Origin: a candidate division FCPU426 bacterium
GTDB lineage: Bacteria > Oederibacteriota > PGYV01 > Palsa-1178
Length of the DNA stretch: 64,000 bases
Direction of reading: 5' to 3'
Assembly (NCBI GenBank): GCA_963840035.1
Contig: CAWIXE010000002.1
Location: 1,120,001-1,184,000 of the forward strand
Positions 1-64,000 of this stretch are shown here, in pieces (positions within the stretch are counted from its first letter, which is position 1; every line of letters starts with the position of its first letter). A program made the position numbers and the translations under genes. Under the pieces are notes generated by a model. It saw nothing but the letters and a program-made list of their open reading frames with translations. It was not told the DNA's origin and ran no database searches.

Positions 1-1767
1 ATTTACGCCGTCACCCGTCATTGCCGTGACTTCGCCATTTGCCTTAAAAGCGTTGACAATCTTCAGTTTCTGCTCGGGCACGACTCTGGCAAATATATTT
101 GTTTCCTTTACCGCAGCTTTCAGTTCAGCGTCGCTCATCGTGTCGAGTTGCGGTCCGGTAATTATCAGGTGGCTTGACTTAAGCCCAATCTTCTCGGCGA
201 TCGCCTTCGCCGTCCCTGGATAATCGCCCGTAATCATGACAACCCTGATGCCGGCGTCGTAACACTCCGTGATTGACCCCTTGACTTCCGGACGCACAGG
301 GTCAGCCAGCCCGACGAGCCCAAGGAAATCAAATTTAAAATCATGCTGGTCATCCGGAAGGCTGTCGCAGCCGAACCCTGCCTTCGCGACGCCAAGCACC
401 CTTAACCCGTGCCCCGCCATTTCATTGACCTTTTTTATTAGTTCTTCCCTCTTTGCCGGCTCCAGATGGCACAGGTCCATAATCGCCTCGGGCGCGCCTT
501 TACAGCCCACGACGCAGCTGCCGTCCGAAGGTTTTTTCCATACATGCGAGAGCGCCAGCATTTTTTTTGACAGGGGGTATTCTTTTATGAATTCATGGGT
601 CTGATATATCCTTTTCGCGCCGGACGAAAAAATGTTTTCAAGTTTTTTAAAGGCTTTTTCCATAGGATCAAAAGGGTCCTTCTGGCATGAAAGAATCCCG
701 TATTCCGCTATTTCGTCAAGGCCTGCGTCCAGCTTCTTTCCCTCAGTCACCGGATAAAAGACGCCGTTTGAGTATATCTCCTCTATCGTCATCATGTTCA
801 TGGTAAGCGTCCCTGTCTTATCAACGCACAAAACCGTTGCCGAGCCAAGCGTCTCAATTACAGGCACGCGTCTTGTAAGCACTTTTTTCTTTGACATGCG
901 CCATGCGCCGAGCGCGAAAAATATGGTAAGCACGACCGGAAATTCTTCCGGCAGCAGGGCCATAGCCAGGGAAAGCCCTGCCAGAAAGCCTTTTATCCAG
1001 TCAGCGCGCGTTAATCCGTATATGACAAAAACGAGCAGGCATAACACAACGCCTATCACGGCTATTTTCTTTACCAGGTCCGATATTTCTTTCTGCAGGA
1101 GAGTGTTTTCCTGCTCCACTTTTTGAAGGGCTTTTCCTATTTTCCCGAGTTCAGTCAGGGACCCGGTAGTCTTAATTAACACCACACCCTGCCCCTGGAC
1201 AATCATTGTCCCCGAGAAAACCGACGAAAGGTCATCCCCTCCCGGTTTCTCAAGCCCGTCTTCCCTTTTTCCGGCTGATTTCCTCACCGGAACAGATTCC
1301 CCGGTTAAAAGGGATTCATCCGCGGAGAGGTTATTATTCCATATGATCACGCCGTCCGCCGGCACCCTGTCGCCTTCCGAGAGTATTACAAGGTCCTCAG
1401 GAACAACTTCCTTGCCGGCTATCCTTATCTGTGTTCCGTCCCTGATTACAAGCGCCCTCGGGCTTGACAGGTCGCGCAACGCTTCCAGCGCGTTCTCTGT
1501 TTTTCTTTCCTGATAAAATGTAATGCCCATTACAACAAACACAAACCCAAGCAGCATCATGGCTTCCTGTAGATCCCCAAGCAGAAGGTATAAAAGGCCG
1601 CATGACACCAGCAGGATAAACATTGGTTCCTTTATGACCTCAAAGGCTACGACAAATATGGAACGCTTTTTTGAAGACGGCAGTTCATTGGGTCCATATT
1701 TTGCCAGGTTAACTTCAACTTCGCTCTGAGTGAGGCCTTTTAGTTCCTTGGGGTTAATCTCTGCCAT
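1..1767 (-). CDS. Cation-transporting P-type ATPase (type IIA-like), 3' end outside window
   Basis: Not in ORF track (no stop in window). Manual translation from ATG 1767: MAEINPKELKGLTQSEV...YGPNEL; DKTGTLT phosphorylation motif at ~801-822; TAMTGDGVN at 1-27; open to window edge. Confidence 0.93.
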   Translation of the reverse strand, partial: MAEINPKELKGLTQSEVEVNLAKYGPNELPSSKKRSIFVVAFEVIKEPMFILLVSCGLLYLLLGDLQEAMMLLGFVFVVMGITFYQERKTENALEALRDLSSPRALVIRDGTQIRIAGKEVVPEDLVILSEGDRVPADGVIIWNNNLSADESLLTGESVPVRKSAGKREDGLEKPGGDDLSSVFSGTMIVQGQGVVLIKTTGSLTELGKIGKALQKVEQENTLLQKEISDLVKKIAVIGVVLCLLVFVIYGLTRADWIKGFLAGLSLAMALLPEEFPVVLTIFFALGAWRMSKKKVLTRRVPVIETLGSATVLCVDKTGTLTMNMMTIEEIYSNGVFYPVTEGKKLDAGLDEIAEYGILSCQKDPFDPMEKAFKKLENIFSSGAKRIYQTHEFIKEYPLSKKMLALSHVWKKPSDGSCVVGCKGAPEAIMDLCHLEPAKREELIKKVNEMAGHGLRVLGVAKAGFGCDSLPDDQHDFKFDFLGLVGLADPVRPEVKGSITECYDAGIRVVMITGDYPGTAKAIAEKIGLKSSHLIITGPQLDTMSDAELKAAVKETNIFARVVPEQKLKIVNAFKANGEVTAMTGDGVN

Positions 1768-1778
1768 GTTTGTCCTTT

Positions 1779-1865
1779 GTAGAGATGGGGTTCACCACAT
1801 CTCAAACCCGGATTTTCACTTAAACCGGTTTTTCGCCTTGAGACGGGGATAAACCCCGTCTCTAC
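1779..1865. repeat. Pair of inverted GTAG-type REP-like palindromes
   Basis: GTAGAGATGGGGTTCACCACATCTC (1779-1803) and GAGACGGGGATAAACCCCGTCTCTAC (1840-1865). Confidence 0.7.
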
Positions 1866-2902
1866 AATAATGATTTTAATTTTTCAAAAACCAATTCCGG
1901 CGTTATCTGTGACATGCAGTCGTCATTTTCGCAACTTATCTTATCACACGGCCTGCAATCGACAGCCGCTGCCATTACCAGATTATCTTTATCCGGGTTT
2001 GCCCAGCCTTTATCATTTGTCGGCCCGAATAATCCGATTGTTTTTAACCCGAGTGCCTGCGCCATGTGCCTTGGCCCGCCGTCATTTGCGACAAGCAAAT
2101 TTCCGCCCGAGATTATTACTATCAGTTCTCTGAGCCCCACTGCGGGTATTATATAAACGCCTTTAATGGCGGCCAGCGCGTCCAGGAGTTCCATCGGGTC
2201 TGACGGGCCCCACAGTATAAAAATCTTTGAATCCTTAACGCCTGCCGTTATCATTTTTGCCAGTTCCACCCAGTAACGGTCCGGCCATTTCTTTGTGGCC
2301 CATGTGCCTGAAACGCCGAACAAAATTATTTTGCCGTTTCGCGCGCCGGTATAATTATTATAAAAAGAACCAGCCCTTTCCTTCTCCACGCCGGACACTT
2401 TCAGGACAGGCCCGGTTTCAGCCGCATCAAATGGCACTTCCTCTTTTACGAGGGCGAGAAACCTCTCCGCCATATACCTGTCCGCGGCGTCATACTTAAC
2501 GCGCCTGTCATAAAACCTGTTATAAAGGGCCCTTTTCTTCTGGTTTATCCAAAAGCCTATCTTCCTGGCGGCTTTTATAAAAAAGGAAATATAAACCGAA
2601 TAATAGCTGCTTTCAAAATCAAAAAAATAATCATATTTTTCTTTTGAGAACATCCCGCGTAAAAAACCGGCTATAAAAAAAATCCCGAAATCGCGCGGAA
2701 GAAAATGTTTTGCCTGTTTAAGCTCTATGATTTTATCTATGTACGGATTATTATAGAGTACCGGGGCGGCCTTTGCCTCGGTCATATAGTGTATCTCAGC
2801 CCCCGGAAAAAGTTCCTTTGCTTTTTTTACGGCAGGGGTTGTCAGGAGCACATCCCCTATGGCGCCAAGCCTGAAAAAAAGTATTTTTTTAGTATCCGGC
2901 AT
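1862..2902 (-). CDS. Glycosyltransferase family 9 (LPS heptosyltransferase-like)
   Basis: RLGAIGDVLLTTP, TKKWP, ANDGGPRHMAQALG...LFGPT, CRPC motifs. Confidence 0.9.
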   Translation of the reverse strand: MPDTKKILFFRLGAIGDVLLTTPAVKKAKELFPGAEIHYMTEAKAAPVLYNNPYIDKIIELKQAKHFLPRDFGIFFIAGFLRGMFSKEKYDYFFDFESSYYSVYISFFIKAARKIGFWINQKKRALYNRFYDRRVKYDAADRYMAERFLALVKEEVPFDAAETGPVLKVSGVEKERAGSFYNNYTGARNGKIILFGVSGTWATKKWPDRYWVELAKMITAGVKDSKIFILWGPSDPMELLDALAAIKGVYIIPAVGLRELIVIISGGNLLVANDGGPRHMAQALGLKTIGLFGPTNDKGWANPDKDNLVMAAAVDCRPCDKISCENDDCMSQITPELVFEKLKSLL

Positions 2903-2903
2903 G

Positions 2904-3443
2904 TTACCGCCTTGACCGGCGTCCGCCGCTCTCTTTTGACGCGTTTAACATCTTCATCTTATATGAGCCGAGTATGTCGTTTATATGTTTTTCCTTGCCC
3001 GAATCCAGGAACAACGCGGAGCATTCCTCGCATATTTCCGCTGTCATCCTGCCGATTGTTTTAGTCACCATTTTTTTTGCGCAAAACGGGCATATAAGAA
3101 ACGGGGGTTTTTCCCTTTTTTCAAAATATGGCGGGGTTATGTGGCTGTCTTCCAGCGGCCCCGGGATTATCACCTTGGGGTCACCTGCCTGCATTTTCAT
3201 CAGGACTTCTTTTTTATATGCCGTGGATCCGCATTCGGCGCAGTGCAGCATGTCAAAAGCGCCTATCTTGCCCGGGTATATGGGCAGCTTGCACACAGGA
3301 CAATTAGTCAGCTTAATTCCAACCCCGGCCATGCCTGATGATTTGTCATATGAAGTAAGGACATGCTTGCAATTTTGGCAGAATTTTTCCTCACCCTGCA
3401 AAGGGTCGTCACAGCGCGGGCATTTGCTTAATCCGTGCGCCAT
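2904..3443 (-). CDS. Multi zinc-ribbon protein (zf-TFIIB-like C-terminal domain)
   Basis: Six CxxC pairs; start moved to ATG 3443, which overlaps the upstream stop (TAATG). Confidence 0.7.
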   Translation of the reverse strand: MAHGLSKCPRCDDPLQGEEKFCQNCKHVLTSYDKSSGMAGVGIKLTNCPVCKLPIYPGKIGAFDMLHCAECGSTAYKKEVLMKMQAGDPKVIIPGPLEDSHITPPYFEKREKPPFLICPFCAKKMVTKTIGRMTAEICEECSALFLDSGKEKHINDILGSYKMKMLNASKESGGRRSRR

Positions 3444-4291
3444 TATAAGCCGACCAGTTTTTCGCTTACTTCCCATAATTTTTTGGCTATTGCCATATCA
3501 CGCGCTTCATTTGACGGTGTTATCTGTTTCCGGGCTGAAAAATATTTTCCTGTTACCCCTTCAACTTCCGGTGATGACGCGAGATAGACAGTGGTCCTTG
3601 CGCCCTGTTTCGGTGTTTCCATCATGAAACCAAAAACTTTATAAATAAAATTATTTATTGCGCTGCCCTGATCCGCAAAATGCGTGTTTACCACGCCCGG
3701 ATGCAGGCTGTTAGAAGTAACACCCGTCCCTTTGATCCTGTTTGACAGTTCAAGCGAAAATAACACGTTCGCAAGTTTTGACTGGCTGTATGCCTTCATG
3801 TCGTTGTAACCCTTTTCAGACATAATGTCATCAAAATCAATATGGCCGAAGGTATGCGCCACCGAAGCCGTGTTTACAACCCTTGAAGGCGCGCTCTTTT
3901 TTAAAAGAGGCAGCAGCAGGTTAGTCAGTAAAAACGGAGCCAGGTGGTTTACCCCGAACGTCCATTCAAATCCATCCTCGGTCAGTTTGCGCGAACCAAA
4001 TATTTTTCCCGCGTTATTAATCAGCACATCAAGCTTCGTGCATTTCTCATTTACTTCCTTTGCCAGCGCGCGCACATTTTTCAAAGATGAAAAGTCGCAT
4101 AGTATGAGTTGCACATTGTCATTTGAGGTCTTAACCTTTACCATATCCAGGGCTTCCTGGCCTGTCTTCGGGTCCCTTGCCACCATTATAACCTTTGCCG
4201 ACATCCAAGCTAAAGCAAGCGCCGTTTCAAGCCCTATCCCTGAATTAGCCCCTGTTATCAGAACTGTTTTACCCTTCATTTCTTCAGACAT
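3443..4291 (-). CDS. SDR family oxidoreductase (retinol dehydrogenase-like)
   Basis: TGANSGIG, NNAG, YSQSK, LHPGVV. Confidence 0.92.
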   Translation of the reverse strand: MSEEMKGKTVLITGANSGIGLETALALAWMSAKVIMVARDPKTGQEALDMVKVKTSNDNVQLILCDFSSLKNVRALAKEVNEKCTKLDVLINNAGKIFGSRKLTEDGFEWTFGVNHLAPFLLTNLLLPLLKKSAPSRVVNTASVAHTFGHIDFDDIMSEKGYNDMKAYSQSKLANVLFSLELSNRIKGTGVTSNSLHPGVVNTHFADQGSAINNFIYKVFGFMMETPKQGARTTVYLASSPEVEGVTGKYFSARKQITPSNEARDMAIAKKLWEVSEKLVGL

Positions 4292-4316
4292 AAAATCCCT
4301 CCCTTAAAACAAGATC

Positions 4317-4340
4317 GAGACGCATTCAATGCGCCTCTAC
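4317..4340. repeat. GTAG-type REP-like palindrome
   Basis: GAGACGCATTCAATGCGCCTCTAC. Confidence 0.6.
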
Positions 4341-4344
4341 AAAA

Positions 4345-4920
4345 CTAAGCCCTGGTTTTTTTTATAAGCCATGCCATGTTCTTTCCGAGTGTCCTGAAAG
4401 TCTTTATGCCTTCCTCATCCTTTTGCACTTCCCCCGCTTCCCTGGCCAGGGCCATGTTCCAGTATGACGAAGTGGCTATGGGCATCTGAAGTATGCCAAA
4501 GAAAAAATTTATGGCCGCGTATGTAAAATTGGATCCGGCCCTGCGCACTGCCACCACCGGCGTGCCTATCTTGTTTTTTAACATGTCATCATTCGCGCGC
4601 GCCACCTGCCCGCATCTTTCGATTAACGCCTTTGTATTAGTAGTCATGGACCCGTAGTAAACCGGCGAGCCTATGATGATTCCGTCCGCGGCATCCATTT
4701 TTTCAATATATGAATTCATGTCATCGTCCTTAATAACGCATTTTTTATCCTTGTTCTCACGGCACTTGAAACATGCAATGCACCCGGAAAGCCTTTTTAA
4801 GCCTATATTAACAAGCTCAACCTCGATGCCCTCGATTGTAAGTTCCTCAAAAACGTAATGTATGGACTGCGCAGTATTCCCGTCTTTTCTGGGGCTGCCG
4901 TTAAACGCGACAACTTTCAT
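4345..4920 (-). CDS. Iron-sulfur flavoprotein / flavodoxin family protein
   Basis: NGSPRKDGNT, CxxCxxCx6C, GSPVYYG; ATG 4920 preceded by GGAGG. Confidence 0.9.
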   Translation of the reverse strand: MKVVAFNGSPRKDGNTAQSIHYVFEELTIEGIEVELVNIGLKRLSGCIACFKCRENKDKKCVIKDDDMNSYIEKMDAADGIIIGSPVYYGSMTTNTKALIERCGQVARANDDMLKNKIGTPVVAVRRAGSNFTYAAINFFFGILQMPIATSSYWNMALAREAGEVQKDEEGIKTFRTLGKNMAWLIKKTRA

Positions 4921-5221
4921 GGATTCCTCCGTGATGGATGCGGGATTTAATGATAGAATCATATAAATCCTCTTAATGCCACAGATTTGGCATAAAAACT
5001 GTATTTATATAGGTTATTTTATCATTTATCAGGGGATATGACAACCGAAAAGGTTTATAGTGCATCCATGCTGTGGCTTGAGCGATGCAGGCTGGGTATT
5101 CAAAAGCGCATAAACACGTGCAACATCTAACATTCAACCTTCACCCATATAGCGCCAACTCCTCTTTACCATCAGGGCTAATTATAGTATAATTACCTAT
5201 CATAATTTTGAAGGAGTTATC

Positions 5222-5578
5222 ATGGCATTAATTAACTGCATCAGGTGTGGCAAGGTGTTTTCGCCAGAAAAGATAACAAATGTCTGCCCTGACTGCGTAC
5301 AAAAAGAGAACGCCGACCTTAAAAAAGTGACCGACTACCTGCGCGACTACCCTATGGCTAATGTCATCGAGGTATCGGAGCGCACCGGTGTTGACGCCAT
5401 GCAGATTTTCAGGTTTGTAAAGGCCGGAAGCCTGCGCATAACCGCGCCGCCTGAGGCTTATAAATGCAGGATGTGCGGCAAGGACGTAAAAAAAGGCACT
5501 TTGTGCCAGGATTGTATGGATAAGGTAAAGGAACTAAAGGAATCAATCAAGAAAAAAGCTAAAAAGAATAAGAGGTAA
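5222..5578 (+). CDS. YvyF-like zinc-ribbon/HTH protein
   Basis: NCIRCGKVF...CPDC, V..YLRDYP.A...EVSE.TGV, CRMCG...GTLC.DC; GAAGGAG SD; TTTACC-17-TATAAT upstream. Confidence 0.75.
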   Translation: MALINCIRCGKVFSPEKITNVCPDCVQKENADLKKVTDYLRDYPMANVIEVSERTGVDAMQIFRFVKAGSLRITAPPEAYKCRMCGKDVKKGTLCQDCMDKVKELKESIKKKAKKNKR

Positions 5579-5986
5579 TTACTTTTTTTCTTTTACATAC
5601 CCCGCCATTTTTAGGTCGTTTTTCTCTATGTGAAGCAGGAACCAGCCTGTCAGGCGCTCGTTTATTTCCTTCGCGAAATCAGGGCCTGTCCTGCCGGAAG
5701 CCGCTATCTTATCAATGACTTTCAGCTCATCATAAAAATATTCATGCAGCTTATAATGCCCCGCTTTTGCCGGATACTCGCTGTCTTTCATCAAGCCGCC
5801 CTCGGTCTTAAAATGCGCAATCGCCTTCTTTTCAAGTGCCGCGACAGCTTTTTTTACTGCAGGGTAAGCGTCGGAATTCCCGACCGCGTCAGCCAGCGCC
5901 GTGCATGCCGCGATGAATTCCTTATGCTGTTTGTCTATGACGGAAATCCCGGTTAAAAGCTTTTTAGTAAGTTCATATTTTGCCAT
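5579..5986 (-). CDS. Bacteriohemerythrin
   Basis: TG...ID.QH, HF..E, YP....H...H, W...HI...D. Confidence 0.85.
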   Translation of the reverse strand: MAKYELTKKLLTGISVIDKQHKEFIAACTALADAVGNSDAYPAVKKAVAALEKKAIAHFKTEGGLMKDSEYPAKAGHYKLHEYFYDELKVIDKIAASGRTGPDFAKEINERLTGWFLLHIEKNDLKMAGYVKEKK

Positions 5987-6061
5987 GTTAAAACCTCCGT
6001 GTTTTTTTATATAATACCACTAACGGCAGTGGATTTCAACCCGTTATAATTCGCTTTAAAT

Positions 6062-7015
6062 TTATAACACGCCCCGTCTTTTCATCCCGGCCACCGAATC
6101 TTTATAACCGGCCAGGGTTGAAAATTTAAAGCGGTACCCATACCTTTTCACGAGCTTTGACGGATCCGCGATAATGCCATACGCGTTAAGGTCCATGGCA
6201 GCAGGCATAAAACCTGAAAGCCTTAAGCGCCACATGATGCCAATAATAGCTTTTACAAGCCATAACGGCAGATTAAGGAATGTTTTAGCAGGCTCAAGTT
6301 CCCTAATCGGGCAATAATCATCAGGAACAAGGTTATAAGTGCCTTGTATATCCTTATCTCTTATTATCTTATGAATTAACAATGCAAGATCATGCTGATG
6401 TATTAGCTGCATGTTAAGAAAACTTCCCCCGAATTTGATAAGGAACGGCGATTTAACCATCAGCTCGACAAGCCCGCCTTTCTTGTATTCATCAGGCCCG
6501 ATTGCCGTGCACATCCTGACAATCACAAACTTAAGGCCCTTTCTGCTTTTAAAGCTGTTTATGTATTCTTCAACCTCCTTCTTATTGACGCCATACCTGT
6601 ATCCTCCCGGCGCAAGCGGCTGTGTCTCCTTTATCCATGGCCGGTTATCCGGCCTGCCGCCGTAAGCGCTCGTGGAGCTGAATTCAATGAATTGCCTGAC
6701 AGACATTGTTTTATTTGCGGCGTTAATTACGTTAATGGAGCCGTTAACATCCACATTGAATTCCCTGCGCTCATCGTGCAGTGATTTCATGAGGTACGCG
6801 AGGTGTATGACGTGGGTGGGTTTTTCAGCGCTGAAGATCTTTAAAACAGCCGCAGCATCAGTTACGCTGGCTTTTATAAACTTAAAGTATTTTCCGGGTA
6901 TGAGCAGGTTGTTTTCCGCGGTATCAACCCCGATGACGGGTATGCGCTTTGTGATGAAATATTTTACAAGGAAGAAACCGACGTTGCCGGAAGAGCCGGT
7001 GATAAGGATACGCAT
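6062..7015 (-). CDS. NAD-dependent epimerase/dehydratase family protein
   Basis: ITGSSGNVG, HLA, SSTSAYG, YGVNK; ATG 7015 after GGGGTG. Confidence 0.88.
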   Translation of the reverse strand: MRILITGSSGNVGFFLVKYFITKRIPVIGVDTAENNLLIPGKYFKFIKASVTDAAAVLKIFSAEKPTHVIHLAYLMKSLHDERREFNVDVNGSINVINAANKTMSVRQFIEFSSTSAYGGRPDNRPWIKETQPLAPGGYRYGVNKKEVEEYINSFKSRKGLKFVIVRMCTAIGPDEYKKGGLVELMVKSPFLIKFGGSFLNMQLIHQHDLALLIHKIIRDKDIQGTYNLVPDDYCPIRELEPAKTFLNLPLWLVKAIIGIMWRLRLSGFMPAAMDLNAYGIIADPSKLVKRYGYRFKFSTLAGYKDSVAGMKRRGVL

Positions 7016-7073
7016 GAACACCCCATTTTTTAATATTTTAATATAGGACATTCGTCAAATAGCTATTTGCAGT

Positions 7074-7433
7074 TCAGTCCCTCTTATCAATTCCGCTTAT
7101 TAGTTTTGACAACATCATGGCAACACTGTTAATCCTTTGTTTAAGGACGTCGTTCTGCTCTTTTGAGATCAATCCTTTCCGCTTACACAATTCCAGTATA
7201 GGTACGCATTCATGCGCAGATCCACGGGCAATATAAAAAAATTGTTTTCTGTCATTTTTATGCCAGCGGCCGTTACCTTCAGCAATATTTGCCGATATGG
7301 ATAATACAGCGCGGTTAGCCTGGTCTTTGATGTAGTAGGTGCCTTTTTCAAAAGAATCTGTGAGGTTTGAAATATCTTCGGCAAGGTCGAGCGATTTTTG
7401 GTAGACTTCAAGATTTTCGAACATAAACGACAT
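7074..7433 (-). CDS. Four helix bundle protein (23S rRNA IVP / bAvd-like family)
   Basis: FENLEVYQKS, DQ..RA..SI.ANIAEG.GR, F..IARGS..E family signature. Confidence 0.92.
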   Translation of the reverse strand: MSFMFENLEVYQKSLDLAEDISNLTDSFEKGTYYIKDQANRAVLSISANIAEGNGRWHKNDRKQFFYIARGSAHECVPILELCKRKGLISKEQNDVLKQRINSVAMMLSKLISGIDKRD

Positions 7434-7464
7434 AGTATCCCCCCTATGTTTTTTTAATTTTTAC

Positions 7465-7775
7465 CGGATGTTCGGCTGCTCCGATTTTTGGCGGAGCCTT
7501 TCCTTTTTTACAAATCCAGAACAAGAACAAAACAACATTCGATAGCCGAACAGCCGAGGAGTCGACCGCAGCCGAACTTTGGTGTTGTCGACTGCTCGGC
7601 TTTCGGATGTTCGGCTGCTCCGATTTTCGGCGGAGCCTTTCCTTTTTACAAATCCAGAACAAGAACAAAACAACATTCGATAGCCGAACAGCCGAGGAGT
7701 CGACCGCAGCCGAACTTTGGTGTTGTCGACTGCTCGGCTTTCGGATGTTCGGCTGCTCCGATTTTTGGCGGAGCC
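7465..7775. repeat. Tandem repeat of ~138-139 bp x ~2.25, each unit with inverted 8-mer-periodic arms
   Basis: CGGATGTTCGGCTGCTCCGATTTT starts at 7465, 7604 and 7742; units nearly identical. Confidence 0.95.
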
Positions 7776-7783
7776 AAAAATCA

Positions 7784-7857
7784 TGGCTGCCCGGGGTGGA
7801 TTCGAACCACCATAGGGAGCTTCAAAGGCTCCAGTCTTGCCATTGGACGACCGGGCA
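7784..7857 (-). tRNA. tRNA-Gln(TTG)
   Basis: TGCCCGG acceptor stem, anticodon arm GGAGC-CTTTGAA-GCTCC, GGTTCGAATCC T-arm, encoded CCA; 74 nt. Confidence 0.96.
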
Positions 7858-8115
7858 ACTAAAAACAAATTTACTATTTTCAATTTTCTATTTTAAATTA
7901 AGATACTGTTCAAATCGACAACATTATACAACAAACAGCAATACAATAAAATATTTAATTTTACATTTTGGTTTCAGGATTTGCATTGCGGAACAGGCTG
8001 GTTTGCACACGTTTTAAACAAATATCCATACACATATTCCCTGTTAGCACAGGAGACTCTAAACGGAGTACCTATATCCCTGCCGGCTTTTTTACGGCCG
8101 GCTGGAATATGGTTA

Positions 8116-8406
8116 TTAGTTTGCCCTGGTATCGCTTGCCTGCAGGGTTTCGTGGAATTTATCAAGGACCTTGACTTCTATCGACTTCCTCATTTCGTTG
8201 TTCAGAGGATGAGCGATATCCTTGAACGTTCCGTCAGACAATTTCCTGCTTGGCATAACAACAAAAAGCCCGTTCTTACCGTCTATCACTTTTAAGCCCC
8301 TTACTACAAACGAGCCGTCAAAAGTGATACTGGCATACGCTTTCAGCTTCTGGTCCTCTGAATCGCTTGTGCCCCTTGGAAAAACTTTTACCTCTGTGAT
8401 TTCCAT
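8116..8406 (-). CDS. spoVG: Septation regulator SpoVG
   Basis: MEITEVKV, LKAYASITFD, GLFVVMPSRK, FKDIAHP; GGAGG SD. Confidence 0.95.
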   Translation of the reverse strand: MEITEVKVFPRGTSDSEDQKLKAYASITFDGSFVVRGLKVIDGKNGLFVVMPSRKLSDGTFKDIAHPLNNEMRKSIEVKVLDKFHETLQASDTRAN

Positions 8407-8428
8407 GTACCGACGCCTCCTTGGATAA

Positions 8429-9277
8429 TTAAATCGAGCGCGCAAGGCATATAAAACTGCCTTTCCACTCCCGGCTTACCTTCTTAAGACACTTTAAAGC
8501 CCCCATTCTGTCCTTAAAGAGAGCAAATACAGCGCTCCCACTCCCGCTCAGAGATGAATCAAGACAGCCGTGCCTCAAGAAACTTTCCTTAATTCTTAAC
8601 AAAATCGGAAATTTACCATAAACTACAGGCTCAAAATTATTATACAAGAACCCGCAGTCATCTTTCTTATTCCTGCTGTTAATTATAGTATATGATTTGT
8701 CATTTGTCAAATTTGTTTGCGCGTCAAACCATTTATAAGCGTCTTTTGTGGCTATTTTTATCGCTTTATGGACTATAATAACGAACCAGAACGGCTTTTT
8801 TACCTTTAAAACCCTTATTTTCTCGCCTTTTCCTGAAACAAACGCCCTCTTTTGATATATGAAAAACGGCACGTCAGACCCTATTTTTCGGGCTGTTTTT
8901 GCCATTTCAGCAGAGCTTAACCTCAGCTTAAAAATCCTGTTTATGGCAAGTATAACTGTTGCCGCATCCGAACTCCCGCCGCCCAACCCTGCTCCGTTGG
9001 GTATGTATTTATAAAGCGTGACTTTTACACCCTTACTGATACCGTACTTTTTCATCATCAACATGGCTGCTTTGTATACTATGTTCTTTTCCTGAGGCAG
9101 TTTCAATGTGTTAAATTTATCCACTACCTCGACGCCTGCCCGGGTAATCTCAATATCAAGCTCGTCAAAGAGGGATACAGGCTCAAAGACAGACTCAAGA
9201 AAATGATAGCCGTCTTTTTTATCTTTTTTCCCGATGTTCAATACCAGGTTTAATTTCGCCGGCGCGAAAAACCTCAT
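8429..9277 (-). CDS. ispE: 4-diphosphocytidyl-2-C-methyl-D-erythritol kinase
   Basis: APAKLNL, IP.GAGLGGGSSDAA, GSDVPFF, SGSGS. Confidence 0.95.
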   Translation of the reverse strand: MRFFAPAKLNLVLNIGKKDKKDGYHFLESVFEPVSLFDELDIEITRAGVEVVDKFNTLKLPQEKNIVYKAAMLMMKKYGISKGVKVTLYKYIPNGAGLGGGSSDAATVILAINRIFKLRLSSAEMAKTARKIGSDVPFFIYQKRAFVSGKGEKIRVLKVKKPFWFVIIVHKAIKIATKDAYKWFDAQTNLTNDKSYTIINSRNKKDDCGFLYNNFEPVVYGKFPILLRIKESFLRHGCLDSSLSGSGSAVFALFKDRMGALKCLKKVSREWKGSFICLARSI

Positions 9278-11019
9278 GGCTTTTTGTCCCCGTTCTTTAT
9301 CAGTTCAATCTTCTTGAGAATATCTTCCTTTGTCTCCGCACCGGCGCCTATAGCCTTTTTGTAATACTCCCTGGCTTTTTCAGGCTGACTGAGTTTTACA
9401 TAAGTATCCGCTATGTGTTCATATATAACCGGATCGCCCTTGCCTATGCCCTTTTCTTTCTCCACCACCGCTTCAGCGGTTATAAGCTGTTTTAAGGCGC
9501 TGTCATACTCGCCTTTCTGATAATAAACCCAGCCCATGCTGTCCATGAAAAAGCCGTTGTCTTTTTCAATATCAAGCGCGGCCTGCACAAGCGCCGCGGC
9601 CTCTTCAAGGTTTTTGCCCTGGTCAGCGTATGTGTAGCCTATGTAGTTATATGCCTCCGCGTTCTTCGGGTTCATCTTAAGGACTTCCCTGAATTCGGCT
9701 ATTGACGCGTCGTAGTTTTTCATTTTGTCATAAGTGATTGCCAGGGTAAAATGCAGTTTTTCCGATTTCGGAAACTTCTTAATGGCGTTAAGATATACAT
9801 TCACCGCCTCATCATACCGCTTCTCGTCGTAATACGCGGCGGCAAGCGCGGCGTGAAAATCCTCATCCTCGGAATTTTCCTCAAGCTTTGATTTCAATAG
9901 CTCTATGGCTTTTGCTGCCCTGCTTGTTTCCGTATAAATGTAACTTATGTGGTATAAAGCGTTGGTAAATTTAGGGTCCAGTTTCAGCGCTTCATTGAAC
10001 TTATCAATTGCCTTTTCATACTGCTTCTTCTCTTCGAGCGCCAGCCCTCCGTAATACCTTGCCATTTTATCGTCCGGCTTGGCTTTTTCAGCCTTTAAAA
10101 ACTGCTCCGCGGCTTCATCTAACTTTCCCGCTTTAAGGTAAATAAGCCCCAGCGATGTGACTATCTGAATATCATCGCCGTCCTTTTTAAGTATCTGCCT
10201 GTATGATTTAATGGCCAGGTCAAGCTGGTTTTCCTTGTAATAAATATCGCCTACATACCGCAGCGCCTGCTTGTCGTCCGGCCGCAGCTGAAGGTAGTCT
10301 TCATATGTGCTGATGGCCATCTTATTGTCGCCCGTTATCTCATATACCCCGGCTAAAGCAGAATATGCCTTAAGGTATAAGGGGTCTTTTTCAAGTGATT
10401 TTCTGAAATACTCCGCTGCTTTTTCATAATTTTCCCTGCCCGCGAATAAAAGCCCGATGTTGTAATAGGCGGCAGACGTGTCAGGCGCTATCGCTATGTT
10501 CTTTAAGAACATTGATTCCGCGTCATCCATCTTCTCCTGCTTGAAAAACACCACACCCAGATAAAAGTAGGCGTCAGCAATCGTCGAGTCTATGCTTAAA
10601 GCCCTTTCAAAAAGCTGCCTGGCTTCGGCATAATCGCCTGTTTCCAGTTTTATCCTGCCGGCCATGATGAGTATGTCGGTATTATACGGGTCGTCTTTTA
10701 AGCCCTTTTCTATGGTGTCTTTCATTCCCGGATTATCGCCCTTAAGTCCGAACAGATACGCAAGCTGCGTATACACGGGGCCGGGCGCATAGGAGTATTT
10801 GGCGCTGATGTTATAGTATTCCATGGCGTAATCAGGCTCCTCCGCGAGTTCAAAGAGATAGCCAATTCCGTAATACAGATAAGATATGGCTTCCTGGTAT
10901 GGGTTTTTATCGATCTCAGGGCGTTCTGTATTCTTGGTGTCCAGATAAATTTTATTTGAGGCGCAGCCGGTAAAGAGCAATACAAATATCAGGATTGACA
11001 GTGCGGGAATTTTTTTCAT
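9274..11019 (-). CDS. TPR-repeat lipoprotein
   Basis: Lipobox FTGC; many TPR units; AYNYIGY...DSMGWVYY typical of TPR proteins upstream of ispE. Confidence 0.88.
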   Translation of the reverse strand: MKKIPALSILIFVLLFTGCASNKIYLDTKNTERPEIDKNPYQEAISYLYYGIGYLFELAEEPDYAMEYYNISAKYSYAPGPVYTQLAYLFGLKGDNPGMKDTIEKGLKDDPYNTDILIMAGRIKLETGDYAEARQLFERALSIDSTIADAYFYLGVVFFKQEKMDDAESMFLKNIAIAPDTSAAYYNIGLLFAGRENYEKAAEYFRKSLEKDPLYLKAYSALAGVYEITGDNKMAISTYEDYLQLRPDDKQALRYVGDIYYKENQLDLAIKSYRQILKKDGDDIQIVTSLGLIYLKAGKLDEAAEQFLKAEKAKPDDKMARYYGGLALEEKKQYEKAIDKFNEALKLDPKFTNALYHISYIYTETSRAAKAIELLKSKLEENSEDEDFHAALAAAYYDEKRYDEAVNVYLNAIKKFPKSEKLHFTLAITYDKMKNYDASIAEFREVLKMNPKNAEAYNYIGYTYADQGKNLEEAAALVQAALDIEKDNGFFMDSMGWVYYQKGEYDSALKQLITAEAVVEKEKGIGKGDPVIYEHIADTYVKLSQPEKAREYYKKAIGAGAETKEDILKKIELIKNGDKKP

Positions 11020-11025
11020 TATGAT

Positions 11026-11475
11026 CTACCTGTCTTCAAATTTTTTGTCTGTAAGCCGGAGCCTCTTATTGATTATCTTAAGAAGTGCCATCAGTATTTT
11101 TGCGGCTATTTTTGGATCGGAGTCAAGTATCTCTACGAAGCTTTTCTTGGTGACAACGACAAGTTTTGAATCCGCGGAAGTTTTTCCCGAAGCCGTCCTG
11201 GGGCCCGCGTCTATCAGGGACATTTCCCCAACCACTTCACCCGGGGTTAAGACCGCGATAACTTCCTCGCCATCTTTTGTCTTTTTTGATATTTCCACAC
11301 TTCCCTCAGTTACTATATAAAGGACTTCACCGGGCATCCCCTCAACAAACAGGGTCGAACCCTTTTTATAATCCTTCTCAAATATCCTTCTTGTGACAAT
11401 ATCAAGTTCCGCGTCGTTCATATCCTTAAAGAGTATGAGGTTTTTTAATTTATCATAATTCAGCTGCTCGGGCAT
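11026..11475 (-). CDS. Stand-alone cyclic nucleotide-binding domain protein
   Basis: LFVEG.PG..LYIV..G.V, GEMSLID.GPRTAS; no HTH. Confidence 0.88.
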   Translation of the reverse strand: MPEQLNYDKLKNLILFKDMNDAELDIVTRRIFEKDYKKGSTLFVEGMPGEVLYIVTEGSVEISKKTKDGEEVIAVLTPGEVVGEMSLIDAGPRTASGKTSADSKLVVVTKKSFVEILDSDPKIAAKILMALLKIINKRLRLTDKKFEDR

Positions 11476-11537
11476 GTTTCTTGATTACCTCCTGGAGATA
11501 ATAACACACTTAATTTGTTTTTGGCGTTTGCGCCTAT

Positions 11538-11616
11538 TTCGGACTGTTGATCGTAGATTGCGGATTATAAGTTAACCTGCCATTTAATCCGCATTCGTAA
11601 ATCTACTATCTTCAAT
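11538..11616. repeat. Inverted heptamer-periodic element (family D)
   Basis: TTCGGAC TGTTGAT CGTAGAT TGCGGAT TA ... TAATCCGCA TTCGTAA ATCTACT ATCTTCA. Confidence 0.6.
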
Positions 11617-12431
11617 TACAATTGTATCTCCCAGCCTTCCTGGACGCAGTACGCTTTTTCATATTTGGCCTGGGCTTTTCTCTGTATGTCGTCGACAAAG
11701 GCATCGTCGTGTTCCGGCGCGTGGTGGCACAGGTGGAGCTCTTTGGCGCCGGATAACTGGGCTACCTTAATGCCCTCTTCATAAGTGGAATGGCCCCAGC
11801 CAACGTATTTCGGGTATTCTTCCGGGGTAAAATGGGCGTCATAAAAAAGTATATCCGCGTTCTTTGCTATTTCAATGAGCTTATTGTCAGGCACCGCGTA
11901 ATGTTCAATGTCAGTGGCGTAAACAAAAACGCCTGATTTTGCCTCAACCCTGTATACCATCATGCCGCCGGGGTGGTTTATCTTTACGGAATTAATCCTG
12001 AATGGGCCTATATTGATTTCCTCTTTTTCCTTTATCTCATTAAACGAAAATTTAGCGAGCATGCCTGAGAGTTCCACCGGAAAATTGATGAATTCCTGCT
12101 GGCGTTTTAAAACATCAAGGACTGTTTTATTGTATTTGGATTCGCCATATATGTTAATTTCATTGCCTTTGATGAAACCGGGCGCAAAAAAAGGAAAACC
12201 CTGGAGGTGGTCCCAGTGATAGTGGGAAAAAAGCATGTTCAGTTTGTGCCCTGTCGGCCCGCTTTCTTTCATTAAGTCCCTGCCAAAATTGCGCAGGCCC
12301 GTGCCCGCGTCAAGTATAAGTTTTGTATTGGCTTCTTCAAGGACTACGCATGTGGTATTTCCGCCGTATTTTACAGTATCTTTACCGGCTACAGGGATTG
12401 AACCTCTGACTCCGTAATATTTTATCTTCAT
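11616..12431 (-). CDS. MBL-fold metallo-hydrolase
   Basis: GVRGSIP...YGGNTTC, DAGTG, SHYHWDHLQG, WGHS, HHAPEH. Confidence 0.9.
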   Translation of the reverse strand: MKIKYYGVRGSIPVAGKDTVKYGGNTTCVVLEEANTKLILDAGTGLRNFGRDLMKESGPTGHKLNMLFSHYHWDHLQGFPFFAPGFIKGNEINIYGESKYNKTVLDVLKRQQEFINFPVELSGMLAKFSFNEIKEKEEINIGPFRINSVKINHPGGMMVYRVEAKSGVFVYATDIEHYAVPDNKLIEIAKNADILFYDAHFTPEEYPKYVGWGHSTYEEGIKVAQLSGAKELHLCHHAPEHDDAFVDDIQRKAQAKYEKAYCVQEGWEIQL

Positions 12432-12445
12432 AAGCCCCCACTGAT

Positions 12446-12548
12446 CAATTTTCAATTTTATATTTTCAATTTTCAATTAAGGAAAAAAGTCCTTAATTCA
12501 CTGCAATTTCTCTGTTATTTTTAATTGAAAATTCAAAATTGTAAATTA
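12446..12548. repeat. Inverted heptamer-periodic element (family A)
   Basis: CAATTTT CAATTTT ATATTTT CAATTTT CAATTAA -40 nt- TTAATTG AAAATTC AAAATTG TAAATTA. Confidence 0.9.
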
Positions 12549-12564
12549 ACGTATTATAACTCAC

Positions 12565-14634
12565 TTATCCTATATTTATCAAGTCAAAACTGGAACCGTA
12601 CTTTTGTTTTATTATACGGACTAATTGTTCCTTTTCGCTGTGATTTAGGTCACACTCACCTGAAATAACTGAGAATGCAGCCTGCCTGGCCTCATCCAAT
12701 TCCTTTTTATCCCTTATAATACTGGCTATTTTAAACTCTGTCACGCCATGCTGCCTTGTTCCCATGAATTCACCCGGACCCCTGATTTCAAGGTCAGCTT
12801 CGGATATTTTGAAGCCATCCTGAGTGGCCGCCATTATACCGAGCCTTTTAAAACTGTCCTCAGTCCTGGCATCCCCGACTAAAACGCAATAAGACTGCGC
12901 AGACCCTCTTCCGACCCTGCCCCTTAACTGATGGAGCTGTGAGAGGCCGAACCTTTCGGCGTGTTCTATCACTATGACCGAAGCTTCAGGCACATCCACC
13001 CCGACTTCTATTACCGTCGTGGCGACAAGTATGTCTATGGAGCCATCCTTAAAACTTTTCATGGCTTCGTCACGCTCTTCCTTTTTCATTTGTCCGTGTA
13101 TAAGGGATATTTTATAATCCTTGAACCTCTTTGACCATTCTTTTTCCATCTCAATGGCGGATTTAAGGTCAAGTTTTTCCGATTCATCCACAAGCGGATA
13201 AACCGCGTATACCCGCGCTTTTTCCTTAAGCCTCTCTTCTATAAATGAAAACATCTTAAAGACTTCAGCCGACTCAAAGATCATGGTCTTGACCGGTTTC
13301 CTGCCGGGCGGCAGCTCGTCTATCACTGAAATATCCGTATCGCCGTAAACAGAGAGCGTCAGCGTCCTGGGTATGGGCGTGGCCGTCATGATAAGCGAGT
13401 GCGGAAGGGTTTCTGATTTTTTCAGCAGCGCGGCCCTTTGCATGACGCCGAAGCGGTGCTGCTCGTCAATAACCACAAGGCCGAGTTTTTTAAAAACGAC
13501 ATCATCCTGTATGAGCGCGTGCGTGCCTACGAGTATCTGTATTTTCCCGTCCTTAAGGGCTTCTATGATATCATCCCTGTTTGATTTTTTGATTCCACCC
13601 AGAAGCAGCTCCGCCTTTATCCCCGTTCCTTCAAGGACCTTTTGCATGTTTGCGGCGTGTTGTACAGCCAGTATTTCGGTTGGTGCCATAATGGCCGACT
13701 GATATCCGTTCTCAGCCGCCATTACGCATGCCGCGAGCGCGACAATTGTTTTGCCTGAACCCACGTCCCCCTGTACGAGCCTGTTCATGGGTTTTCCCGA
13801 TGAAAAATCAGTTTGTATCTCATCAAGCACCTTTTTTTGCGCGCCTGTGAGAGTGAATGGCAGGTTTTTAATGAAACCGGAAAATAGGGGCCCGCCGGGC
13901 TTTAATATGATTCCGGGTTCTTCCTTTATCCGGCTCTTCCTCATGGCAAAGGCAAACTGCAGGAAAAAGAACTCGTCGAATATAAGGCGCCTTTTTGACT
14001 TTTCCAGGAGGTCAAAGGACTCCGGGTAATGGACGTTATAAACCGCGTCATTAAGCTTTATAAGGCTGTATTTTTTTGCGATTGCCTCCGGCATGTATTC
14101 TTCCAGCGATTTCAGGTGGTTGTCTATGGCGAACTTTATGATCTTCCTGAACTGCTTCTGCGATAAGCCATCAGTCAGCGGGTAAACCGGAACTATCCTG
14201 TTTACATTTACGCTCTCATCCGGGTCAGTGCCGTCGTCGGTTATCTCATACTCGGGCGTGCCTATCTGCAGCATGGACCTGTAGGCTTCCACCCTTCCGT
14301 GAAATATTACCTGCATTCCCTTTTTAAATATCTTTTCTATGTATGGCTGGTTGAACCAGACGCCGGTTATAAATCCTGTTTCGTCTTTTATGGTAATATT
14401 GGTGATTTTCAGCCTGGGCCTTAACTGCTTTGAATCCGCGGCGATTACAGTGCCCGAGACTGTTTCCAGTTCCCCTGTTGTGACCGAGGATATTTTTTTA
14501 ACATTCGACCTGTCCACCCATGTGCGGGGAAAATAATACAGCAGGTCAAACACCGTTTTAACCCCGAGCTTTTCAAGCAGCCTGGCCCTCTCCGGGCCCA
14601 CGCCTTTTATGTACTGGATTTCCTTATCAAGCAT
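12565..14634 (-). CDS. recG: ATP-dependent DNA helicase RecG
   Basis: QGDVGSGKT, DEQHRFG, MTATPIPRT, QLRGRVGRG. Confidence 0.97.
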   Translation of the reverse strand: MLDKEIQYIKGVGPERARLLEKLGVKTVFDLLYYFPRTWVDRSNVKKISSVTTGELETVSGTVIAADSKQLRPRLKITNITIKDETGFITGVWFNQPYIEKIFKKGMQVIFHGRVEAYRSMLQIGTPEYEITDDGTDPDESVNVNRIVPVYPLTDGLSQKQFRKIIKFAIDNHLKSLEEYMPEAIAKKYSLIKLNDAVYNVHYPESFDLLEKSKRRLIFDEFFFLQFAFAMRKSRIKEEPGIILKPGGPLFSGFIKNLPFTLTGAQKKVLDEIQTDFSSGKPMNRLVQGDVGSGKTIVALAACVMAAENGYQSAIMAPTEILAVQHAANMQKVLEGTGIKAELLLGGIKKSNRDDIIEALKDGKIQILVGTHALIQDDVVFKKLGLVVIDEQHRFGVMQRAALLKKSETLPHSLIMTATPIPRTLTLSVYGDTDISVIDELPPGRKPVKTMIFESAEVFKMFSFIEERLKEKARVYAVYPLVDESEKLDLKSAIEMEKEWSKRFKDYKISLIHGQMKKEERDEAMKSFKDGSIDILVATTVIEVGVDVPEASVIVIEHAERFGLSQLHQLRGRVGRGSAQSYCVLVGDARTEDSFKRLGIMAATQDGFKISEADLEIRGPGEFMGTRQHGVTEFKIASIIRDKKELDEARQAAFSVISGECDLNHSEKEQLVRIIKQKYGSSFDLINIG

Positions 14635-14649
14635 TTATTGCCCCTTATC

Positions 14650-16749
14650 CTATTCGGATTTTGTGGGATTAATAAGGTTCTGGTAATCATATCCCGGTGA
14701 AACATCAGTGGGCTTGTTGAACCTGGCTTCAGGAAGAGCGCTGATGAATATCGAGAAAAATATGTCCTGAACGCCGCCCGTTGTCTGGCTTACCGATATG
14801 CTGGCCTCCCAGCAATGTACAAACCACGTGGCGGAACAGTTATATGATGTCAGTTTCTTTTCGATTAAGTCGAATTGCCGCGCTATTGTCACCTTGAACT
14901 CATCAGTAAAGGCAAATGTGAAACCCGTATTAAACGACAGCACGTCAGAGGGCCTGTTAAGCTCAGGCCGGGCAAATCCCCTTCTCATCAATAAGGTTAT
15001 TTATAAAAATCGTGTTCAAATACAGGGTCCACAGATTTGAAGGCCCGGTATCCTTAATATTGAAGTTTAGCGTGATGTTCTTAACCATATTGGAAAAAAT
15101 GGAATAATTGGACTCTGCCGAAAAATACATGTCGCTTAAGCCGGTAAATGCCCGGAGATACAGCAGCGAGAACCTGCTTGTATCATATCCAGCTTTGGCG
15201 GTATCAGTAAGGAAATCATAAGACGCCCTTGCCTCAAAACTTAAAGCGCTGCTGCCGCCTGTTGCCGAGAGGTTCAGTATATTTGCGGTTATTCCGTCCC
15301 TTGCCACCCCGCGGAGTTTATTAAGCTGTTTTGCGTATGAATAACTGCCGGTAAGCCGCAAAAGCCCCATAGGCAGCACGTCAATGTTTGCCGACGACCC
15401 GGCTGTCATGGAGTTTAAAAGGTCCCCTCCTATGAAGCCGTTGGTTTTTTCATTATTATTGGTCCATGCCGAATTTAAGCCCGCCGAAGCGGACATCGAG
15501 AAAAAGCTCAGCGATAAAAGGTTTACGCTTAATGACGGTGTAAAGGCCCCGATATCACTATAAAAATTACCATCCTGCGGGTTATAGCTTCGCGTAAAGG
15601 TGAAGCTGTGTCCGTAGTTTACCCTGGGAAGAAGCTGTATTGATGTCATTGTATAGTTAAATACCGGCAGTTTCCTGTCGAAAGTATAGTATTTGTTCCC
15701 GACAGCGTCCCATAACTCAATGTCGGAAATGGAGGCGCCGATTGAATGGTTGCCAAACGACGTGGAAAAAGAAGCCCCGTAATCGTGGCGAAAAACATCG
15801 GTACCTTCCAGGTTCATGAAATATTCCCCGAGTGTGCTGTCCGACATGCTGGTAGCCCTTATATTAAGCCTTGTTGTGTCATTAAAAGCCTGGTTATGGT
15901 AAAAATTCCCGGCCCACCTTCTTAAATACGTAAACTTATCTTCGGAATAAAACCCGCTTAAGGAACCGCTTGAGTTTTTCCCAAACCCGTAATCAAGGGC
16001 CAGGTTATATTTGGGGCCGATTTTTTCCATATAATCAAAACCCAGGGAAAGCCTGTTCTGGTCGTTAAAAGCGGTGTTATAAACGGTATAAACGTACCAG
16101 CCCAGCGTGTTGTTATGGCCGAATTTAAAATCAAAGGGCTTCTTCTGCCCTTTTAACGGCTGGCTGTAATAAGGAAAATAGATCACGGGTATCATTCCCA
16201 GGTAAACAACCGCGTTCCAGCACTCTATCTTTTCATCCTGGTACATGTTTATCATGGATGCCTGAAGGCGGTAGTGCGGATTTTCCCTGTCGCAGGTGGT
16301 AAAGACTGGGTTTTCGATCTCGGTTTTCTTGCCTTCTTTCTTCATCTCCGCGCCTTTTACTATCCATGGCGGGCTTATCACGCTTACGTTTTTAGCGTAG
16401 GAGCTGGTATCTTTTGTGTTATAGAAGAGCTTGTCCGTATATATGCTGGAACCTTTCTGCAGGGCAAGGACGTTTCCTTCGGCCACAACCTCCCCTTTTT
16501 CAATGTTTACATAAATGTTATCCGCGAAAATTGAGACATCGGTATTGCGCAGTACCACTTTTCCCTTGCCGTAAATCTCGGTGGAGTCGTTGCTGTAAGT
16601 GAGCTCATCGGCCGTGATAAAAACAGGCGTGGTTGTATTGACTGTAGCGTCTGCCGTGGGGGTTACTGACTGGGTTTCTGCCATGATAAAAAAAGGCAAA
16701 AGTGTTAAAACGGTTAACAAAATCCCCTTAATCAGTTTTTTTTTAACAT
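14650..16749 (-). pseudogene. lptD: LPS-assembly protein LptD-like, apparently frameshifted (probably assembly error)
   Basis: Signal peptide, OstA-like ITADELTY, FTTC...PHY, long beta-barrel, C-terminal HCWEA in ORF 14650-14991; frame changes at G4 (14978-14981) and probably A9 (16736-16744). Confidence 0.75.
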
Positions 16750-16757
16750 TGTTTGTA

Positions 16758-17858
16758 TTAAATGATCGCTTTTTCGGTCTTGGAATCAAAGAAATGGCAT
16801 TTGTTCATATCAAACACAAGCTCCACTTCCTGATTTACCTCGACTTCAGCGTCCGCGTCCATTTTTGCTATGAACGGCGTCTTTCCTGTTGTTAAGTATA
16901 TGTTTGATTCAGGCCCCAGATGCTCGACTACTTCAACTGTCGCGGGAACCGTGTTATCAGCGCTGGCGTTGGGCGCGTATACTTTGTCATAAATGTCTTC
17001 AGGCCTGATACCCATTGTTATCTCTGAACCAACTGAAGCTTTAAGCTTGTCTGTCATGCTGTCCGGCACGCGAACTTCAAAGTTTTCCTCGTTGAAATAA
17101 AGCCCGCCCTTTTTAGATTCCAGCGTCCCTTCGATAAAGTTCATTGACGGGCTTCCTATGAATCCAGCGACGAACTTGTTTGTAGGTTTGTCATAGAGCA
17201 CTTTCGGCGGCCCGATCTGCTGCACTTCGGTATTCTTCATGACTACGATCTTTTCTCCCATGGTCATGGCCTCTACCTGGTCGTGCGTTACATATATCAT
17301 CGTGGCCTGCAGCCTGGTGTGGAGCTTTGATATCTCCGCCCTCATCTGCACGCGCAGTTTCGCGTCTAAGTTCGACAGCGGTTCGTCAAACAGGAACACT
17401 TTAGGCTTCCTGACTATCGCCCTTCCAAGCGCGACCCTCTGCCTCTCTCCGCCGGAGAGTTCTTTGGGTTTGCGTTTTAAGAACCTTTCAATGGTTAAAA
17501 TATCCGCGGCTTCCATGACCCTCTGCTTGATTTCTGAAGCCGGGTATTTGCGGAGCTTAAGCCCGAATGCCATATTTTCATATACTGTCATGTGCGGGTA
17601 CAAAGCATAGTTCTGGAATACCATGGCGATGTCCCTGTCTTTGGGCGGTATGTCGTTTACTAAAAGGTCGTCGATGTATATCTCGCCCGAAGTAATCTCC
17701 TCAAGGCCCGCTACCATGCGAAGCGTAGTGGTTTTACCGCAGCCCGAAGGCCCTACGAGAATAAGGAATTCCTTATCTTCACATACGATATTAGCGTCTT
17801 TCACAGCCACAACATTGCCATATTTTTTCATTACGTTCTTTATAACGACTCTAGCCAT
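16758..17858 (-). CDS. Sugar ABC transporter ATP-binding protein (MsmX/MalK/UgpC family)
   Basis: GPSGCGKTT, VFQNYALYPHM, LSGGERQR, DEPLSNLDAKLR, TOBE tail. Confidence 0.95.
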   Translation of the reverse strand: MARVVIKNVMKKYGNVVAVKDANIVCEDKEFLILVGPSGCGKTTTLRMVAGLEEITSGEIYIDDLLVNDIPPKDRDIAMVFQNYALYPHMTVYENMAFGLKLRKYPASEIKQRVMEAADILTIERFLKRKPKELSGGERQRVALGRAIVRKPKVFLFDEPLSNLDAKLRVQMRAEISKLHTRLQATMIYVTHDQVEAMTMGEKIVVMKNTEVQQIGPPKVLYDKPTNKFVAGFIGSPSMNFIEGTLESKKGGLYFNEENFEVRVPDSMTDKLKASVGSEITMGIRPEDIYDKVYAPNASADNTVPATVEVVEHLGPESNIYLTTGKTPFIAKMDADAEVEVNQEVELVFDMNKCHFFDSKTEKAII

Positions 17859-17953
17859 GTGTTCCCTCCAGCATTTTGGAATAATTTTGTTAAGTAAATT
17901 AATGTAATGATAATATCATAATACGGAATATTAGACAAGGGATTTATGAACGC

Positions 17954-18054
17954 TAATTGTATATTTTCAATTTTAAATTTTCAATTAAACCCGCCGCAAT
18001 TAACTGCTGTTTCTCGCTATTAATTGAAAATTGAAAATACAGAATTGAAAATTC
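17954..18054. repeat. Inverted heptamer-periodic element (family A)
   Basis: TAATTGT ATATTTT CAATTTT AAATTTT CAATTAA -31 nt- TTAATTG AAAATTG AAAATAC AGAATTG AAAATTC. Confidence 0.9.
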
Positions 18055-18132
18055 AATGATATTTTAGTTGAATTTATACCCAAAATGCCCTAAAATTATA
18101 TCTGTTTTTCAATTCATCCAAAGAGGTGCCAC

Positions 18133-20514
18133 TTGGTTTACGACGGTTACAAAAGCATATATAATAAGGATAACAGCAATTCAAAGAACCCCGGCAAAGA
18201 CATGCCTGGCAAGGACAGTAACGGGAATAATCTCCCTCCCCCGCCGAAGGCGCCAAAAGGAAAAGGTATAACCCCGATTACCCTGTCCATAATAATTCTT
18301 GGCTCTTTTGTTGCGCTTGGCGCTTTAACAGGCATATTCATCGCCTACATGCAGGAAGTGCCCGAGGTTGCCGACCTTAAAAACTATAAGCCTAACATGT
18401 CCACTGCTGTTTATGACGACAAAGGCGGCATGATTTCGCAGTTATATGATGAACAGCGCACTGTTGTACGGCTCTCAGATGTGCCTATTAACCTTCAGAA
18501 CGCATTTATCGCGAAGGAAGACCCCCGCTTTTTCCAGCACAGCGGTTTTGACATCAAGGGTATTATCAGGGCTACTGTTAATAATTTAATACACATGAAA
18601 ATAGTCGAGGGCGCTTCGACCATCACACAGCAGCTCGCCAGGAACCTGTTCTTAAACAGGGACAGGAACTTTACCAGGAAGATTAAGGAAGCCATACTTG
18701 CCCTTCAGATTGAAAAATATTACACAAAAAAAGAGATTCTTGAGCTTTACTGCAACCAGATATTCTTCGGCAACGGCGCTTACGGCGTCGAGGCCGCGGC
18801 AAGGTCATATTTCGGCAAGCATGTATACGAACTCACATTGCCCGAATGCGCCATGATAGCAGCTCTTCCTCAGGCGCCGACAAACCACAATCCTTACCGC
18901 AACCTTGAAATTGCCACGGAAAAAAGGAATGTGGTCCTTGACAAGATGGCCGAACGCGGCTTTATTACAAACGAAGAAAAAGACCTTGCAAAAGCAACCC
19001 CGATACAGCTGAATAAACTCGAGGTAAAAAACGCCCCCTATTTCGTGGAATATGTGCGGCAGCAGCTCGAGGCCACATACGGCACAAGCATCATTTATAA
19101 AGGCGGGCTGCGCGTTAATACCACCCTTAATTCAGCCATGCAGAACACCGCCCAGGAAGTGTTTAATTTCAATCTACGCGCCATACAGGCGCGCATCGAG
19201 GCCAACAAAGGCCGCAAGCTTGACTCCCCGCTTCAGGGCGCCATGATAGCCATGGACCCGAAAACAGGCCAGATACTAATGATGATAGGCGGCATTGATT
19301 ACTCAAAAAGCGAATTCAACCGCGCCGTGCAGGCAAAAAGGCAGACCGGCTCGGCGTTCAAGCCCATTGTTTACGCGTCAGCCATCGCCAGCGGCTTCAG
19401 GGTTTCCGATATTTTCATGGATTCACCCATAGTATTCAAGAATGAAAACGGCTCTGACTGGAAACCGGAAAATTTCTCGGGCAAGTTCGGCGGCCCCACC
19501 ACCCTCTTAAACGGCCTTACCTATTCAAAGAACGTGGTTACGGTAAAACTCCTTAACAAAGTCGGTATCGGCACGGTTAAAAAATACGCCAACAAACTCG
19601 GTATCACAAGCCCGCTTTCATCCGACTTAACGCTCGGGCTTGGTTCTTCCAGCGTTTCCCTGCTTGAAATGGTCACGGCCTTTTCAGCATTCGCCAACGG
19701 CGGCATGAAAGTCGAGCCTTTATCCATACTTTCTGTAAAAGATTCAAACGGCAAGGACCTGGAAACAAACATCCCCAGGCTGACCGAAGCCATCCCTGAC
19801 ACGACAGCGTACATCATGACTTATATGATGGAGAGCGTGGTCAATAACGGAACCGGCAAGACCGTCAGGAACCTCGGCTTTTCAGGCCCCGCAGCCGGCA
19901 AAACAGGTACGACAAATGACTTTACCGACGCGTGGTACTTAGGCTTTACACCCGAGGTAGTAGTCGGCATATGGATAGGGTTTGACTCAAAGGAATCCAT
20001 GGGCAAAGGCATGGTCGGCGGAACAATAGCCGCCCCGATTTGGGCGGAATTCATGCTTAATTCCTACGGTTCCTCCTCAAAGGAGTTCCAGGTACCGGAC
20101 AGCATTATATTCAAGAAAATATGCTCTAAAAGCGGCCTTTTAGCCACGCCTAACTGCCCTGTCATAAATACCGTTGACGCACCCTTTGTGGAAGGCACAG
20201 AACCCGCCAAACCGTGCAACATACACACGGCAGTGCAGGTAAATAACTTCATGAACGAAGATATGGAAAGCTTTGATGACGCCGCAGATGACTGGAATGA
20301 GGAAGAAGGCGGCACGTCGGTCAAATCAAAAGCAGCGGGTCCTAAGAGCGTCGAATCCGGCGACGACGATACACCCAGGCAGATAAATCAAAACGACACC
20401 GGAAAAAAATCCCAGCCCGCTCCGGCAAAAACAGCCCCAGCGCCGGCTGCAGCTAAGCCAGCGCCGAAACCCGATACAAATGCCGATGAAGAGAATAACG
20501 GGCTCGGATTTTAA
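18133..20514 (+). CDS. Class A penicillin-binding protein (PBP1A family)
   Basis: EDPRFFQHSG, GASTITQQL, RKIKE, SAFK, SKN, KTG; TTG start after AGAGGTG. Confidence 0.95.
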   Translation: MVYDGYKSIYNKDNSNSKNPGKDMPGKDSNGNNLPPPPKAPKGKGITPITLSIIILGSFVALGALTGIFIAYMQEVPEVADLKNYKPNMSTAVYDDKGGMISQLYDEQRTVVRLSDVPINLQNAFIAKEDPRFFQHSGFDIKGIIRATVNNLIHMKIVEGASTITQQLARNLFLNRDRNFTRKIKEAILALQIEKYYTKKEILELYCNQIFFGNGAYGVEAAARSYFGKHVYELTLPECAMIAALPQAPTNHNPYRNLEIATEKRNVVLDKMAERGFITNEEKDLAKATPIQLNKLEVKNAPYFVEYVRQQLEATYGTSIIYKGGLRVNTTLNSAMQNTAQEVFNFNLRAIQARIEANKGRKLDSPLQGAMIAMDPKTGQILMMIGGIDYSKSEFNRAVQAKRQTGSAFKPIVYASAIASGFRVSDIFMDSPIVFKNENGSDWKPENFSGKFGGPTTLLNGLTYSKNVVTVKLLNKVGIGTVKKYANKLGITSPLSSDLTLGLGSSSVSLLEMVTAFSAFANGGMKVEPLSILSVKDSNGKDLETNIPRLTEAIPDTTAYIMTYMMESVVNNGTGKTVRNLGFSGPAAGKTGTTNDFTDAWYLGFTPEVVVGIWIGFDSKESMGKGMVGGTIAAPIWAEFMLNSYGSSSKEFQVPDSIIFKKICSKSGLLATPNCPVINTVDAPFVEGTEPAKPCNIHTAVQVNNFMNEDMESFDDAADDWNEEEGGTSVKSKAAGPKSVESGDDDTPRQINQNDTGKKSQPAPAKTAPAPAAAKPAPKPDTNADEENNGLGF

Positions 20515-20520
20515 GCCGGA

Positions 20521-21843
20521 TCATTTCCCTGTTTTAATGCCGGCTTCGGGTGGCTTTTTTAAAAAAAACGCGAAAATATCATTGGGTGACCTGTCAAACA
20601 GGCAATAAACCGCGTCATCCTGTATCGGCCTGCCGACAAGTTCAGAGGCTTTCAGCGCCAGGTAAAACCTCCTGATATTTTTGAATGTCGGCACAAAAGT
20701 GAATGACTTTTTCCTGAACTCATCTCCCGCGGCATATGTCAGCTTTTCACCGGATTTTGCCACCGCGCAGTTTATAACCGAATGTATATCCAGCAGCATC
20801 ATGTCTGTTATCCCCATATTTAAGGCTGTTTTCGCGGCAATTTCCTGAGGCATGTATGTAGTCCAGATATATCCCGCATACTCCCCGCCCTTCATGAACA
20901 GGTAGGACCTGATAATATTATCCGTATATTTTATGAATTTTTTTGGGTAATATCCGGCAGCAGGCTTTCCATTTTCAAGAATCGCGTACCTGTTCTGGGT
21001 AAAAGTGCTGATCTTTTCCTTTTCAGGGAGGTTTTCATAAGCCCCCATTTTCATGGATCCATCGTCGTATATGGCCACAGTCGCCATGCCGTCTGCGGGC
21101 GCGAACATTACGTTATGATTAAATCCGCACCCTGCCTTGCCTGAGTCAAGACGGTAAAAAGTACCGTTAAAAACCGCAAGAAGACCCGCGGGGTCCTGTA
21201 CTCTGCAGTGGCTCGTATCCGCGCCGTTTTTTACGGTTTCAGATACACCTTCCGCCCATTTGCCAAGCTTCGGCGATGTACCGCCCCTGTAATAATTTTC
21301 ACCCGGATAGTAAGCAAGCCTGACGTCTTTTAACGGGAAAGCTACGAGATAGAATATTGATTTAGCCCTGATTCCTGGCTCGTATTTCATTATTTTATCC
21401 CGCTCATTTTTAGGAAGAAAAGGCGTGTCTTTGACAGCGTTAAAATACCGGTTAAAATCTCCGTCAATTCCGTCCATGAATGAGACATTAAATACCGTAA
21501 GCAGCGCTTTGGTTTCCCCATAATCAATATATGACAGCGGAGTGTATGGAAAGGAATCAATATTATTCCCGCGCATCTTTTCCCAGTCAACCTCTATGTA
21601 AAAGGGCCCTTTTCCCTTAACTTTTGACGATACCGGAAACACCCTGCCTTTCATCGCGTGGTACATTGACGCCCCAAAAGAGGCATATGCGGCATCACGG
21701 ACGATCTCTTCAGGTATGCTTATTTTGCCTTTAACGGCGCTGCCTTCGGGCTCTGCTGCCGCCGTATTTGGATTTGCCCGCAGGCACATTGTAAATAAAC
21801 ACAACAATAAAACGGAAAACATTTTTAAAACAGCACTATTCAC
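20521..21843 (-). CDS. Hypothetical exported protein
   Basis: 440-aa ORF with signal peptide; weak resemblance to phosphodiester glycosidase-like proteins (FNGTF, MLLDI). Confidence 0.6.
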   Translation of the reverse strand: MNSAVLKMFSVLLLCLFTMCLRANPNTAAAEPEGSAVKGKISIPEEIVRDAAYASFGASMYHAMKGRVFPVSSKVKGKGPFYIEVDWEKMRGNNIDSFPYTPLSYIDYGETKALLTVFNVSFMDGIDGDFNRYFNAVKDTPFLPKNERDKIMKYEPGIRAKSIFYLVAFPLKDVRLAYYPGENYYRGGTSPKLGKWAEGVSETVKNGADTSHCRVQDPAGLLAVFNGTFYRLDSGKAGCGFNHNVMFAPADGMATVAIYDDGSMKMGAYENLPEKEKISTFTQNRYAILENGKPAAGYYPKKFIKYTDNIIRSYLFMKGGEYAGYIWTTYMPQEIAAKTALNMGITDMMLLDIHSVINCAVAKSGEKLTYAAGDEFRKKSFTFVPTFKNIRRFYLALKASELVGRPIQDDAVYCLFDRSPNDIFAFFLKKPPEAGIKTGK

Positions 21844-21960
21844 AACTCACCCCGTTTATAAACCGCCCGGATATGACCCCGGTTCAGTCCGCGTAAGCCA
21901 TAATATCACATATAATTTCAAATACCAATCCAATGTTGATGCATGGTCTTTAAACCCGGC

Positions 21961-22689
21961 TCACAGGTCAGAAACGGCCCTTTCCATCACAGTCTTATAA
22001 TCAAAATTATAGTTTTCCATTTTTCCATCTTCATAAAAACTGTAATAACCCTTTCCATCGGTGCCTATTATTATATGGTCAAGCATGTTCATATCCATTT
22101 CCTTCACGGCAAAGAGAAGTTTCTTCGTTATTTTTCGGTCATTTTCCGACGGCGACGGGTCTCCGCTTGGGTGGTTGTGGACTATTACAAAGCTCAAAGA
22201 GCCGTTTTTTATGGCTTCCGCCATGATTTCCCTGGGGTAAAGCAGCGACTGCGTAAGGGTGCCGTCGCATATCTTTTTTGCCGCGGTTACCCTGTTCTTC
22301 GCGTTTAAAAATACGGCGTAAACAGACTCTTTTGTCGCGTCAGAACAGACATTCTTAAAGTAACTAATAATATCCGCCTGCGTACCGGCCCTGAAGGATT
22401 TTTTAACAAATGAGTCGGCGGAGTGTTCGTCAAGGAAGGATTTAATCACTTTAAAAAAAGTCCTGGCCTCATCCCCGATGCCTTCAATGTCGTGCTTTGC
22501 AACAACATCAAATACATTCTTAAAATTTCCGGAAGCGGCCGCGTAAATATCCTTTGCCTGTTTTTTAACGTCCTTGCCTTTAATGACATAGGACAAGAGC
22601 AGTTCAATTATCTCAGGTTTGACGGTTTTACCCTGGTTGAAGCGCTCTTTCAGCCTTTTGATGTGACCTATCCCGTAGTGATTTTGCAT
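21961..22689 (-). CDS. radC: RadC-like JAB domain protein
   Basis: GH..RLKERF, YPREI, HNHPSGDPSPS..D, LDHII. Confidence 0.92.
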   Translation of the reverse strand: MQNHYGIGHIKRLKERFNQGKTVKPEIIELLLSYVIKGKDVKKQAKDIYAAASGNFKNVFDVVAKHDIEGIGDEARTFFKVIKSFLDEHSADSFVKKSFRAGTQADIISYFKNVCSDATKESVYAVFLNAKNRVTAAKKICDGTLTQSLLYPREIMAEAIKNGSLSFVIVHNHPSGDPSPSENDRKITKKLLFAVKEMDMNMLDHIIIGTDGKGYYSFYEDGKMENYNFDYKTVMERAVSDL

Positions 22690-22746
22690 GGTATAACCCC
22701 CCTATATTTTACGAAAAACATTTCTTGCTAATACAAAACCGCACTT

Positions 22747-23034
22747 GTAGCGGGCGCATTACATGCGCCCGGCTGTTGTAACATATCGGGCAACAACCTT
22801 GTTGGGCTATTAGTGAATCGCCCCTAAGAAGGTAAATCCCGTAGATTATCTGGTAGCCGCAGCCTTCAGGCTGCGTAAGGCAGGACATTTCCTGCGTTTC
22901 GCAACCTAAAGGTTGCGGCTACCAACCGGAATAACAAATACAACCATAAATCCAGCCTTGAGCCGCAGCTATTCGATATGTATATGTCATGAGTATATTA
23001 TAGAGCTCATGGCATATGCAAGCGGCGGCTCTAC
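22747..23034. repeat. Cluster of GTAG-type REP-like palindromes
   Basis: GTAGCGGGCGCATTACATGCGCCCG; degenerate GGGCTATTAGTGAATCGCCCCTA; GTAGCCGCAGCCTTCAGGCTGCG / CGCAACCTAAAGGTTGCGGCTAC; GAGCCGCAGCT...AGCGGCGGCTCTAC. Confidence 0.72.
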
Positions 23035-23256
23035 AAATACTCATACCACAAAAACATTCGTACACTCTTGCCTAGTATTCATTCCCCATTCCCCATTGCC
23101 TATTCCCCTTTTGCCACCCACTCTGACTCAACTCCACGGTTACCGCAAGTAAAACAAAGGCCTGCATAGTTTATGTATATTTGTTCTCGCGCTTGACGCT
23201 CGAACGCTTATCCCGCTCGTCCCCGCTGGTGGAACGCGCGGGGACTTGACCGGGGA

Positions 23257-23315
23257 TTATGTGCCAGTAACATTTTGCTGCGACTCTGGTCTTGCAAAAT
23301 GTTACTGGCACATAA
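23257..23315. repeat. Perfect 22-bp inverted repeat, 15-nt loop
   Basis: TTATGTGCCAGTAACATTTTGC ... GCAAAATGTTACTGGCACATAA. Confidence 0.9.
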
Positions 23316-23353
23316 AAAAAGGCAGGCACGAATAAATTCATGCCCGCCTTTTT
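23314..23353 (-). terminator. Intrinsic terminator after TPR gene
   Basis: AAAAAAAGGCAGGCACGAA-TAAA-TTCATGCCCGCCTTTTT; U7 tail on the minus strand. Confidence 0.75.
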
Positions 23354-23371
23354 AAGGAGTGTATTTTTATA

Positions 23372-24073
23372 TTAGAACAGGAATAAAACCGCGATTGCGC
23401 CGGCAAACAAGCCCGCGAGCAAGAGCGGATGAATTCCAAGCTGCTGGCTGATCCTCGGCTCTCCTCCGCCTTCTCCGCCTCCGAGTTTTGCCAGAACGCT
23501 TCTTACGCCCGGGTTGTTCGGATTAAGCTGGAGCGACTTTTCATATGCCGATTTTGCGTTGGCCATATCGCCTTTATAATAGTACGCGGTTCCCATGAAC
23601 TGATATGCCTGATAAGTAGGCTGCGCGTTCGCGCTTGCCTGATAATACTTGATAGCCATGTCATACTGCCTGGCTTTCAGGTACTTATGTCCGGTTACGA
23701 GATACTGCTGCGCGGGGCCGCCTGCGGCAGCTCCGCCCGCTGACGCGCCGCCAAGTTTTGCTACCATGGCTTTCGCGTTTGCGTTCGCGGGATTCATCTT
23801 AAGCGCGTACTGAAAATTCCTCAGCGCGTTTGCCTTATCGCCTTTGTAATAATAAGCGACGCCTGAATAGTAATATGCCTCCGACGTGGCGCCCTGTTTG
23901 ATGGATCCGGCGTAATACTGAAGCGCCTTATCAAACTGTTTTGCCTGGAGCATTTTGTTACCCGCGTCAAGATACTGTTTTGCCATCTGCGGGGTCGCAG
24001 AAACAAAACCTACTGCAAATAAGGAAATTATTGCTAAAATCACCATAAACTTGATTGTTCTTAATTTCATCAC
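23372..24073 (-). CDS. Exported TPR protein with C-terminal membrane anchor
   Basis: Signal peptide, two similar TPR blocks (YYYKGD.ANA...) joined by a Gly/Ala linker, hydrophobic C-terminus. Confidence 0.85.
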   Translation of the reverse strand: MMKLRTIKFMVILAIISLFAVGFVSATPQMAKQYLDAGNKMLQAKQFDKALQYYAGSIKQGATSEAYYYSGVAYYYKGDKANALRNFQYALKMNPANANAKAMVAKLGGASAGGAAAGGPAQQYLVTGHKYLKARQYDMAIKYYQASANAQPTYQAYQFMGTAYYYKGDMANAKSAYEKSLQLNPNNPGVRSVLAKLGGGEGGGEPRISQQLGIHPLLLAGLFAGAIAVLFLF

Positions 24074-24118
24074 CGCACACTCCTTAATAAATATTTTATT
24101 ATTGTCTTGTGTTTTTGT

Positions 24119-25576
24119 TTACGGCATCGGCGGGAGCTGGTCTCCCGGCATCATTCCCATGTCGCCGCCAGGCAAACCCGGGTCTCCCGGTAACGCATTA
24201 TCCGGTTCTCCCGGAAGTCCCATACCTGCATCCGGAGCCGGCAGATCGCCGCTCATGTCTCCCGGGGGTAATCCCATATCCCCGCCTGGGGCTCCCATGT
24301 CGCCTCCGGGTAATCCCATATCTCCGCCGGGTGCGCCCATATCAGCGCCTGGCTCTCCGGGCATTCCCATATCTCCACCTGGGGCTCCCATGTCGCCTCC
24401 GGGTAATCCCATATCTCCGCCGGGTGCGCCCATATCAGCGCCTGGCTCTCCGGGCATTCCCATATCTCCACCTGGGGCTCCCATGTCGCCTCCGGGTAAT
24501 CCCATATCTCCGCCGGGTGCGCCCATATCAGCGCCTGGTTCTCCGGGCATTCCCATATCCCCGCCTGGGGCTCCCATGTCGCCTCCGGGTAATCCCATAT
24601 CTCCGCCGGGTGCGCCCATATCAGCGCCTGGTTCTCCGGGCATTCCCATATCCCCGCCTGGGGCTCCCATGTCGCCACCGGGCATTCCCATATCTCCGCC
24701 GGGTGCGCCCATGTCAGCGCCTGGTTCTCCGGGCATTCCCATATCTCCGCCGGGTGCGCCCATGTCAGCGCCTGGTTCTCCGGGCATTCCCATATCTCCA
24801 CCGGGTGCGCCCATGTCAGCGCCTGGTTCTCCGGGCATTCCCATATCTCCACCGGGTGCGCCCATGTCAGCGCCTGGTTCTCCGGGCATTCCCATATCTC
24901 CGCCTGGCGCGCCCATATCGCCGCCGGGCATTGTTTCTTCACCGGGTAACGCGGCATTCGGCTCGCCAAGAGGTTCATTGGAAACTCCCGGGGCTTCTCC
25001 TGGCATGCCCATATCAGGCGCGCCTGGTTCAATACCGGCTCCCACTTCAGGGCCGCCCGGCGTCATTGCAGGTTCTCCCGGCAATGCAGGAACGCCTGTT
25101 GAACCGCCTGGAAGCTGCGTGGTATTATTATTTGATTTTGATGAAGCTGTGGATTTTCTTTTTGATTTTGTCCTGCTGGCAAGCATGACTTTCTTTTCCT
25201 GATATTTCCTTACCCTTATCTTAGGATACATGGATTTCGCCACCATGGCGCCGCCGTTGCCTTCCTGCAACAGCCAGCTGTCAACTATCCTTACCGCTGA
25301 CATGCGTTGAAAAGGCTGTACAACTTCCACCATTACTTTTCCATAACGACCGTTCACAAGGAATCTGTCGCCCTGCTTTATGCCATGGGCTTTCCCAATA
25401 TCAACGTATGAATATTCCTTGTAATTCGGGTCCGCGATGCCGATTATTTTGGCGTTAACCGCGTAATCGGTTTTCTTATGGGTAGACTTAGCAGGCTGGG
25501 CATATATGATAGCATTTAACGAAAAAACAAGGACAAGGGACAATAATATCAATAACGCCAATTTTCTGTTTTTCAT
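24119..25576 (-). CDS. Exported protein with long Gly/Pro/Met/Asp repeat tail
   Basis: GGAGG SD, signal peptide, small beta domain (YVDIG..HGIK.GDRF), G(G/A)DMG(A/M/L)P repeats. Confidence 0.85.
   Translation of the reverse strand: MKNRKLALLILLSLVLVFSLNAIIYAQPAKSTHKKTDYAVNAKIIGIADPNYKEYSYVDIGKAHGIKQGDRFLVNGRYGKVMVEVVQPFQRMSAVRIVDSWLLQEGNGGAMVAKSMYPKIRVRKYQEKKVMLASRTKSKRKSTASSKSNNNTTQLPGGSTGVPALPGEPAMTPGGPEVGAGIEPGAPDMGMPGEAPGVSNEPLGEPNAALPGEETMPGGDMGAPGGDMGMPGEPGADMGAPGGDMGMPGEPGADMGAPGGDMGMPGEPGADMGAPGGDMGMPGEPGADMGAPGGDMGMPGGDMGAPGGDMGMPGEPGADMGAPGGDMGLPGGDMGAPGGDMGMPGEPGADMGAPGGDMGLPGGDMGAPGGDMGMPGEPGADMGAPGGDMGLPGGDMGAPGGDMGMPGEPGADMGAPGGDMGLPGGDMGAPGGDMGLPPGDMSGDLPAPDAGMGLPGEPDNALPGDPGLPGGDMGMMPGDQLPPMP
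24270..24930. repeat. Coding tandem repeats, 51-bp and 93-bp units
   Basis: 17-aa unit x4 then 31-aa unit x4; 93-bp period visible at 24291/24384. Confidence 0.9.
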
Positions 25577-25708
25577 ACATCCTCCAAACCTTTTTTAAAA
25601 GCTTCAAAGAAGTGTTTTTATCTTATATTAAACGCAAAAATTTGTCAATAATAAACTTGATTTTGATTATTGAAATGTTGTTTCGCTATTTTTGTTTTGT
25701 TAATCGAT

Positions 25709-26344
25709 TTACCGCGTTTTTTTCCTTATTTTAAGGGGTTTTTCAGCCGTAAACCTTTGTTTTATGGCATACGCGGCTTTTTTAACCGCTTTCATCCTGT
25801 GCGAAATCTCATTCTTCTGCTCAAGACTCATTTCCGCGTATGTTTTTTTACATTCTTTTACGTAAAACACAGGGTCATAACCAAACCCTTTATTCCCTTT
25901 TAACCCTTCAGTAATGAACCCTCTGACGCTGCCCTCATACACTTCTTCTTTCCCGTCAGGGTAAATAACAGCGACAACAGTCCTGAATAATGCCCCGCGT
26001 TCCGCGGTTTTTACGCCTTTCATAAGCTTGATAAGTTTTCTATTATTATCTTCAAATGAACACTGCGGCCCGGCGAAACGCGCGGAGTAAACTCCCGGGG
26101 CTTTTGCCAGGTAATCCACTTCGAGCCCGGTGTCATCGGAAATAACCGTCCTTTTACCGGCTTTTCCCCTTACAGCCCTCGCTTTGATCAGTGCGTTCTC
26201 GGCAAGCGTCTCGCCTGTTTCTTCTATGTCGCCTGAAAAACCAATATCGCTTAATGAAAGCACTTTGATATTATCCTCACCAAGGACGTGGCTTATCTCA
26301 CGGAGCTTGTTTGCGTTATTTGAAGCAAGGACCACTTGCGTCAT
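25709..26344 (-). CDS. rdgB: Non-canonical purine NTP pyrophosphatase
   Basis: ASNN..K..E, ENA..KA, DDTGL, PGVYSAR, GFGYDP, SHR; follows rph. Confidence 0.95.
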
Positions 26345-27066
26345 TTGGATATCCCCAGTGTTTTTCTCTGCAGGGCAATGAGTTCCACAATGCCTTTTTT
26401 CGCGTAAGCGAGCATCTTCATTAATTTTTCCTCATTGAAGGTCTTCTTCTCAGCGGTTGACTGTATCTCAACAAACTCGCCCGCTTCGGTCATAACCACG
26501 TTCATATCAACCTGCGCCGAAGAATCCTCCGCGTAGTTTAGGTCAAGTATTTCCTCGCCCGCGGTATTGACGCCGGAGGAAACTGCCGCCACAAAACTCT
26601 TTATGGGGTTTTCTTTTATGTCTCCGTTTTGCATCATGACCGCTATGGCGTCATAAAGCGCCACAAACGACCCTGTAATGGCCGCGGTCCTTGTGCCTCC
26701 GTCAGCCTGCATTACATCAGCGTCTATGATTATTGATTTCTCCCCTATCTTCCTCATGTCAATAACGCTTCTCATTGAGCGGCCGATGAGCCTCTGTATC
26801 TCCTGGCTGCGGCCGTTGATCTTCCCTTTTACTCCGTCGCGCGGTATCCTCGACTGTGTGGAGCGCGGAAGCATGGAGTATTCGGCCGTGACCCATCCTG
26901 AACCCGTCCCTTTTAAGAAAGGCGGTATGTCGTTTGTAACAGTTGCCGTGCAAATCACTTTAGTATCGCCGAACTCAACTAACACCGAACCTTCCGCCGG
27001 CTTTATAAAATCGCGGGTTATCTTAACCGCCCTGAGCTGGTCGTTCTTACGTCCGTCTGGTCGCAT
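26341..27066 (-). CDS. rph: Ribonuclease PH
   Basis: [37 protein letters not shown]. Confidence 0.97.
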
Positions 27067-27082
27067 GAAACCTCCTTAAAAT

Positions 27083-27159
27083 CAGATAAGAACAGTTTGA
27101 AGTTTTTAGTTTTTAGATTAGTTCTAAACCATCTTAAAACTTAAAACTGCCTTTATCTG
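27083..27159. repeat. Inverted heptamer-periodic element (family B)
   Basis: CAGATAAG..CAGTTTG AAGTTTT TAGTTTT TAGAT ... ATCTT AAAACTT AAAACTG..TTTATCTG. Confidence 0.85.
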
Positions 27160-27161
27160 TC

Positions 27162-27527
27162 TTACTCGTAATACGCCGCCATGGAGCCTTCCGACTCCCA
27201 GATGCATACTTTCAAGACCGAAACCTTCTTTATTTTTTTCTTTAATGCCTCATATATATACCTGGCGATGTTCTCCGCCGATGTGTTGTTCTTTTTAAAA
27301 TACGGTATGTCCTTATTCAGGTGCTTATGGTCGAGGCTGTCCGTTATTTTCTTCAGGGAACTTTTCAGGACGTTAAAATCAACCGCAAGGCCGATTGAAT
27401 CGAGTTTTGAAGATGTAAAATAAGCTTCCACCGTATAATTATGCCCGTGAACATGCTCGCATTTGCCTTTATAACCGCGCAGGTTGTGAGCGGCTGAGAA
27501 AACATCCCTTACCATGAGTTCATACAT
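27162..27527 (-). CDS. queD: 6-carboxytetrahydropterin synthase
   Basis: FSAAH.L..Y.GKC...HGHNY, DF..LK, DH..LN, SAEN, WES. Confidence 0.93.
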   Translation of the reverse strand: MYELMVRDVFSAAHNLRGYKGKCEHVHGHNYTVEAYFTSSKLDSIGLAVDFNVLKSSLKKITDSLDHKHLNKDIPYFKKNNTSAENIARYIYEALKKKIKKVSVLKVCIWESEGSMAAYYE

Positions 27528-27544
27528 TATTTGCTCCCTTTAAA

Positions 27545-27623
27545 GCGTTCGGAGTTCGGAGGGTAAGGTTCGGAGTTCGATCGAAATCAAAAAGATCGAA
27601 CTCCGAACCCCGAACTCCACCCT
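27545..27623. repeat. Inverted heptamer-periodic element (family C)
   Basis: GCGTTCG GAGTTCG GAGGGTA AGGTTCG GAGTTCG ATC ... GAT CGAACTC CGAACCC CGAACTC CACCCT. Confidence 0.85.
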
Positions 27624-27629
27624 GATTTT

Positions 27630-28424
27630 TCACAACTCCACTTTTTTCGCGTTCACCATGTCTTTTTTCAAAAACATCCTGCCGACCTTATTGAACTGCC
27701 CGGGCGTGTCCGTCACGAAAAAAGCCGTCTTTTTCCTGTTATTCTTCTTTGCCGTTATATCCCTGGCTTCCAGGAGCGCCCTTACTGTCTTTGCCATTTC
27801 ACGGGCTGAATCAATTATTGTGACTTTCGGCATTATCTTCCTTATAAGGGGTTTTAGCAGCGGATAATGCGTGCAGCCTAAGACCAGCGTGTCTATTTTT
27901 TTTGAGGCAAAACCCTTCAGATAGCTCCGCAATATACCTTCTGTCTCCCTGCCGGAGAGCATGCCTTCTTCGACTAATGGCACCAACAGCGGCGCCGCTA
28001 CAGCGGTCACTTTAGCCTTCGGGTCATACCCTTTTATGGCGTCTATATAAGCTCCGCTGTTTACGGTGGCGCGCGTCCCGATAACGCCGATGCGGCCCGA
28101 CTTTGTGGCTTCCACAGCGGCCCTTGCCCCCGCCTCAATAACGCCGATAATATCTATATCAAAACCGTGTTTAAGCTCTTTTAAAGCCAGGGCAGACGCC
28201 GTATTGCAGGCAACAACAATAATTTTCACATTCTTTTTCATTAAGAACGCGGTTATCTCTTTCGAGAACTGTATTATGGTCTCTTTTGTCTTTGTCCCGT
28301 AAGGCGTCCTGGCTGTATCGCCGAGATATAATATCTGCTCTTTGGGAAGGAGGTCCATTATTTCCTTCACAACCGTAAGCCCGCCGAGACCGGAATCAAA
28401 AACGCCGATGCCTTTGTTGTCCAC
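27630..28424 (-). CDS. murI: Glutamate racemase
   Basis: FDSGLGGLTV, PYG, ACNTAS, LGCTHYP. Confidence 0.96.
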   Translation of the reverse strand: MDNKGIGVFDSGLGGLTVVKEIMDLLPKEQILYLGDTARTPYGTKTKETIIQFSKEITAFLMKKNVKIIVVACNTASALALKELKHGFDIDIIGVIEAGARAAVEATKSGRIGVIGTRATVNSGAYIDAIKGYDPKAKVTAVAAPLLVPLVEEGMLSGRETEGILRSYLKGFASKKIDTLVLGCTHYPLLKPLIRKIMPKVTIIDSAREMAKTVRALLEARDITAKKNNRKKTAFFVTDTPGQFNKVGRMFLKKDMVNAKKVEL

Positions 28425-28450
28425 AAGCGCTCCTTCAAGTAGATTAGAGA

Positions 28451-28514
28451 CAGTTTGAAGTTTTTAGTTTTAAGACGGTTTTGTAGTAATCTTAAAACTT
28501 CAAACTTAAAACTG
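28451..28514. repeat. Inverted heptamer-periodic element (family B)
   Basis: CAGTTTG AAGTTTT TAGTTTT AAGAC ... ATCTT AAAACTT CAAACTT AAAACTG. Confidence 0.85.
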
Positions 28515-28527
28515 CCCCTATCAGTTT

Positions 28528-29649
28528 CTATATTTCTATCAGCTCATACTCCATGCTCCCCAGCCCTATCTTCTGCGCGTGTTCAAGCTGGGTCTTCCAG
28601 TTAAGTTCGGGGTGGACCATTTTAAACTTGTCCTTGTCAGCGTGCTTTAAGTCATACGAATCCCTTTTGTCCACGTTTTCTTTTATGACTTTCGCGGCAT
28701 TAACAAGCTCGGCTGACGCCGTGTCAATTGCCACAGGGTCAAAAGAGGCCAGGATACCGATGTCAGGCACAAGGTAATTATCGGACGACGGCATGCAGTC
28801 GCATTCCGGGGTTATATTCAGGACAAAGTTAATAAAAAACGCCTTACCCTTTTTATTTGACATGACTGCCGTCGCGTACTCAGCCACTTTTTCATTCATC
28901 TTCTGGAGGTCTGTATCCCATTTGCTTTCAATGGCGTCAAACCTGCATGCCGGCACGCACTCGCCGCAGCCCGCGCATTTGACAGGGTCATTTATGACCT
29001 TTCCGTCCACGATCTTTAAAGCGTCAAAATTGCACCATTCCACGCATTCGCCGCATCCGGTGCAAAGCGCGCTCTTATACTGCGGGACGTTTCCCGAGTG
29101 CTGGTCCTGTTTTGCCGACCTCGGGGTGCATCCCATGCCCAGGTTCTTTATCGCGCCGCCCATGGCTGTCATCATGTGGCCCTTGATGTGCGACATTACA
29201 ACCATCGTATTAGCCCAGTATATTGCTGAGGCAACCCTCGCTTTTTTAAGGTGAATTCCCTTGATATCAACTTCCACGCCGTCCATCCCGGTTAAGCCGT
29301 CAGCGATGACCAAAGGCGCCCCTGCAGAGGCAAATGAAAACCCGTGTTTTAATGCGGTGTTAAGGTGTTTAACGGCGTTATTCCTCTCGCCGACGTAAAG
29401 AGTGTTTGTGTCCGTTAAAAAAGGATTTCCGCCGCATGCTTTTATCCTGTCTACTATGACCCGGTAATATAATGGCGACACGAAAGAAACGTTGCCTTCC
29501 TCGCCGAAATGGGCTTTTACCGCAACCATTTCATTTTCTTTTATGATGCTTCCGGCCCCGGCTCTGTCAAACATTTTGGATAATCTGGTTAGTATGGAAT
29601 CATTGGCATGAGGCGCGCCAAATCTTGTGAAATAGACTTCGCTTTTCAT
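28528..29649 (-). CDS. DUF362 family Fe-S protein with 2x[4Fe-4S] ferredoxin insert
   Basis: K.HFGE.GN, TDTNTLY, H.KGH, GGAIKNLGMGC, two CxxCxxCxxxC, ECDC, DPVAID. Confidence 0.9.
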   Translation of the reverse strand: MKSEVYFTRFGAPHANDSILTRLSKMFDRAGAGSIIKENEMVAVKAHFGEEGNVSFVSPLYYRVIVDRIKACGGNPFLTDTNTLYVGERNNAVKHLNTALKHGFSFASAGAPLVIADGLTGMDGVEVDIKGIHLKKARVASAIYWANTMVVMSHIKGHMMTAMGGAIKNLGMGCTPRSAKQDQHSGNVPQYKSALCTGCGECVEWCNFDALKIVDGKVINDPVKCAGCGECVPACRFDAIESKWDTDLQKMNEKVAEYATAVMSNKKGKAFFINFVLNITPECDCMPSSDNYLVPDIGILASFDPVAIDTASAELVNAAKVIKENVDKRDSYDLKHADKDKFKMVHPELNWKTQLEHAQKIGLGSMEYELIEI

Positions 29650-29670
29650 ATATTACTCCTTGGGGGGTGT

Positions 29671-29694
29671 GGGCGATTCATGAATCGCCCCTAC
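29671..29694. repeat. GTAG-type REP-like palindrome
   Basis: GGGCGATTCATGAATCGCCCCTAC. Confidence 0.7.
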
Positions 29695-29724
29695 AACTAC
29701 AGCATGCTATTATCGGTAAAAAAA

Positions 29725-31293
29725 CTATTTACCTTTAAGCAGTTTATATTCTACCGAATCAACCAGCGCAAGCCAGCTTGCTTCTATAATGTTTTCAGAA
29801 ACACCAACGGTCGTCCAGACATCCTTTTTATCCGAACTCTCAATTAACACCCTTACTTTCGCGCTCGTTCCTTCCTCGCCTTCTATGACGCGCACCTTAT
29901 AGTCAACCAGGTGCATGTCTTTTATGGCGGGATAAAATTTAATAAGAGCTTTGCGGAGCGCGTTATCAAGCGCGTTTACAGGTCCGTCGCCTTCTGCGGC
30001 GGTGTGTTCCAGCTTATCCTTAACTTTTATCTTTATCGTGGCCTCGGAAAAAAGCGTTCCCGCTTTGTCCTCAACAATAACCCTTAAGCCTTTAAGCTCA
30101 AAAAAGGGCTTATATTTTGAGAGGTTTTTCTTAAGGAAGAGGTTTAAAGACGCGTCAGCGCCTTCAAACTCATAGCCGTCTTCCTCCATCTTTTTTATCT
30201 TGGAAAGGAACTCTTTTGTCCGCGGGTCATCCTTTTCAAGCTTGATGCCCCACTGTTTGGACTTAAATAACAGGCTTGATATGCCCGCCTGGTTGGTAAC
30301 CGGAATCTGCCTTACATTGCCGACAAGCTCCGGCTTCATGTGCTCGTATGCCCGTTCATCTTTCATCATGGCATCAGCGTGTACTCCTGCTTTGTGTGTG
30401 AACGCGCTTTTTCCAACATACGGCTGGCTGTCCATGGGCGATATATTCGCCACTTCATAAAAGTAATGCGCGCTTTCCATGAGCTTGTTTATCTGTTTTA
30501 CGGGTATGGTTTCATAACCCATTTTAAGCGTCAGGGCGGGTATGAGCGAAACCAGGTTCATGTTTCCTGTCCTTTCGCCAAATCCGTTCATGGTACCCTG
30601 GACATGCGTAAATCCGTTTTCAACGGCTATTATGGCGTTGGCTACAGCCAGGTCGGAATCATTATGAGTGTGTATGCCGAGTTTTGTCTTTATCTTTGAA
30701 AAAACGTCCTTTGTTATCGCGTCCATCTCCGATGTAAGCGTCCCGCCGTTTGTGTCGCAAAGGCAGATACAGTCGGCGCCCGCCGCTTCAGCGGCCTTAA
30801 TGCATTTTAAAGCGTATTCAGGGCTGTCCTTGTAGCCGTCAAAAAAGTGCTCCGCGTCAAATACAACTTCTTTCTTGTGGTCTTTTAGATAGGAGACCGA
30901 TTCCTTAATAAGGATTATATTTTCTTCAGGCGAAATCTTCAGCACTTTTTCCGCATGAAGCGTCCATGCCTTTCCGAAAATGGTCACAGTTTCCGTTCCC
31001 GCCTCAAGAAGCGAATTCAGGATAAGGTCGTCTTTTACCGTGGATTTTGCCCTGCGGGTGGAACCAAAGGCGGCAACTTTGGAGTTCTTCAGCTTTAGTT
31101 TTTTTACGCGCTTAAAGAATTCCGAATCAAGTGAGTTCATCCCTTTTACAGGCCATCCGCCTTCTATATATGACATGCCCATTTCATCCAGTTTTTTGGC
31201 AAGCAGGAGCTTATCCTCCAGCGAGAAGGATATTTTCGGGCTCTGCGCCCCGTCCCGGAGCGTTGTGTCGTATATGTCAATTTTTCTTTTCAT
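29725..31293 (-). CDS. cimA: Citramalate synthase
   Basis: DTTLRDGAQ, EGGWP, FDAEHFFDG, HTHND, HKAGVH, GDGPVNALD, WTTVGVSENII. Confidence 0.92.
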   Translation of the reverse strand: MKRKIDIYDTTLRDGAQSPKISFSLEDKLLLAKKLDEMGMSYIEGGWPVKGMNSLDSEFFKRVKKLKLKNSKVAAFGSTRRAKSTVKDDLILNSLLEAGTETVTIFGKAWTLHAEKVLKISPEENIILIKESVSYLKDHKKEVVFDAEHFFDGYKDSPEYALKCIKAAEAAGADCICLCDTNGGTLTSEMDAITKDVFSKIKTKLGIHTHNDSDLAVANAIIAVENGFTHVQGTMNGFGERTGNMNLVSLIPALTLKMGYETIPVKQINKLMESAHYFYEVANISPMDSQPYVGKSAFTHKAGVHADAMMKDERAYEHMKPELVGNVRQIPVTNQAGISSLLFKSKQWGIKLEKDDPRTKEFLSKIKKMEEDGYEFEGADASLNLFLKKNLSKYKPFFELKGLRVIVEDKAGTLFSEATIKIKVKDKLEHTAAEGDGPVNALDNALRKALIKFYPAIKDMHLVDYKVRVIEGEEGTSAKVRVLIESSDKKDVWTTVGVSENIIEASWLALVDSVEYKLLKGK

Positions 31294-31299
31294 TTATGC

Positions 31300-31470
31300 C
31301 TACTTTAAAGTAAATTTTAAGACCACATACAATATGCCTAAGATCACATAAATTACGGCAAGCACTTTGAGGTGCCATGCCATGGAAAATTCCGCGTCAG
31401 CTTTTTTTGCCTTAACCTCGGGCGCGGGCGCCTGTGGCTGTGTTTCCTGATTTTCTGCTGTATTATCCAT
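31300..31470 (-). CDS. Small single-pass membrane protein (56 aa), not in ORF track
   Basis: GGAGGT SD before ATG; MDNTAENQETQPQAPAPEVKAKKADAEFSMAWHLKVLAVIYVILGILYVVLKFTLK; fills the lysC-cimA gap. Confidence 0.75.
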   Translation of the reverse strand: MDNTAENQETQPQAPAPEVKAKKADAEFSMAWHLKVLAVIYVILGILYVVLKFTLK

Positions 31471-31501
31471 GTTACCTCCGTGGGCTTTTTAAGGCCTCAA
31501 A

Positions 31502-32740
31502 CTACTTTTCAGAAACAGCTTTTTTCTTTCCCAGTTTGAAGGCATTGTGAAGCACTTTTACGGCCTCTTCAACCTGGTCTTCCCTGACAACAACAGAAAT
31601 CTTAATTTCAGAAGTGGATATCATTTCAATATTGATCTTCTTGTCAGCCAGGGCTTTGAACATGGCCGACGCTATGCCGGTATGCGTCCTCATGCCGACT
31701 CCGACCGCCGACACTTTGCCGATAGCCTCATCCATGAAATAACCTTTTGCCCCGGTTTTTTTCACGATGGACTCGATTACTTTCTTCGCCTTGGCGGCGT
31801 CTTTCCTGATGACGGTAAACGAAATGTCCGTTGAGCCCTGATCAGAAACGTTCTGGATTATCATGTCGACATTAACATCACCGTCAGCAAGCTGGCTGAA
31901 CACAAGCGCAGCCACTCCGGGTTTATCAGGCACGCCTTTTAACGTTATCTTTGCTTCCTTTTTGTTGTATGTAATTCCGCTTACCACTATCTTTTCCATT
32001 TTTGAATCCTCCTGTTTGATTATTGTTCCCTGTTCGTCGGTAAATGTGCCCCTCACGTGAAGGACCACACCGTAATTCTTTGCAAATTCAACGCTCCTGT
32101 TATAAAGCACCTGCGCGCCGCCGCTTGAAAGCTCAAGCATTTCGTCGTATGAAAGAAAATCTATTTTCCTGGCGTCTTTGACCAGCTCGGGGTTCGTGGT
32201 CATAACACCCGGCACATCCTTTAAGAACTCGCACACATCGGCTTTTATGGCTGTTGCAAGCGCCACGGCAGTCAGGTCCGAACCGCCCCTTCCGAGAGTT
32301 GTTACTTCATCGCTGTCGGTTATGCCCTGGAATCCGGCCACTATGCAGATGTTACCCTGCTTTAAAGCTTCTTTTATCTTATACGCGCCTTTTATGTCAA
32401 GTATCCTGGCTTTGGTGTGTTTTGTATCTGTCATAATACCGAGCTGGGCGCCTGTGAATGATTTTGCCTTGAAACCTTTTTCTATCAGGGCCATTGACAT
32501 TAAGGCTATGGACTGCTGTTCTCCCGTGGCCATTAGCATGTCAAGTTCCCTGGAATCCGGCTCTTTGGCCAGCTTTTCCGCGAAATCAATGAGATTGTCC
32601 GTGGTATCCCCCGGGGCGGATACGACCACAACCATCTGATTTCCTTTTTTCTTCTCCCTTATGATCCTGTCCGCCACAAAAAGCATCTTCTCCGGCGTAG
32701 CCAGTGAAGCCCCGCCGTACTTCTGCACTATTAAAGCCAT
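31502..32740 (-). CDS. lysC: Aspartate kinase
   Basis: VQKYGG, VVVSA, TTLGRGGSD, two ACT domains, ISTSEIKIS. Confidence 0.96.
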   Translation of the reverse strand: MALIVQKYGGASLATPEKMLFVADRIIREKKKGNQMVVVVSAPGDTTDNLIDFAEKLAKEPDSRELDMLMATGEQQSIALMSMALIEKGFKAKSFTGAQLGIMTDTKHTKARILDIKGAYKIKEALKQGNICIVAGFQGITDSDEVTTLGRGGSDLTAVALATAIKADVCEFLKDVPGVMTTNPELVKDARKIDFLSYDEMLELSSGGAQVLYNRSVEFAKNYGVVLHVRGTFTDEQGTIIKQEDSKMEKIVVSGITYNKKEAKITLKGVPDKPGVAALVFSQLADGDVNVDMIIQNVSDQGSTDISFTVIRKDAAKAKKVIESIVKKTGAKGYFMDEAIGKVSAVGVGMRTHTGIASAMFKALADKKINIEMISTSEIKISVVVREDQVEEAVKVLHNAFKLGKKKAVSEK

Positions 32741-32776
32741 GTTCCAATTTCCTCCTGATGAATTTATAATTTTAGT

Positions 32777-33961
32777 CTATTTTTTAATAAATTTCTCAAA
32801 CAGCTCCCAGCCTTTGTCAAAAACCACGCCGGTTAAAGCCGCTTCTTTTTCGCTGTATTTAACATCCGCGCGGCCGGCTTCTTTCTCGGAATCATATATC
32901 ATGAAAGGAACCGCGTCTTCCGTGTGCGTGCCGACCTTAACAGGCGTCGCGTGGTCGGAAGTAATCATAATCCTGTGGCTGCCCATGGCTTTCATGCCTT
33001 CGGCTATCCTGCCCACTATTTCAGAATCAAATTTCTCTATGGCTTCTATCTTACCCTTAACATCGCCGTTATGCCCCATCTCATCCGTGGCTTCCACGTG
33101 GAGATAAAGAAAATCCTTTTTCTTCATGGCCTTGAGCGCGTACTCGGCCTTGCCCTTATAATTTGTATCTATATACCCGGTAACTCCCGGTACGGATATG
33201 ACTTCCAGCCCCATGGATACCCCTATGCCGTTTACCAGGTCCACCGCTGAAATAACCGCGCCTTTTAAGCCGTACTTATCCTTCAATGAAGGCATGTCAA
33301 GTTTTTTGCCCTGCCCCCAGAGCCATATCATATTTGCCGGGTTTTTACCATCGGCCCTGCGCTGTATGTTGACTTCATGTCCGTCTAGCAGATATTGCGA
33401 ATCCTGCATTAGCCGCGTTAAAATTTCCGCTTTGGCGCCTTTAGGCATGTACTTTTCAATTTCCTGTCCTGTTATGTCATGTGGCGCCGTAGCCTTTATG
33501 CTGTCTCCGCCCTTCATGACCATTATATGCCTGTAGCTCTTACCCGGATAAAATTTGATATCATCCGTGCCGAGTTTCTTATCAAGCATTTTTATGAGTG
33601 TTTTTGCCTCTTCAGAGGTGATATGCCCCGAACTGTAATCGAGCATGCGTCCGGCCTTAACAGTGACAAGGTTGCAGCGGAACGCCACATCTTTTGGGCC
33701 GAGTTCTATCCCTAAGTTGGCCGCTTCCATGGGGGCGCGTCCCGTGTAATGCTCGTTTGGGTTATTGCCAAGCATGGTCATGTTCCCGATGTCAGAACCC
33801 AGCGGAAAACCTTTGCATAAAGGTGTGACCATACCGCATTCGCTCTTTTTTAAAAGGGCGTCCATGTTCGGCGTGTTTGCGGCTTCAAGAGGTGTTTTCC
33901 CGCCGAGCTCATCAACGGGAAGGTCTCCCATGCCGTCTGCTAAGAGTATTATGTATTTCAT
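32777..33961 (-). CDS. Cofactor-independent phosphoglycerate mutase family (ApgM; proposed homoserine kinase subfamily)
   Basis: DGMGD, GKTPL, GSD, YTGRAP.EA, PHD, HVEATDE.GH, DHATP. Confidence 0.9.
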   Translation of the reverse strand: MKYIILLADGMGDLPVDELGGKTPLEAANTPNMDALLKKSECGMVTPLCKGFPLGSDIGNMTMLGNNPNEHYTGRAPMEAANLGIELGPKDVAFRCNLVTVKAGRMLDYSSGHITSEEAKTLIKMLDKKLGTDDIKFYPGKSYRHIMVMKGGDSIKATAPHDITGQEIEKYMPKGAKAEILTRLMQDSQYLLDGHEVNIQRRADGKNPANMIWLWGQGKKLDMPSLKDKYGLKGAVISAVDLVNGIGVSMGLEVISVPGVTGYIDTNYKGKAEYALKAMKKKDFLYLHVEATDEMGHNGDVKGKIEAIEKFDSEIVGRIAEGMKAMGSHRIMITSDHATPVKVGTHTEDAVPFMIYDSEKEAGRADVKYSEKEAALTGVVFDKGWELFEKFIKK

Positions 33962-33988
33962 AAGGTTCCTTTAAATTAGATTTAAGTT

Positions 33989-34062
33989 CAGTTTCGAGTT
34001 TCGAGTTTTAAGTTTTAAGATAAATCAAACGCCCTCATCTTAAAACTTTAAACTTAAAACTT
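33989..34062. repeat. Inverted heptamer-periodic element (family B)
   Basis: CAGTTTC GAGTTTC GAGTTTT AAGTTTT AAGAT ... ATCTT AAAACTT TAAACTT AAAACTT. Confidence 0.88.
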
Positions 34063-34072
34063 CTCAATCTTC

Positions 34073-35245
34073 TTAGAACTCCTCAGCGTTTGCCGTGTTT
34101 CCTTCAGTATCAGCTTCTTCGCCTTCCTTGGGTTTCGGCTTGTCGTCCGGAAGCCTTAAGTCCTCGACATTTTCGGCTTCCTTTGCTTTTTTAGCCGCGG
34201 CAGCCAGCTGTTCTTCCGTCATTTCCTCTTCTGTGCTGTCGCCTTCCTCGCCTTCCACTTTGATCTTCGGGAAAGTTATGTGCGCCCTGAAATCCTTCTG
34301 CAGTTTCTTGACATTGTTAAGCTCTTTCCTGGCTATTGTGTAATTTTTCTTTATTTTAAGGGCGCTCTTAAATGATTTCTCCGCGTCTTCAAACATGTTC
34401 TTGTGCAGGTATGCCTTGCCAAGGCTGTAAAACGCTTCCGCGAATTTCGGGTCAAGCCTTGTGGCTTTTAAAAGGTGCTCTATGGCCTTGTCATAATATC
34501 CCTGGAGGATAAGCGCGTTGCCGTAGTTATACTGCGCGCCGGCAAAGTTGTCATCCTTTTTGAGGGTGTCCTCAAGCTGTGTTATGGCTTTGGCTATGTT
34601 CCCTTTTTTCTGGTAAGCCACGGCGATGTTTGATGACGCTTCGACGTATTCATGCCTTAACTCCACCGCTTTTTCAAACATTTCAATGGCCTTGTCGTAT
34701 AATTCCGTTTCAAGGTAAACAAGCCCGGCTTCATTGTAAAGCTCCTCAAAAGTCGGTTCCACTTTGATGGCGTCCCTGATTAAAAGCACCGCCTCGTCAA
34801 ATTTCTTGTCTTCCCTGTATATTTTTGCCAGGTTCAGCGACGCCCTCGCGAAAATATGCTCGTCATTTTTCAGTTCAATTGCCCGCTTATATAAATCCTG
34901 AATCTTCACTTTATTCTTCGCGAAGTCCTTCATTTCAAGGGCTATGGCGTAATTATAAAAAGCCTCGGCGTAATTGGGGTCTATGTAAACGGCTTTCTTA
35001 TACATGAATATGGCGTGGTCCACCTGCTTCATGGCTATAAAAGCAAGTCCGGCCTTGTTGTAAGGCTTCACAAAATCAGGCATGACCTTTATTGATTTTT
35101 TGAACATCTCCACGGCGCCTTTGTAGTCATTTACAAGATAAAGGTCAAACCCCTTATTGTAAAGGTCGTAGGCGTTTTCAGCCGCGTAAACATTCATGAA
35201 AACCAGGGTAAAAAACAGTGCGAGCAGCGTAATTTTTCTCATCAT
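34073..35245 (-). CDS. Exported TPR protein with acidic tail
   Basis: GGAGG SD, signal peptide, multiple TPRs. Confidence 0.87.
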   Translation of the reverse strand: MMRKITLLALFFTLVFMNVYAAENAYDLYNKGFDLYLVNDYKGAVEMFKKSIKVMPDFVKPYNKAGLAFIAMKQVDHAIFMYKKAVYIDPNYAEAFYNYAIALEMKDFAKNKVKIQDLYKRAIELKNDEHIFARASLNLAKIYREDKKFDEAVLLIRDAIKVEPTFEELYNEAGLVYLETELYDKAIEMFEKAVELRHEYVEASSNIAVAYQKKGNIAKAITQLEDTLKKDDNFAGAQYNYGNALILQGYYDKAIEHLLKATRLDPKFAEAFYSLGKAYLHKNMFEDAEKSFKSALKIKKNYTIARKELNNVKKLQKDFRAHITFPKIKVEGEEGDSTEEEMTEEQLAAAAKKAKEAENVEDLRLPDDKPKPKEGEEADTEGNTANAEEF

Positions 35246-35252
35246 ATCCTCC

Positions 35253-36320
35253 CTATTTTTCAATTATCTTCATTATGGATTTTAAGTCCGGTTTAACCAC
35301 TATCGGCTTGAACTCGACGCTTTTAATGGCCCTATCCGGGTCCTTAAGCCCGTGCCCTGTAAGGACGCAGACTATTTTAACCGTTTTCTTTTCCTTAAAG
35401 AACTTCTTCTTCCCGTATTTTATAAGCCCCGCCACAGACGCGGCAGAACCCGGCTCGCAAAAAATGCCTTCCTTTGAAGCCAGCAGAGTGTATGCATTGA
35501 TGATTTCTTTATCGGTTACCATGTCTATGACTCCGCCTGAATCATCCCTTGCGGCTTCAGCCTGTTTCCAGCTGGCAGGATTTCCTATCCTTATGGCCGT
35601 GGCGACTGTCTCCGGGTTTTCAACAGGGTGCCCGAGCACTATCGGAGCCGAACCCGCCGCCTGGAATCCCATCATCTTCGGGAGTTTCTTGTTCTTTCCC
35701 GCTTTTTTGTACTCTGTATAACCTTTCCAGTACGCGGTGATATTGCCGGCGTTGCCCACAGGTATAAAATGATAATCCGGCGCTTCACCAAGATAGTCCA
35801 CAACTTCAAACGCCCCTGTCTTCTGACCTTCAATGCGGTATGGGTTGAGCGAGTTTACAAGCTCTATGGGGTACTTTTCGCATATCTGTTTTACCATCTC
35901 AAGGGCCACGTCAAAATTGCCTTCAACAGCTATTACTTTTGACCCGTGTATAAGCGCCTGTGAAAGCTTTCCTAACGCTATGTATCCATTGGGAATAATT
36001 ACATAACTTATCATCCCGGCGCGCACCGAATAAGCAGCCGCCGAAGCTGAAGTATTTCCCGTAGAGGCGCAGATGGTGGCTTTCATGCCCTTTTCTTTTG
36101 CCTTTGAAATAGCCATGGTCATTCCGCGGTCCTTAAATGACCCGGTCGGGTTTAACCCCTCGTATTTGACGTATACCTCGACGTTTTCAGCAACCATTTT
36201 TTCAATCTTCGGCACCCTGATAAGCGGGGTATTGCCTTCCTGAAGCGACACGACCGGTGTCGACTTTGTAACCGGCAGGAACTTTCTGTATTTCTCTATA
36301 AGGCCTTTGTAGGGTTCCAT
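35253..36320 (-). CDS. thrC: Threonine synthase
   Basis: EGNTPL, NPTGSFKDRG, CASTGNTSAS, PVGNAGN, TGHGLKD. Confidence 0.96.
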   Translation of the reverse strand: MEPYKGLIEKYRKFLPVTKSTPVVSLQEGNTPLIRVPKIEKMVAENVEVYVKYEGLNPTGSFKDRGMTMAISKAKEKGMKATICASTGNTSASAAAYSVRAGMISYVIIPNGYIALGKLSQALIHGSKVIAVEGNFDVALEMVKQICEKYPIELVNSLNPYRIEGQKTGAFEVVDYLGEAPDYHFIPVGNAGNITAYWKGYTEYKKAGKNKKLPKMMGFQAAGSAPIVLGHPVENPETVATAIRIGNPASWKQAEAARDDSGGVIDMVTDKEIINAYTLLASKEGIFCEPGSAASVAGLIKYGKKKFFKEKKTVKIVCVLTGHGLKDPDRAIKSVEFKPIVVKPDLKSIMKIIEK

Positions 36321-36335
36321 TTAAAACTCCTTTTT

Positions 36336-36443
36336 AGTCTCAATGATCTCAATAATCTCATGAGTCTCAATAGTCCGCCTGATCAAAACACAAGCCCCGC
36401 CTTTACTTCTGAGACTTCTGAGATCATTGAGATTATTGAGACT
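36336..36443. repeat. Inverted nonamer-periodic element (family E)
   Basis: AGTCTCAAT GATCTCAAT AATCTCATG AGTCTCAAT ... TCTGAGACT TCTGAGATC ATTGAGATT ATTGAGACT. Confidence 0.9.
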
Positions 36444-36454
36444 GCATTTAAAAA

Positions 36455-37753
36455 CTAATCTACCACCCTGTACATAACCGTCTTCTCTTTTACAACCTTC
36501 ATGGCATCTATCTTTTTCAGGGCTTTCTTCAACCCGGCTTCTTTTGCCGCGTAGGTCATGATGACAACCGGGACTTTCGCGTGCTGCGACTGTATCTTCT
36601 GTATGACTGATTCAATGCTTATGCCGTTCTTCCCGAGTATGCCCGCGATTGTCGCGAGGACGCCGGGTTTGTCAACCACGTTAAAACGCAGATAATACTT
36701 TGAAGTGATCTCGCCCGCTTTGGTTATCACAACCGGCTTTGAAACAGCTGCCGGCTTTTTGATCCCGGTTTCCATGCCGTGCGAAATATTCCTGGCGATA
36801 TAAATAATGTCGGACAAAACAGCGGACGCAGTGGGCATTTCACCCGCGCCCCTTCCGTAAAATAAAGTTTCGCCGACCGCGTCGCCTTTTAAATATATGG
36901 CGTTAAATTCATAATTAACGGAAGCCAATAAATGCTTTTTATTTACAAGCGCGGGATGCACCCTTATGTTGACGCTGTTTCCATCTTTCTCCGCGATAGC
37001 CAGCAGCTTCATCACATAGCCAAACTCGTCGGCGTATTGTATGTCGGTATAGTTAACCGAAGTGATACCTTCGACAGGCACATCCGATTCTTTAATCCTT
37101 GTGCCGAATGCCATGGAAGACAGTATTACAATCTTGTGCATGGTGTCAAAGCCTTCTATGTCAAGTGTCGGGTCTGCTTCGGCAAAACCTTTAACCTGCG
37201 CTTCCTTAAGGGCGGTCTCAAAAGGCAGCCTGTCAAAAGTCATTTTTGTAAGTATGTAATTGCAGGTACCGTTTAAAATCGCCATGATTTTTTCTATCCT
37301 GTTTGCCGCAAGCCCCTTATCCATGCCGCGCAGTATGGGTATGCCTCCGCCCACCGACGCCTCAGCCATAATTTCGACTTTATTCTCGGACGCCGCAAAC
37401 GCTATCTCGTCCCAGTATTTTGATAAAAGCGCCTTGTTCGCCGTCACAACATGCTTGCCGGCATTTAACGCCCTGAGCACAAAATCATAAGCGGGTTTGT
37501 AACCGCCGATAAGCTCAATGACTATATCTATTTCAGGGTCATTAATAATGTCATTAATGTCTGACGTAAGCATTTCTTTAGGGACTTTTACCCCGCGGTC
37601 GGTCTTAATATCAATATCACATATCTTTTTCAATTCTACCTTTATCCCGGATTTGCCGTCAATGATGGCTCCGGAATTCTGAAAAAGTTTAACTACTCCT
37701 TTTCCAATGGTTCCAAAACCTATCAGGCCGACTTTGACTGATTTCTTTTCCAT
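36455..37753 (-). CDS. hom: Homoserine dehydrogenase
   Basis: GFGTIG, VVTANKA, EASVGGGIP, NGTCNYIL, AEADPT.D, C-terminal ACT. Confidence 0.96.
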   Translation of the reverse strand: MEKKSVKVGLIGFGTIGKGVVKLFQNSGAIIDGKSGIKVELKKICDIDIKTDRGVKVPKEMLTSDINDIINDPEIDIVIELIGGYKPAYDFVLRALNAGKHVVTANKALLSKYWDEIAFAASENKVEIMAEASVGGGIPILRGMDKGLAANRIEKIMAILNGTCNYILTKMTFDRLPFETALKEAQVKGFAEADPTLDIEGFDTMHKIVILSSMAFGTRIKESDVPVEGITSVNYTDIQYADEFGYVMKLLAIAEKDGNSVNIRVHPALVNKKHLLASVNYEFNAIYLKGDAVGETLFYGRGAGEMPTASAVLSDIIYIARNISHGMETGIKKPAAVSKPVVITKAGEITSKYYLRFNVVDKPGVLATIAGILGKNGISIESVIQKIQSQHAKVPVVIMTYAAKEAGLKKALKKIDAMKVVKEKTVMYRVVD

Positions 37754-37888
37754 GTTAACCTCGCTTCATATTCAAAAAAGCAGTAATATAACGTATCAAA
37801 TCAGGCATAAACATACCTGACGACGCCTTATTTTACTCTCTTTAAAAGGAAACAAAACATCATTTTTCCCTTTTTTTATAAGTGTTTA

Positions 37889-37917
37889 ATTATATTATCG
37901 GGGTTTAAAAAAGTCAA
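37889..37917 (-). promoter_or_regulatory. Sigma70-type promoter of hom operon
   Basis: TTGACT-17-TATAAT. Confidence 0.7.
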
Positions 37918-37922
37918 GAACC

Positions 37923-38008
37923 GAATTTTCAATTTTCAATTTAATATTTTCAATTAAAGGCCTTAGCTGGCATTTAATTGAAAATTGAAAATATAAAATT
38001 GAAAATAC
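37923..38008. repeat. Inverted heptamer-periodic element (family A)
   Basis: GAATTTT CAATTTT CAATTTA ATATTTT CAATTAA -16 nt- TTAATTG AAAATTG AAAATAT AAAATTG AAAATAC. Confidence 0.9.
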
Positions 38009-38073
38009 ACCCCCTGCCCTTGCCCTCCACCCCACATTATGCTATCATTAATAAGACCATTTTAGGAGGTTAT

Positions 38074-38814
38074 ATGCTCGAAATTACGGACCTTTGCGTT
38101 GAAATAAACGGCATTAAAGTGCTTAAATCCATTAATATTACCATCCCGGACGGTGAAACGCACATACTTTTCGGGCCTAACGGCTCAGGTAAGACTTCCC
38201 TTCTTATGACCATTATGGGTTATCCCCAGTATAAGGTAACCGGCGGGTCCATAAAGCATAACGGGGTGGAATTAACCTCCCTTCCGGTAAATGAGCGCGC
38301 CGCGTCAGGTATAGGGCTGTTCTTCCAGCGCCCCCCTTCCATAAAAGGGATAAAGCTTTCCCAGATGTCCGACATTATCAGCGGCAGAAGCGGTGTAAAA
38401 CTGGACTCTACTGTTGCCGCAAAGGCTCTGAACCTGGAATACCTGATGCCGAGGGATGTAAACCACGGATTTTCAGGGGGCGAGATAAAACGCTCCGAGC
38501 TCCTGCAGCTTTTCGCGCAGAAACCCGGCTTTATCATGCTTGACGAACCCGAATCAGGGGTTGATATAGAGAACATGAAGCTTATCGGCGGAAAGATAAG
38601 GACCCTGCTTGAACGCGGCCTTGAAAAGAAACAACGCTCAAAGAGCGCTCTTATCATAACCCACACGGGTTACATCATGGACTATGTGGACGCCGACGCC
38701 GGTTATACCCTTTTAGACGGCACCATCAAGTGCAGGCATGACGCGAGGAAACTTTTTGAGGACATACAATTACACGGATTCAGGGAGTGTGGCGCATGCA
38801 AAGACATAAAATAG
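38074..38814 (+). CDS. SufC-like ABC ATPase (SmsC type)
   Basis: GPNGSGKT, FQRPP, GFSGGE.KRSE, DEPESGVD, ITH; C-terminal C-x17-CxxC; AGGAGG SD. Confidence 0.9.
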   Translation: MLEITDLCVEINGIKVLKSINITIPDGETHILFGPNGSGKTSLLMTIMGYPQYKVTGGSIKHNGVELTSLPVNERAASGIGLFFQRPPSIKGIKLSQMSDIISGRSGVKLDSTVAAKALNLEYLMPRDVNHGFSGGEIKRSELLQLFAQKPGFIMLDEPESGVDIENMKLIGGKIRTLLERGLEKKQRSKSALIITHTGYIMDYVDADAGYTLLDGTIKCRHDARKLFEDIQLHGFRECGACKDIK

Positions 38815-39905
38815 AAGTTGATGAAAAAGACGAATCAAAGATAGAACGCTCCGGCATAAACCTTGACGAACAGGGCCGCAGCGGCTCTTTTGTGATGGCA
38901 AACAACCATGTCACCCATGTGACCATGCGGCAGGATGGCGTGGAAATGCTCCCCATCCACGACGCTTTGAAAAAATACCCGGAATTCTCGGATAAGATGT
39001 GGACTCTTGTCAATAAAGACAAGGACGAATACACAAAAGACGCTTACGCCGACACGCAGTCAGGGTACTTCATCCGCATAAAAGCCGGTGTAAAAGCGTT
39101 AATGCCTTTTCAGGCGTGTTTTTTTGTAAAACAGGACAAATTCAAGCAGAAAGTGCATAACCTGATAATTCTTGAGGAAGGCTCTTCCCTTCACATCATT
39201 AACGGCTGCGCAGCCGCTAATTACCTCGCGGAAGGCTCCCACATCGGAGTCACGGAAATGTTTGTCGGGAAAAACGCGCACTTAATGTACACGATGATAC
39301 ACGACTGGGCAAAAAATGTCGAGGTCAGGCCGCGTTCGGCCATCATCGTTGATGAAGGCGGTTCATATATATCAAATTATGTGGCGCTTCGCGACACAAA
39401 AATCACCCAGATGTACCCTACCGCGACACTCGCGGGCAAAGGCGCGGTCGCCAAATTTAATTCACTTGTGCTGGCGCCCGAGGGCTCTGTTTATGACCTT
39501 GGCGCAAGGGTCCTTTTAAACGCCGAGAACACCAGGGCCGAGATAATCAGCAGGTCAATATCTGACGGCGGCGACATCATAGCCCGCGGCCACCTCGAGG
39601 GCAACTCCCCTAAAGTCTTTGCGCACCTGGAATGCGACGGCCTGATGCTAAAAGACAAAGGCTTGATATCCGCGATACCGGAGCTCACTACAAAATATGC
39701 CGATGTAAATATGTCACACGAAGCTGCCATAGGAAAAATTGACGAGGAACAAATCATGTACTTAATGTCAAGGGGCATCCCAAAACCCGACGCGATATCC
39801 GCCATAGTCAGCGGTTTCATGGACGTAAAGATATTCGGCCTGCCGGAAGCGCTTGAGGAAGAGATAAATAAGAATATAAAGACGCTGGGTAAGGGAAGCC
39901 TTTAG
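38796..39905 (+). CDS. SufB/SufD family Fe-S scaffold (SmsB type)
   Basis: HNLIILEEGS.LHIINGC, AEIISR, HLEC.GL, AIPEL, SHEAAIGKI. Confidence 0.9.
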   Translation: MQRHKIEVDEKDESKIERSGINLDEQGRSGSFVMANNHVTHVTMRQDGVEMLPIHDALKKYPEFSDKMWTLVNKDKDEYTKDAYADTQSGYFIRIKAGVKALMPFQACFFVKQDKFKQKVHNLIILEEGSSLHIINGCAAANYLAEGSHIGVTEMFVGKNAHLMYTMIHDWAKNVEVRPRSAIIVDEGGSYISNYVALRDTKITQMYPTATLAGKGAVAKFNSLVLAPEGSVYDLGARVLLNAENTRAEIISRSISDGGDIIARGHLEGNSPKVFAHLECDGLMLKDKGLISAIPELTTKYADVNMSHEAAIGKIDEEQIMYLMSRGIPKPDAISAIVSGFMDVKIFGLPEALEEEINKNIKTLGKGSL

Positions 39906-39907
39906 AA

Positions 39908-40016
39908 CAATTTTCTATTTTGAATTTTCAATTTTCTATTAAAAATCAAAAAGGGCGGAACACATCCGCCCTTTTGTCATTTTCGCATTTAATTGAAAAT
40001 AGAAAATTTAAAATTA
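39908..40016. repeat. Inverted heptamer-periodic element (family A) enclosing a terminator
   Basis: CAATTTT CTATTTT GAATTTT CAATTTT CTATTAA -46 nt- TTAATTG AAAATAG AAAATTT AAAATTA. Confidence 0.88.
39948..39975. terminator. Bidirectional intrinsic terminator
   Basis: AAAAAGGGCGGA-ACACA-TCCGCCCTTTT between convergent genes. Confidence 0.85.
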
Positions 40017-40472
40017 TCTGTAAAACTTCACCACATGCGTATGCGTCAGCGCTTCCGCGCTGTCGTCTTCTTTCCTTACGCCGAGGATTATGAGCGTGTT
40101 TTTGGGGAATTTCACTCCCTGGAGCTCTTTTCTTATGAGGATGTTCATAACGTCGTCCTGCACCCTGTTGTCGCTTAAGTGGAACTCGCGCAGGTATACG
40201 ATGAAACCGTTGGGGTGCTTGCCTTCAAATGCCTCTTTTAGCCATTCGGGCGGTTTGCAGTCTTTCATTTTCATGCATCCCAGCTCGTTGTGTTCCAGGG
40301 TGCTTAAATCCTTGTCAATTAACTTTCTGCCGGTCTCATTGCTCACTTCAACAAGTATCTTATGGACCGTATCGCGCTGGTCGTGAAAGAGTATGATATC
40401 ACCCGGATCATGGGTGGTACAGGCACGCATGAAATACTTCTTCATCTCTTCATTACTTTTCATCAGATGCAT
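40014..40472 (-). CDS. Hypothetical protein, degenerate AAA+-like fragment
   Basis: PPEW...GFIVYLREF...VQ...MNIL......G.K.PKNTLIILG resembles an AAA_5/MoxR core without intact Walker motifs. Confidence 0.6.
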   Translation of the reverse strand: MHLMKSNEEMKKYFMRACTTHDPGDIILFHDQRDTVHKILVEVSNETGRKLIDKDLSTLEHNELGCMKMKDCKPPEWLKEAFEGKHPNGFIVYLREFHLSDNRVQDDVMNILIRKELQGVKFPKNTLIILGVRKEDDSAEALTHTHVVKFYR

Positions 40473-40482
40473 TTTTTACCCC

Positions 40483-40568
40483 TGATTTTAAATTTTCAAT
40501 TTTAAATTTTCAATTAAAGACTTTTCCGGTAAGTTAATTGAAAATTGAAAATATAAAATTGAAAATCC
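40483..40568. repeat. Inverted heptamer-periodic element (family A)
   Basis: TGATTTT AAATTTT CAATTTT AAATTTT CAATTAA -16 nt- TTAATTG AAAATTG AAAATAT AAAATTG AAAATCC. Confidence 0.9.
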
Positions 40569-40571
40569 GTT

Positions 40572-41924
40572 TTATTTAGGTACAGCCGATATTTCCTTGC
40601 TGTACTTCGATTCCCTGCCCTTTTCATCAACGGAAGTTACGACAAAATAACTCCTGAGGCCGCTCTTTAAAGGGCCGACTTTCAGGTAATACTTCGGCGC
40701 CGCGATCGGCAGCTTAGTAAGCTTGTAATATTTTCCTCCCGGTTTATAGCTCATATAGACGTTATATCCGGCTATTTTAACCTTGGTATCCTTGTCTATG
40801 GACCACATTACCCATATCTTCTTTGCCTCGGGTTTAAGCTTGATCATCTTCGGCGGATTTATGGGTTTTGGCGTGGGTACCGGTGTTGGCTGCCCGATGT
40901 TAATGGTCATTCCGACCCTGTGTGAATTGCCCAGAATCCCGTACGGTATAAAAGCGTAATCAATGCCTACTTCGGTGCCGTCAAAGTTCCTGGATACCCC
41001 GAATCCGAAAGTAAACCCCGCAAACCAGCCGAGGTCGCTTATTAAATTATTCCCGTTAAGCCTGTATCCGAGCCTGGGTTTTACCATGAATTCGGAGACA
41101 TTATAAATGTATTCAAGGCCGAAATTAAGTTTAAACGGCATATTCGCAGGCTGGAGCGGAAGCACCCCGTCAATGCCGACATTTAAGGCGTCTTTAGGGT
41201 CATCAACGGAGGTAAAAAGCCTCGGCGCCTTATATGCCACGCCGAACTTAAGGTTAAGGGGCAGCGGTGAATCCGGGGCGCCCTTTACCGTATTCATCTG
41301 CATGAAACTTACATTTTGGAATACAAGGCCGACATCAAATCCCTGCATCATGGTGTTTGCCAGTATTCCGATATCCAGCGCCGGAATCCAGCCCTCTTCA
41401 AGCGCTATTTTCTGGTTGATCAGCTTTAATGTCGCGCCGACCGCGAACATCTTCGCGGCCTGCCAGCTGTACGACACGCCGAGAACGGTTCCTCCCGCGC
41501 CGAAAGTCTCGCCCTGATTTTCCTGCCATTGCGAATAATTCCAGTCCCCGCCCGTATTAAACTCTTTGGTGACATTGACATCTTCAACCCTGACTAAGAG
41601 CGCTGTAATTCCTATGGTACCCCAGATATTTATGCCGAGCTGTTCCGCGGGAAAACCTACCGCGAGATATTCATATGAAGTGCCGCCGAAATTCTGATTG
41701 TGCATGAGGGCAAACTGCGGGTTCTGCACCTTTACAAGCGCCCCCGGATTCCACCAGCCCGCGTCCACATTATCAACCACGGCAGTATACGCCTCGCCCA
41801 TGCCGCACGCCCTTGCAGAGACCCCAAGGTTAAGGTATGGTGACGCGGTTACGCCGCCATACTCCGCCGCGTATAAACCGCAGGTTAAAAATATCGCGCA
41901 AATTAACGCTATTATCCTTTTCAT
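40572..41924 (-). CDS. PorV/PorQ-like outer-membrane beta-barrel with C-terminal FN3-like domain
   Basis: L.LGVSAR..GMGEAYTA......WNPG.L, IDYAF.PYG.LG.SHR, PTPVPTP linker, GYNVY...Y.VTSVD..G.ES..S. Confidence 0.82.
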   Translation of the reverse strand: MKRIIALICAIFLTCGLYAAEYGGVTASPYLNLGVSARACGMGEAYTAVVDNVDAGWWNPGALVKVQNPQFALMHNQNFGGTSYEYLAVGFPAEQLGINIWGTIGITALLVRVEDVNVTKEFNTGGDWNYSQWQENQGETFGAGGTVLGVSYSWQAAKMFAVGATLKLINQKIALEEGWIPALDIGILANTMMQGFDVGLVFQNVSFMQMNTVKGAPDSPLPLNLKFGVAYKAPRLFTSVDDPKDALNVGIDGVLPLQPANMPFKLNFGLEYIYNVSEFMVKPRLGYRLNGNNLISDLGWFAGFTFGFGVSRNFDGTEVGIDYAFIPYGILGNSHRVGMTINIGQPTPVPTPKPINPPKMIKLKPEAKKIWVMWSIDKDTKVKIAGYNVYMSYKPGGKYYKLTKLPIAAPKYYLKVGPLKSGLRSYFVVTSVDEKGRESKYSKEISAVPK

Positions 41925-41972
41925 TCGAGTCTCTCCTCGGTTAATATTATCGGTTATAAAAAATAAAACGGC

Positions 41973-43727
41973 CTACGGGTTTATAGTCGTAGACTCGCAT
42001 TTGTAACAGACTATTATCCTGAACACCCTGGTTTTTTTATCCGACGACTCCAGAACAAGGTAATAAAGCCCGGAAACGACTTTGGACCCGTTGTTGTTCT
42101 TTCCGTTCCACTCAAACCTGTTATTTGTCGTGGCAAGCACTTTCCCTGACTTAACAAGCGCGCCGTCCATGGCGTAAATGAATACCTTTGTATCCGGCGG
42201 GGTATTATCCACATAGAAAAATTTGCTGCCCATATTCGGGTTAAAAGGATTCGGGTAAACCCTGGCGCGGATAAGGTCCGGAGGCGCCGGCGTTGCCGTA
42301 AACGTAGGAGAAGGCGTCGCGGTTCCGCATATGCCAGTGCACGGAGTGTTCTCCGGCGTGGGCGTATTCGTCTGGGTCGGCATTGGATCTATGTAGCCGC
42401 AAACCTGGTCCGTGTTGGCCACCGGGTCATATAAAAGCGGCTCATGATAATTGGCATTTACGGTGTTGCCTTTTGATTTATTTTCGTCTGACGGGTCATA
42501 ATCAACAGGCCCGTTATTGCATGTCAACACCTTATAACAATATGTGTTTCCGCCTATAACAGCGGTATCAGTTAGGCATAATGGATATGTGCCCGCCTTG
42601 ACTATGCCGACGCTTACAAACGGATCCCCGCCTGAGGTGAGGGTCAGCGACCTATATACATGGTAAGCTGTGACCGGCACCGCAGGGTCATAAGTAGTCT
42701 GCGGCGGCCAGCTGACAAGCGCGCCCAGGGGCGTGCCGTTGTCATACGCCGTTGTGACTGTTATCGGAGAAGGCGAATCATAAACAGGCAGGCTGTCCTT
42801 TGCGCCGAGTGAAAGAAAATCATAATACATTATTATAGACCTGAAACTCGGAAGGGATTCAAATCCTTTACCCGCCAGGGTGGGCCATTTGGAGTAATCC
42901 GCCTTTGGCGCGTTTATGATGATATCCGTCACTGTCGAAACTCCAAAATACCTTCCCGTGGTGACATCATATTGATTGGCGAGATAATTTAAGGACATGG
43001 AATAAAAAGTGCTGAATGAGTTATCAAAGGCTCCCTGCGTCACAAAAGGCAGGTCGGAACCCGTGATAGTGACATTCCCGTCGTATATGGCGGCATTCTG
43101 GTAAAGAGGCTTTTCAGCTGATCCGCCGTTGGGATAAACATTAAAATACAGGTAAAATTTTATGTATCCATAACATGACATATCCCCCGCGTGTACTGTT
43201 ACAGGAGTAGGCGAAGGCCCTGCCGTAGGTATGCCTACCGGTTTTGGCACGTAACATCCGGTATTTTCAAAATTCTGCCCGAAATCCGGGTTTGTCGTCT
43301 CGGCATAATTGGTAAGGTGCACAAACTGCGGCGATGAATTGGTGTTTCCCGACCAGGAAACCCTCATGTATCCCTGCCCGTGTTTGGCAGGCGGGCAATT
43401 CGTATCAGTCGTGCCGGCGCACACGCCTCCCCCGCAATTTGTCATATAACTTAACGGAACGCCGTTATCCTTGGTGCCGCCCTGCCAGCCTTTATAATCA
43501 TATTCGGAATTGACCGGGGAATACTTCATGGTATATGGCGCATGGACAGAATCAAAATCATTTATTAAATTGGGGCTGACCGGGTAAATAGGCGGCCCAA
43601 AATAATAGTAATCCAGATCAAAAGCGTGCACATAAGGAGGGTTTGCTTTATTGGAAAAATAGCTGAAAATTGAGATCATTAGAAATACAATTAGAATCAC
43701 AAAAGAATAAATACGCCTGTTTTTCAT
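41973..43727 (-). CDS. Exported protein with Pro/Thr linker and FlgD-Ig / T9SS-CTD-like C-terminal domain
   Basis: VYPNPFNP...IY..DG.LV...WNGKN..G..V.SG.Y; FN3-like YHVYR..TYCYKV. Confidence 0.8.
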   Translation of the reverse strand: MKNRRIYSFVILIVFLMISIFSYFSNKANPPYVHAFDLDYYYFGPPIYPVSPNLINDFDSVHAPYTMKYSPVNSEYDYKGWQGGTKDNGVPLSYMTNCGGGVCAGTTDTNCPPAKHGQGYMRVSWSGNTNSSPQFVHLTNYAETTNPDFGQNFENTGCYVPKPVGIPTAGPSPTPVTVHAGDMSCYGYIKFYLYFNVYPNGGSAEKPLYQNAAIYDGNVTITGSDLPFVTQGAFDNSFSTFYSMSLNYLANQYDVTTGRYFGVSTVTDIIINAPKADYSKWPTLAGKGFESLPSFRSIIMYYDFLSLGAKDSLPVYDSPSPITVTTAYDNGTPLGALVSWPPQTTYDPAVPVTAYHVYRSLTLTSGGDPFVSVGIVKAGTYPLCLTDTAVIGGNTYCYKVLTCNNGPVDYDPSDENKSKGNTVNANYHEPLLYDPVANTDQVCGYIDPMPTQTNTPTPENTPCTGICGTATPSPTFTATPAPPDLIRARVYPNPFNPNMGSKFFYVDNTPPDTKVFIYAMDGALVKSGKVLATTNNRFEWNGKNNNGSKVVSGLYYLVLESSDKKTRVFRIIVCYKCESTTINP

Positions 43728-43758
43728 GATAAAACTCCTTTCCTATTTTTCTATAAAA

Positions 43759-43787
43759 ATTATAGTTGAAAAAATGCCCACTGTCAA
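43759..43787 (-). promoter_or_regulatory. Consensus sigma70 promoter
   Basis: TTGACA-17-TATAAT upstream of ATG 43727. Confidence 0.85.
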
Positions 43788-43998
43788 CACAAAGATTGCT
43801 TAAAAAAGATGGAAACGCCTTTTATTTCAGCCGATTCCCGGCGCGTGCGCCCTGTTCACAGCCATTGGGAATTTAGCGTTTGCCATCCGGGGCGCGCAGG
43901 TAAATTCCGGGCGTGCGGCACCGGTAATTATAAACAAAAAACTATTGTATCGCGGATGCCGGATGAAGTGGGTGAGCAGTTATATGAGAAATACGGTA

Positions 43999-45159
43999 TT
44001 ATTTGAGTAATTTATTGTCATTTATGGCGCAGCATTTTGAACAAACGGGCAAAAGTTTTTTCTTTTTCAGCAGTTTCCTGAAAGCAACATATTTTTCGCC
44101 GTTCCAGATGTCCTTAAAGGACTTATCCTTGATATTTCCCATGTCAGCGTTCAGATTGCTCAACAGGATGCATGGAAAAACCTCGCCATAGGGCGAAATA
44201 ATGGCGCGCGCCCAGGGAAATAAGCAGTAATCAACTTCATTATATGCCGGGTCGCCGTATTTTTTAACAGCCCGCACTGAAGGAAACGATATATTGATGT
44301 CAGCATCGGAGTTTTCCCTGATCAGCTGGCCCCTCACTTCAAGCATTTTATCAGGGTCAAGGTTGATCAGTTCGTCCGGCAGGTTGCCTATATCCCCCTG
44401 CCCCGGGCCTTCCATGCCAAGGATCTTTTTTGTGGCTTCGCTTAGTTTTGTGCCGTTATAAGTTATGAGCCCGACGTTCCAGTCCTTGAGCCCGGACGCC
44501 TTAATGCCCTTGAGCAGTTCAGGCAGCCCGTCCTGGTTCATCGCGGAAACCGAAGTTGATATGAGCAGCCTGGGTATTTCAAGGCCCTCTTTTTCCTTGC
44601 GCTTAAATATGCCAATGCCCTTGATTATCTTGTCATACGCGCCTTTCGCTCCCCTTATCCTGTCGTGAATATCCGCCGGGCCGTCCACGGAAATTGAAAT
44701 TGTATTGATGCGCGCGTCTATTATTTTGTCGATCACCGCCTCGTTAAGCAGAATACCGTTGGTAAAAAAATTGACCAAAAGCCCCTTTGATACCGCATAT
44801 TTTGAGATTGGAAAAAGATTTTCATATATGAGCGGCTCCCCGCCATGAAGCGTCAGCACTTTTACGCCCATGGCCGCGATATCATCTATGAGTTTTATGA
44901 TCTGATCGTAGGAAAGCTCGTCCGCCTTCCTTTTGTCTATCATATTTGCCGTATTGGATTTTTCATTTTCATTGTAATAATAGCACATGTTGCACCTTAA
45001 ATTGCAGCGGTAGGTAAGCAGCACAAGCACGTTGATGGGCGCAAGCGCTTTCCCGCGCATAAAAACATACGGAAGCCGGCTGTACATGTCTTCAGCCAGG
45101 CGTCCAAGATACTTGTTTTTTTGCAGCATTTTTATTATAAACGAGGAAAAATTTTTCAT
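43999..45159 (-). CDS. Radical SAM protein with SPASM/twitch domain
   Basis: CNLRCNMC, GGEP, TNG, ISVDG, C..PW...I.P.G.V.PC...GNI...IWNG...C.KCC. Confidence 0.92.
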   Translation of the reverse strand: MKNFSSFIIKMLQKNKYLGRLAEDMYSRLPYVFMRGKALAPINVLVLLTYRCNLRCNMCYYYNENEKSNTANMIDKRKADELSYDQIIKLIDDIAAMGVKVLTLHGGEPLIYENLFPISKYAVSKGLLVNFFTNGILLNEAVIDKIIDARINTISISVDGPADIHDRIRGAKGAYDKIIKGIGIFKRKEKEGLEIPRLLISTSVSAMNQDGLPELLKGIKASGLKDWNVGLITYNGTKLSEATKKILGMEGPGQGDIGNLPDELINLDPDKMLEVRGQLIRENSDADINISFPSVRAVKKYGDPAYNEVDYCLFPWARAIISPYGEVFPCILLSNLNADMGNIKDKSFKDIWNGEKYVAFRKLLKKKKLLPVCSKCCAINDNKLLK

Positions 45160-45165
45160 GTTTTA

Positions 45166-45194
45166 ATGATACACTCCCGGAATATGTTTGTCAA
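45166..45194 (-). promoter_or_regulatory. Sigma70 promoter, probably leaderless transcript
   Basis: TTGACA-17-TATCAT-6 nt-ATG(45159); no SD. Confidence 0.65.
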
Positions 45195-45290
45195 TGTCAT
45201 TCCTCCCCCCCAAAAACGCGGGGCGCAAACGCTTCATTAGGGGCAGTGCGCATACCGGCATAAAAACTCCCGCGGAAAGCAAGAATTGGC

Positions 45291-46457
45291 TCACAGCGAT
45301 TTAAAACCGTTTATTGTGCAGCATTTGGAGCAGATTGGAAGCAGGCCGCTCTTTTTGATTTTCTTCCTGAACTGTACGTATTTTTTTCCGTTCCATATCC
45401 TGCTTAAGGGCTCGTCTTTAATGTTTCCCATGTCCGCGTTTACCATGGATAACGGAATGCACGGAAAGACCTCCCCGTAAGGCGATATGACAACCCTGGC
45501 CCACGGTTCAAGGCAGTAATTAACCTCATTGAAATACGGGTCCTGATAATTCTCGATGGAAGCGGCTGACGGGAATATTATCTGCAGCCCCGCCCTTGAA
45601 TTTTCCTTTTTCAGTTTGTCCCTTACCTCTATCAGCGCTTTTTTATCAAGTTTGATGATTTCATCGGGAAGCCCGCTTAAGTCCCCCTGCCCGTGCGCGC
45701 CGCTTATGCCCAGGATTTTTTTTGTTTCGGCGCTGATCTTTTCGCTGTTATACGTCACAAGCCCCACGCCCCAGTTCGCAATGCCGTTCTCCCTGATAGT
45801 CTCAAAAAGACCCATTATGCCGGACTGGTTCATGGCCGATATGTATGTCGATACCGAAAGCCTGGGGACCGGAAGGCCCTGCTTTTGCTTTTCCTTAAAT
45901 ATCTTTATTCCCTGCACTATCTTTTTGAAGGCCCCTTTCATGCCCCGTATGTCGTCGTGTGCGCTTTCAGGCCCGTCCAGGGAAATGGTTATGCTGTTAA
46001 TGCGGGCGTCTATTATCTTATCAATTACCTTTTCGTCAAGAAGCACCCCGTTAGTTATGAAATTAACAAGCATTCCTTTTGATGCCGCGTATGCCGATAT
46101 TTTAAAGACGTCCCCGTACACAAGCGGCTCACCGCCATGAAGCGTAAGCACCCTGACGCCCATGCCGGCAGCGTCGTCTATGAACGCGCATATTTGCCCG
46201 TAAGTTAATTCTTCATTTTTTCTGGCGGAAATAAGGTTCTGAGTGGCGTTTTTTTCAGTTTCATTATAGTAAAAGCACATCTTGCACCTTAAATTGCACC
46301 GGTACGTCAGGAGCAATACGGCGGATAACGGCGCCAGGGCCTTCCCGTTCATGAACACATAAGGGATACGGCTGTACATGTCTTCCATGAACCTTGCAAC
46401 AAAAGCGTTCTTTTGAAGTAATTTTATCGCTGAAATCGCCAGTTTATTCACATGCAC
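45291..46457 (-). CDS. Radical SAM protein with SPASM/twitch domain (paralogue of 43999-45159)
   Basis: CNLRCKMC, same motif set; aligns by eye end to end with its neighbour. Confidence 0.92.
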   Translation of the reverse strand: MHVNKLAISAIKLLQKNAFVARFMEDMYSRIPYVFMNGKALAPLSAVLLLTYRCNLRCKMCFYYNETEKNATQNLISARKNEELTYGQICAFIDDAAGMGVRVLTLHGGEPLVYGDVFKISAYAASKGMLVNFITNGVLLDEKVIDKIIDARINSITISLDGPESAHDDIRGMKGAFKKIVQGIKIFKEKQKQGLPVPRLSVSTYISAMNQSGIMGLFETIRENGIANWGVGLVTYNSEKISAETKKILGISGAHGQGDLSGLPDEIIKLDKKALIEVRDKLKKENSRAGLQIIFPSAASIENYQDPYFNEVNYCLEPWARVVISPYGEVFPCIPLSMVNADMGNIKDEPLSRIWNGKKYVQFRKKIKKSGLLPICSKCCTINGFKSL

Positions 46458-46534
46458 CCCGTAAATTTTTTCGTAGTATCATAACTTTTTAAATCACGCG
46501 CAAAAAATCACGGATACTCTGCCTTACTTTAAAG

Positions 46535-46566
46535 AAAAACCGCCGGCATCTCTGCCGGCGGTTTTT
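46535..46566. terminator. Intrinsic terminator
   Basis: AAAAACCGCCGGCA-TCTC-TGCCGGCGGTTTTT. Confidence 0.85.
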
Positions 46567-46578
46567 ATGGCTATAAGA

Positions 46579-47574
46579 TTAGTACTTTATGGGCTTTAAA
46601 ACATAAAGCCTGTCAGACGTGATGTAAATCATGTTGCTGTTCCCGCCTGAGATGCAGTTCGGATACCTGATCAGGCAGCTTTTTGCCTCATCCGAATCCC
46701 AGCTTGAGACGAACTTGCCTTTGGGGCTGAATACAAGGATCTGATGCGATTCAAACCAGTTGAAATACACGTACCCGTCCGGCATGACCGTAAAATTCTC
46801 CAGCTGTGTAAACCTCTTGATTTTTGTTATCTTCCACGCTGTTTTTAATTTCCCGGTTTTATCAAAAACCTGCATGCGGGCGCCTGACGGTTCAAGCAGG
46901 TCCATTACATATATATCGCCGCTGTTGGACAGGTGTATCTTGCCCATGTTTGAAAATTTGCCCTTATCCGTGCCCCTGCCGCCAAACTCCAAGAGCCTTG
47001 TGGTAAAATCCTTTGGCATTTTAACCACTTTACCGGCCTCATGATCGGCAATATAAAAATTATCCTCGCTGTCAATTTCAAACCATGTCGCGTTGCTGAA
47101 GCCCGATAAAACTGTCCTTTTCATCTCCTTGAAGTTGGGGTCGTACTGGATGATAAGGTTCTTGCCCGAAAGCACGTATATGTTCCCTGCCGAATCGGCG
47201 ACAGTTACAGCGGCGCCTTCTTTTACGGTGTATATTTTTTCAATTTTGCCGTTTGTCTTGTCAACCTTCCTGACTTCCCCTCTTTCCCCGTCAGTTATAT
47301 AGATATACTGCCCGTATTCCGCCATAGTGGTTATGCCGTTGTAAGGCTTGTCAAACGACGTCACAAATGTGGGTTTTTTCGACTGTACTATGGACGCCTG
47401 GCTCACGAAATAAATCTCAACTGCCGCAAAAATCGCAAACGCGATAAGGACCATCACAAGCATCTTGCCGTTCTTCGAAGGCGCCGCCTTTTCAGCGACC
47501 GTGTTTTTCGCCGCTTCGGCAACAGGCGCTTTTGCCTTCTTGTTTTTTACCGCTGCATTTTTCTTTTTAGCCAT
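46579..47574 (-). CDS. Membrane-anchored NHL-repeat beta-propeller protein
   Basis: One TM; DS.GNIYV, FYIAD, FGG.G...G.F, GDIYV.D repeats. Confidence 0.82.
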   Translation of the reverse strand: MAKKKNAAVKNKKAKAPVAEAAKNTVAEKAAPSKNGKMLVMVLIAFAIFAAVEIYFVSQASIVQSKKPTFVTSFDKPYNGITTMAEYGQYIYITDGERGEVRKVDKTNGKIEKIYTVKEGAAVTVADSAGNIYVLSGKNLIIQYDPNFKEMKRTVLSGFSNATWFEIDSEDNFYIADHEAGKVVKMPKDFTTRLLEFGGRGTDKGKFSNMGKIHLSNSGDIYVMDLLEPSGARMQVFDKTGKLKTAWKITKIKRFTQLENFTVMPDGYVYFNWFESHQILVFSPKGKFVSSWDSDEAKSCLIRYPNCISGGNSNMIYITSDRLYVLKPIKY

Positions 47575-47604
47575 TTCTTCCTCCTTGAGATATTTTACTG
47601 ACTT

Positions 47605-50600
47605 TTATTCCGCGGATACGACATAATCCGGTTCGAACAAATTAACAGGGACGGGCGCATACGTATTGGACCCCGGTTTCATCCACTTGACGTTAAAGCC
47701 GTTAGCGCCGGCGTATATTTCAATCTGATGACGTCCCTTGCTCAAGCTGAAACTCTGTACTTTTGTCATGGCCTGTTTTGTCCTGAAATATTTTTCGGCG
47801 TTCTCGTTGGATTCATTCGAGCTTAACTGCTCGGTATAGTACTTTTTGTCGATAATGAGCCTGGCGTAGATATTGCTCGCGGGTATTATGGAATAATTCC
47901 CGCTCTCGGGTATATTGATATAGCCTTTCAATACCTGGCAGTCAGCGCCCTGGAAGCTTCCCACGTCTATTTCCATGTTATTCACCTCAAAGGCAATAGG
48001 CCCCTGATCCCACATTTTTCCGGTGTAGTAATACGAATGAAGCCCGTAATTTTTCCAGTTATAAAGGTATTTCCCGTCCAGTTTTACCTGCTCAGACCCC
48101 TGGATGACGTTGCCTTCCATTTTTTTGGATTCCATTACGAGCTCAAGCCTGTCGTTTAATCCTGAACGGCGGGCGTCTATCTTTATATTATGAAAACCTT
48201 CGGCAAGCTTCAGCCCGTCCTGCGCGGCGGCGTTCCTGCCGTCGACAATCACTGTTACGGCGGATCCCGCCTTGTTATATATCCTGTACCTGCCATAATA
48301 CGGCACAAGCAGCGAGCCGCTCCATGACGCATTATACGGGACCTTACCGTCGTCAGCGGGCCTGTATACGGGAATGTCGTTTTTAACTTCGCCCCCGCCG
48401 AATGAGTACTTGCCGTTGAGCCCGCGTATTTTCTTAATGAATTCATTTTTCAGAATGACGGACTTTACAAACACGCCGAAACCCTCGCCCGATTTTACAT
48501 TTTTATTGAAATGCGAGTGTTCTATGACCTCAATGGGCGTATCCGGAAAGAATGTGGACACAACCGAGTTCATGTTTTGCCAGGTGTCATAGTGGAAAAA
48601 TATTGCAAAATCGCCGTCCTCGACATATCTCATCCACATTAACAGAGTGGTGAGCCTGTTTCCCGAGTTGGCCTCGCGGTCCCTGTACATCTTAAATGGC
48701 GGATGGCCCGGATAATAAGTGCCCGTATACAATACGACGCGGGTCTTTTCCCCGAGTTCTTTAGCGTACATGCCTGACGCGGTCGACAGCTCGTCCATGC
48801 CGCCTATCCAGCGCTGAAAATACTGATAATAATTGTCCTTCGCGATCGGTATGAGCGGAAGGATTATGATCAGAGGCAGGAAAACAACTTCAAACCTTTT
48901 CCCCAGCGCCCTTCTTAACGCCAGCCATATCCTATCAAAAGCCAGCGCGACAAAATACATGACAGGTATCATGGTCCCGAGCGCGCGCATGGCTGACGGG
49001 GCTTCTATGGAGAATATGGACCCGGCCGCCTGGGAAAAGAAGATCATGACCATGATAAAAAAGACATAATACTTGCTGAAATAAACAGCGTATAAAAAAC
49101 CTATGCCGTAAAAGACGGAGGTCCAGAAATCCACGGTGGGTTCATACGGCTGCCCCCGGAATTTCGCTGCCTTGAATCCCCCTGATGGTTGAACATCTTT
49201 AAGACAAGCACAGTATTGTCCATGATCCCCTTTCCGACATTCTTGTTCGGGGCGTTTGGGTCTTTTGAAAAAACCGACACTTCGCTTATCCTGGAAAAGT
49301 ACATGCTTTTTGAAATAAAATAATTATGCACGATCATCGACGAGAATATCCAGAACCCGAGCATGAACGCGATAATGGATATCATATGGGCCTTGAAAAA
49401 GCCTTTGTTTGAGACTGATTTAAGGAACAGGTACAGGAAGCACGGGATTATGATAAGCCAGCTGGTCATGATGCCGTGCCATGTAAAGCCCACCGCAAGC
49501 CCGGCTAAGAACCATATTGATTTTTTCCGCTGCTTGAAAGCAAGCAAAATAAAATATATCGCCAGGATTTCCGCCAGCACGGTGAATTCGCCGTACTGGC
49601 CGTACCTGCTGTAATATACGTTCCATCTGAGTATCGCGAAGATCGCCGTCGTAAATATGGCCACCCGCGGGTTGAAAGCGAGCCTTATCATGAAATAAAG
49701 CGCGGGTATGGCCAGTATTCCGACGCTTACGCCCATGAATTTAAGGGCTATCCTCTGGTCGCTGAATATCTGCAGGCCCAGCTGCGCCAGGTGGTTAAAG
49801 ATCCCGAGATTTCCCACCGTCCTGTGTTCGTCCCCGACTACCAGGTTAAGAAATCCGCCCGCTTCGTCGTTTTCCATGCCGAAAGGCCTGGCGCCAAGGT
49901 CCCACACCCTGAGATAGATTGCCGCAACAAATATAAGGCCAAAACATACAAATTCAAGCCAGGCCGGAAATTTATCGTTTTCTTCCGGTTCCTTTTCCTG
50001 GTACACGGGCATAGCCATGATGAATATGACGGCGGCGGCAATAAAGTATCTGACTGCGGCGCCAAGGCTGCCTTTTACAAACTGTACCTGCCCGAGATAC
50101 GCGATAAAAAACGCGGCAAGGATGGCCACGAGCTTTATTATGTCCATCACCCTGTTTTCCGCGGGCTTTACGCTGAACTTCATCAGCGGGAACGCGAAGA
50201 ATACCAGCGCCCCCGCGCATCCGTATAAGCCGACTGCCGTCATTGACATGGCCGGATTATAGAGGAGCTTATTTGCAAAATATAGCACGATCAAAGCCGC
50301 CGCCATAAGGGCGCCTTTAACGGCATAATTGTTTAAAAAATCAAAATTTTTGAAAAGAATGTCCGTTTCGTTTACCTTCAGCGATGTCGCGAGGATTTCC
50401 GCTTCTTCCGCGGTCATGGAGCCCTGTTTGCCCGCTTTCTTATCGTCCATTATTTCCACATTTGGAAGGCCAAAATACGCAAGCACGCAGCCGATCGTTG
50501 TTAAGACCACGCCCACATACTGGGGTTCGCGGGTGGGTTTTAAAAGCCAGAACCATCCGGCCAGGACGCATGCAAGCCCTATTAAAATGAAAAGTAATTT

Positions 50601-51157
50601 GATGCCTTTTTCAAGCCTTAATTCAAACTTAAAGGAATTGTCTTTTTTCGTAAAATACACTATGGTCGTGAGTATGACAAGTACAAGGCATTCTATCGCC
50701 GTAACAAGCTCCTGCCTGATGAACTGTATCTGGGCGATGATTGCGAAGAGTATCACTATGACTAAAAGCGCGGCTTTGGGTATGTTTACATTGATGGAAA
50801 ATTCGGGGGATATTGTTTCAGCCACGGCGCCCGGCTGCCGCGCGCGGAAGCCTTAACGTCCCCGGTTATTGCCGCGCGTCCGCCGGTCTTTATCGCGTCC
50901 GCCGCTTTTTTACCTGATTCCGATAACTGAGTGTTGACTTTTGACGTAACCTCAAGTATTTTTTTTATAACATCAACGCACTTTTTATAGATGTCTGCTG
51001 ATTTGCCGCTGATGCCGAGGATTAGCAATACAAATGATATGGCCGTGAGGGTCATCCCTATCACAGCCTCACCGTTCAAAAGCAACTCGACCTGGCCGGC
51101 GGCAAGAAACAAAACAGCCACACCGATTAAAATATAATTAAACAATTTTTGATTCAT
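47605..51157 (-). pseudogene. GT-C (ArnT/PMT-like) membrane glycosyltransferase with PA14-like domains, split into three ORFs by two frameshifts
   Basis: ORFs 50786-51157, 49101-50825 and 47605-49134 are collinear with paralogue 51386-54670; RPFGMENDE motif; restoring one G at 49153-49157 gives SGGQPYEPTVDFW. Confidence 0.78.
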
Positions 51158-51212
51158 TTTTTACCCTCTCCATGGACAATGCACTATTAATGCAAGCTTT
51201 TAAAATTTAATA

Positions 51213-51241
51213 TTTATACCACATTTTATTTTGCGTGTCAA
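51213..51241 (-). promoter_or_regulatory. Sigma70 promoter with extended -10
   Basis: TTGACA-17-(TGg)TATAAA. Confidence 0.65.
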
Positions 51242-51385
51242 CACGCATGTAAAAGCGCATTTCCGGAAAATCCATTAAAATAAAGCTGTTTTCAGGCCCG
51301 GGCTGATGGGTATGCCACAATCTGAAACACCGCGGCGGCTTTCATAAAAACCCTGCCCATGTAAGCTCCGGTATTTCCGGATGGC

Positions 51386-54300
51386 TTAAAATCCCGGGCT
51401 TAACATATCGTATGTGACCGGCCCGAACATTGTTTTTCCCTCAGGCCTGTACATAAAGCGCATAACAGCCGTATCGTTCCAATATTTATCCGTATAATGA
51501 TAATACGCGTTTATTATAAGGCGCTTTTTTCCTTTTGTCAGCGACACGGTTGTTATTGTTTCTTTTTTTCCGTCGGTAACATAAACAACCCTTCCCTCCA
51601 GCGTTACTTTGCCGTCATATCCCGTATCAAATTTGAAATCATATTTTCCATCCCGCGGAATGTCTATATAGCCGGTCCACTGTATCATGTCGCCTGATTC
51701 GTAGTCCGTGCCGAGCCTTGGATATGCCGCCCTTGGCGCGGGCCAGTACATGCGCTGTTGTATGTCCGGTTCAAGGCTTTTATACAGCACTTTTTTATAA
51801 TCCGTCGTCCTGTATTCGGCATTAAGTCCGTATATCTTGTCCGAGTTAAGCAGAAAACCGCGCGGGATGTCAATAAAGCCCTGGAGCCCGTCATATTTCC
51901 ATTTTAACGCCGCCCTTACTTCCGCTGTTTTTTTCATGACAACCTTTATCCTGTGCAGGCCCACGTAAAGCATCTGGGGTCCTCTGGCAATGGCGCCGTT
52001 TAAATATACTTCACCCGCCCCGTTTTCAACTTTGAATTCATAATTTTTATACTCCGGTATGTCGATAAGCCCGCTGAATACCGCCCTGTCAAACGTGCCG
52101 TCAAAAACGACCTCCGGCGATACAGAACGCACCGCGCCGGACGGCGCGCCGTTTTTTGACTTTACAATATCCAGCGTCGTCAGCGCGTCTATGTCCTTAT
52201 ACGGTATATTGGCAAAAGCCATGGCCACAAACGGGACCTTGGGGTCAAAGACATAAAACCACGAATACAGCATATTAAGGTCTATGACCGCGTCGGGATA
52301 TTTCCACTCATAGCAATACTTAAGCTTTGACGTTTTGTCAAACTGCCAGAAATTATGGTCCCATATGTATTTCATTTCCATGTCCGGGAAATATTCCTTA
52401 AACCGCGGCAGTGACTTGTAATAAATACCCTCGCCCACCACGCTTACATTTTTATTGTCGTTGTTGAACAACTGGTAAAGCTGCAGGCGTGATACATCCT
52501 CGGTTTTCCTGCATTTGTCAAGGTTCGCGCCTGAAATTTCCTTTACCGTCCCGCAATAGTAATTATCTATGAAGAATACAGACGGATGGAATATGGTGTC
52601 CTTATAATGCTTCATCATTTCTTTGCCCAGCATCAGGTCCGCCTGCCTGTAATATACCTGCGTATGCGGGTCATTCTTGTACATGACAAAGAAATTATTA
52701 AAATTATAAAATATGAAATGCGCCATGGCATAGGCGAAAACCAGCGGAGCTATCCATTTGAATATCCGCGGCCACAGCGAGTTAAGTTTTGCCATTACCC
52801 TTTCCATTCCAAGTGCTATGAACAGCATCAAAGGCGGTATGCCCATGACCATCCTGCTCGGGAACGGGTCTTCAGGCCCGAGCCTGGATAAGAAACCGCC
52901 CGCTAAACCGGCGCATAAGAACGCTATGGCAAAAAGGCTTGCCGGCTTCCTCCATGTGAAAGCCAGGAATCCCGCCCCGACAATGGCCCAGTATCCTGTC
53001 ATCATGTCAAAAAACGGCTTTTGCGGGAGATTATGGCAGTAACCGTTTGCCGAAAGGGTAAAAAACATCTGTATGTTCCTTATTATGTTCTCGGATAAAT
53101 TACGCATGTCCTCCATGCTGGGAGGCATGTGGTTAATGAGCGCCACCTTGCTGACCCTCTGGGCGTATGTGGCATAATGCTGGGCCGCGTAATCAAGCAT
53201 GGGCAGGTAAATGATAATGCCGGCAACGGCTAAAAGCACCAGCCCCCTCCAGCCGGACAACACCTTTTTCCTGTTTTCAGCGTCAAAGAGTACCAGCGCC
53301 GTGAACATCACAAAAAAGAACGGCAGCAGCCGGGCCGCGTTATAAAAGTAAAGGTTAAGCCCCACAAGCGCCCCGGAACCCACAAAGAACGCCATGTTGC
53401 CCTTTTTAAGCGCGTGATAAAAAAGATACAGGCTTGCAGCGGCAAGCAGAGGATTTGGCATCCACATAATGGCAATCCTGCTGTATAAAAGCGTCAAAAA
53501 GAAACATGCCGCAAGTATCGACGAAATGACGCCGACCGTCCTGTTAAACAGGTTCTTAAAAAGAAGGTAAGTGAATACAAGCATCAGCGCCGAGGACAGC
53601 ATGGAAAACAGCCTGGATGTAAAAAGATCGACTCCCCCTGTCATTTTTGCAAGGAGCGTTATAAGAAATACCTGCAGGGAAGGCGCGCTTAATTCTTCAT
53701 TTGGGAAGTACAGGCCGTATTTTGTCCCGGATGCCATGGCTTTGGCAAGATGGACGGTATTGCGCTCGTCGCCGTGAATGCCGGGCGGAATATCATAAAA
53801 CTGCCAGTTAAAAAGTATCATACCGGCTATAAAAATAAAAACCATGAACGCGGCGTCAAATAAATTAAGCCTGTCGCCCGCCCCGCCCTCCGGTTTAAAT
53901 CCTTTATCACCCGGCGCCGCGCCGAATAAAAACGCGGCTACGATGAAATATACAAAAGCCGAATGAAAATCATAATTCCTGAGGCTCATAAAAGCCATGT
54001 AAAAAAGCAACAGCGATGCTGCAATCATGGCAAGCGACATGTATTTTTGCGCGGAAGTAAGCACAAGCTCCGCGGGCTTTACGGCCGCATTCCCGTCCTT
54101 GAGAGTCTTATCCACAGGCCTGAATATCAGGACAAGCTGAATCAAGGATGCTATAAAGGCGATATCAGCGATGAGCCAGAGTCCGGCTTTTATGAGGTAA
54201 ACCCCTATGAACGCGAGCAAAAGCGCATTTGCGGACTTTAAAACCGCAAACAGCAATCCCCCCTGCAAAGGCTTATATGCGTTTTCACGAATCTCAAACT

Positions 54301-54670
54301 GAGCGGGTGTCTTATCAAAAATATAAAAAAAGTAAAACGCGGTTAAAAGCCCCGGGGTAAAAAAGAGCAGGCCTTTTGCCATCATGTGCGCCTTATAAAG
54401 GTCAAAACCCTTGCCCAGCATGACCAGCGATCCGAGCAGCAGAAAAAGTTTCCACATCACAGACGCAAGCGGCTGGACCCATTTCTGGCCCGGGTCCGGC
54501 TCATTTTCGCTTATGGCCCTGGTAAAAAAACACATGAATGCCAGTAACGAAATCTCAATGAACGCGACAAAATCCTCCAGCTTATAAGGTTCCCTGCTTC
54601 CCGCCCAAATAGCGGCTATTAAAAATACAACACCGAGGCTTATTAACGGCAACATTTTCCTGAGTTTCAT
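51386..54670 (-). CDS. GT-C (ArnT/PMT-like) membrane glycosyltransferase with tandem PA14-like domains
   Basis: Many TMs, IPPGIHGDE, SRLFS, LLYSR; C-terminal GLNAEY...WTGYIDIP.DG.YDF. Confidence 0.82.
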   Translation of the reverse strand: MKLRKMLPLISLGVVFLIAAIWAGSREPYKLEDFVAFIEISLLAFMCFFTRAISENEPDPGQKWVQPLASVMWKLFLLLGSLVMLGKGFDLYKAHMMAKGLLFFTPGLLTAFYFFYIFDKTPAQFEIRENAYKPLQGGLLFAVLKSANALLLAFIGVYLIKAGLWLIADIAFIASLIQLVLIFRPVDKTLKDGNAAVKPAELVLTSAQKYMSLAMIAASLLLFYMAFMSLRNYDFHSAFVYFIVAAFLFGAAPGDKGFKPEGGAGDRLNLFDAAFMVFIFIAGMILFNWQFYDIPPGIHGDERNTVHLAKAMASGTKYGLYFPNEELSAPSLQVFLITLLAKMTGGVDLFTSRLFSMLSSALMLVFTYLLFKNLFNRTVGVISSILAACFFLTLLYSRIAIMWMPNPLLAAASLYLFYHALKKGNMAFFVGSGALVGLNLYFYNAARLLPFFFVMFTALVLFDAENRKKVLSGWRGLVLLAVAGIIIYLPMLDYAAQHYATYAQRVSKVALINHMPPSMEDMRNLSENIIRNIQMFFTLSANGYCHNLPQKPFFDMMTGYWAIVGAGFLAFTWRKPASLFAIAFLCAGLAGGFLSRLGPEDPFPSRMVMGIPPLMLFIALGMERVMAKLNSLWPRIFKWIAPLVFAYAMAHFIFYNFNNFFVMYKNDPHTQVYYRQADLMLGKEMMKHYKDTIFHPSVFFIDNYYCGTVKEISGANLDKCRKTEDVSRLQLYQLFNNDNKNVSVVGEGIYYKSLPRFKEYFPDMEMKYIWDHNFWQFDKTSKLKYCYEWKYPDAVIDLNMLYSWFYVFDPKVPFVAMAFANIPYKDIDALTTLDIVKSKNGAPSGAVRSVSPEVVFDGTFDRAVFSGLIDIPEYKNYEFKVENGAGEVYLNGAIARGPQMLYVGLHRIKVVMKKTAEVRAALKWKYDGLQGFIDIPRGFLLNSDKIYGLNAEYRTTDYKKVLYKSLEPDIQQRMYWPAPRAAYPRLGTDYESGDMIQWTGYIDIPRDGKYDFKFDTGYDGKVTLEGRVVYVTDGKKETITTVSLTKGKKRLIINAYYHYTDKYWNDTAVMRFMYRPEGKTMFGPVTYDMLSPGF

Positions 54671-54723
54671 AGGAATTTCTCCTTTTTATGATTCCCGCAG
54701 CGCTTACGCGCTCCGGATGTGAT

Positions 54724-55659
54724 TTACTTGAAATTAACCCTTTTTTCCTCCACAACAAGGGGCCTTTTCATGACCCTTGTGTTTATGTTCAGTATATACT
54801 CCCCGAGAAACCCTATGAAAAAGAGCTGTATGGAACCGAGGAAAAATATGGATACTATTTCAGGCGCCGTCCCCAGAGGGAACCTGTCCCAGAAAATCAG
54901 TTTCATCGCCAGGTAATACAGGGCTATGAGTAAAGACAACCCCGCTATTATGAACCCAAAAATGGTCGCGAAACGCATGACAACTTTTGAATAGGACGTT
55001 ATTCCGAGCATGGCCATGTCGTAAAGCGTGTACCAGTTATTTTTTGTCTTACCGAACCTGCGCTTTTGCTGGGTGTATTCTATCTGTTTGTGCATGAACC
55101 CGAGTTCCGCGACGATCCCGCGCATGTAAGGCATGGGGTCGTCAAGCTTTCTTAACACATCGATGAACGACCTGTCATAGAGTCCAAAACCCGTAAAATG
55201 CTCAAGCTGCTCGGTCTCCGCGATTTTCTTAAGCAGGCTGTAATAGCACGCGCGGATAAAATACATCACGGGATTTTCATAGCTTTTGCTTTTCTTTCCG
55301 GTGACTATCTTAAAGCCTTTTTCCCATTCCCTCACAAAATCCGCTATCATTTCAGGCGGGTCCTGAAAATCAGCGCACATGACTATGGAGCAATCCCCTG
55401 AAGTCTGCAGCAGCCCGTAATACGGCGACCTGATATGCCCGAAATTCTTGGCGTTAAAGACGGCCTTTACCTCTTTATGAATGGCGCACAGCCCCTCGAT
55501 GCGCTCCCTCGTCCTGTCGGTCGAATAATTGTCTATGAATAATATTTCAAACCCGTAACCCGCGAGCTTTTCCCTGAATACCCTGTAAATCTCGTCGCAT
55601 AACGGTATTACATTATCCTCTTCATTATAAGTCGGGATCATTACCGATATTATTTTCAC
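54724..55659 (-). CDS. GT2 polyprenyl-phosphate glycosyltransferase (GtrB/ArnC-like)
   Basis: IPTYNEE, IDN.STD.T, NFG, AD.QDPP, two C-terminal TMs, GEYI..I....MKRP; GTG overlaps the upstream TGA. Confidence 0.9.
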   Translation of the reverse strand: MKIISVMIPTYNEEDNVIPLCDEIYRVFREKLAGYGFEILFIDNYSTDRTRERIEGLCAIHKEVKAVFNAKNFGHIRSPYYGLLQTSGDCSIVMCADFQDPPEMIADFVREWEKGFKIVTGKKSKSYENPVMYFIRACYYSLLKKIAETEQLEHFTGFGLYDRSFIDVLRKLDDPMPYMRGIVAELGFMHKQIEYTQQKRRFGKTKNNWYTLYDMAMLGITSYSKVVMRFATIFGFIIAGLSLLIALYYLAMKLIFWDRFPLGTAPEIVSIFFLGSIQLFFIGFLGEYILNINTRVMKRPLVVEEKRVNFK

Positions 55660-56576
55660 TTTACACCCCTCCTGCTCCATTCGATAGTTTCTTTTATGCC
55701 TTTCTCAAAAGAATACGCCGGCTTAAAACCCGTGTCACGCATGAGCGGTTTTATGTCAGCGCGCAGGTGCATGACCTGCTTTGGTTCATATTCTTTTTCT
55801 CCGATGCCCAGCTTCAGCCCGGGGTCCACGGCGTCACGCAGGATCCCGACGTATTCTTTCAGGGGCCTGGCTTTGCCGCTGCCAATATTGTATGTGGCCC
55901 CGTCACGGCCGGACTTGCCTGCCATTATAAGGGCGCGCGCCGCGTCCGCGCAGTATAGATAATCCCACTTTTGCCCGCATTTTGTCAACTGCGGTTTTTC
56001 GCCTTTCAATAGAGCGGATATAACATAACTAATCATAGTCGCCGGGCTGTCATGCGGCCCGTATACGCTGAATATCCTGGTCCATATGTGCCTTAAGGAC
56101 AGGCGGGAACAAATCATGGCCGAGAGCTTCCCCGCGGCGAATTTCGCCGTCCCGTATGCAGTCTCGGGCGCCGCCTTTATGTCCGAAGAGGCTGTTCCGT
56201 CAACCCTGCCGTACTCTGCCTGCGACCCGGCGCCGATAAAAACACCGCACCCGGCCGCTGAAGCTGCTTTTACCGCGCTTAAAGTATAGCCGATATTCCT
56301 CTCCTGCATTTCAGGGTCATGCCTTCCCTGCTTATCCGTAAACCCCCACGCGAGATGGTAAAAAGCGTCATGTTTTTCCTTTATCAGCTGCGGTAATTTT
56401 TCAAAATCCTCAAGGCTGCATTCGGCAACACTGACAAGGCTGCTTGCGGGAAGCGTTTTTATTTTGTCCGACCCGCCCCTTACAACCGCGGTCACGGAAA
56501 TATCGCCCCTGACGCATTCGTTTATGAGCGCGATCCCTATCATGCTTGTGGCGCCTGTGATTATGATTTTTTTCAT
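55656..56576 (-). CDS. NAD-dependent epimerase/dehydratase
   Basis: TGATSMIG, HLAW, GSQAEYG, YG.AK, RIFSVYGP. Confidence 0.9.
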   Translation of the reverse strand: MKKIIITGATSMIGIALINECVRGDISVTAVVRGGSDKIKTLPASSLVSVAECSLEDFEKLPQLIKEKHDAFYHLAWGFTDKQGRHDPEMQERNIGYTLSAVKAASAAGCGVFIGAGSQAEYGRVDGTASSDIKAAPETAYGTAKFAAGKLSAMICSRLSLRHIWTRIFSVYGPHDSPATMISYVISALLKGEKPQLTKCGQKWDYLYCADAARALIMAGKSGRDGATYNIGSGKARPLKEYVGILRDAVDPGLKLGIGEKEYEPKQVMHLRADIKPLMRDTGFKPAYSFEKGIKETIEWSRRGVK

Positions 56577-56630
56577 TTTTACCCTTTGTATTTTATCCCG
56601 TATTTTTCCGGACGGTTTGCATCCGCCGCT

Positions 56631-59426
56631 TTAATATTGCGTAAACCATTCATACGGCGCCATCTGCCTCACGGTTTCACCCGGCGGCACCACAAAAAGC
56701 GCGAATATCCTTTTTGTCCATATGTAGGCCTCAATAAGGGTGTATATTTCTATCCTGTACTTCTTGTTTTTGTCAAGAATGACCTTTTTATGGACATCCA
56801 GCCTGTTAGTCGTGTAGCTGTCATAAATCAGTTCCCCGTCCAGGACAATCTTCGCCTTTACTGATTCAAAACATTCAAAAGAGTATTCTCCGGACACGGG
56901 AACCTGCATATACCCGTCGCACCTGCGCGACAAAGGCGGGTCAACAGACAACCCATCATACATTCTTTCATCAGGCGTAATGAACCTGTGCGTGTAGGCG
57001 TACGGCGGGCCCCATTTTCCGATTCCCTGCCTGTCATATACGCGCACGCCAAAATTCCCTTCCATTGCTACCACGCGTCCCTCGGCTGCAAGGTTGCGGT
57101 TTTCGTACATGGCGGCGAAAGGAAGCCCGTTGGAATTGGCCGCCGGCACCACGCCCGATATTTCAAAGAAATGTATCCCGCCGTCGGCAAAAACAGGTTT
57201 TGACAAAGCGACGCCGTTGCCGTCCAGTTTCATTTTCCATCCGGGCCATGCCATGGTAAATACCGTCATTGACTTGCTGTTTTCCTTGTAACCGTTTTCC
57301 GGCATTAAAAGAGCGCCTTTTAAGACAACCTTTTTGCCGGCATATGCCGCGCTGAATGCCGGGTCCCCGAAAACCCTGACCCTTTCATTCCCGCCTTCTT
57401 TTTCCATAAACAGCATCGTCTGAAAATCAACAACGTCTTTCTTCGGTATAAACACACCGGCGCTCATTACAAACGGCACGCATTCCTCGATCTGCCTCCA
57501 CCCGGAAGGCGTCACATCCATGGTCGAGTAATAAGGGTCCTTTTCATTTTCCTTTTTTTCGCGCTCTATTTCAAGGACGCTTGAAGGAAAATATTTGGTA
57601 AAGATCCCGGAAGCGTTCGCATAAAACGGCGAGAACATCACCACATTGTCCCGGGCAGGGTCAAGCACAAGCATTTCTTCCATATACAAGCGCACGCTGA
57701 CCGGCTTTTTATACGTTAAGAATGATATATACCCGTCTGTCATCGTCAAATACTGGTTGATAATGACATTCGCGTCCGGATGGGCGTCCATCATTTTTTT
57801 CATTTTATACTGGCTGTGATTGCCCTGTATTTTTACGCCGGGGCTCTGCATGAATTTAAAGAAATAACCGTCAAACCCGTTCCAGAAAGTCACGCCTGCC
57901 GCTGCTATGCCCGCGACTAAAAATACCGAATATATTTTTTTAAACCCGCTGTTTTTAATGACCCTTTTCATCCTCTCTATGGCAAACGAGACCATGAGAA
58001 AAATAATCGGGAACGACATGAGCGCCCTCTGGGCGTTTGGCTCATTTGAGCCGCCGCCGCCAAGCATTGCCGGCAGCATGCCGCCGCAAAAAAATATGAG
58101 AAGCATGGATGGTATGGGGCGCCAGAAATTAATAAGCGCCAGGAAAAGCCCGGCTGGAAAAAGCATGCCCGGGATGGCTTCAAGCAACGGCTTCCACGGC
58201 GGGTGCGCGAATATCTCCCAGGCTGATTTGATATGAAACATGCCGGAATATATGGCCAGCTTGGACATCATCATGTTCCAGTAGCCCTTGAGCCCGCCGG
58301 CTCCCGCGGGGTTTACGCTGTTTACATAACTCCAATACTGGTCGCCGTGCGTTATGGCAAAATAAATTATCGGGCTGGCCACGGCGGCGAACCCCGCCCA
58401 AAAAATAGCCGCATTATACCACTTATGGAAAAGCTTCACCCTCATGATGAACATCCATGCGAACCACGCCAGGTAAAGCACAAAAACGCCCCTTCCCGGC
58501 ACATAGCCGTGCAGGGAAAATCCGGCAGCGGCGCCCGCGGCAAGGAAGATATACCATACGGGTCTTTTGCAGGCGGCCAGCAGCAGGCCCATGCCCAGAA
58601 CCTGAGGGATAAAAAGCAGTGTAAAAGGGCCGTATAGCCTGGAAATGGACATGTGATATACCATCGCCGAATACATCACCGCGCCTATCGCGGCGGAATA
58701 CGGCGAAGTAATGCGCCTGGCAAGGAAATAAAAAGCTATTATGGATATAACCCCGAGAACGGCGCTTGACATCCTGAAACTGCCCAGGCACCATCCGAAA
58801 ACCTTTGCAAAGAAAAGCCCAATATAAAAAACAAGCGTCGGCCAGCTTAAACCGGCGCCAATATGCATCCAGTAGTCCGGAGTCCCGTCAAGCTCATAAC
58901 TGCCGCCGACCATCAGGCCCTCGCCGCCGCTTCCGGCCTGCGGTATGTCATTGAGGTACCAGAACCTAATTATTGCCGATACAACCAGCAATATGGCCAC
59001 AAACCACGGCTCCCATTTTTCCATGGGCGCTGTTTTCTCCGGAATGCCATAATATTCGGATGGCTTCTCGCCAAACGGCCTTGCTAAAAAAAGCATGATG
59101 CCGGAAATTATAAAAAACGCAAGCCCGGCCGCAGGGGTAATTTTCACCACAATGGCGGCTATCGCCGCAATCACAAGGGCTATTACCGCCATGATAACCG
59201 ACGCCGCGCGGATTATTTTTTCATTGTTGCGGATAAAGTCAGTATTATTCGAAAACACAGCCTTAATTTTTTCAAAAGTAAACGCCCCGAAAAAAAGCCT
59301 TAAAATAGCCGCCATGAAAGAAACCGAGGTAAGAACGAGCCCGGGGTTCATTTTATTGTTCAAAATAAACAGCTGTCCCGCGATGATGCCCAGCGCGATT
59401 ATTCCAATCATCAATTTATCAAACAT
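56631..59426 (-). CDS. GT-C-like membrane glycosyltransferase with PA14-like C-terminus
   Basis: Same architecture as paralogues; RFWYL.DIP....GE; GYMQVPVSGEYSF. Confidence 0.78.
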   Translation of the reverse strand: MFDKLMIGIIALGIIAGQLFILNNKMNPGLVLTSVSFMAAILRLFFGAFTFEKIKAVFSNNTDFIRNNEKIIRAASVIMAVIALVIAAIAAIVVKITPAAGLAFFIISGIMLFLARPFGEKPSEYYGIPEKTAPMEKWEPWFVAILLVVSAIIRFWYLNDIPQAGSGGEGLMVGGSYELDGTPDYWMHIGAGLSWPTLVFYIGLFFAKVFGWCLGSFRMSSAVLGVISIIAFYFLARRITSPYSAAIGAVMYSAMVYHMSISRLYGPFTLLFIPQVLGMGLLLAACKRPVWYIFLAAGAAAGFSLHGYVPGRGVFVLYLAWFAWMFIMRVKLFHKWYNAAIFWAGFAAVASPIIYFAITHGDQYWSYVNSVNPAGAGGLKGYWNMMMSKLAIYSGMFHIKSAWEIFAHPPWKPLLEAIPGMLFPAGLFLALINFWRPIPSMLLIFFCGGMLPAMLGGGGSNEPNAQRALMSFPIIFLMVSFAIERMKRVIKNSGFKKIYSVFLVAGIAAAGVTFWNGFDGYFFKFMQSPGVKIQGNHSQYKMKKMMDAHPDANVIINQYLTMTDGYISFLTYKKPVSVRLYMEEMLVLDPARDNVVMFSPFYANASGIFTKYFPSSVLEIEREKKENEKDPYYSTMDVTPSGWRQIEECVPFVMSAGVFIPKKDVVDFQTMLFMEKEGGNERVRVFGDPAFSAAYAGKKVVLKGALLMPENGYKENSKSMTVFTMAWPGWKMKLDGNGVALSKPVFADGGIHFFEISGVVPAANSNGLPFAAMYENRNLAAEGRVVAMEGNFGVRVYDRQGIGKWGPPYAYTHRFITPDERMYDGLSVDPPLSRRCDGYMQVPVSGEYSFECFESVKAKIVLDGELIYDSYTTNRLDVHKKVILDKNKKYRIEIYTLIEAYIWTKRIFALFVVPPGETVRQMAPYEWFTQY

Positions 59427-59535
59427 TTTTCACCTCATGATTATTTCATATTTATCCGCCGGAACCGCTGCCCCGTTTGACCGCGGATTTATGGGGCCAT
59501 TGTGTTCAGGAGCCGCAATTCCGCGGCTGACCGGC

Positions 59536-60606
59536 TTAAAACTTGCCGTGCCTTTCAAGCAAATCAACCATGGCGCGAAGTGATGACGACACCTCTCCGG
59601 GTTCCAGGTCCTGCACTATCTTTAATGAATAATCCTCCGAGAACAAAACCGCCGCAAGCCCCCCGGCGCGCCTCTTTTTGTCCTTTTTCATGGCCCCGGT
59701 TATCGTGTCCGCGTCAAACCACTGTTTTTCAAGTTTCACAGATACGAAATTAAGGCAAATCTTCTCTATACGTTCCTTAAGCGCCTCTCCGAGCATCTTT
59801 CTTCCGGCTGACACGCTGTTGGCCACCATGAGCCCGAGGTTTACCGCCTGCCCGTGCGGCACGGCATAACCGCTCACCGATTCAAACGCGTGGCCGAAAG
59901 TATGGGCGAAGTTAAGCAGGTTCCTGACGCCCCTGTCAAATTCGTCCTCTTCTATGAATTTTTTCTTGAACTCAAGGGAGCGCCCCACAAAAAAGGAAAG
60001 CGCCTCCGTGTCCCTTTTAAGGATCTTTTCCAGGTTCTGCTCGAGCAGCGGAAGGCCGTCCGCGGCGGACATAATGTTGAACTTGGCCACCTCGCCCATG
60101 CCGCTTAAGTAATCGTCCTCAGTCAGGGTCCTGACAAAGTCAAGCCAGATATATATTTTTTCAGGCGCGTAGAAAGTCCCAAGTATGTTCTTGAAAGAAA
60201 GGAAATTAAGCGACGTCTTCCCGCCTATGCAGCTGTCGCACTGTGCCAGCAGTGTCGTAGGGACGTATTCCCACTTAACCCCCCTGTTGTAAATGTTTGC
60301 GGCAAATCCTGTGACATCCTGCACTATCCCGCCGCCCACCGATATCATGGTGCCGTTCCTTTTGAACGACCTTTTTGCCATATCCGCGCACATTGCGAGG
60401 GCGGATTCTATGTTTTTATTGCTTTCAACCGCGTCAAAAAGCACGACGTCAGATTCAGCCGCGCCCTTAAAAAAGCTATCGCGGTACAGGGCGAAAACCT
60501 TCCTGTCCGCGACAACATACGTCTCTTTGCCTTCCGCGATTTCCCTCAGGCTTATGGGTCCGGTTATCCGCGTTTCATACGTTCCCATGTGAGATTTTAT
60601 AATCAT
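59536..60606 (-). CDS. 3-dehydroquinate synthase-like sugar-phosphate cyclase
   Basis: GGG.VQD, PTTLLAQ.DS.IGGKT, E.AK, LNF.HTFGHA.E, HG. Confidence 0.88.
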   Translation of the reverse strand: MIIKSHMGTYETRITGPISLREIAEGKETYVVADRKVFALYRDSFFKGAAESDVVLFDAVESNKNIESALAMCADMAKRSFKRNGTMISVGGGIVQDVTGFAANIYNRGVKWEYVPTTLLAQCDSCIGGKTSLNFLSFKNILGTFYAPEKIYIWLDFVRTLTEDDYLSGMGEVAKFNIMSAADGLPLLEQNLEKILKRDTEALSFFVGRSLEFKKKFIEEDEFDRGVRNLLNFAHTFGHAFESVSGYAVPHGQAVNLGLMVANSVSAGRKMLGEALKERIEKICLNFVSVKLEKQWFDADTITGAMKKDKKRRAGGLAAVLFSEDYSLKIVQDLEPGEVSSSLRAMVDLLERHGKF

Positions 60607-61268
60607 TTCGAGCAGAATCCCCCGTCAACCACGATCTTTTGGCCGGTAATATAAGTATTTTCATCCGACCCGAGGAAGTAAATAACGGAGGCAATTTCCT
60701 CCGGTTCCGCCATCCTTCCGGCGGGGATGTCCGCGCATATGCGGTCGATTTCCTGCTGTGTATTATTTTTTTTCGTCAGCTCGGTATTTGTAAAACCGGG
60801 GCATACGGTATTGACAAGTATCCCGTAACCCGCGAGCTCAATCGCGAGCGTATTTGTAACGCCGTGAAGCCCGTTCTTGGACGCGCTGTAAACAAGCCTG
60901 CCGGGCTTTGATACCACAGCCCATATGGACCCGACATTGACTATCCTTCCGTATTTATTTGACTTCATGGAAGCTGCGAATCCCCTTATGAGCTTTATGG
61001 GGCCAATCAGATTTATATTGAGGGTCCTTTGTATCTCCCCGTCCGTTATATCCTCAAGCAGTTTAATGTCATTTACGCCGGCGTTATTTATGACAGCGTC
61101 AAAATGTTTTGTCTTATGCTTCTCGATAAAACCGCTTATGGACGCGTCGCTGTTAAGGTCGAGTTCGGCCGATGACGGCGCCGTCACTTCATAACCCTTA
61201 TCCCTGTATAAAACCGCCACGGCTTTTCCTATGCCCCGGCTCCCTCCCGTAATCAGAACGCTTTTCAA
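60603..61268 (-). CDS. SDR family oxidoreductase (FabG-like)
   Basis: TGGSRGIG, NNAG, YSASK, CPGF. Confidence 0.9.
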   Translation of the reverse strand: MKSVLITGGSRGIGKAVAVLYRDKGYEVTAPSSAELDLNSDASISGFIEKHKTKHFDAVINNAGVNDIKLLEDITDGEIQRTLNINLIGPIKLIRGFAASMKSNKYGRIVNVGSIWAVVSKPGRLVYSASKNGLHGVTNTLAIELAGYGILVNTVCPGFTNTELTKKNNTQQEIDRICADIPAGRMAEPEEIASVIYFLGSDENTYITGQKIVVDGGFCSK

Positions 61269-61289
61269 AACCAGTCCCCTTTCGCGGCG

Positions 61290-62885
61290 TTATAAGTATG
61301 CCGTGGGTGTAATGAATTCCATTTTTATTACAGCGGATAATTCCTTCACTTTGGAGCGTATCAGCTCATTCCTGAGCATCACATTGTCGGCGCAGTAAAG
61401 ATATTTCATATAATCGTCGTAATAGTTCTCGGAATTCGTTTCGGTATATCCGTCAAACCCCGCTAGCATGACATTTTCAACCTTCATTTTTACCAGCATC
61501 TTAAGCATCATCAGCATGGGGTTGTCCCTGACAGCCTCTTCCTTCGAAATAAGCGAGTTAAAGTTAAATAAATAATCTATGGACTTATTCGCCTCGGAAA
61601 CATTCGATGTGCATACGACCTTTGCCGGCGGCGCCAGCTTCAGGACCTCGTCGAAGAACTGGCTGTAGCGCTTCGCGTTCCCGAAAAACAGGACATCGGG
61701 CCTGTATTTATCCGTGACAAAATTGACTGCAACCACAAGGGCTTTTTTATCCCTGATGCACGCGTCAATCCTGCCCTTATCCCTGATAATCGACCCGCCC
61801 GGCGCCAGCAGAAGGATGTTCCTGCCCTTAAGCTCCACAGCGAATTTTTCGTATGCTTCCGCGTCATCCACCTTAACATTCTGGTATTCCTCATACATCT
61901 TTTCTATCAGGTCCTTGTTGAAGGTAAGCCTGATCTTGGCGTCAATTTTCGGCAGTATCTCGTTTATCGATTTCACGGAGAGGGTCTTTTTGGCTATGAG
62001 CGTCTTTACAAAATCAGGGTGGCAGTCGTTTGAGGCGGCTATATAATGCATGAGCGAGTATCCCCAGTACTTTTTCTCGTACTCTTTCATGATATCCACG
62101 TCAATTGCTTCCAGCAGCTGGTTGGCGTCATATTTCGCGGCGCCATACCTGTTTAAATACATCGCTAAAAGTTCGCTGTTCGCGTTTCCCGCGCCTTTTC
62201 CCATGCCGTATAACGAGCCGTCAAGGATCAGGTTCCTTTCCGAGACATGTTCTATGAGCTCGACGCAGTTGGCGTAGGCAAGCTGGAAATTATTATGCGA
62301 ATGGTATCCGATATTTATGGACTTCTTGAGTTTCTTATCCATGAGTTCAAAATAGTGTACGAGCTGCTTTTTGTGCATGAGCCCGTAGGTATCCACCACC
62401 GATATGGTATATGGCTCGAGCGCATTCACGTCGTCAAGCAGCCCGGACATCTCATCATCGGAATAGCTTGTGACTGAAACCGGGTTGACCGATATCATGT
62501 ACCCTTTTGCCTTTAAAAGCGAACAGAATTGAAGGGCTTCCTTATATTCCTTTTTCTTGAATATTACCCTGATGCCGTCAATGCGGGTAGCGGACCGCGG
62601 TTCTATGGCTTCTATGCCGCATGTCCCGAAATCTATCATGGCGAATATCATCGAATTTTTCAGCCCGACATTTTCCATAAGCGGCCTGAAAGAAGTGGTA
62701 TCGGGCTGTATGGAACGGTTCGGGTCGAATTGGCGCCTCGAATCCAGGAAGCCTATCTCCACCATGTCAATCCCGGCCTTATCCAGCCTTCCGATGATGC
62801 TTTTCATGCTTCCCATGCCAAAATTCCAGTCGTTTACAAACCCGCCGTCGCGCAGCGTGCAGTCAAGAATGCTTATTTTTCTCAT
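61290..62885 (-). CDS. DRE-TIM (HMGL-like) aldolase-domain protein with C-terminal extension
   Basis: DCTLRDGG, VDTYG, GYHSHNN.QLA, GMGKGAGN; C-terminal LAGFDGY domain. Confidence 0.85.
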   Translation of the reverse strand: MRKISILDCTLRDGGFVNDWNFGMGSMKSIIGRLDKAGIDMVEIGFLDSRRQFDPNRSIQPDTTSFRPLMENVGLKNSMIFAMIDFGTCGIEAIEPRSATRIDGIRVIFKKKEYKEALQFCSLLKAKGYMISVNPVSVTSYSDDEMSGLLDDVNALEPYTISVVDTYGLMHKKQLVHYFELMDKKLKKSINIGYHSHNNFQLAYANCVELIEHVSERNLILDGSLYGMGKGAGNANSELLAMYLNRYGAAKYDANQLLEAIDVDIMKEYEKKYWGYSLMHYIAASNDCHPDFVKTLIAKKTLSVKSINEILPKIDAKIRLTFNKDLIEKMYEEYQNVKVDDAEAYEKFAVELKGRNILLLAPGGSIIRDKGRIDACIRDKKALVVAVNFVTDKYRPDVLFFGNAKRYSQFFDEVLKLAPPAKVVCTSNVSEANKSIDYLFNFNSLISKEEAVRDNPMLMMLKMLVKMKVENVMLAGFDGYTETNSENYYDDYMKYLYCADNVMLRNELIRSKVKELSAVIKMEFITPTAYL

Positions 62886-62929
62886 ATCCACCCCTGTTTA
62901 TGTTTGCGGTATCCTTAAAAAAATGCCCG

Positions 62930-64000
62930 TTATTTTTTCCCTGTCCTGATGCCTAATTTAGGCGCCACCACACCGAATGTTTCATTCATTTGTTCAGGTG
63001 TGACAATGTCCCCGCCAATTTTAAGCTCGTATATGCCGCCCTTAAAGCCGCCGTTTAATTCAGGCATCCTGAAGGGTTCTATAGCGGAGGATATTACCGC
63101 GTCAAGGTCAAAGAGCAGCTTATTATTTTCATAAAACGACACCTTCCCGTTGTCGTAGTTCATGACTATATAGGCCCACTTCCATGGCTCGAGATAAAAT
63201 TCCGGCGATTCCTTTAATTCCGTCCCGGAACCGCAGAATATCTTATAGTAGTTTTTCTTCTGGCTGGCCGCTATCCTGAATCCCGACAGGTCGCAGTTAT
63301 TCCCGATCATCTGGACATTCTTAAACTCGTCATCCGTTGGGATAACGACAGCCTGAACAGAAAACCTGCCCGCAGTTTTCAGGTATTTATTTGTGTTCCC
63401 TATGAAATTCGGCCCGGGTTTCCCTGTTTTATCGATCATGGTATATACAAGCCCTTTGCGCTGTTTTACATGCAGCAATGAGCCCGCGTTGTCAAAAAGA
63501 AGTTCCGGGACCTCGTTTTCAGGGTACTTTTCATACACTTCCACTAAGGTGCCGGGGAAAACTCCGTCCAGGGTGTACAGGCTGCTGAACTGCATCTGAA
63601 AATGGTTCACATATTCGCCGCCGTCAGTGCGGTCCCATATTATGGTTTTCCCGCCATTTCCGGGATCGCGCAGGTACTTTTTTACTATGTCTATGTATTT
63701 GCTTTCGTCAACACCAAACTCCCAGCTGCCGGGTATCTTAAGTGGGTTTACCGCGCCCGTATCGGCATAGATGCAGGCCTGATTGAATGAAATCACATAG
63801 ACCTGTTCCCCTTTTTTAAAATATGGCTTTAAAAACCTGTGATAGCTGTACCCCGTCCTGAACGCCGGCGTAAGTTTCGCAAAAAATCCCGAAGGCGAGG
63901 ATTTCATAAGGTGCTTGAAAAGGTTTGGGAGCGGGGCCGCGAAAAACACTATGATCAGGATGAACGAGAGCATCCTTCCCGGGATATATGTCTGGTCGCG
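62930..64000 (-). CDS. Membrane protein with LamG-like C-terminal domain, 5' end outside window
   Basis: Frame open to window edge; TM segment then W.YIVM.YD...V.FY.N...GGF.G.IYEL.I. Confidence 0.6.
   Translation of the reverse strand, partial: RDQTYIPGRMLSFILIIVFFAAPLPNLFKHLMKSSPSGFFAKLTPAFRTGYSYHRFLKPYFKKGEQVYVISFNQACIYADTGAVNPLKIPGSWEFGVDESKYIDIVKKYLRDPGNGGKTIIWDRTDGGEYVNHFQMQFSSLYTLDGVFPGTLVEVYEKYPENEVPELLFDNAGSLLHVKQRKGLVYTMIDKTGKPGPNFIGNTNKYLKTAGRFSVQAVVIPTDDEFKNVQMIGNNCDLSGFRIAASQKKNYYKIFCGSGTELKESPEFYLEPWKWAYIVMNYDNGKVSFYENNKLLFDLDAVISSAIEPFRMPELNGGFKGGIYELKIGGDIVTPEQMNETFGVVAPKLGIRTGKK

Follow-up and report, generated by a model that had tools for sequence, protein, structure and literature searches.

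A tRNA-Gln gene in the 64,000-nt window analysed here (the whole stretch of DNA, from a candidate division FCPU426 bacterium) is followed by a duplicated periodic hairpin and then by a small gene for a four-helix-bundle protein. The question raised by this locus is whether the three parts belong together and, if they do, whether the protein binds or spreads the hairpins, as was supposed in an original prediction that called the locus a candidate autonomous element. The protein belongs to PF05635, a family with structures solved since 2006 and, to our knowledge, no function assigned. Over-represented heptamer repeats have long been noticed in bacteria, and we know of no accepted origin or binding partner for them. 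The parts of the locus, given in the order in which they are met on the minus strand, are as follows.

7867 to 7899, minus strand: lone 7-periodic arm, 5' of tRNA-Gln.
7784 to 7857, minus strand: tRNA-Gln(ttg) with the CCA encoded, the anchor of the module (ARAGORN; Rfam RF00005).
7760 to 7782, minus strand: H1, a perfect 10-bp palindrome with the 3-nt loop TCC, starting one base past the CCA.
7726 to 7758, minus strand: left arm of copy 1, with five GA anchors at spacings of 8, 8, 7 and 8, beginning 1 nt past H1.
7704 to 7715, minus strand: inner strand of copy 1, pairing over 10 bp with the first part of the left arm, then the conserved GG.
7677 to 7703, minus strand: tail of copy 1, with four TC anchors at spacings of 8, 8 and 7, the mirror of the left arm and its alternative pairing partner.
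7638 to 7775, minus strand: tandem unit, copy 1, 138 nt.
7499 to 7637, minus strand: tandem unit, copy 2, 139 nt, without the 5' half of H1.
7588 to 7620, 7568 to 7577 and 7539 to 7565, minus strand: left arm, inner strand and tail of copy 2.
7465 to 7498, minus strand: partial third copy, 34 nt.
7438 to 7445, minus strand: G-rich ribosome-binding site.
7074 to 7433, minus strand: four-helix-bundle gene, 119 aa, PF05635/TIGR02436, of a tRNA-linked clade named 4HB-A here (HMM, tree and model).

The architecture first described for the locus is borne out. About 2.25 units of 138 to 139 bp follow the tRNA after a gap of 8 nt (138 + 139 + 34 nt), the four-helix-bundle gene predicted some 30 nt further on has its ATG 31 nt from the last copy, and the inverted arms quoted for the unit are found in the sequence, as plus-strand letters. 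The lone arm 5' of the tRNA is also present, and as one of many heptamer arms of about 31 nt in the genome it need not be part of the module. Two details need revision. The arms are periodic, but not in pure octamers, the real spacing being a mixture of 8 and 7 in both arm and tail. A GCTCCG..CGGAGC hairpin does occur in each unit, but the conserved small hairpin is the palindrome at 7760 to 7782; the GCTCCG hairpin is incidental, because the orthologous sites of two relatives (G007 and G003) lose it and keep H1.

On the tRNA strand the module is made up of H1, one spacer base, the arm, the inner strand with its GG, and the tail, and the left arm has two possible partners, the inner strand or the tail. 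Folding of the unit with its palindrome gives a z of -6.2, with none of 200 shuffles equally good. Read on the opposite strand, the loop of H1 is C-GGA-G, which is of the DNA mini-hairpin type. H1 in this copy was rejected as an intrinsic terminator on its polarity, with the T-run before the stem and the A-run last; some H1 palindromes behind other tRNAs do have terminator polarity. A pseudoknot between loop and tail is forbidden by geometry, the 2-nt linker being too short for both stems. In an Rfam scan of 6800 to 8400 the tRNA was the sole match and no family, Gut-1 included, matched the module, which was again unmatched in a scan of 40 related loci that returned tRNA/tmRNA, one group I intron and one cobalamin riboswitch. 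Elsewhere in the window, positions 24272 to 24919 hold a long tandem repeat of coding type, in which periods of 21, 30, 51 and 93 nt are nested.

The protein matches TIGR02436 at 104.2 bits (cut-off 33.8, E 1.5e-27) and PF05635 at 95.9 bits (cut-off 24, E 5e-30), and its gene has an epimerase-family gene, SpoVG and IspE as neighbours. The predicted structure is a four-helix bundle (pLDDT 96) that resembles XCC0516 (PDB 2GSC, TM 0.90) and BT_0352, and resembles Avd (4DWL) with a TM of 0.79 at a sequence identity of 11%. Five chains are listed in each of PDB 2GSC and 2RLD and, by analogy with XCC0516, BT_0352 and Avd, the protein is probably a pentamer. Its invariant polar residues are N49, E52, N54, R70 and E75, conserved basic residues stand at positions 41, 56, 62 and 70, and the protein carries a net charge of about +2. 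It matched no HUH, GIY-YIG, recombinase or reverse transcriptase (RT) family, and a search of the 3.46-Mb, 98%-complete genome for the reverse transcriptase PF00078 gave 0 matches. Values of dN/dS are 0.04 to 0.15 in 5 of 11 gene pairs, those with unsaturated dS, and in-frame stops are present in 6 of 107 loci; the gene is therefore under selection yet often lost, and the selection, as read from codon substitutions, is demonstrably purifying.

Comparison of the tRNA-Gln(ttg) site among relatives, in which 8 of 24 genomes gave the tRNA, places the tandem copies in context. This genome (G000) carries 2.25 modules and the gene, and G007 carries one module and a gene copy that is 84% identical, has a stop inside and lies among different neighbouring genes. 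In G003 the module stands without the gene, and G005 has neither. The sites of G011 and G008 are filled by a different periodic hairpin and a PF05635 gene of a sister clade (the G008 copy being truncated, as judged by eye), and those of G001 (C210:1192 onward) and G004 by a CGTC-type, Ssn-like hairpin, to which G001 adds a GIY-YIG gene. Small cassettes of gene plus hairpin land at this site, are lost from it and take one another's place. The ends of the element cannot be set from the empty G005 site because nothing there aligns past the CCA.

Since the relatives' site holds a single cassette, none or a different one, the duplication is a local event, likely recent, and probably arose between short direct repeats. 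It is also conceivable that the tandem copies are an assembly artefact of a single true module, as the full copies share 98% of their letters and differ at two places, one of them an extra A in a homopolymer. The other difference is a true substitution that restores the G007 letter, and tandem modules occur in several other genomes beyond the held-out set described below; we regard an artefact as very improbable, and it would leave our main reading unchanged. The duplication that drew first attention to the locus is a minor local event.

Gene-less derivatives had been predicted, and module copies without the gene do stand behind other tRNAs of this genome. BLAST of the unit gives matches that immediately follow tRNA-Lys, -Arg, -Trp, -Tyr and -Ser. 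All nine genome-wide matches to a strict motif of GG plus tail lie 38 to 215 nt behind a same-strand tRNA, and a wider motif has 13 of its 22 matches at 12 tRNAs, in a zone that is 0.17% of the sequence. In total, at least 12 tRNA genes are followed by the module, three of them with a 4HB-A clade gene. A perfect palindrome abuts 20 of the 45 tRNA genes against 9 of 2000 random positions, a count to which ordinary terminators add. Among the eight PF05635 matches in the genome are three close paralogs (56 to 59% identity), all of which lie behind a module, at tRNA-Gln, -Glu and -Asp. The remaining five comprise four that sit between inverted periodic arms in operons and one weak match without arms. 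At the four operon genes (C2:519706, C2:219350, C1:780744 and C1:786301) the arm family differs each time.

Several further observations concern tRNAs of this genome. Two tRNA-Ser genes are preceded, on the opposite strand, by a short hairpin and, after it, a TC-anchor tail of the same octamer family (C1:970371 and C3:230258). Each of the genes for tRNA-Arg-tct (C3:180700, minus), -Gly-tcc (C3:508769, plus) and -Thr-cgt (C2:1422306, minus) has behind it a near-copy in which a common hairpin insert of about 80 nt breaks the D-loop, and the same insert, reversed, is found behind tRNA-Ala(cgc) at C1:968984. This insert may be a second tRNA-targeting element.

The module and gene are not confined to this genome. 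A collection of 147 loci, less 12 duplicates, yielded a clade set of 108 loci with at least 39% identity, and 4HB-A forms one clade (SH-aLRT 85) in a quick tree of 40 of these loci and 26 other family members. By record title, its phyla include Planctomycetota, Omnitrophota, Nitrospirota, Bacillota, Bdellovibrionota, Myxococcota, Elusimicrobiota, KSB1 and others. In 83 of the 108 loci the distance from the clade gene to the 3' end of a tRNA or tmRNA is no more than 600 nt, the RNA being called by ARAGORN (67), Rfam (12, one of them inferred via a group I intron match) or a T-arm motif (4); ARAGORN called no tRNA at 27 other PF05635 loci. Module polarity relative to the tRNA is constant, and the gene follows on the tRNA's own strand at 64 tRNA calls and converges with the tRNA at 11. 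The motif adjoins 44 of the 108 clade genes and 0 of 16 distant family genes.

A held-out set of 80 metagenome loci, reduced to 68 by removal of 12 duplicates, was searched with the motif fixed beforehand. It was found in 51 of the 68, against 0 of 68 for a backwards control. Where 300 nt of flank were available on both sides (n = 46), a facing tRNA or tmRNA was present in 40 loci and the motif in 37. The module is upstream on the gene's sense strand in 49 of the 68 and antisense in none, a second module lies past the gene as a direct repeat in seven, and tandem modules occur in three. Loci in which direct-repeat modules flank the gene on both sides, in the manner of a cassette array, are L049, L053, L285, L312, L313, L317, L345 and L346. 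With these queries, IMG/VR and phage records gave no relative; one viral contig matches the DNA pattern, and plasmids gave 14 distant relatives at 30 to 43% identity. The tRNA-anchored gene-plus-hairpin system is real and widespread. It is also apparently undescribed so far, as the literature searched, mostly open-access, gave no paper tying a PF05635 clade or a module-gene pairing to tRNA ends.

The module also bears marks of constraint. H1 fixes the start of 48 modules, and in 45, 44 and 42 of these, respectively, the three variable positions of the stem (4 to 6) are paired, against about 19, 19 and 13 in shuffles, though the rows are related and the start was partly chosen by pairing. The arm begins exactly 1 nt past H1 in 40 of these 48. 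A tail with four TC anchors is present in 59 of 72 modules and a left arm with five GA anchors in 36 of 72, and pairing is more extensive between an arm and its own tail than between an arm and the tail of another module (18.0 against 14.8 pairs). Genome-wide, 375 of 1057 intergenic period-7 arrays are 31 to 33 nt long, that is, five anchors, a peak that is missing at periods 8, 10 and 11, which decay smoothly. The fixed array length and fixed anchor count are unlike slippage. Heptamer arms between genes number about 770 in the genome; they fall into many sequence families and form 171 local inverted pairs; examples in the window are at 12445 to 12478, 17955 to 18053, 37924 to 38007 and 40485 to 40566.

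A variant module, with a CC-TC tail first, belongs to one branch of the protein tree (SH-aLRT 96, quick tree), with 15 variant and 45 standard rows labelled and 45 rows unlabelled. The split of variant by clade is a single event, however, and is confounded with host phylum. Within another PF05635 clade the arm sequence varies from gene to gene, and so the clade does not fix the exact repeat.

In the wider family, a proposed comparison of PF05635 flanks with those of control genes gave a positive answer. Complementary 7/8-periodic arms bracket 19 of 33 other PF05635 genes, compared with 2 of 77 ORFs in the neighbourhood and 4 of 598 drawn at random from this genome. The idea that such genes are often flanked by short periodic repeats has published support for two of them, in the accounts of the Coxiella S23p heptamers and the XCC0516 four-unit array that are cited below. 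Across 99 genomes of the phylum, the motif has 708 matches and its control 146. Genomes with at least 10 motif matches carry 4HB-A in 12 of 19 cases and the others in 13 of 80, a comparison for which P values are overstated because the genomes are kin.

The idea that hairpin-rich genomes should carry the family holds for these 12, but seven of the 19 are without an intact clade member even by profile search. The seven are 83 to 97% complete, and one of them, G058, has a 47-residue relic behind a module; eight genomes have at least 5 motif matches but no TIGR02436 match. Nor does copy number scale with gene number, G060 having 122 motif matches and one clade gene. In G060, G064 and G086 the module has spread far beyond tRNAs, nested in an inverted-end repeat and always straight after a perfect palindrome. 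No other recurrent mobiliser, nuclease and HUH/Y1 included, was seen beside gene-less copies in the 39 of 47 ORFs scanned. A second clade is carried by all five genomes rich in an AAATT heptamer and by 8 of 94 others, a result that was rejected as motif specificity, since that heptamer is at the gene in two genomes only, by eye. One genome, G014, offers a clean natural case: its only TIGR02436 gene lies between AAATT-type arms, and the genome has 155 matches of that heptamer and zero of the GG-TC motif.

These data bear on the simplest alternative, in which tRNA ends are a hot spot for small genes and slippage repeats that are mere neighbours. Unrelated tenants do use the same site, namely the GIY-YIG cassette in G001 and the other PF05635 gene in G011, and the motif-rich genomes without the gene and the many heptamer arms in this genome would also fit. 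Coincidence does not account for the fixed anchor count, the 31 to 33 nt peak or the covarying stem, nor for a motif at 44 of 108 clade genes and at no distant one, and the 39 ORFs scanned contained no other recurrent small gene. We therefore consider it improbable that gene and hairpin are only neighbours.

A hairpin next to a tRNA could act in RNA or in DNA. In 53 of 67 tRNA-linked loci a hairpin abuts the tRNA. Of 31 triloops, 17 are GNA on either strand (11 and 6), RNA tetraloops are rare, and a GNA mini-hairpin is described as far less stable as RNA than as DNA (PMC13037366). Mismatches between arm and tail are G-T and A-C in equal number (144:144), with no G-U preference; genome-wide, heptamer hairpins lean slightly towards G-U on the sense strand (157:120, p 0.03). 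In 60 sampled copies from motif-rich genomes, 14 are at a tRNA 3' end in sense and five at a tRNA 5' end in antisense, and the other 41 have no recognisable tRNA end, many of them lying behind other palindromes. Antisense and palindrome-trailing copies therefore indicate DNA stems as the target. Together, the loops, the lack of G-U bias and the antisense copies suggest that the hairpins act at the DNA level, and DNA rather than RNA would then be the substrate.

Alternatively, the module may form a two-state fold in the trailer of the pre-tRNA, the inner stem first and the long stem of arm and tail later, which is bound by the pentamer and cut by an RNase III-like enzyme, and which controls tRNA 3' processing or translation of the gene. 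Several features speak for such a scheme: the sense strand between tRNA-Gln and the gene has no terminator-like site, most copies are on the sense strand behind a tRNA, each arm prefers its own tail, Avd is reported to bind RNA, and RNase III excises the Coxiella intervening sequence (IVS) inside its heptamer stem (PMC4990558). The sense-strand G-U excess and the sense-only modules of the held-out set fit RNA too. The scheme is harder to reconcile with the 144:144 balance and DNA-type triloops on both strands, with antisense copies at tRNA 5' ends and copies behind unrelated palindromes, with the 11 genes convergent with their tRNA, and with the empty site in G005, and we think it unlikely.

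Among known systems, the nearest in protein family are the ORF-bearing IVSs of 23S rRNA. In Coxiella burnetii, the helix-45 IVS carries three to four GACAGAT-type heptamers before the S23p ORF (PMC4990558). As far as that account goes, the shared features are the PF05635 family, GA-n-A-nnn heptamers before the ORF, the link to a stable RNA, sporadic occurrence and an ORF that is often decaying. The locus described here differs in its place, behind a tRNA or tmRNA and not within the mature RNA, and in an ORF that is not enclosed by a stem and may be on either strand, and the module has a separate palindrome, a GG-TC tail and many gene-less copies. Other PF05635 genes of this genome are enclosed; this ORF has no terminal inverted repeats around it and no arm downstream. 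Periodic arrays are also known from Xanthomonas, where those of GGGAATC have mostly four units, form 70 inverted pairs and include one at the start of XCC0516 (PMC4692102), and from the Gmet_H/Gmet_I sites of Geobacter metallireducens, which are paired four-unit arrays (PMC2700814). These are likewise intergenic, 7/8-periodic and often in inverted pairs, but in those reports they are linked to G-quadruplexes or IHF/HU sites and not to PF05635 or tRNA ends, and the Geobacter supplements searched do not contain the module motif as an element.

A closer likeness in way of life is offered by two systems of a small gene and its hairpins. In one of them, RAYT cuts and joins DNA for REPs, whose families have tags such as GTAG and CGTC. 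Both the REPtron (RAYT with GTAG REPs) and Ssn/SRM (CGTC-type) have, as presented in their reports, a small gene beside its own hairpin family, many gene-less copies, hairpin-rich genomes without the gene and a tetranucleotide at the stem foot (PMC3733652; PMC11893778). For Ssn/SRM, the ssnA gene is present in 81% of SRM-rich genomes (PMC11893778). The present system differs from both, as they are described there, in a four-helix bundle without known catalytic motif, periodic arms of fixed count and a strong preference for tRNA ends. Its tag, in place of GTAG, is GACC/GGTC (the conserved GG-TC), a term that does not occur in the main text of PMC3733652. No HUH/Y1 transposase is adjacent to this locus, and the combination of a GIY-YIG gene with a CGTC-type hairpin is absent from it, GIY-YIG genes being found elsewhere in the genome. 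Nor is there an integrase beside the tRNA, as the ORFs flanking tRNA and gene were identified as other functions. A search for a duplicated tRNA 3' end gave one match at E 1e-12, a threshold at which a short att core would escape, and none in the 330 nt past the gene. The workings of the locus are those of a REPtron or Ssn cassette and its kin are the ORF-bearing IVSs, but it belongs to none of these classes.

The comparison with RAYT raises the fully autonomous case, in which the four-helix protein would itself cut and join DNA. Cassettes do swap at the orthologous site, seven of the 68 held-out loci have a direct-repeat module past the gene, the protein has the five invariant polar residues, and the GACC before the stem on the other strand resembles the GTAG and CGTC tags. 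The evidence against it is broader. The protein matches none of the HUH, GIY-YIG, recombinase or RT families, there is no far-side arm, the gene may be on either strand, comparison with the empty site gives no ends or target duplication, and these queries drew no relative from IMG/VR or phage records. We hold self-catalysed movement to be quite unlikely and, with no known catalytic family, no reverse transcriptase found and no definable ends, the label of an autonomous, self-mobilising element is not retained.

What remains of the three-part idea is a gene-carrying copy of a tRNA-end module, whose arm is bound as single-stranded DNA (ssDNA) by the predicted pentamer and which is spread with help from the host's enzymes or others; we would put the chance of this reading at about even. 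The Avd pentamer provides a model for the binding. All five of its protomers touch one stem-loop, and flipped-out bases are held in crevices between protomers (bioRxiv 10.1101/2023.10.23.563531). In comparison with the Avd structures (4DWL, 8UB7-8UBE), as reported, the fold is common to both; the ligand there is RNA and here a putative periodic arm, and the search of this genome gave no reverse transcriptase. By this model, the predicted pentamer ring would read the left arm with one GA anchor for each subunit, and pairing of the arm with the tail would hide it from the protein. It is plausible that the protein binds the five-anchor arm, which is its candidate ligand. The protein may also have some part in spreading the module, and movement by a host or unlinked enzyme would be the simplest assumption.

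A bolder extension can be made from this reading, which we offer as possible but rather doubtful. PF05635 pentamers may be sequence-reading ssDNA rings that plant modules in trans at the feet of DNA stems, tRNA cloverleaves for example. They would then form a third class of selfish gene-plus-hairpin pair beside RAYT/REP and Ssn/SRM, one whose protein lacks a known catalytic fold, and would be the source of the fixed-length heptamer arrays found in many bacterial genomes.

For the family, the locus supplies a defined, covarying candidate ligand of fixed count for one PF05635 clade, and five anchors for five subunits is a simple prediction of the preferred reading. For the bacteria that carry it, tRNA ends are a shared landing site for interchangeable small gene-plus-hairpin cassettes. 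If the protein does help to spread the module, this would be a new small mobile system with a nucleic-acid reader that looks programmable and, if the arm is indeed what it binds, that binding would explain a class of bacterial 7-base repeats.

Follow-up and report, generated by a model that had tools for sequence, protein, structure and literature searches.

Inverted short-period repeat arrays at gene junctions of a candidate division FCPU426 bacterium and their link to four-helix-bundle genes

The gene junctions of this bacterium hold dispersed, lineage-specific repeats made of inverted arms of short tandem words. On balanced odds, we read them as gene-less derivatives of cassettes that carry a four-helix-bundle (FHB) gene, and the FHB pentamer is predicted to read one core of an arm per subunit. 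The arms have a definite anatomy and a fixed polarity, two families also occur in gene-filled form, the occupancy of junctions turns over between relatives, and the elements are anchored either at a stop codon or at the 3′ end of a tRNA.

Elements of the window and anatomy of the arms

The window, the 64-kb stretch of DNA analysed here, contains the 11 paired elements located by an earlier, sequence-only reading, at the same positions and with the same repeat words, as well as the 8-mer version that it had placed at 7465-7775 (Table 1). Long stems are folded by 12 stretches (the 11 elements and one 8-mer unit), with z between −3.6 and −8.5. The tRNA was the only match of the window to Rfam at gathering score; no CRISPR or other known structured RNA was matched. 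Eight elements, one more than had been counted, sit in co-directional junctions; two are divergent (17954 and 37923) and one convergent (39908). Their placement between the upstream stop and the next SD stands, with a poorer fit for D at 11538 and A at 12446. The spacers, which had been called unrelated, are so for most A, B, C and E copies but not for two families, AGATTTT and AATTACT, where the interior spacer is common to distant copies in either orientation to transcription. The TATAAT box that follows the recG stop is also present in five relatives of the same family. The 8-mer family is located at tRNA 3′ ends; short-word counts are too unspecific for the tRNA-linked families, for which BLAST and a listing of tRNA trailers were relied on. 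The FHB gene, the tRNA-Gln and the lone family-A arm in Table 1 were absent from the earlier reading.

Table 1. Repeat elements of the window and associated features
Feature	Position	Strand	Remarks
FHB gene (PF05635/TIGR02436, S23p/Avd-like)	7074..7433	-	tRNA-linked clade; downstream of the repeat element, outside it
8-mer family element	7465..7775	-	inverted arm pair, tandem ~2.3 copies, 138-bp period; directly 3′ of tRNA-Gln
tRNA-Gln(TTG)	7784..7857	-	anchor of the 8-mer element
Lone family-A arm	7869..7899	.	upstream of tRNA-Gln
Family D pair	11538..11612	.	first core overlaps stop codon of metallo-beta-lactamase-fold gene
Family A pair, recG junction	12447..12547	.	17 nt past stop, just beyond TATAAT box
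Family A pair	17955..18053	.	divergent ABC ATPase / PBP1A genes on either side
Family B pair	27083..27160	.	queD-rph junction
Family C pair	27545..27626	.	murI-queD junction; cognate FHB-filled form at G000 C1:786168-786699
Family B pair	28451..28520	.	upstream of murI
Family B pair	33989..34065	.	upstream of phosphoglycerate mutase gene
Family E (9-mer) pair	36336..36443	.	hom-thrC junction
Family A pair	37924..38006	.	flanked by two divergent -35/-10-like boxes (hom / sufC)
Family A pair	39909..40012	.	convergent stops on either side; spacer holds terminator-like hairpin
Family A pair	40484..40567	.	stop 4 nt before, next start 11 nt after

An arm is about 31 bases long. Among 480 arms, five conserved cores are found in 304, four in 111 and six or more in 26. 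Of 464 units in family A, 462-464 retain the core ATT, whereas positions 6-7 are variable, and 122 of 144 arms consist of four units plus a core. Polarity is fixed within each family (63:1 in family A). Neighbouring units of family A are less alike than chance would give: 46 adjacent units are identical against 85±5 expected, three identical in a row never occur (14.5 expected) and nor do four perfect units (6.4 expected). These counts largely refute, for family A, an origin as simple-sequence repeats from polymerase slippage with hairpins formed by template switching. Such an origin would draw on the known bacterial excess of heptamers (cited in PMC4692102 and PMC4679880) and on the long perfect runs of three relatives (G008, G015 and G029). 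In two of these (G008 and G015) the arrays extend far past five units, which tells against the five-core reading. We consider it extremely unlikely, given also the sharp limit on length, the polarity, partner arms that are not copies of each other and the linkage to FHB genes.

Distribution, placement and turnover

A genome-wide scan, as the sequence-only reading had proposed, found 291 periodic inverted elements in the 3.46-Mb genome, 248 of them with a period of 7; two local dinucleotide shuffles each yielded none. Profiles define 861 arms in 14 word families (0 in one shuffle); 512 have a partner within 250 nt and form terminal inverted repeats, and 219 intergenic arms have no partner. A few arm pairs are chimeric and do not fold. 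By rough gene calls, 511 of about 3045 gene junctions hold at least one arm, which amounts to a large-scale reshaping of 3′ UTRs. Scanning of metagenomes gave only four distant loci. Most of the long-range arm pairs turned out to join arms from neighbouring elements and were set aside; the +/- orientation (9 pairs) is no commoner than -/+ (21), thus systematic gene capture is not supported. A methyltransferase gene is bracketed by arms at C2:152130-153030; this gene is patchy, occurring in 3 of 20 relatives and with arms in none of them.

Elements in co-directional junctions number 222 of 300, and in 197 of these 222 an arm starts no more than 15 nt from the stop codon. The corresponding figure for the GTAG REPs of this genome, a separate family that is not stop-anchored, is 17 of 104. 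That the anchoring is a mere result of tight junctions was rejected, as 53 of 62 elements are anchored even with a downstream gap of at least 60 nt. Survival at functional borders, of which the recG -10 box is an example, contributes to the anchoring. Some spacers hold terminator-like hairpins and some copies lie between two divergent promoter-like boxes; the family A pair between hom and sufC is probably untranscribed.

When orthologous junctions were compared, as had also been suggested, other genera showed empty junctions or another word, and in most relatives the junctions are empty. The burst of family A is limited to one lineage (197 matches, against 0-5 in 30 relatives). Of the two mechanisms first put forward, mobile cassettes gain from presence/absence, word replacement, the family A burst and gene-filled forms around FHB genes. 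RNA-processing stems lose ground as the selected unit because compensatory pairing is missing, arms stand alone, chimeric pairs do not fold, spacers contain terminators and copies lie between divergent promoter-like boxes. Partner arms are scarcely more complementary within elements (0.823) than between them (0.814, p 0.08), and their matched units average 1.19 against 1.30 expected. The idea of host-selected RNA stems that punctuate operons by RNase III-type processing or stabilisation, like the IVS stem in 23S rRNA, is consistent with the strong predicted stems, with the number of elements at co-directional junctions and with the Coxiella IVS, where heptamers lie beside S23p and cleavage is by RNase III (PMC4990558, parts available). 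We hold it to be quite unlikely; besides the points above, the co-directional share of 81% is near the background of 77%, and the junctions of most relatives are empty.

Sites for host DNA-binding regulators or for nucleoid proteins would suit the invariance of the cores beside free spacing positions, the fixed polarity, the intact lone arms and the copies upstream of divergent promoters; this reading has been given to the paired arrays of Geobacter metallireducens (PMC2700814, accessible text). It is very unlikely here, where at least 14 words coexist in one genome, words are rapidly replaced at the same junction, the window genes have no evident functional pattern and the linkage is to FHB genes, not to any regulator.

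Association with FHB genes

Inverted periodic arms are present at 20 of 55 FHB loci; among 587 size-matched control genes, 9 have them. The two-arm threshold is failed by 35 of the 55; at FHB loci on viral contigs both arms are visible by eye in 7 of 8. FHB copy number correlates with array load (Spearman rho 0.75, n = 31 genomes, which are related). Array matches number 0-13 in FHB-free genomes and 15-495 in genomes with at least five FHB genes. There are exceptions: G005 has a heptamer pair and no FHB match, and G007 has two FHB matches and no match to two core patterns.

In this genome the FHB-filled forms, with a PF05635 ORF inside the inverted stem, lie at C1:780720, C1:786256 and C2:519646; the copies in the window contain no gene. 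Gene-less copies of families C and GTGGT have the word and the polarity of their own FHB cassettes, with scores of 79 and 74 where the next best falls below 0. For 11 of the 14 families this genome has no FHB-filled form, and the sole ATT-type FHB cassette has arms whose scores against A and AGATTTT are higher when the polarity is reversed. A relative (G008, locus L079) has an FHB gene with arms similar to the family E pair. In several well-supported FHB branches the word or the pitch goes with the FHB clade, an agreement that could come from plain co-inheritance.

In fold comparison the FHB protein of the window matches 2GSC, 2RLD (chains A-E) and Avd. S23p forms a homopentamer (PMC4990558, in part), and in Avd a single RNA stem-loop is touched by all five protomers, with flipped-out bases in the crevices between protomers (10.1101/2023.10.23.563531, portions available). 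By analogy, each FHB clade would recognise a particular word at a particular pitch (7, 8 or 9), the likeliest target being RNA that is single-stranded or folded as a beaded hairpin. The divergent copies that are probably untranscribed fit better with recognition of DNA than of RNA. The FHB protein may serve as the specificity factor, with the copying step left to another enzyme. A copy that kept five intact cores would persist and spread, perfect runs would allow register slips and be lost, and each arm could be lost or replaced independently of its partner.

FHB proteins have no catalytic activity known to us, which leaves room for a different view: the elements are MITE/REPIN-like and owe their movement to an ordinary transposase or nuclease acting in trans, with the FHB genes as no more than frequent passengers. 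The shared AGATTTT and AATTACT spacers, the bracketing of ordinary DNA such as the methyltransferase gene and a weak preference of arm ends for T-A/G-A, which persists where a stop is not required (152 vs 109±7 of 347), are in line with it. No transposase gene, however, has these arms as its own ends, and IS30-like copies are inserted within arms. The eight Y1 transposase genes and three DUF559 genes found have other repeats instead; next to the Y1 matches stand GTAG REPs or other TIRs. The family consensus arms are periodic and have no GTAG/CGTC tag, unlike the short GC palindromes of REPs. Both observations agree with the earlier statement that the elements are not REPs. A search of the arms for terminal TA duplication found none, and in alignments of copies, among which there is no close empty allele, neither target duplication nor a fixed terminal motif is evident. 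Passenger status also leaves the five-core count, the FHB enrichment and the correlation with FHB load unaccounted for, and we regard it as unlikely. No GxxExxY-type (PF13366) gene was found either.

Relation to known systems and significance

The sequence-only reading knew of no description of such a system. The gene-less architecture is in fact already in print, for Geobacter (PMC2700814), Xanthomonas (PMC4692102) and in bioRxiv 10.64898/2026.10.21.760802; as a system with a protein it does not appear in the available parts of these sources. Xanthomonas has paired GGGAATC arrays and G. metallireducens has paired sites of 4-5 hepta- or octamer units, at which IS elements occur; both resemble our elements as inverted tandem 7/8-mer pairs at variable distance, near stops and between aligned ORFs. 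In the accessible text they are interpreted as G-quadruplexes or regulator sites, with neither protein partner nor mobility, whereas here there are at least 14 words, most incapable of G4, and a link to FHB. Clusters #8,581 and #156,623 of the bioRxiv study share a period-7/8 array of a fixed n-mer and a variable 3-mer followed by its reverse-complement copy, complementarity in the fixed parts only and mostly co-directional neighbours. That study found no colocalised protein; the present analysis adds FHB-filled forms, the count of five cores, lone arms and target classes.

The ORF-bearing IVS of Coxiella burnetii 23S rRNA is similar in having a PF05635 gene in an inverted-repeat stem, 3-4 tandem GACAGAT heptamers alongside and a pentameric protein (PMC4990558, in part). 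Our elements differ in their sites, which are junctions within mRNAs, trailers of tRNAs and gaps between promoters, in numbering hundreds and in being mostly gene-less or single-armed. The 23S rRNA of this genome is a single 3022-nt match in which no such element was found, and those of the window are intergenic. A literature search with limited coverage of subscription journals found no paper that ties FHB genes to dispersed arms beyond this IVS. REP/RAYT, TIRtrons (PMC3733652) and the Ssn nuclease with NTS/SRM repeats (PMC11893778) likewise pair a small gene with a cognate repeat on either side of it, the repeat being scattered genome-wide in lineage-specific bursts; as far as these sources were available, they use short GC hairpins and nucleases, in contrast to the periodic arrays and the protein lacking known catalysis here. 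Avd of diversity-generating retroelements has the same fold; it is likewise pentameric, binds a stem-loop of RNA and works in the service of an enzyme (PMC10053308; 10.1101/2023.10.23.563531, both in part). Unlike in Avd systems, no reverse transcriptase was found in this genome (PF00078, 0 matches; 98.3% complete).

A bolder extension of the preferred reading, which we offer tentatively and at well below even odds, is a new class of mobile element. In it a non-catalytic Avd-like pentamer would read five-core periodic arms, one core per subunit, and direct a host enzyme to write arms wherever RNA sets a 3′ boundary; the FHB clade would decide whether this is a stop codon, a tRNA trailer or an rRNA helix. 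The single arm would be the unit, so that a pair could enclose a terminator, a promoter or an entire host gene. If this is true, rRNA intervening sequences and the excess of heptamers in bacteria would both be manifestations of a single system.

Many bacterial genomes contain more heptamer repeats than expected with, to our knowledge, no accepted cause, and PF05635 proteins, whose pentamer structures are solved, have no function that we know of. The two are tied here by a numerical match, five cores to five protomers, and by clade-specific words. On the preferred reading, a pentamer whose word and pitch can change would be a novel sort of sequence-specific reader of nucleic acids, and the unexplained 7-base repeats of bacteria would gain a protein partner.

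Periodic inverted elements and their arms

All 11 paired elements claimed by the sequence-only reading were found in the window and match its description, each an inverted pair of arms (tandem unit arrays) around a spacer. For each, the predicted fold is a long beaded stem (z from −3.6 to −8.5). The co-directional setting also held, for eight elements and not the seven claimed; two are divergent and one lies between convergent stops. An inverted-repeat scan of the whole source genome (3.46 Mb, 98% complete), where the window occupies 1120001-1184000 of contig C2, located 291 periodic elements (248 of period 7, 13 of period 9) and none in two local dinucleotide shuffles; merging two detection methods gave 300. 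Profiles of 14 word families detected 861 arms, and none in a shuffle. The repeat-element observation in the window is real.

The consensus arm in most families spans about 31 nt, four units and the start of a fifth, i.e. five cores (the fixed part of the unit); the profile width was fixed at this length, yet conservation falls sharply in the flanks. Counted at free length (n = 480), 304 arms have five cores, 111 four, 26 six or more and the rest fewer; arrays of more than five units occur in some relatives. In family A (CAATTTT) the ATT core is intact in 462–464 of 464 units, positions 6–7 are variable and 89 of 116 arms have distinct sequences. With 58 of 72 family A elements retained, identical adjacent units number 46 (85 ± 5 expected), three identical in a row 0 (14.5) and four perfect 0 (6.4). 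Identical neighbours are thus avoided, the opposite of slippage. Arms are no more complementary within an element (0.823) than between different elements (0.814, p 0.08); pairing is therefore uncompensated and neither arm was copied from its partner. Polarity is fixed family by family (63:1 in family A).

The claim of unrelated spacers stands for most elements; copies of the AGATTTT and AATTACT families that lie far apart have a common spacer and occur in either orientation. A spacer can include a gene, a REP cluster, a terminator-like hairpin or a −10-like box. In two different word families the spacers have in common small GTGC-N3/4-GCAC hairpins and a palindromic TATTATAATA core, which suggests that the interior was conserved as the words of the surrounding arms changed.

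Arms can stand alone. The 349 unpaired arms comprise 55 in called ORFs, 66 with a decayed partner, 9 facing another family and 219 partnerless, 71 of the last having no room for a partner. They retain polarity, with the stop at the outer end in 148 and at the inner end in 21. The rplU-rpmA junction has an intact lone arm, absent from 12 of 12 relatives. Neither of two chimeric pairs tested folds.

Placement and turnover

Using a rough in-house ORF caller, which led to some elements being mislabelled as within ORFs, the upstream stop lies within 15 nt of the element start in 197 of 222 co-directional elements, among them 53 of the 62 whose downstream gap is long; GTAG REPs of the same genome are so anchored in 17 of 104 junctions. 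Offsets peak at −2/−1 and +3 to +5. TGA is rarer at element-linked stops (10/187 vs 214/1314, p 2e-5), partly because arm ends tend to be stop-like triplets also at sites that require no stop (152/347 vs 109 ± 7 expected). Every BLAST locus of the 8-mer family is tRNA-linked; of the 861 arms in the main families, only 8 directly follow a tRNA 3′ end. The TGG-starting stretch at tRNA ends may be complementary to the 3′ end of the tRNA that it follows. Some copies, flanked by two divergent promoter-like boxes, are probably untranscribed.

Orthologous junctions were compared in relatives of other genera. At murI-queD, 18 of 22 have empty alleles (≤49 nt) and two have 9-mer family E replacing C (GAGTTCG); of the last two, one has a direct array, the other a REP. 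The queD-rph junction is empty in 15 of 22; a pair of another heptamer is present in three, arm-like arrays of other kinds in two and palindromes of other kinds in two. Of eight relatives compared at hom-thrC, four have an empty junction and four have different repeats, in one case a family B (AAGTTTT) element. At the two junctions near 11.5–12.5 kb, 10 relatives are without the A and D words. Family A pattern matches number 197 in this genome and 0–5 in 30 relatives.

IS30-like elements (HTH_38 + rve) have inserted within heptamer arms, one in AATTACT arms (3/3 copies) and another in ATTCTGG-type arms (2/4). TIRYT-like and RAYT-like Y1 transposases are also present, accompanied by GTAG REPs or by inverted repeats of their own; the DUF559 genes have CCCCTCTCC hairpins. 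The 22-kb stretch with the radical SAM cluster had no detected arm elements and may be a recent acquisition.

Feature loci (C1–C3, contigs of the source genome; other positions are those of the window)
Feature	Location	Remarks
8-mer family BLAST loci	window; three more on C1/C2; one on C3	just 3′ of tRNAs
tRNA 3′ ends	7776-7790; ~20/45 tRNA genes	AT-rich hairpin, often TGG-starting stretch, then tRNA-specific arm family
TATAAT box	12547-12564	directly after recG stop, family A element just beyond; box also in 5 same-family relatives
Two ORFs	11616-12476; 37978-38814	spurious N-terminal extensions from in-frame arm readings
lysC-cimA gap	31293-31502; L031, L033, L034 (relatives)	conserved short ORF in relatives, ~55-60 aa
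Gene cluster	43999-63973	two radical SAM genes, AroB-related sugar-phosphate cyclase, aldolase, glycosyltransferase, large unknown ORFs
TATTATAATA-core spacers	C1:689105, C1:775829, C1:780259, C3:38659, C3:39172, C2:845015	
IS30-like in arms	C3:228237-229400, C3:54935, C2:827247, C2:388086, C2:169476	
Y1 transposase and DUF559 loci	C3:278123, C3:318423, C2:583921; C3:356779, C1:355763, C1:7122; C2:390694, C2:1647944	
FHB gene	C1:786256-786699	C-terminal tail of protein is translated 3′ arm
Weak, longer FHB hit	C2:634464-634673	no arms; weak hits over same profile span in several relatives

The proposed four-helix-bundle partner gene

The window holds a four-helix-bundle (FHB; PF05635) gene with an 8-mer element directly upstream; its predicted structure matches 2GSC, 2RLD and Avd. 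Inverted heptamer arms bracket three of the eight FHB hits in the genome. Two of these cassettes agree with the empty (gene-less) families C and GTGGT in both word and polarity; the third cassette gives an ambiguous match and scores better in reverse polarity. Most word families in this genome are without such a filled form. Among 55 loci, a subset of the FHB hits found across related genomes, both arms are present at 20, a single array at a further 12 and neither at 23 (control genes, 9/587); both arms are visible by eye at 7 of 8 viral-contig loci. In a tree of 41 FHB proteins (14 rows excluded because of stop codons or length; the bootstrap did not converge), the 8-mer, TCGGA/ATTT and tRNA-linked clades each agree in word or pitch, the window gene belonging to the last. 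Across 31 related genomes, which as kin are not independent, FHB count correlates with matches to two five-core patterns and their reversed forms (rho 0.75; exceptions G005 and G007).

The architecture, first taken to be undescribed, is partly in print. Geobacter metallireducens has paired 4–5-unit arrays, which were interpreted as putative sites for regulators (PMC2700814). In Xanthomonas, paired GGGAATC arrays are described close to stop codons (PMC4692102), and a 2026 preprint reports period-7/8 inverted arrays with no protein (bioRxiv 10.64898/2026.10.21.760802); Beggiatoaceae have direct TAACTGA arrays (PMC4679880). For the FHB, literature searches found no published link to such arms beyond the Coxiella IVS.

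A reverse transcriptase, as candidate copying enzyme, was looked for in this genome and not found, and none of its transposase genes carries these arms. The reading we prefer, with an even chance of being right, is that a predicted cognate FHB pentamer recognises the arms, one core per protomer. The TRAP protein reads one triplet per subunit, and the proposed mode is alike in assigning one sequence unit to each subunit. The homopentamer formed by S23p is toroidal (PMC4990558), and in Avd all five protomers grip one RNA stem-loop via flipped-out bases (10.1101/2023.10.23.563531). Recognition of RNA would be consistent with the stop, tRNA and rRNA anchors, and recognition of DNA with the untranscribed copies.
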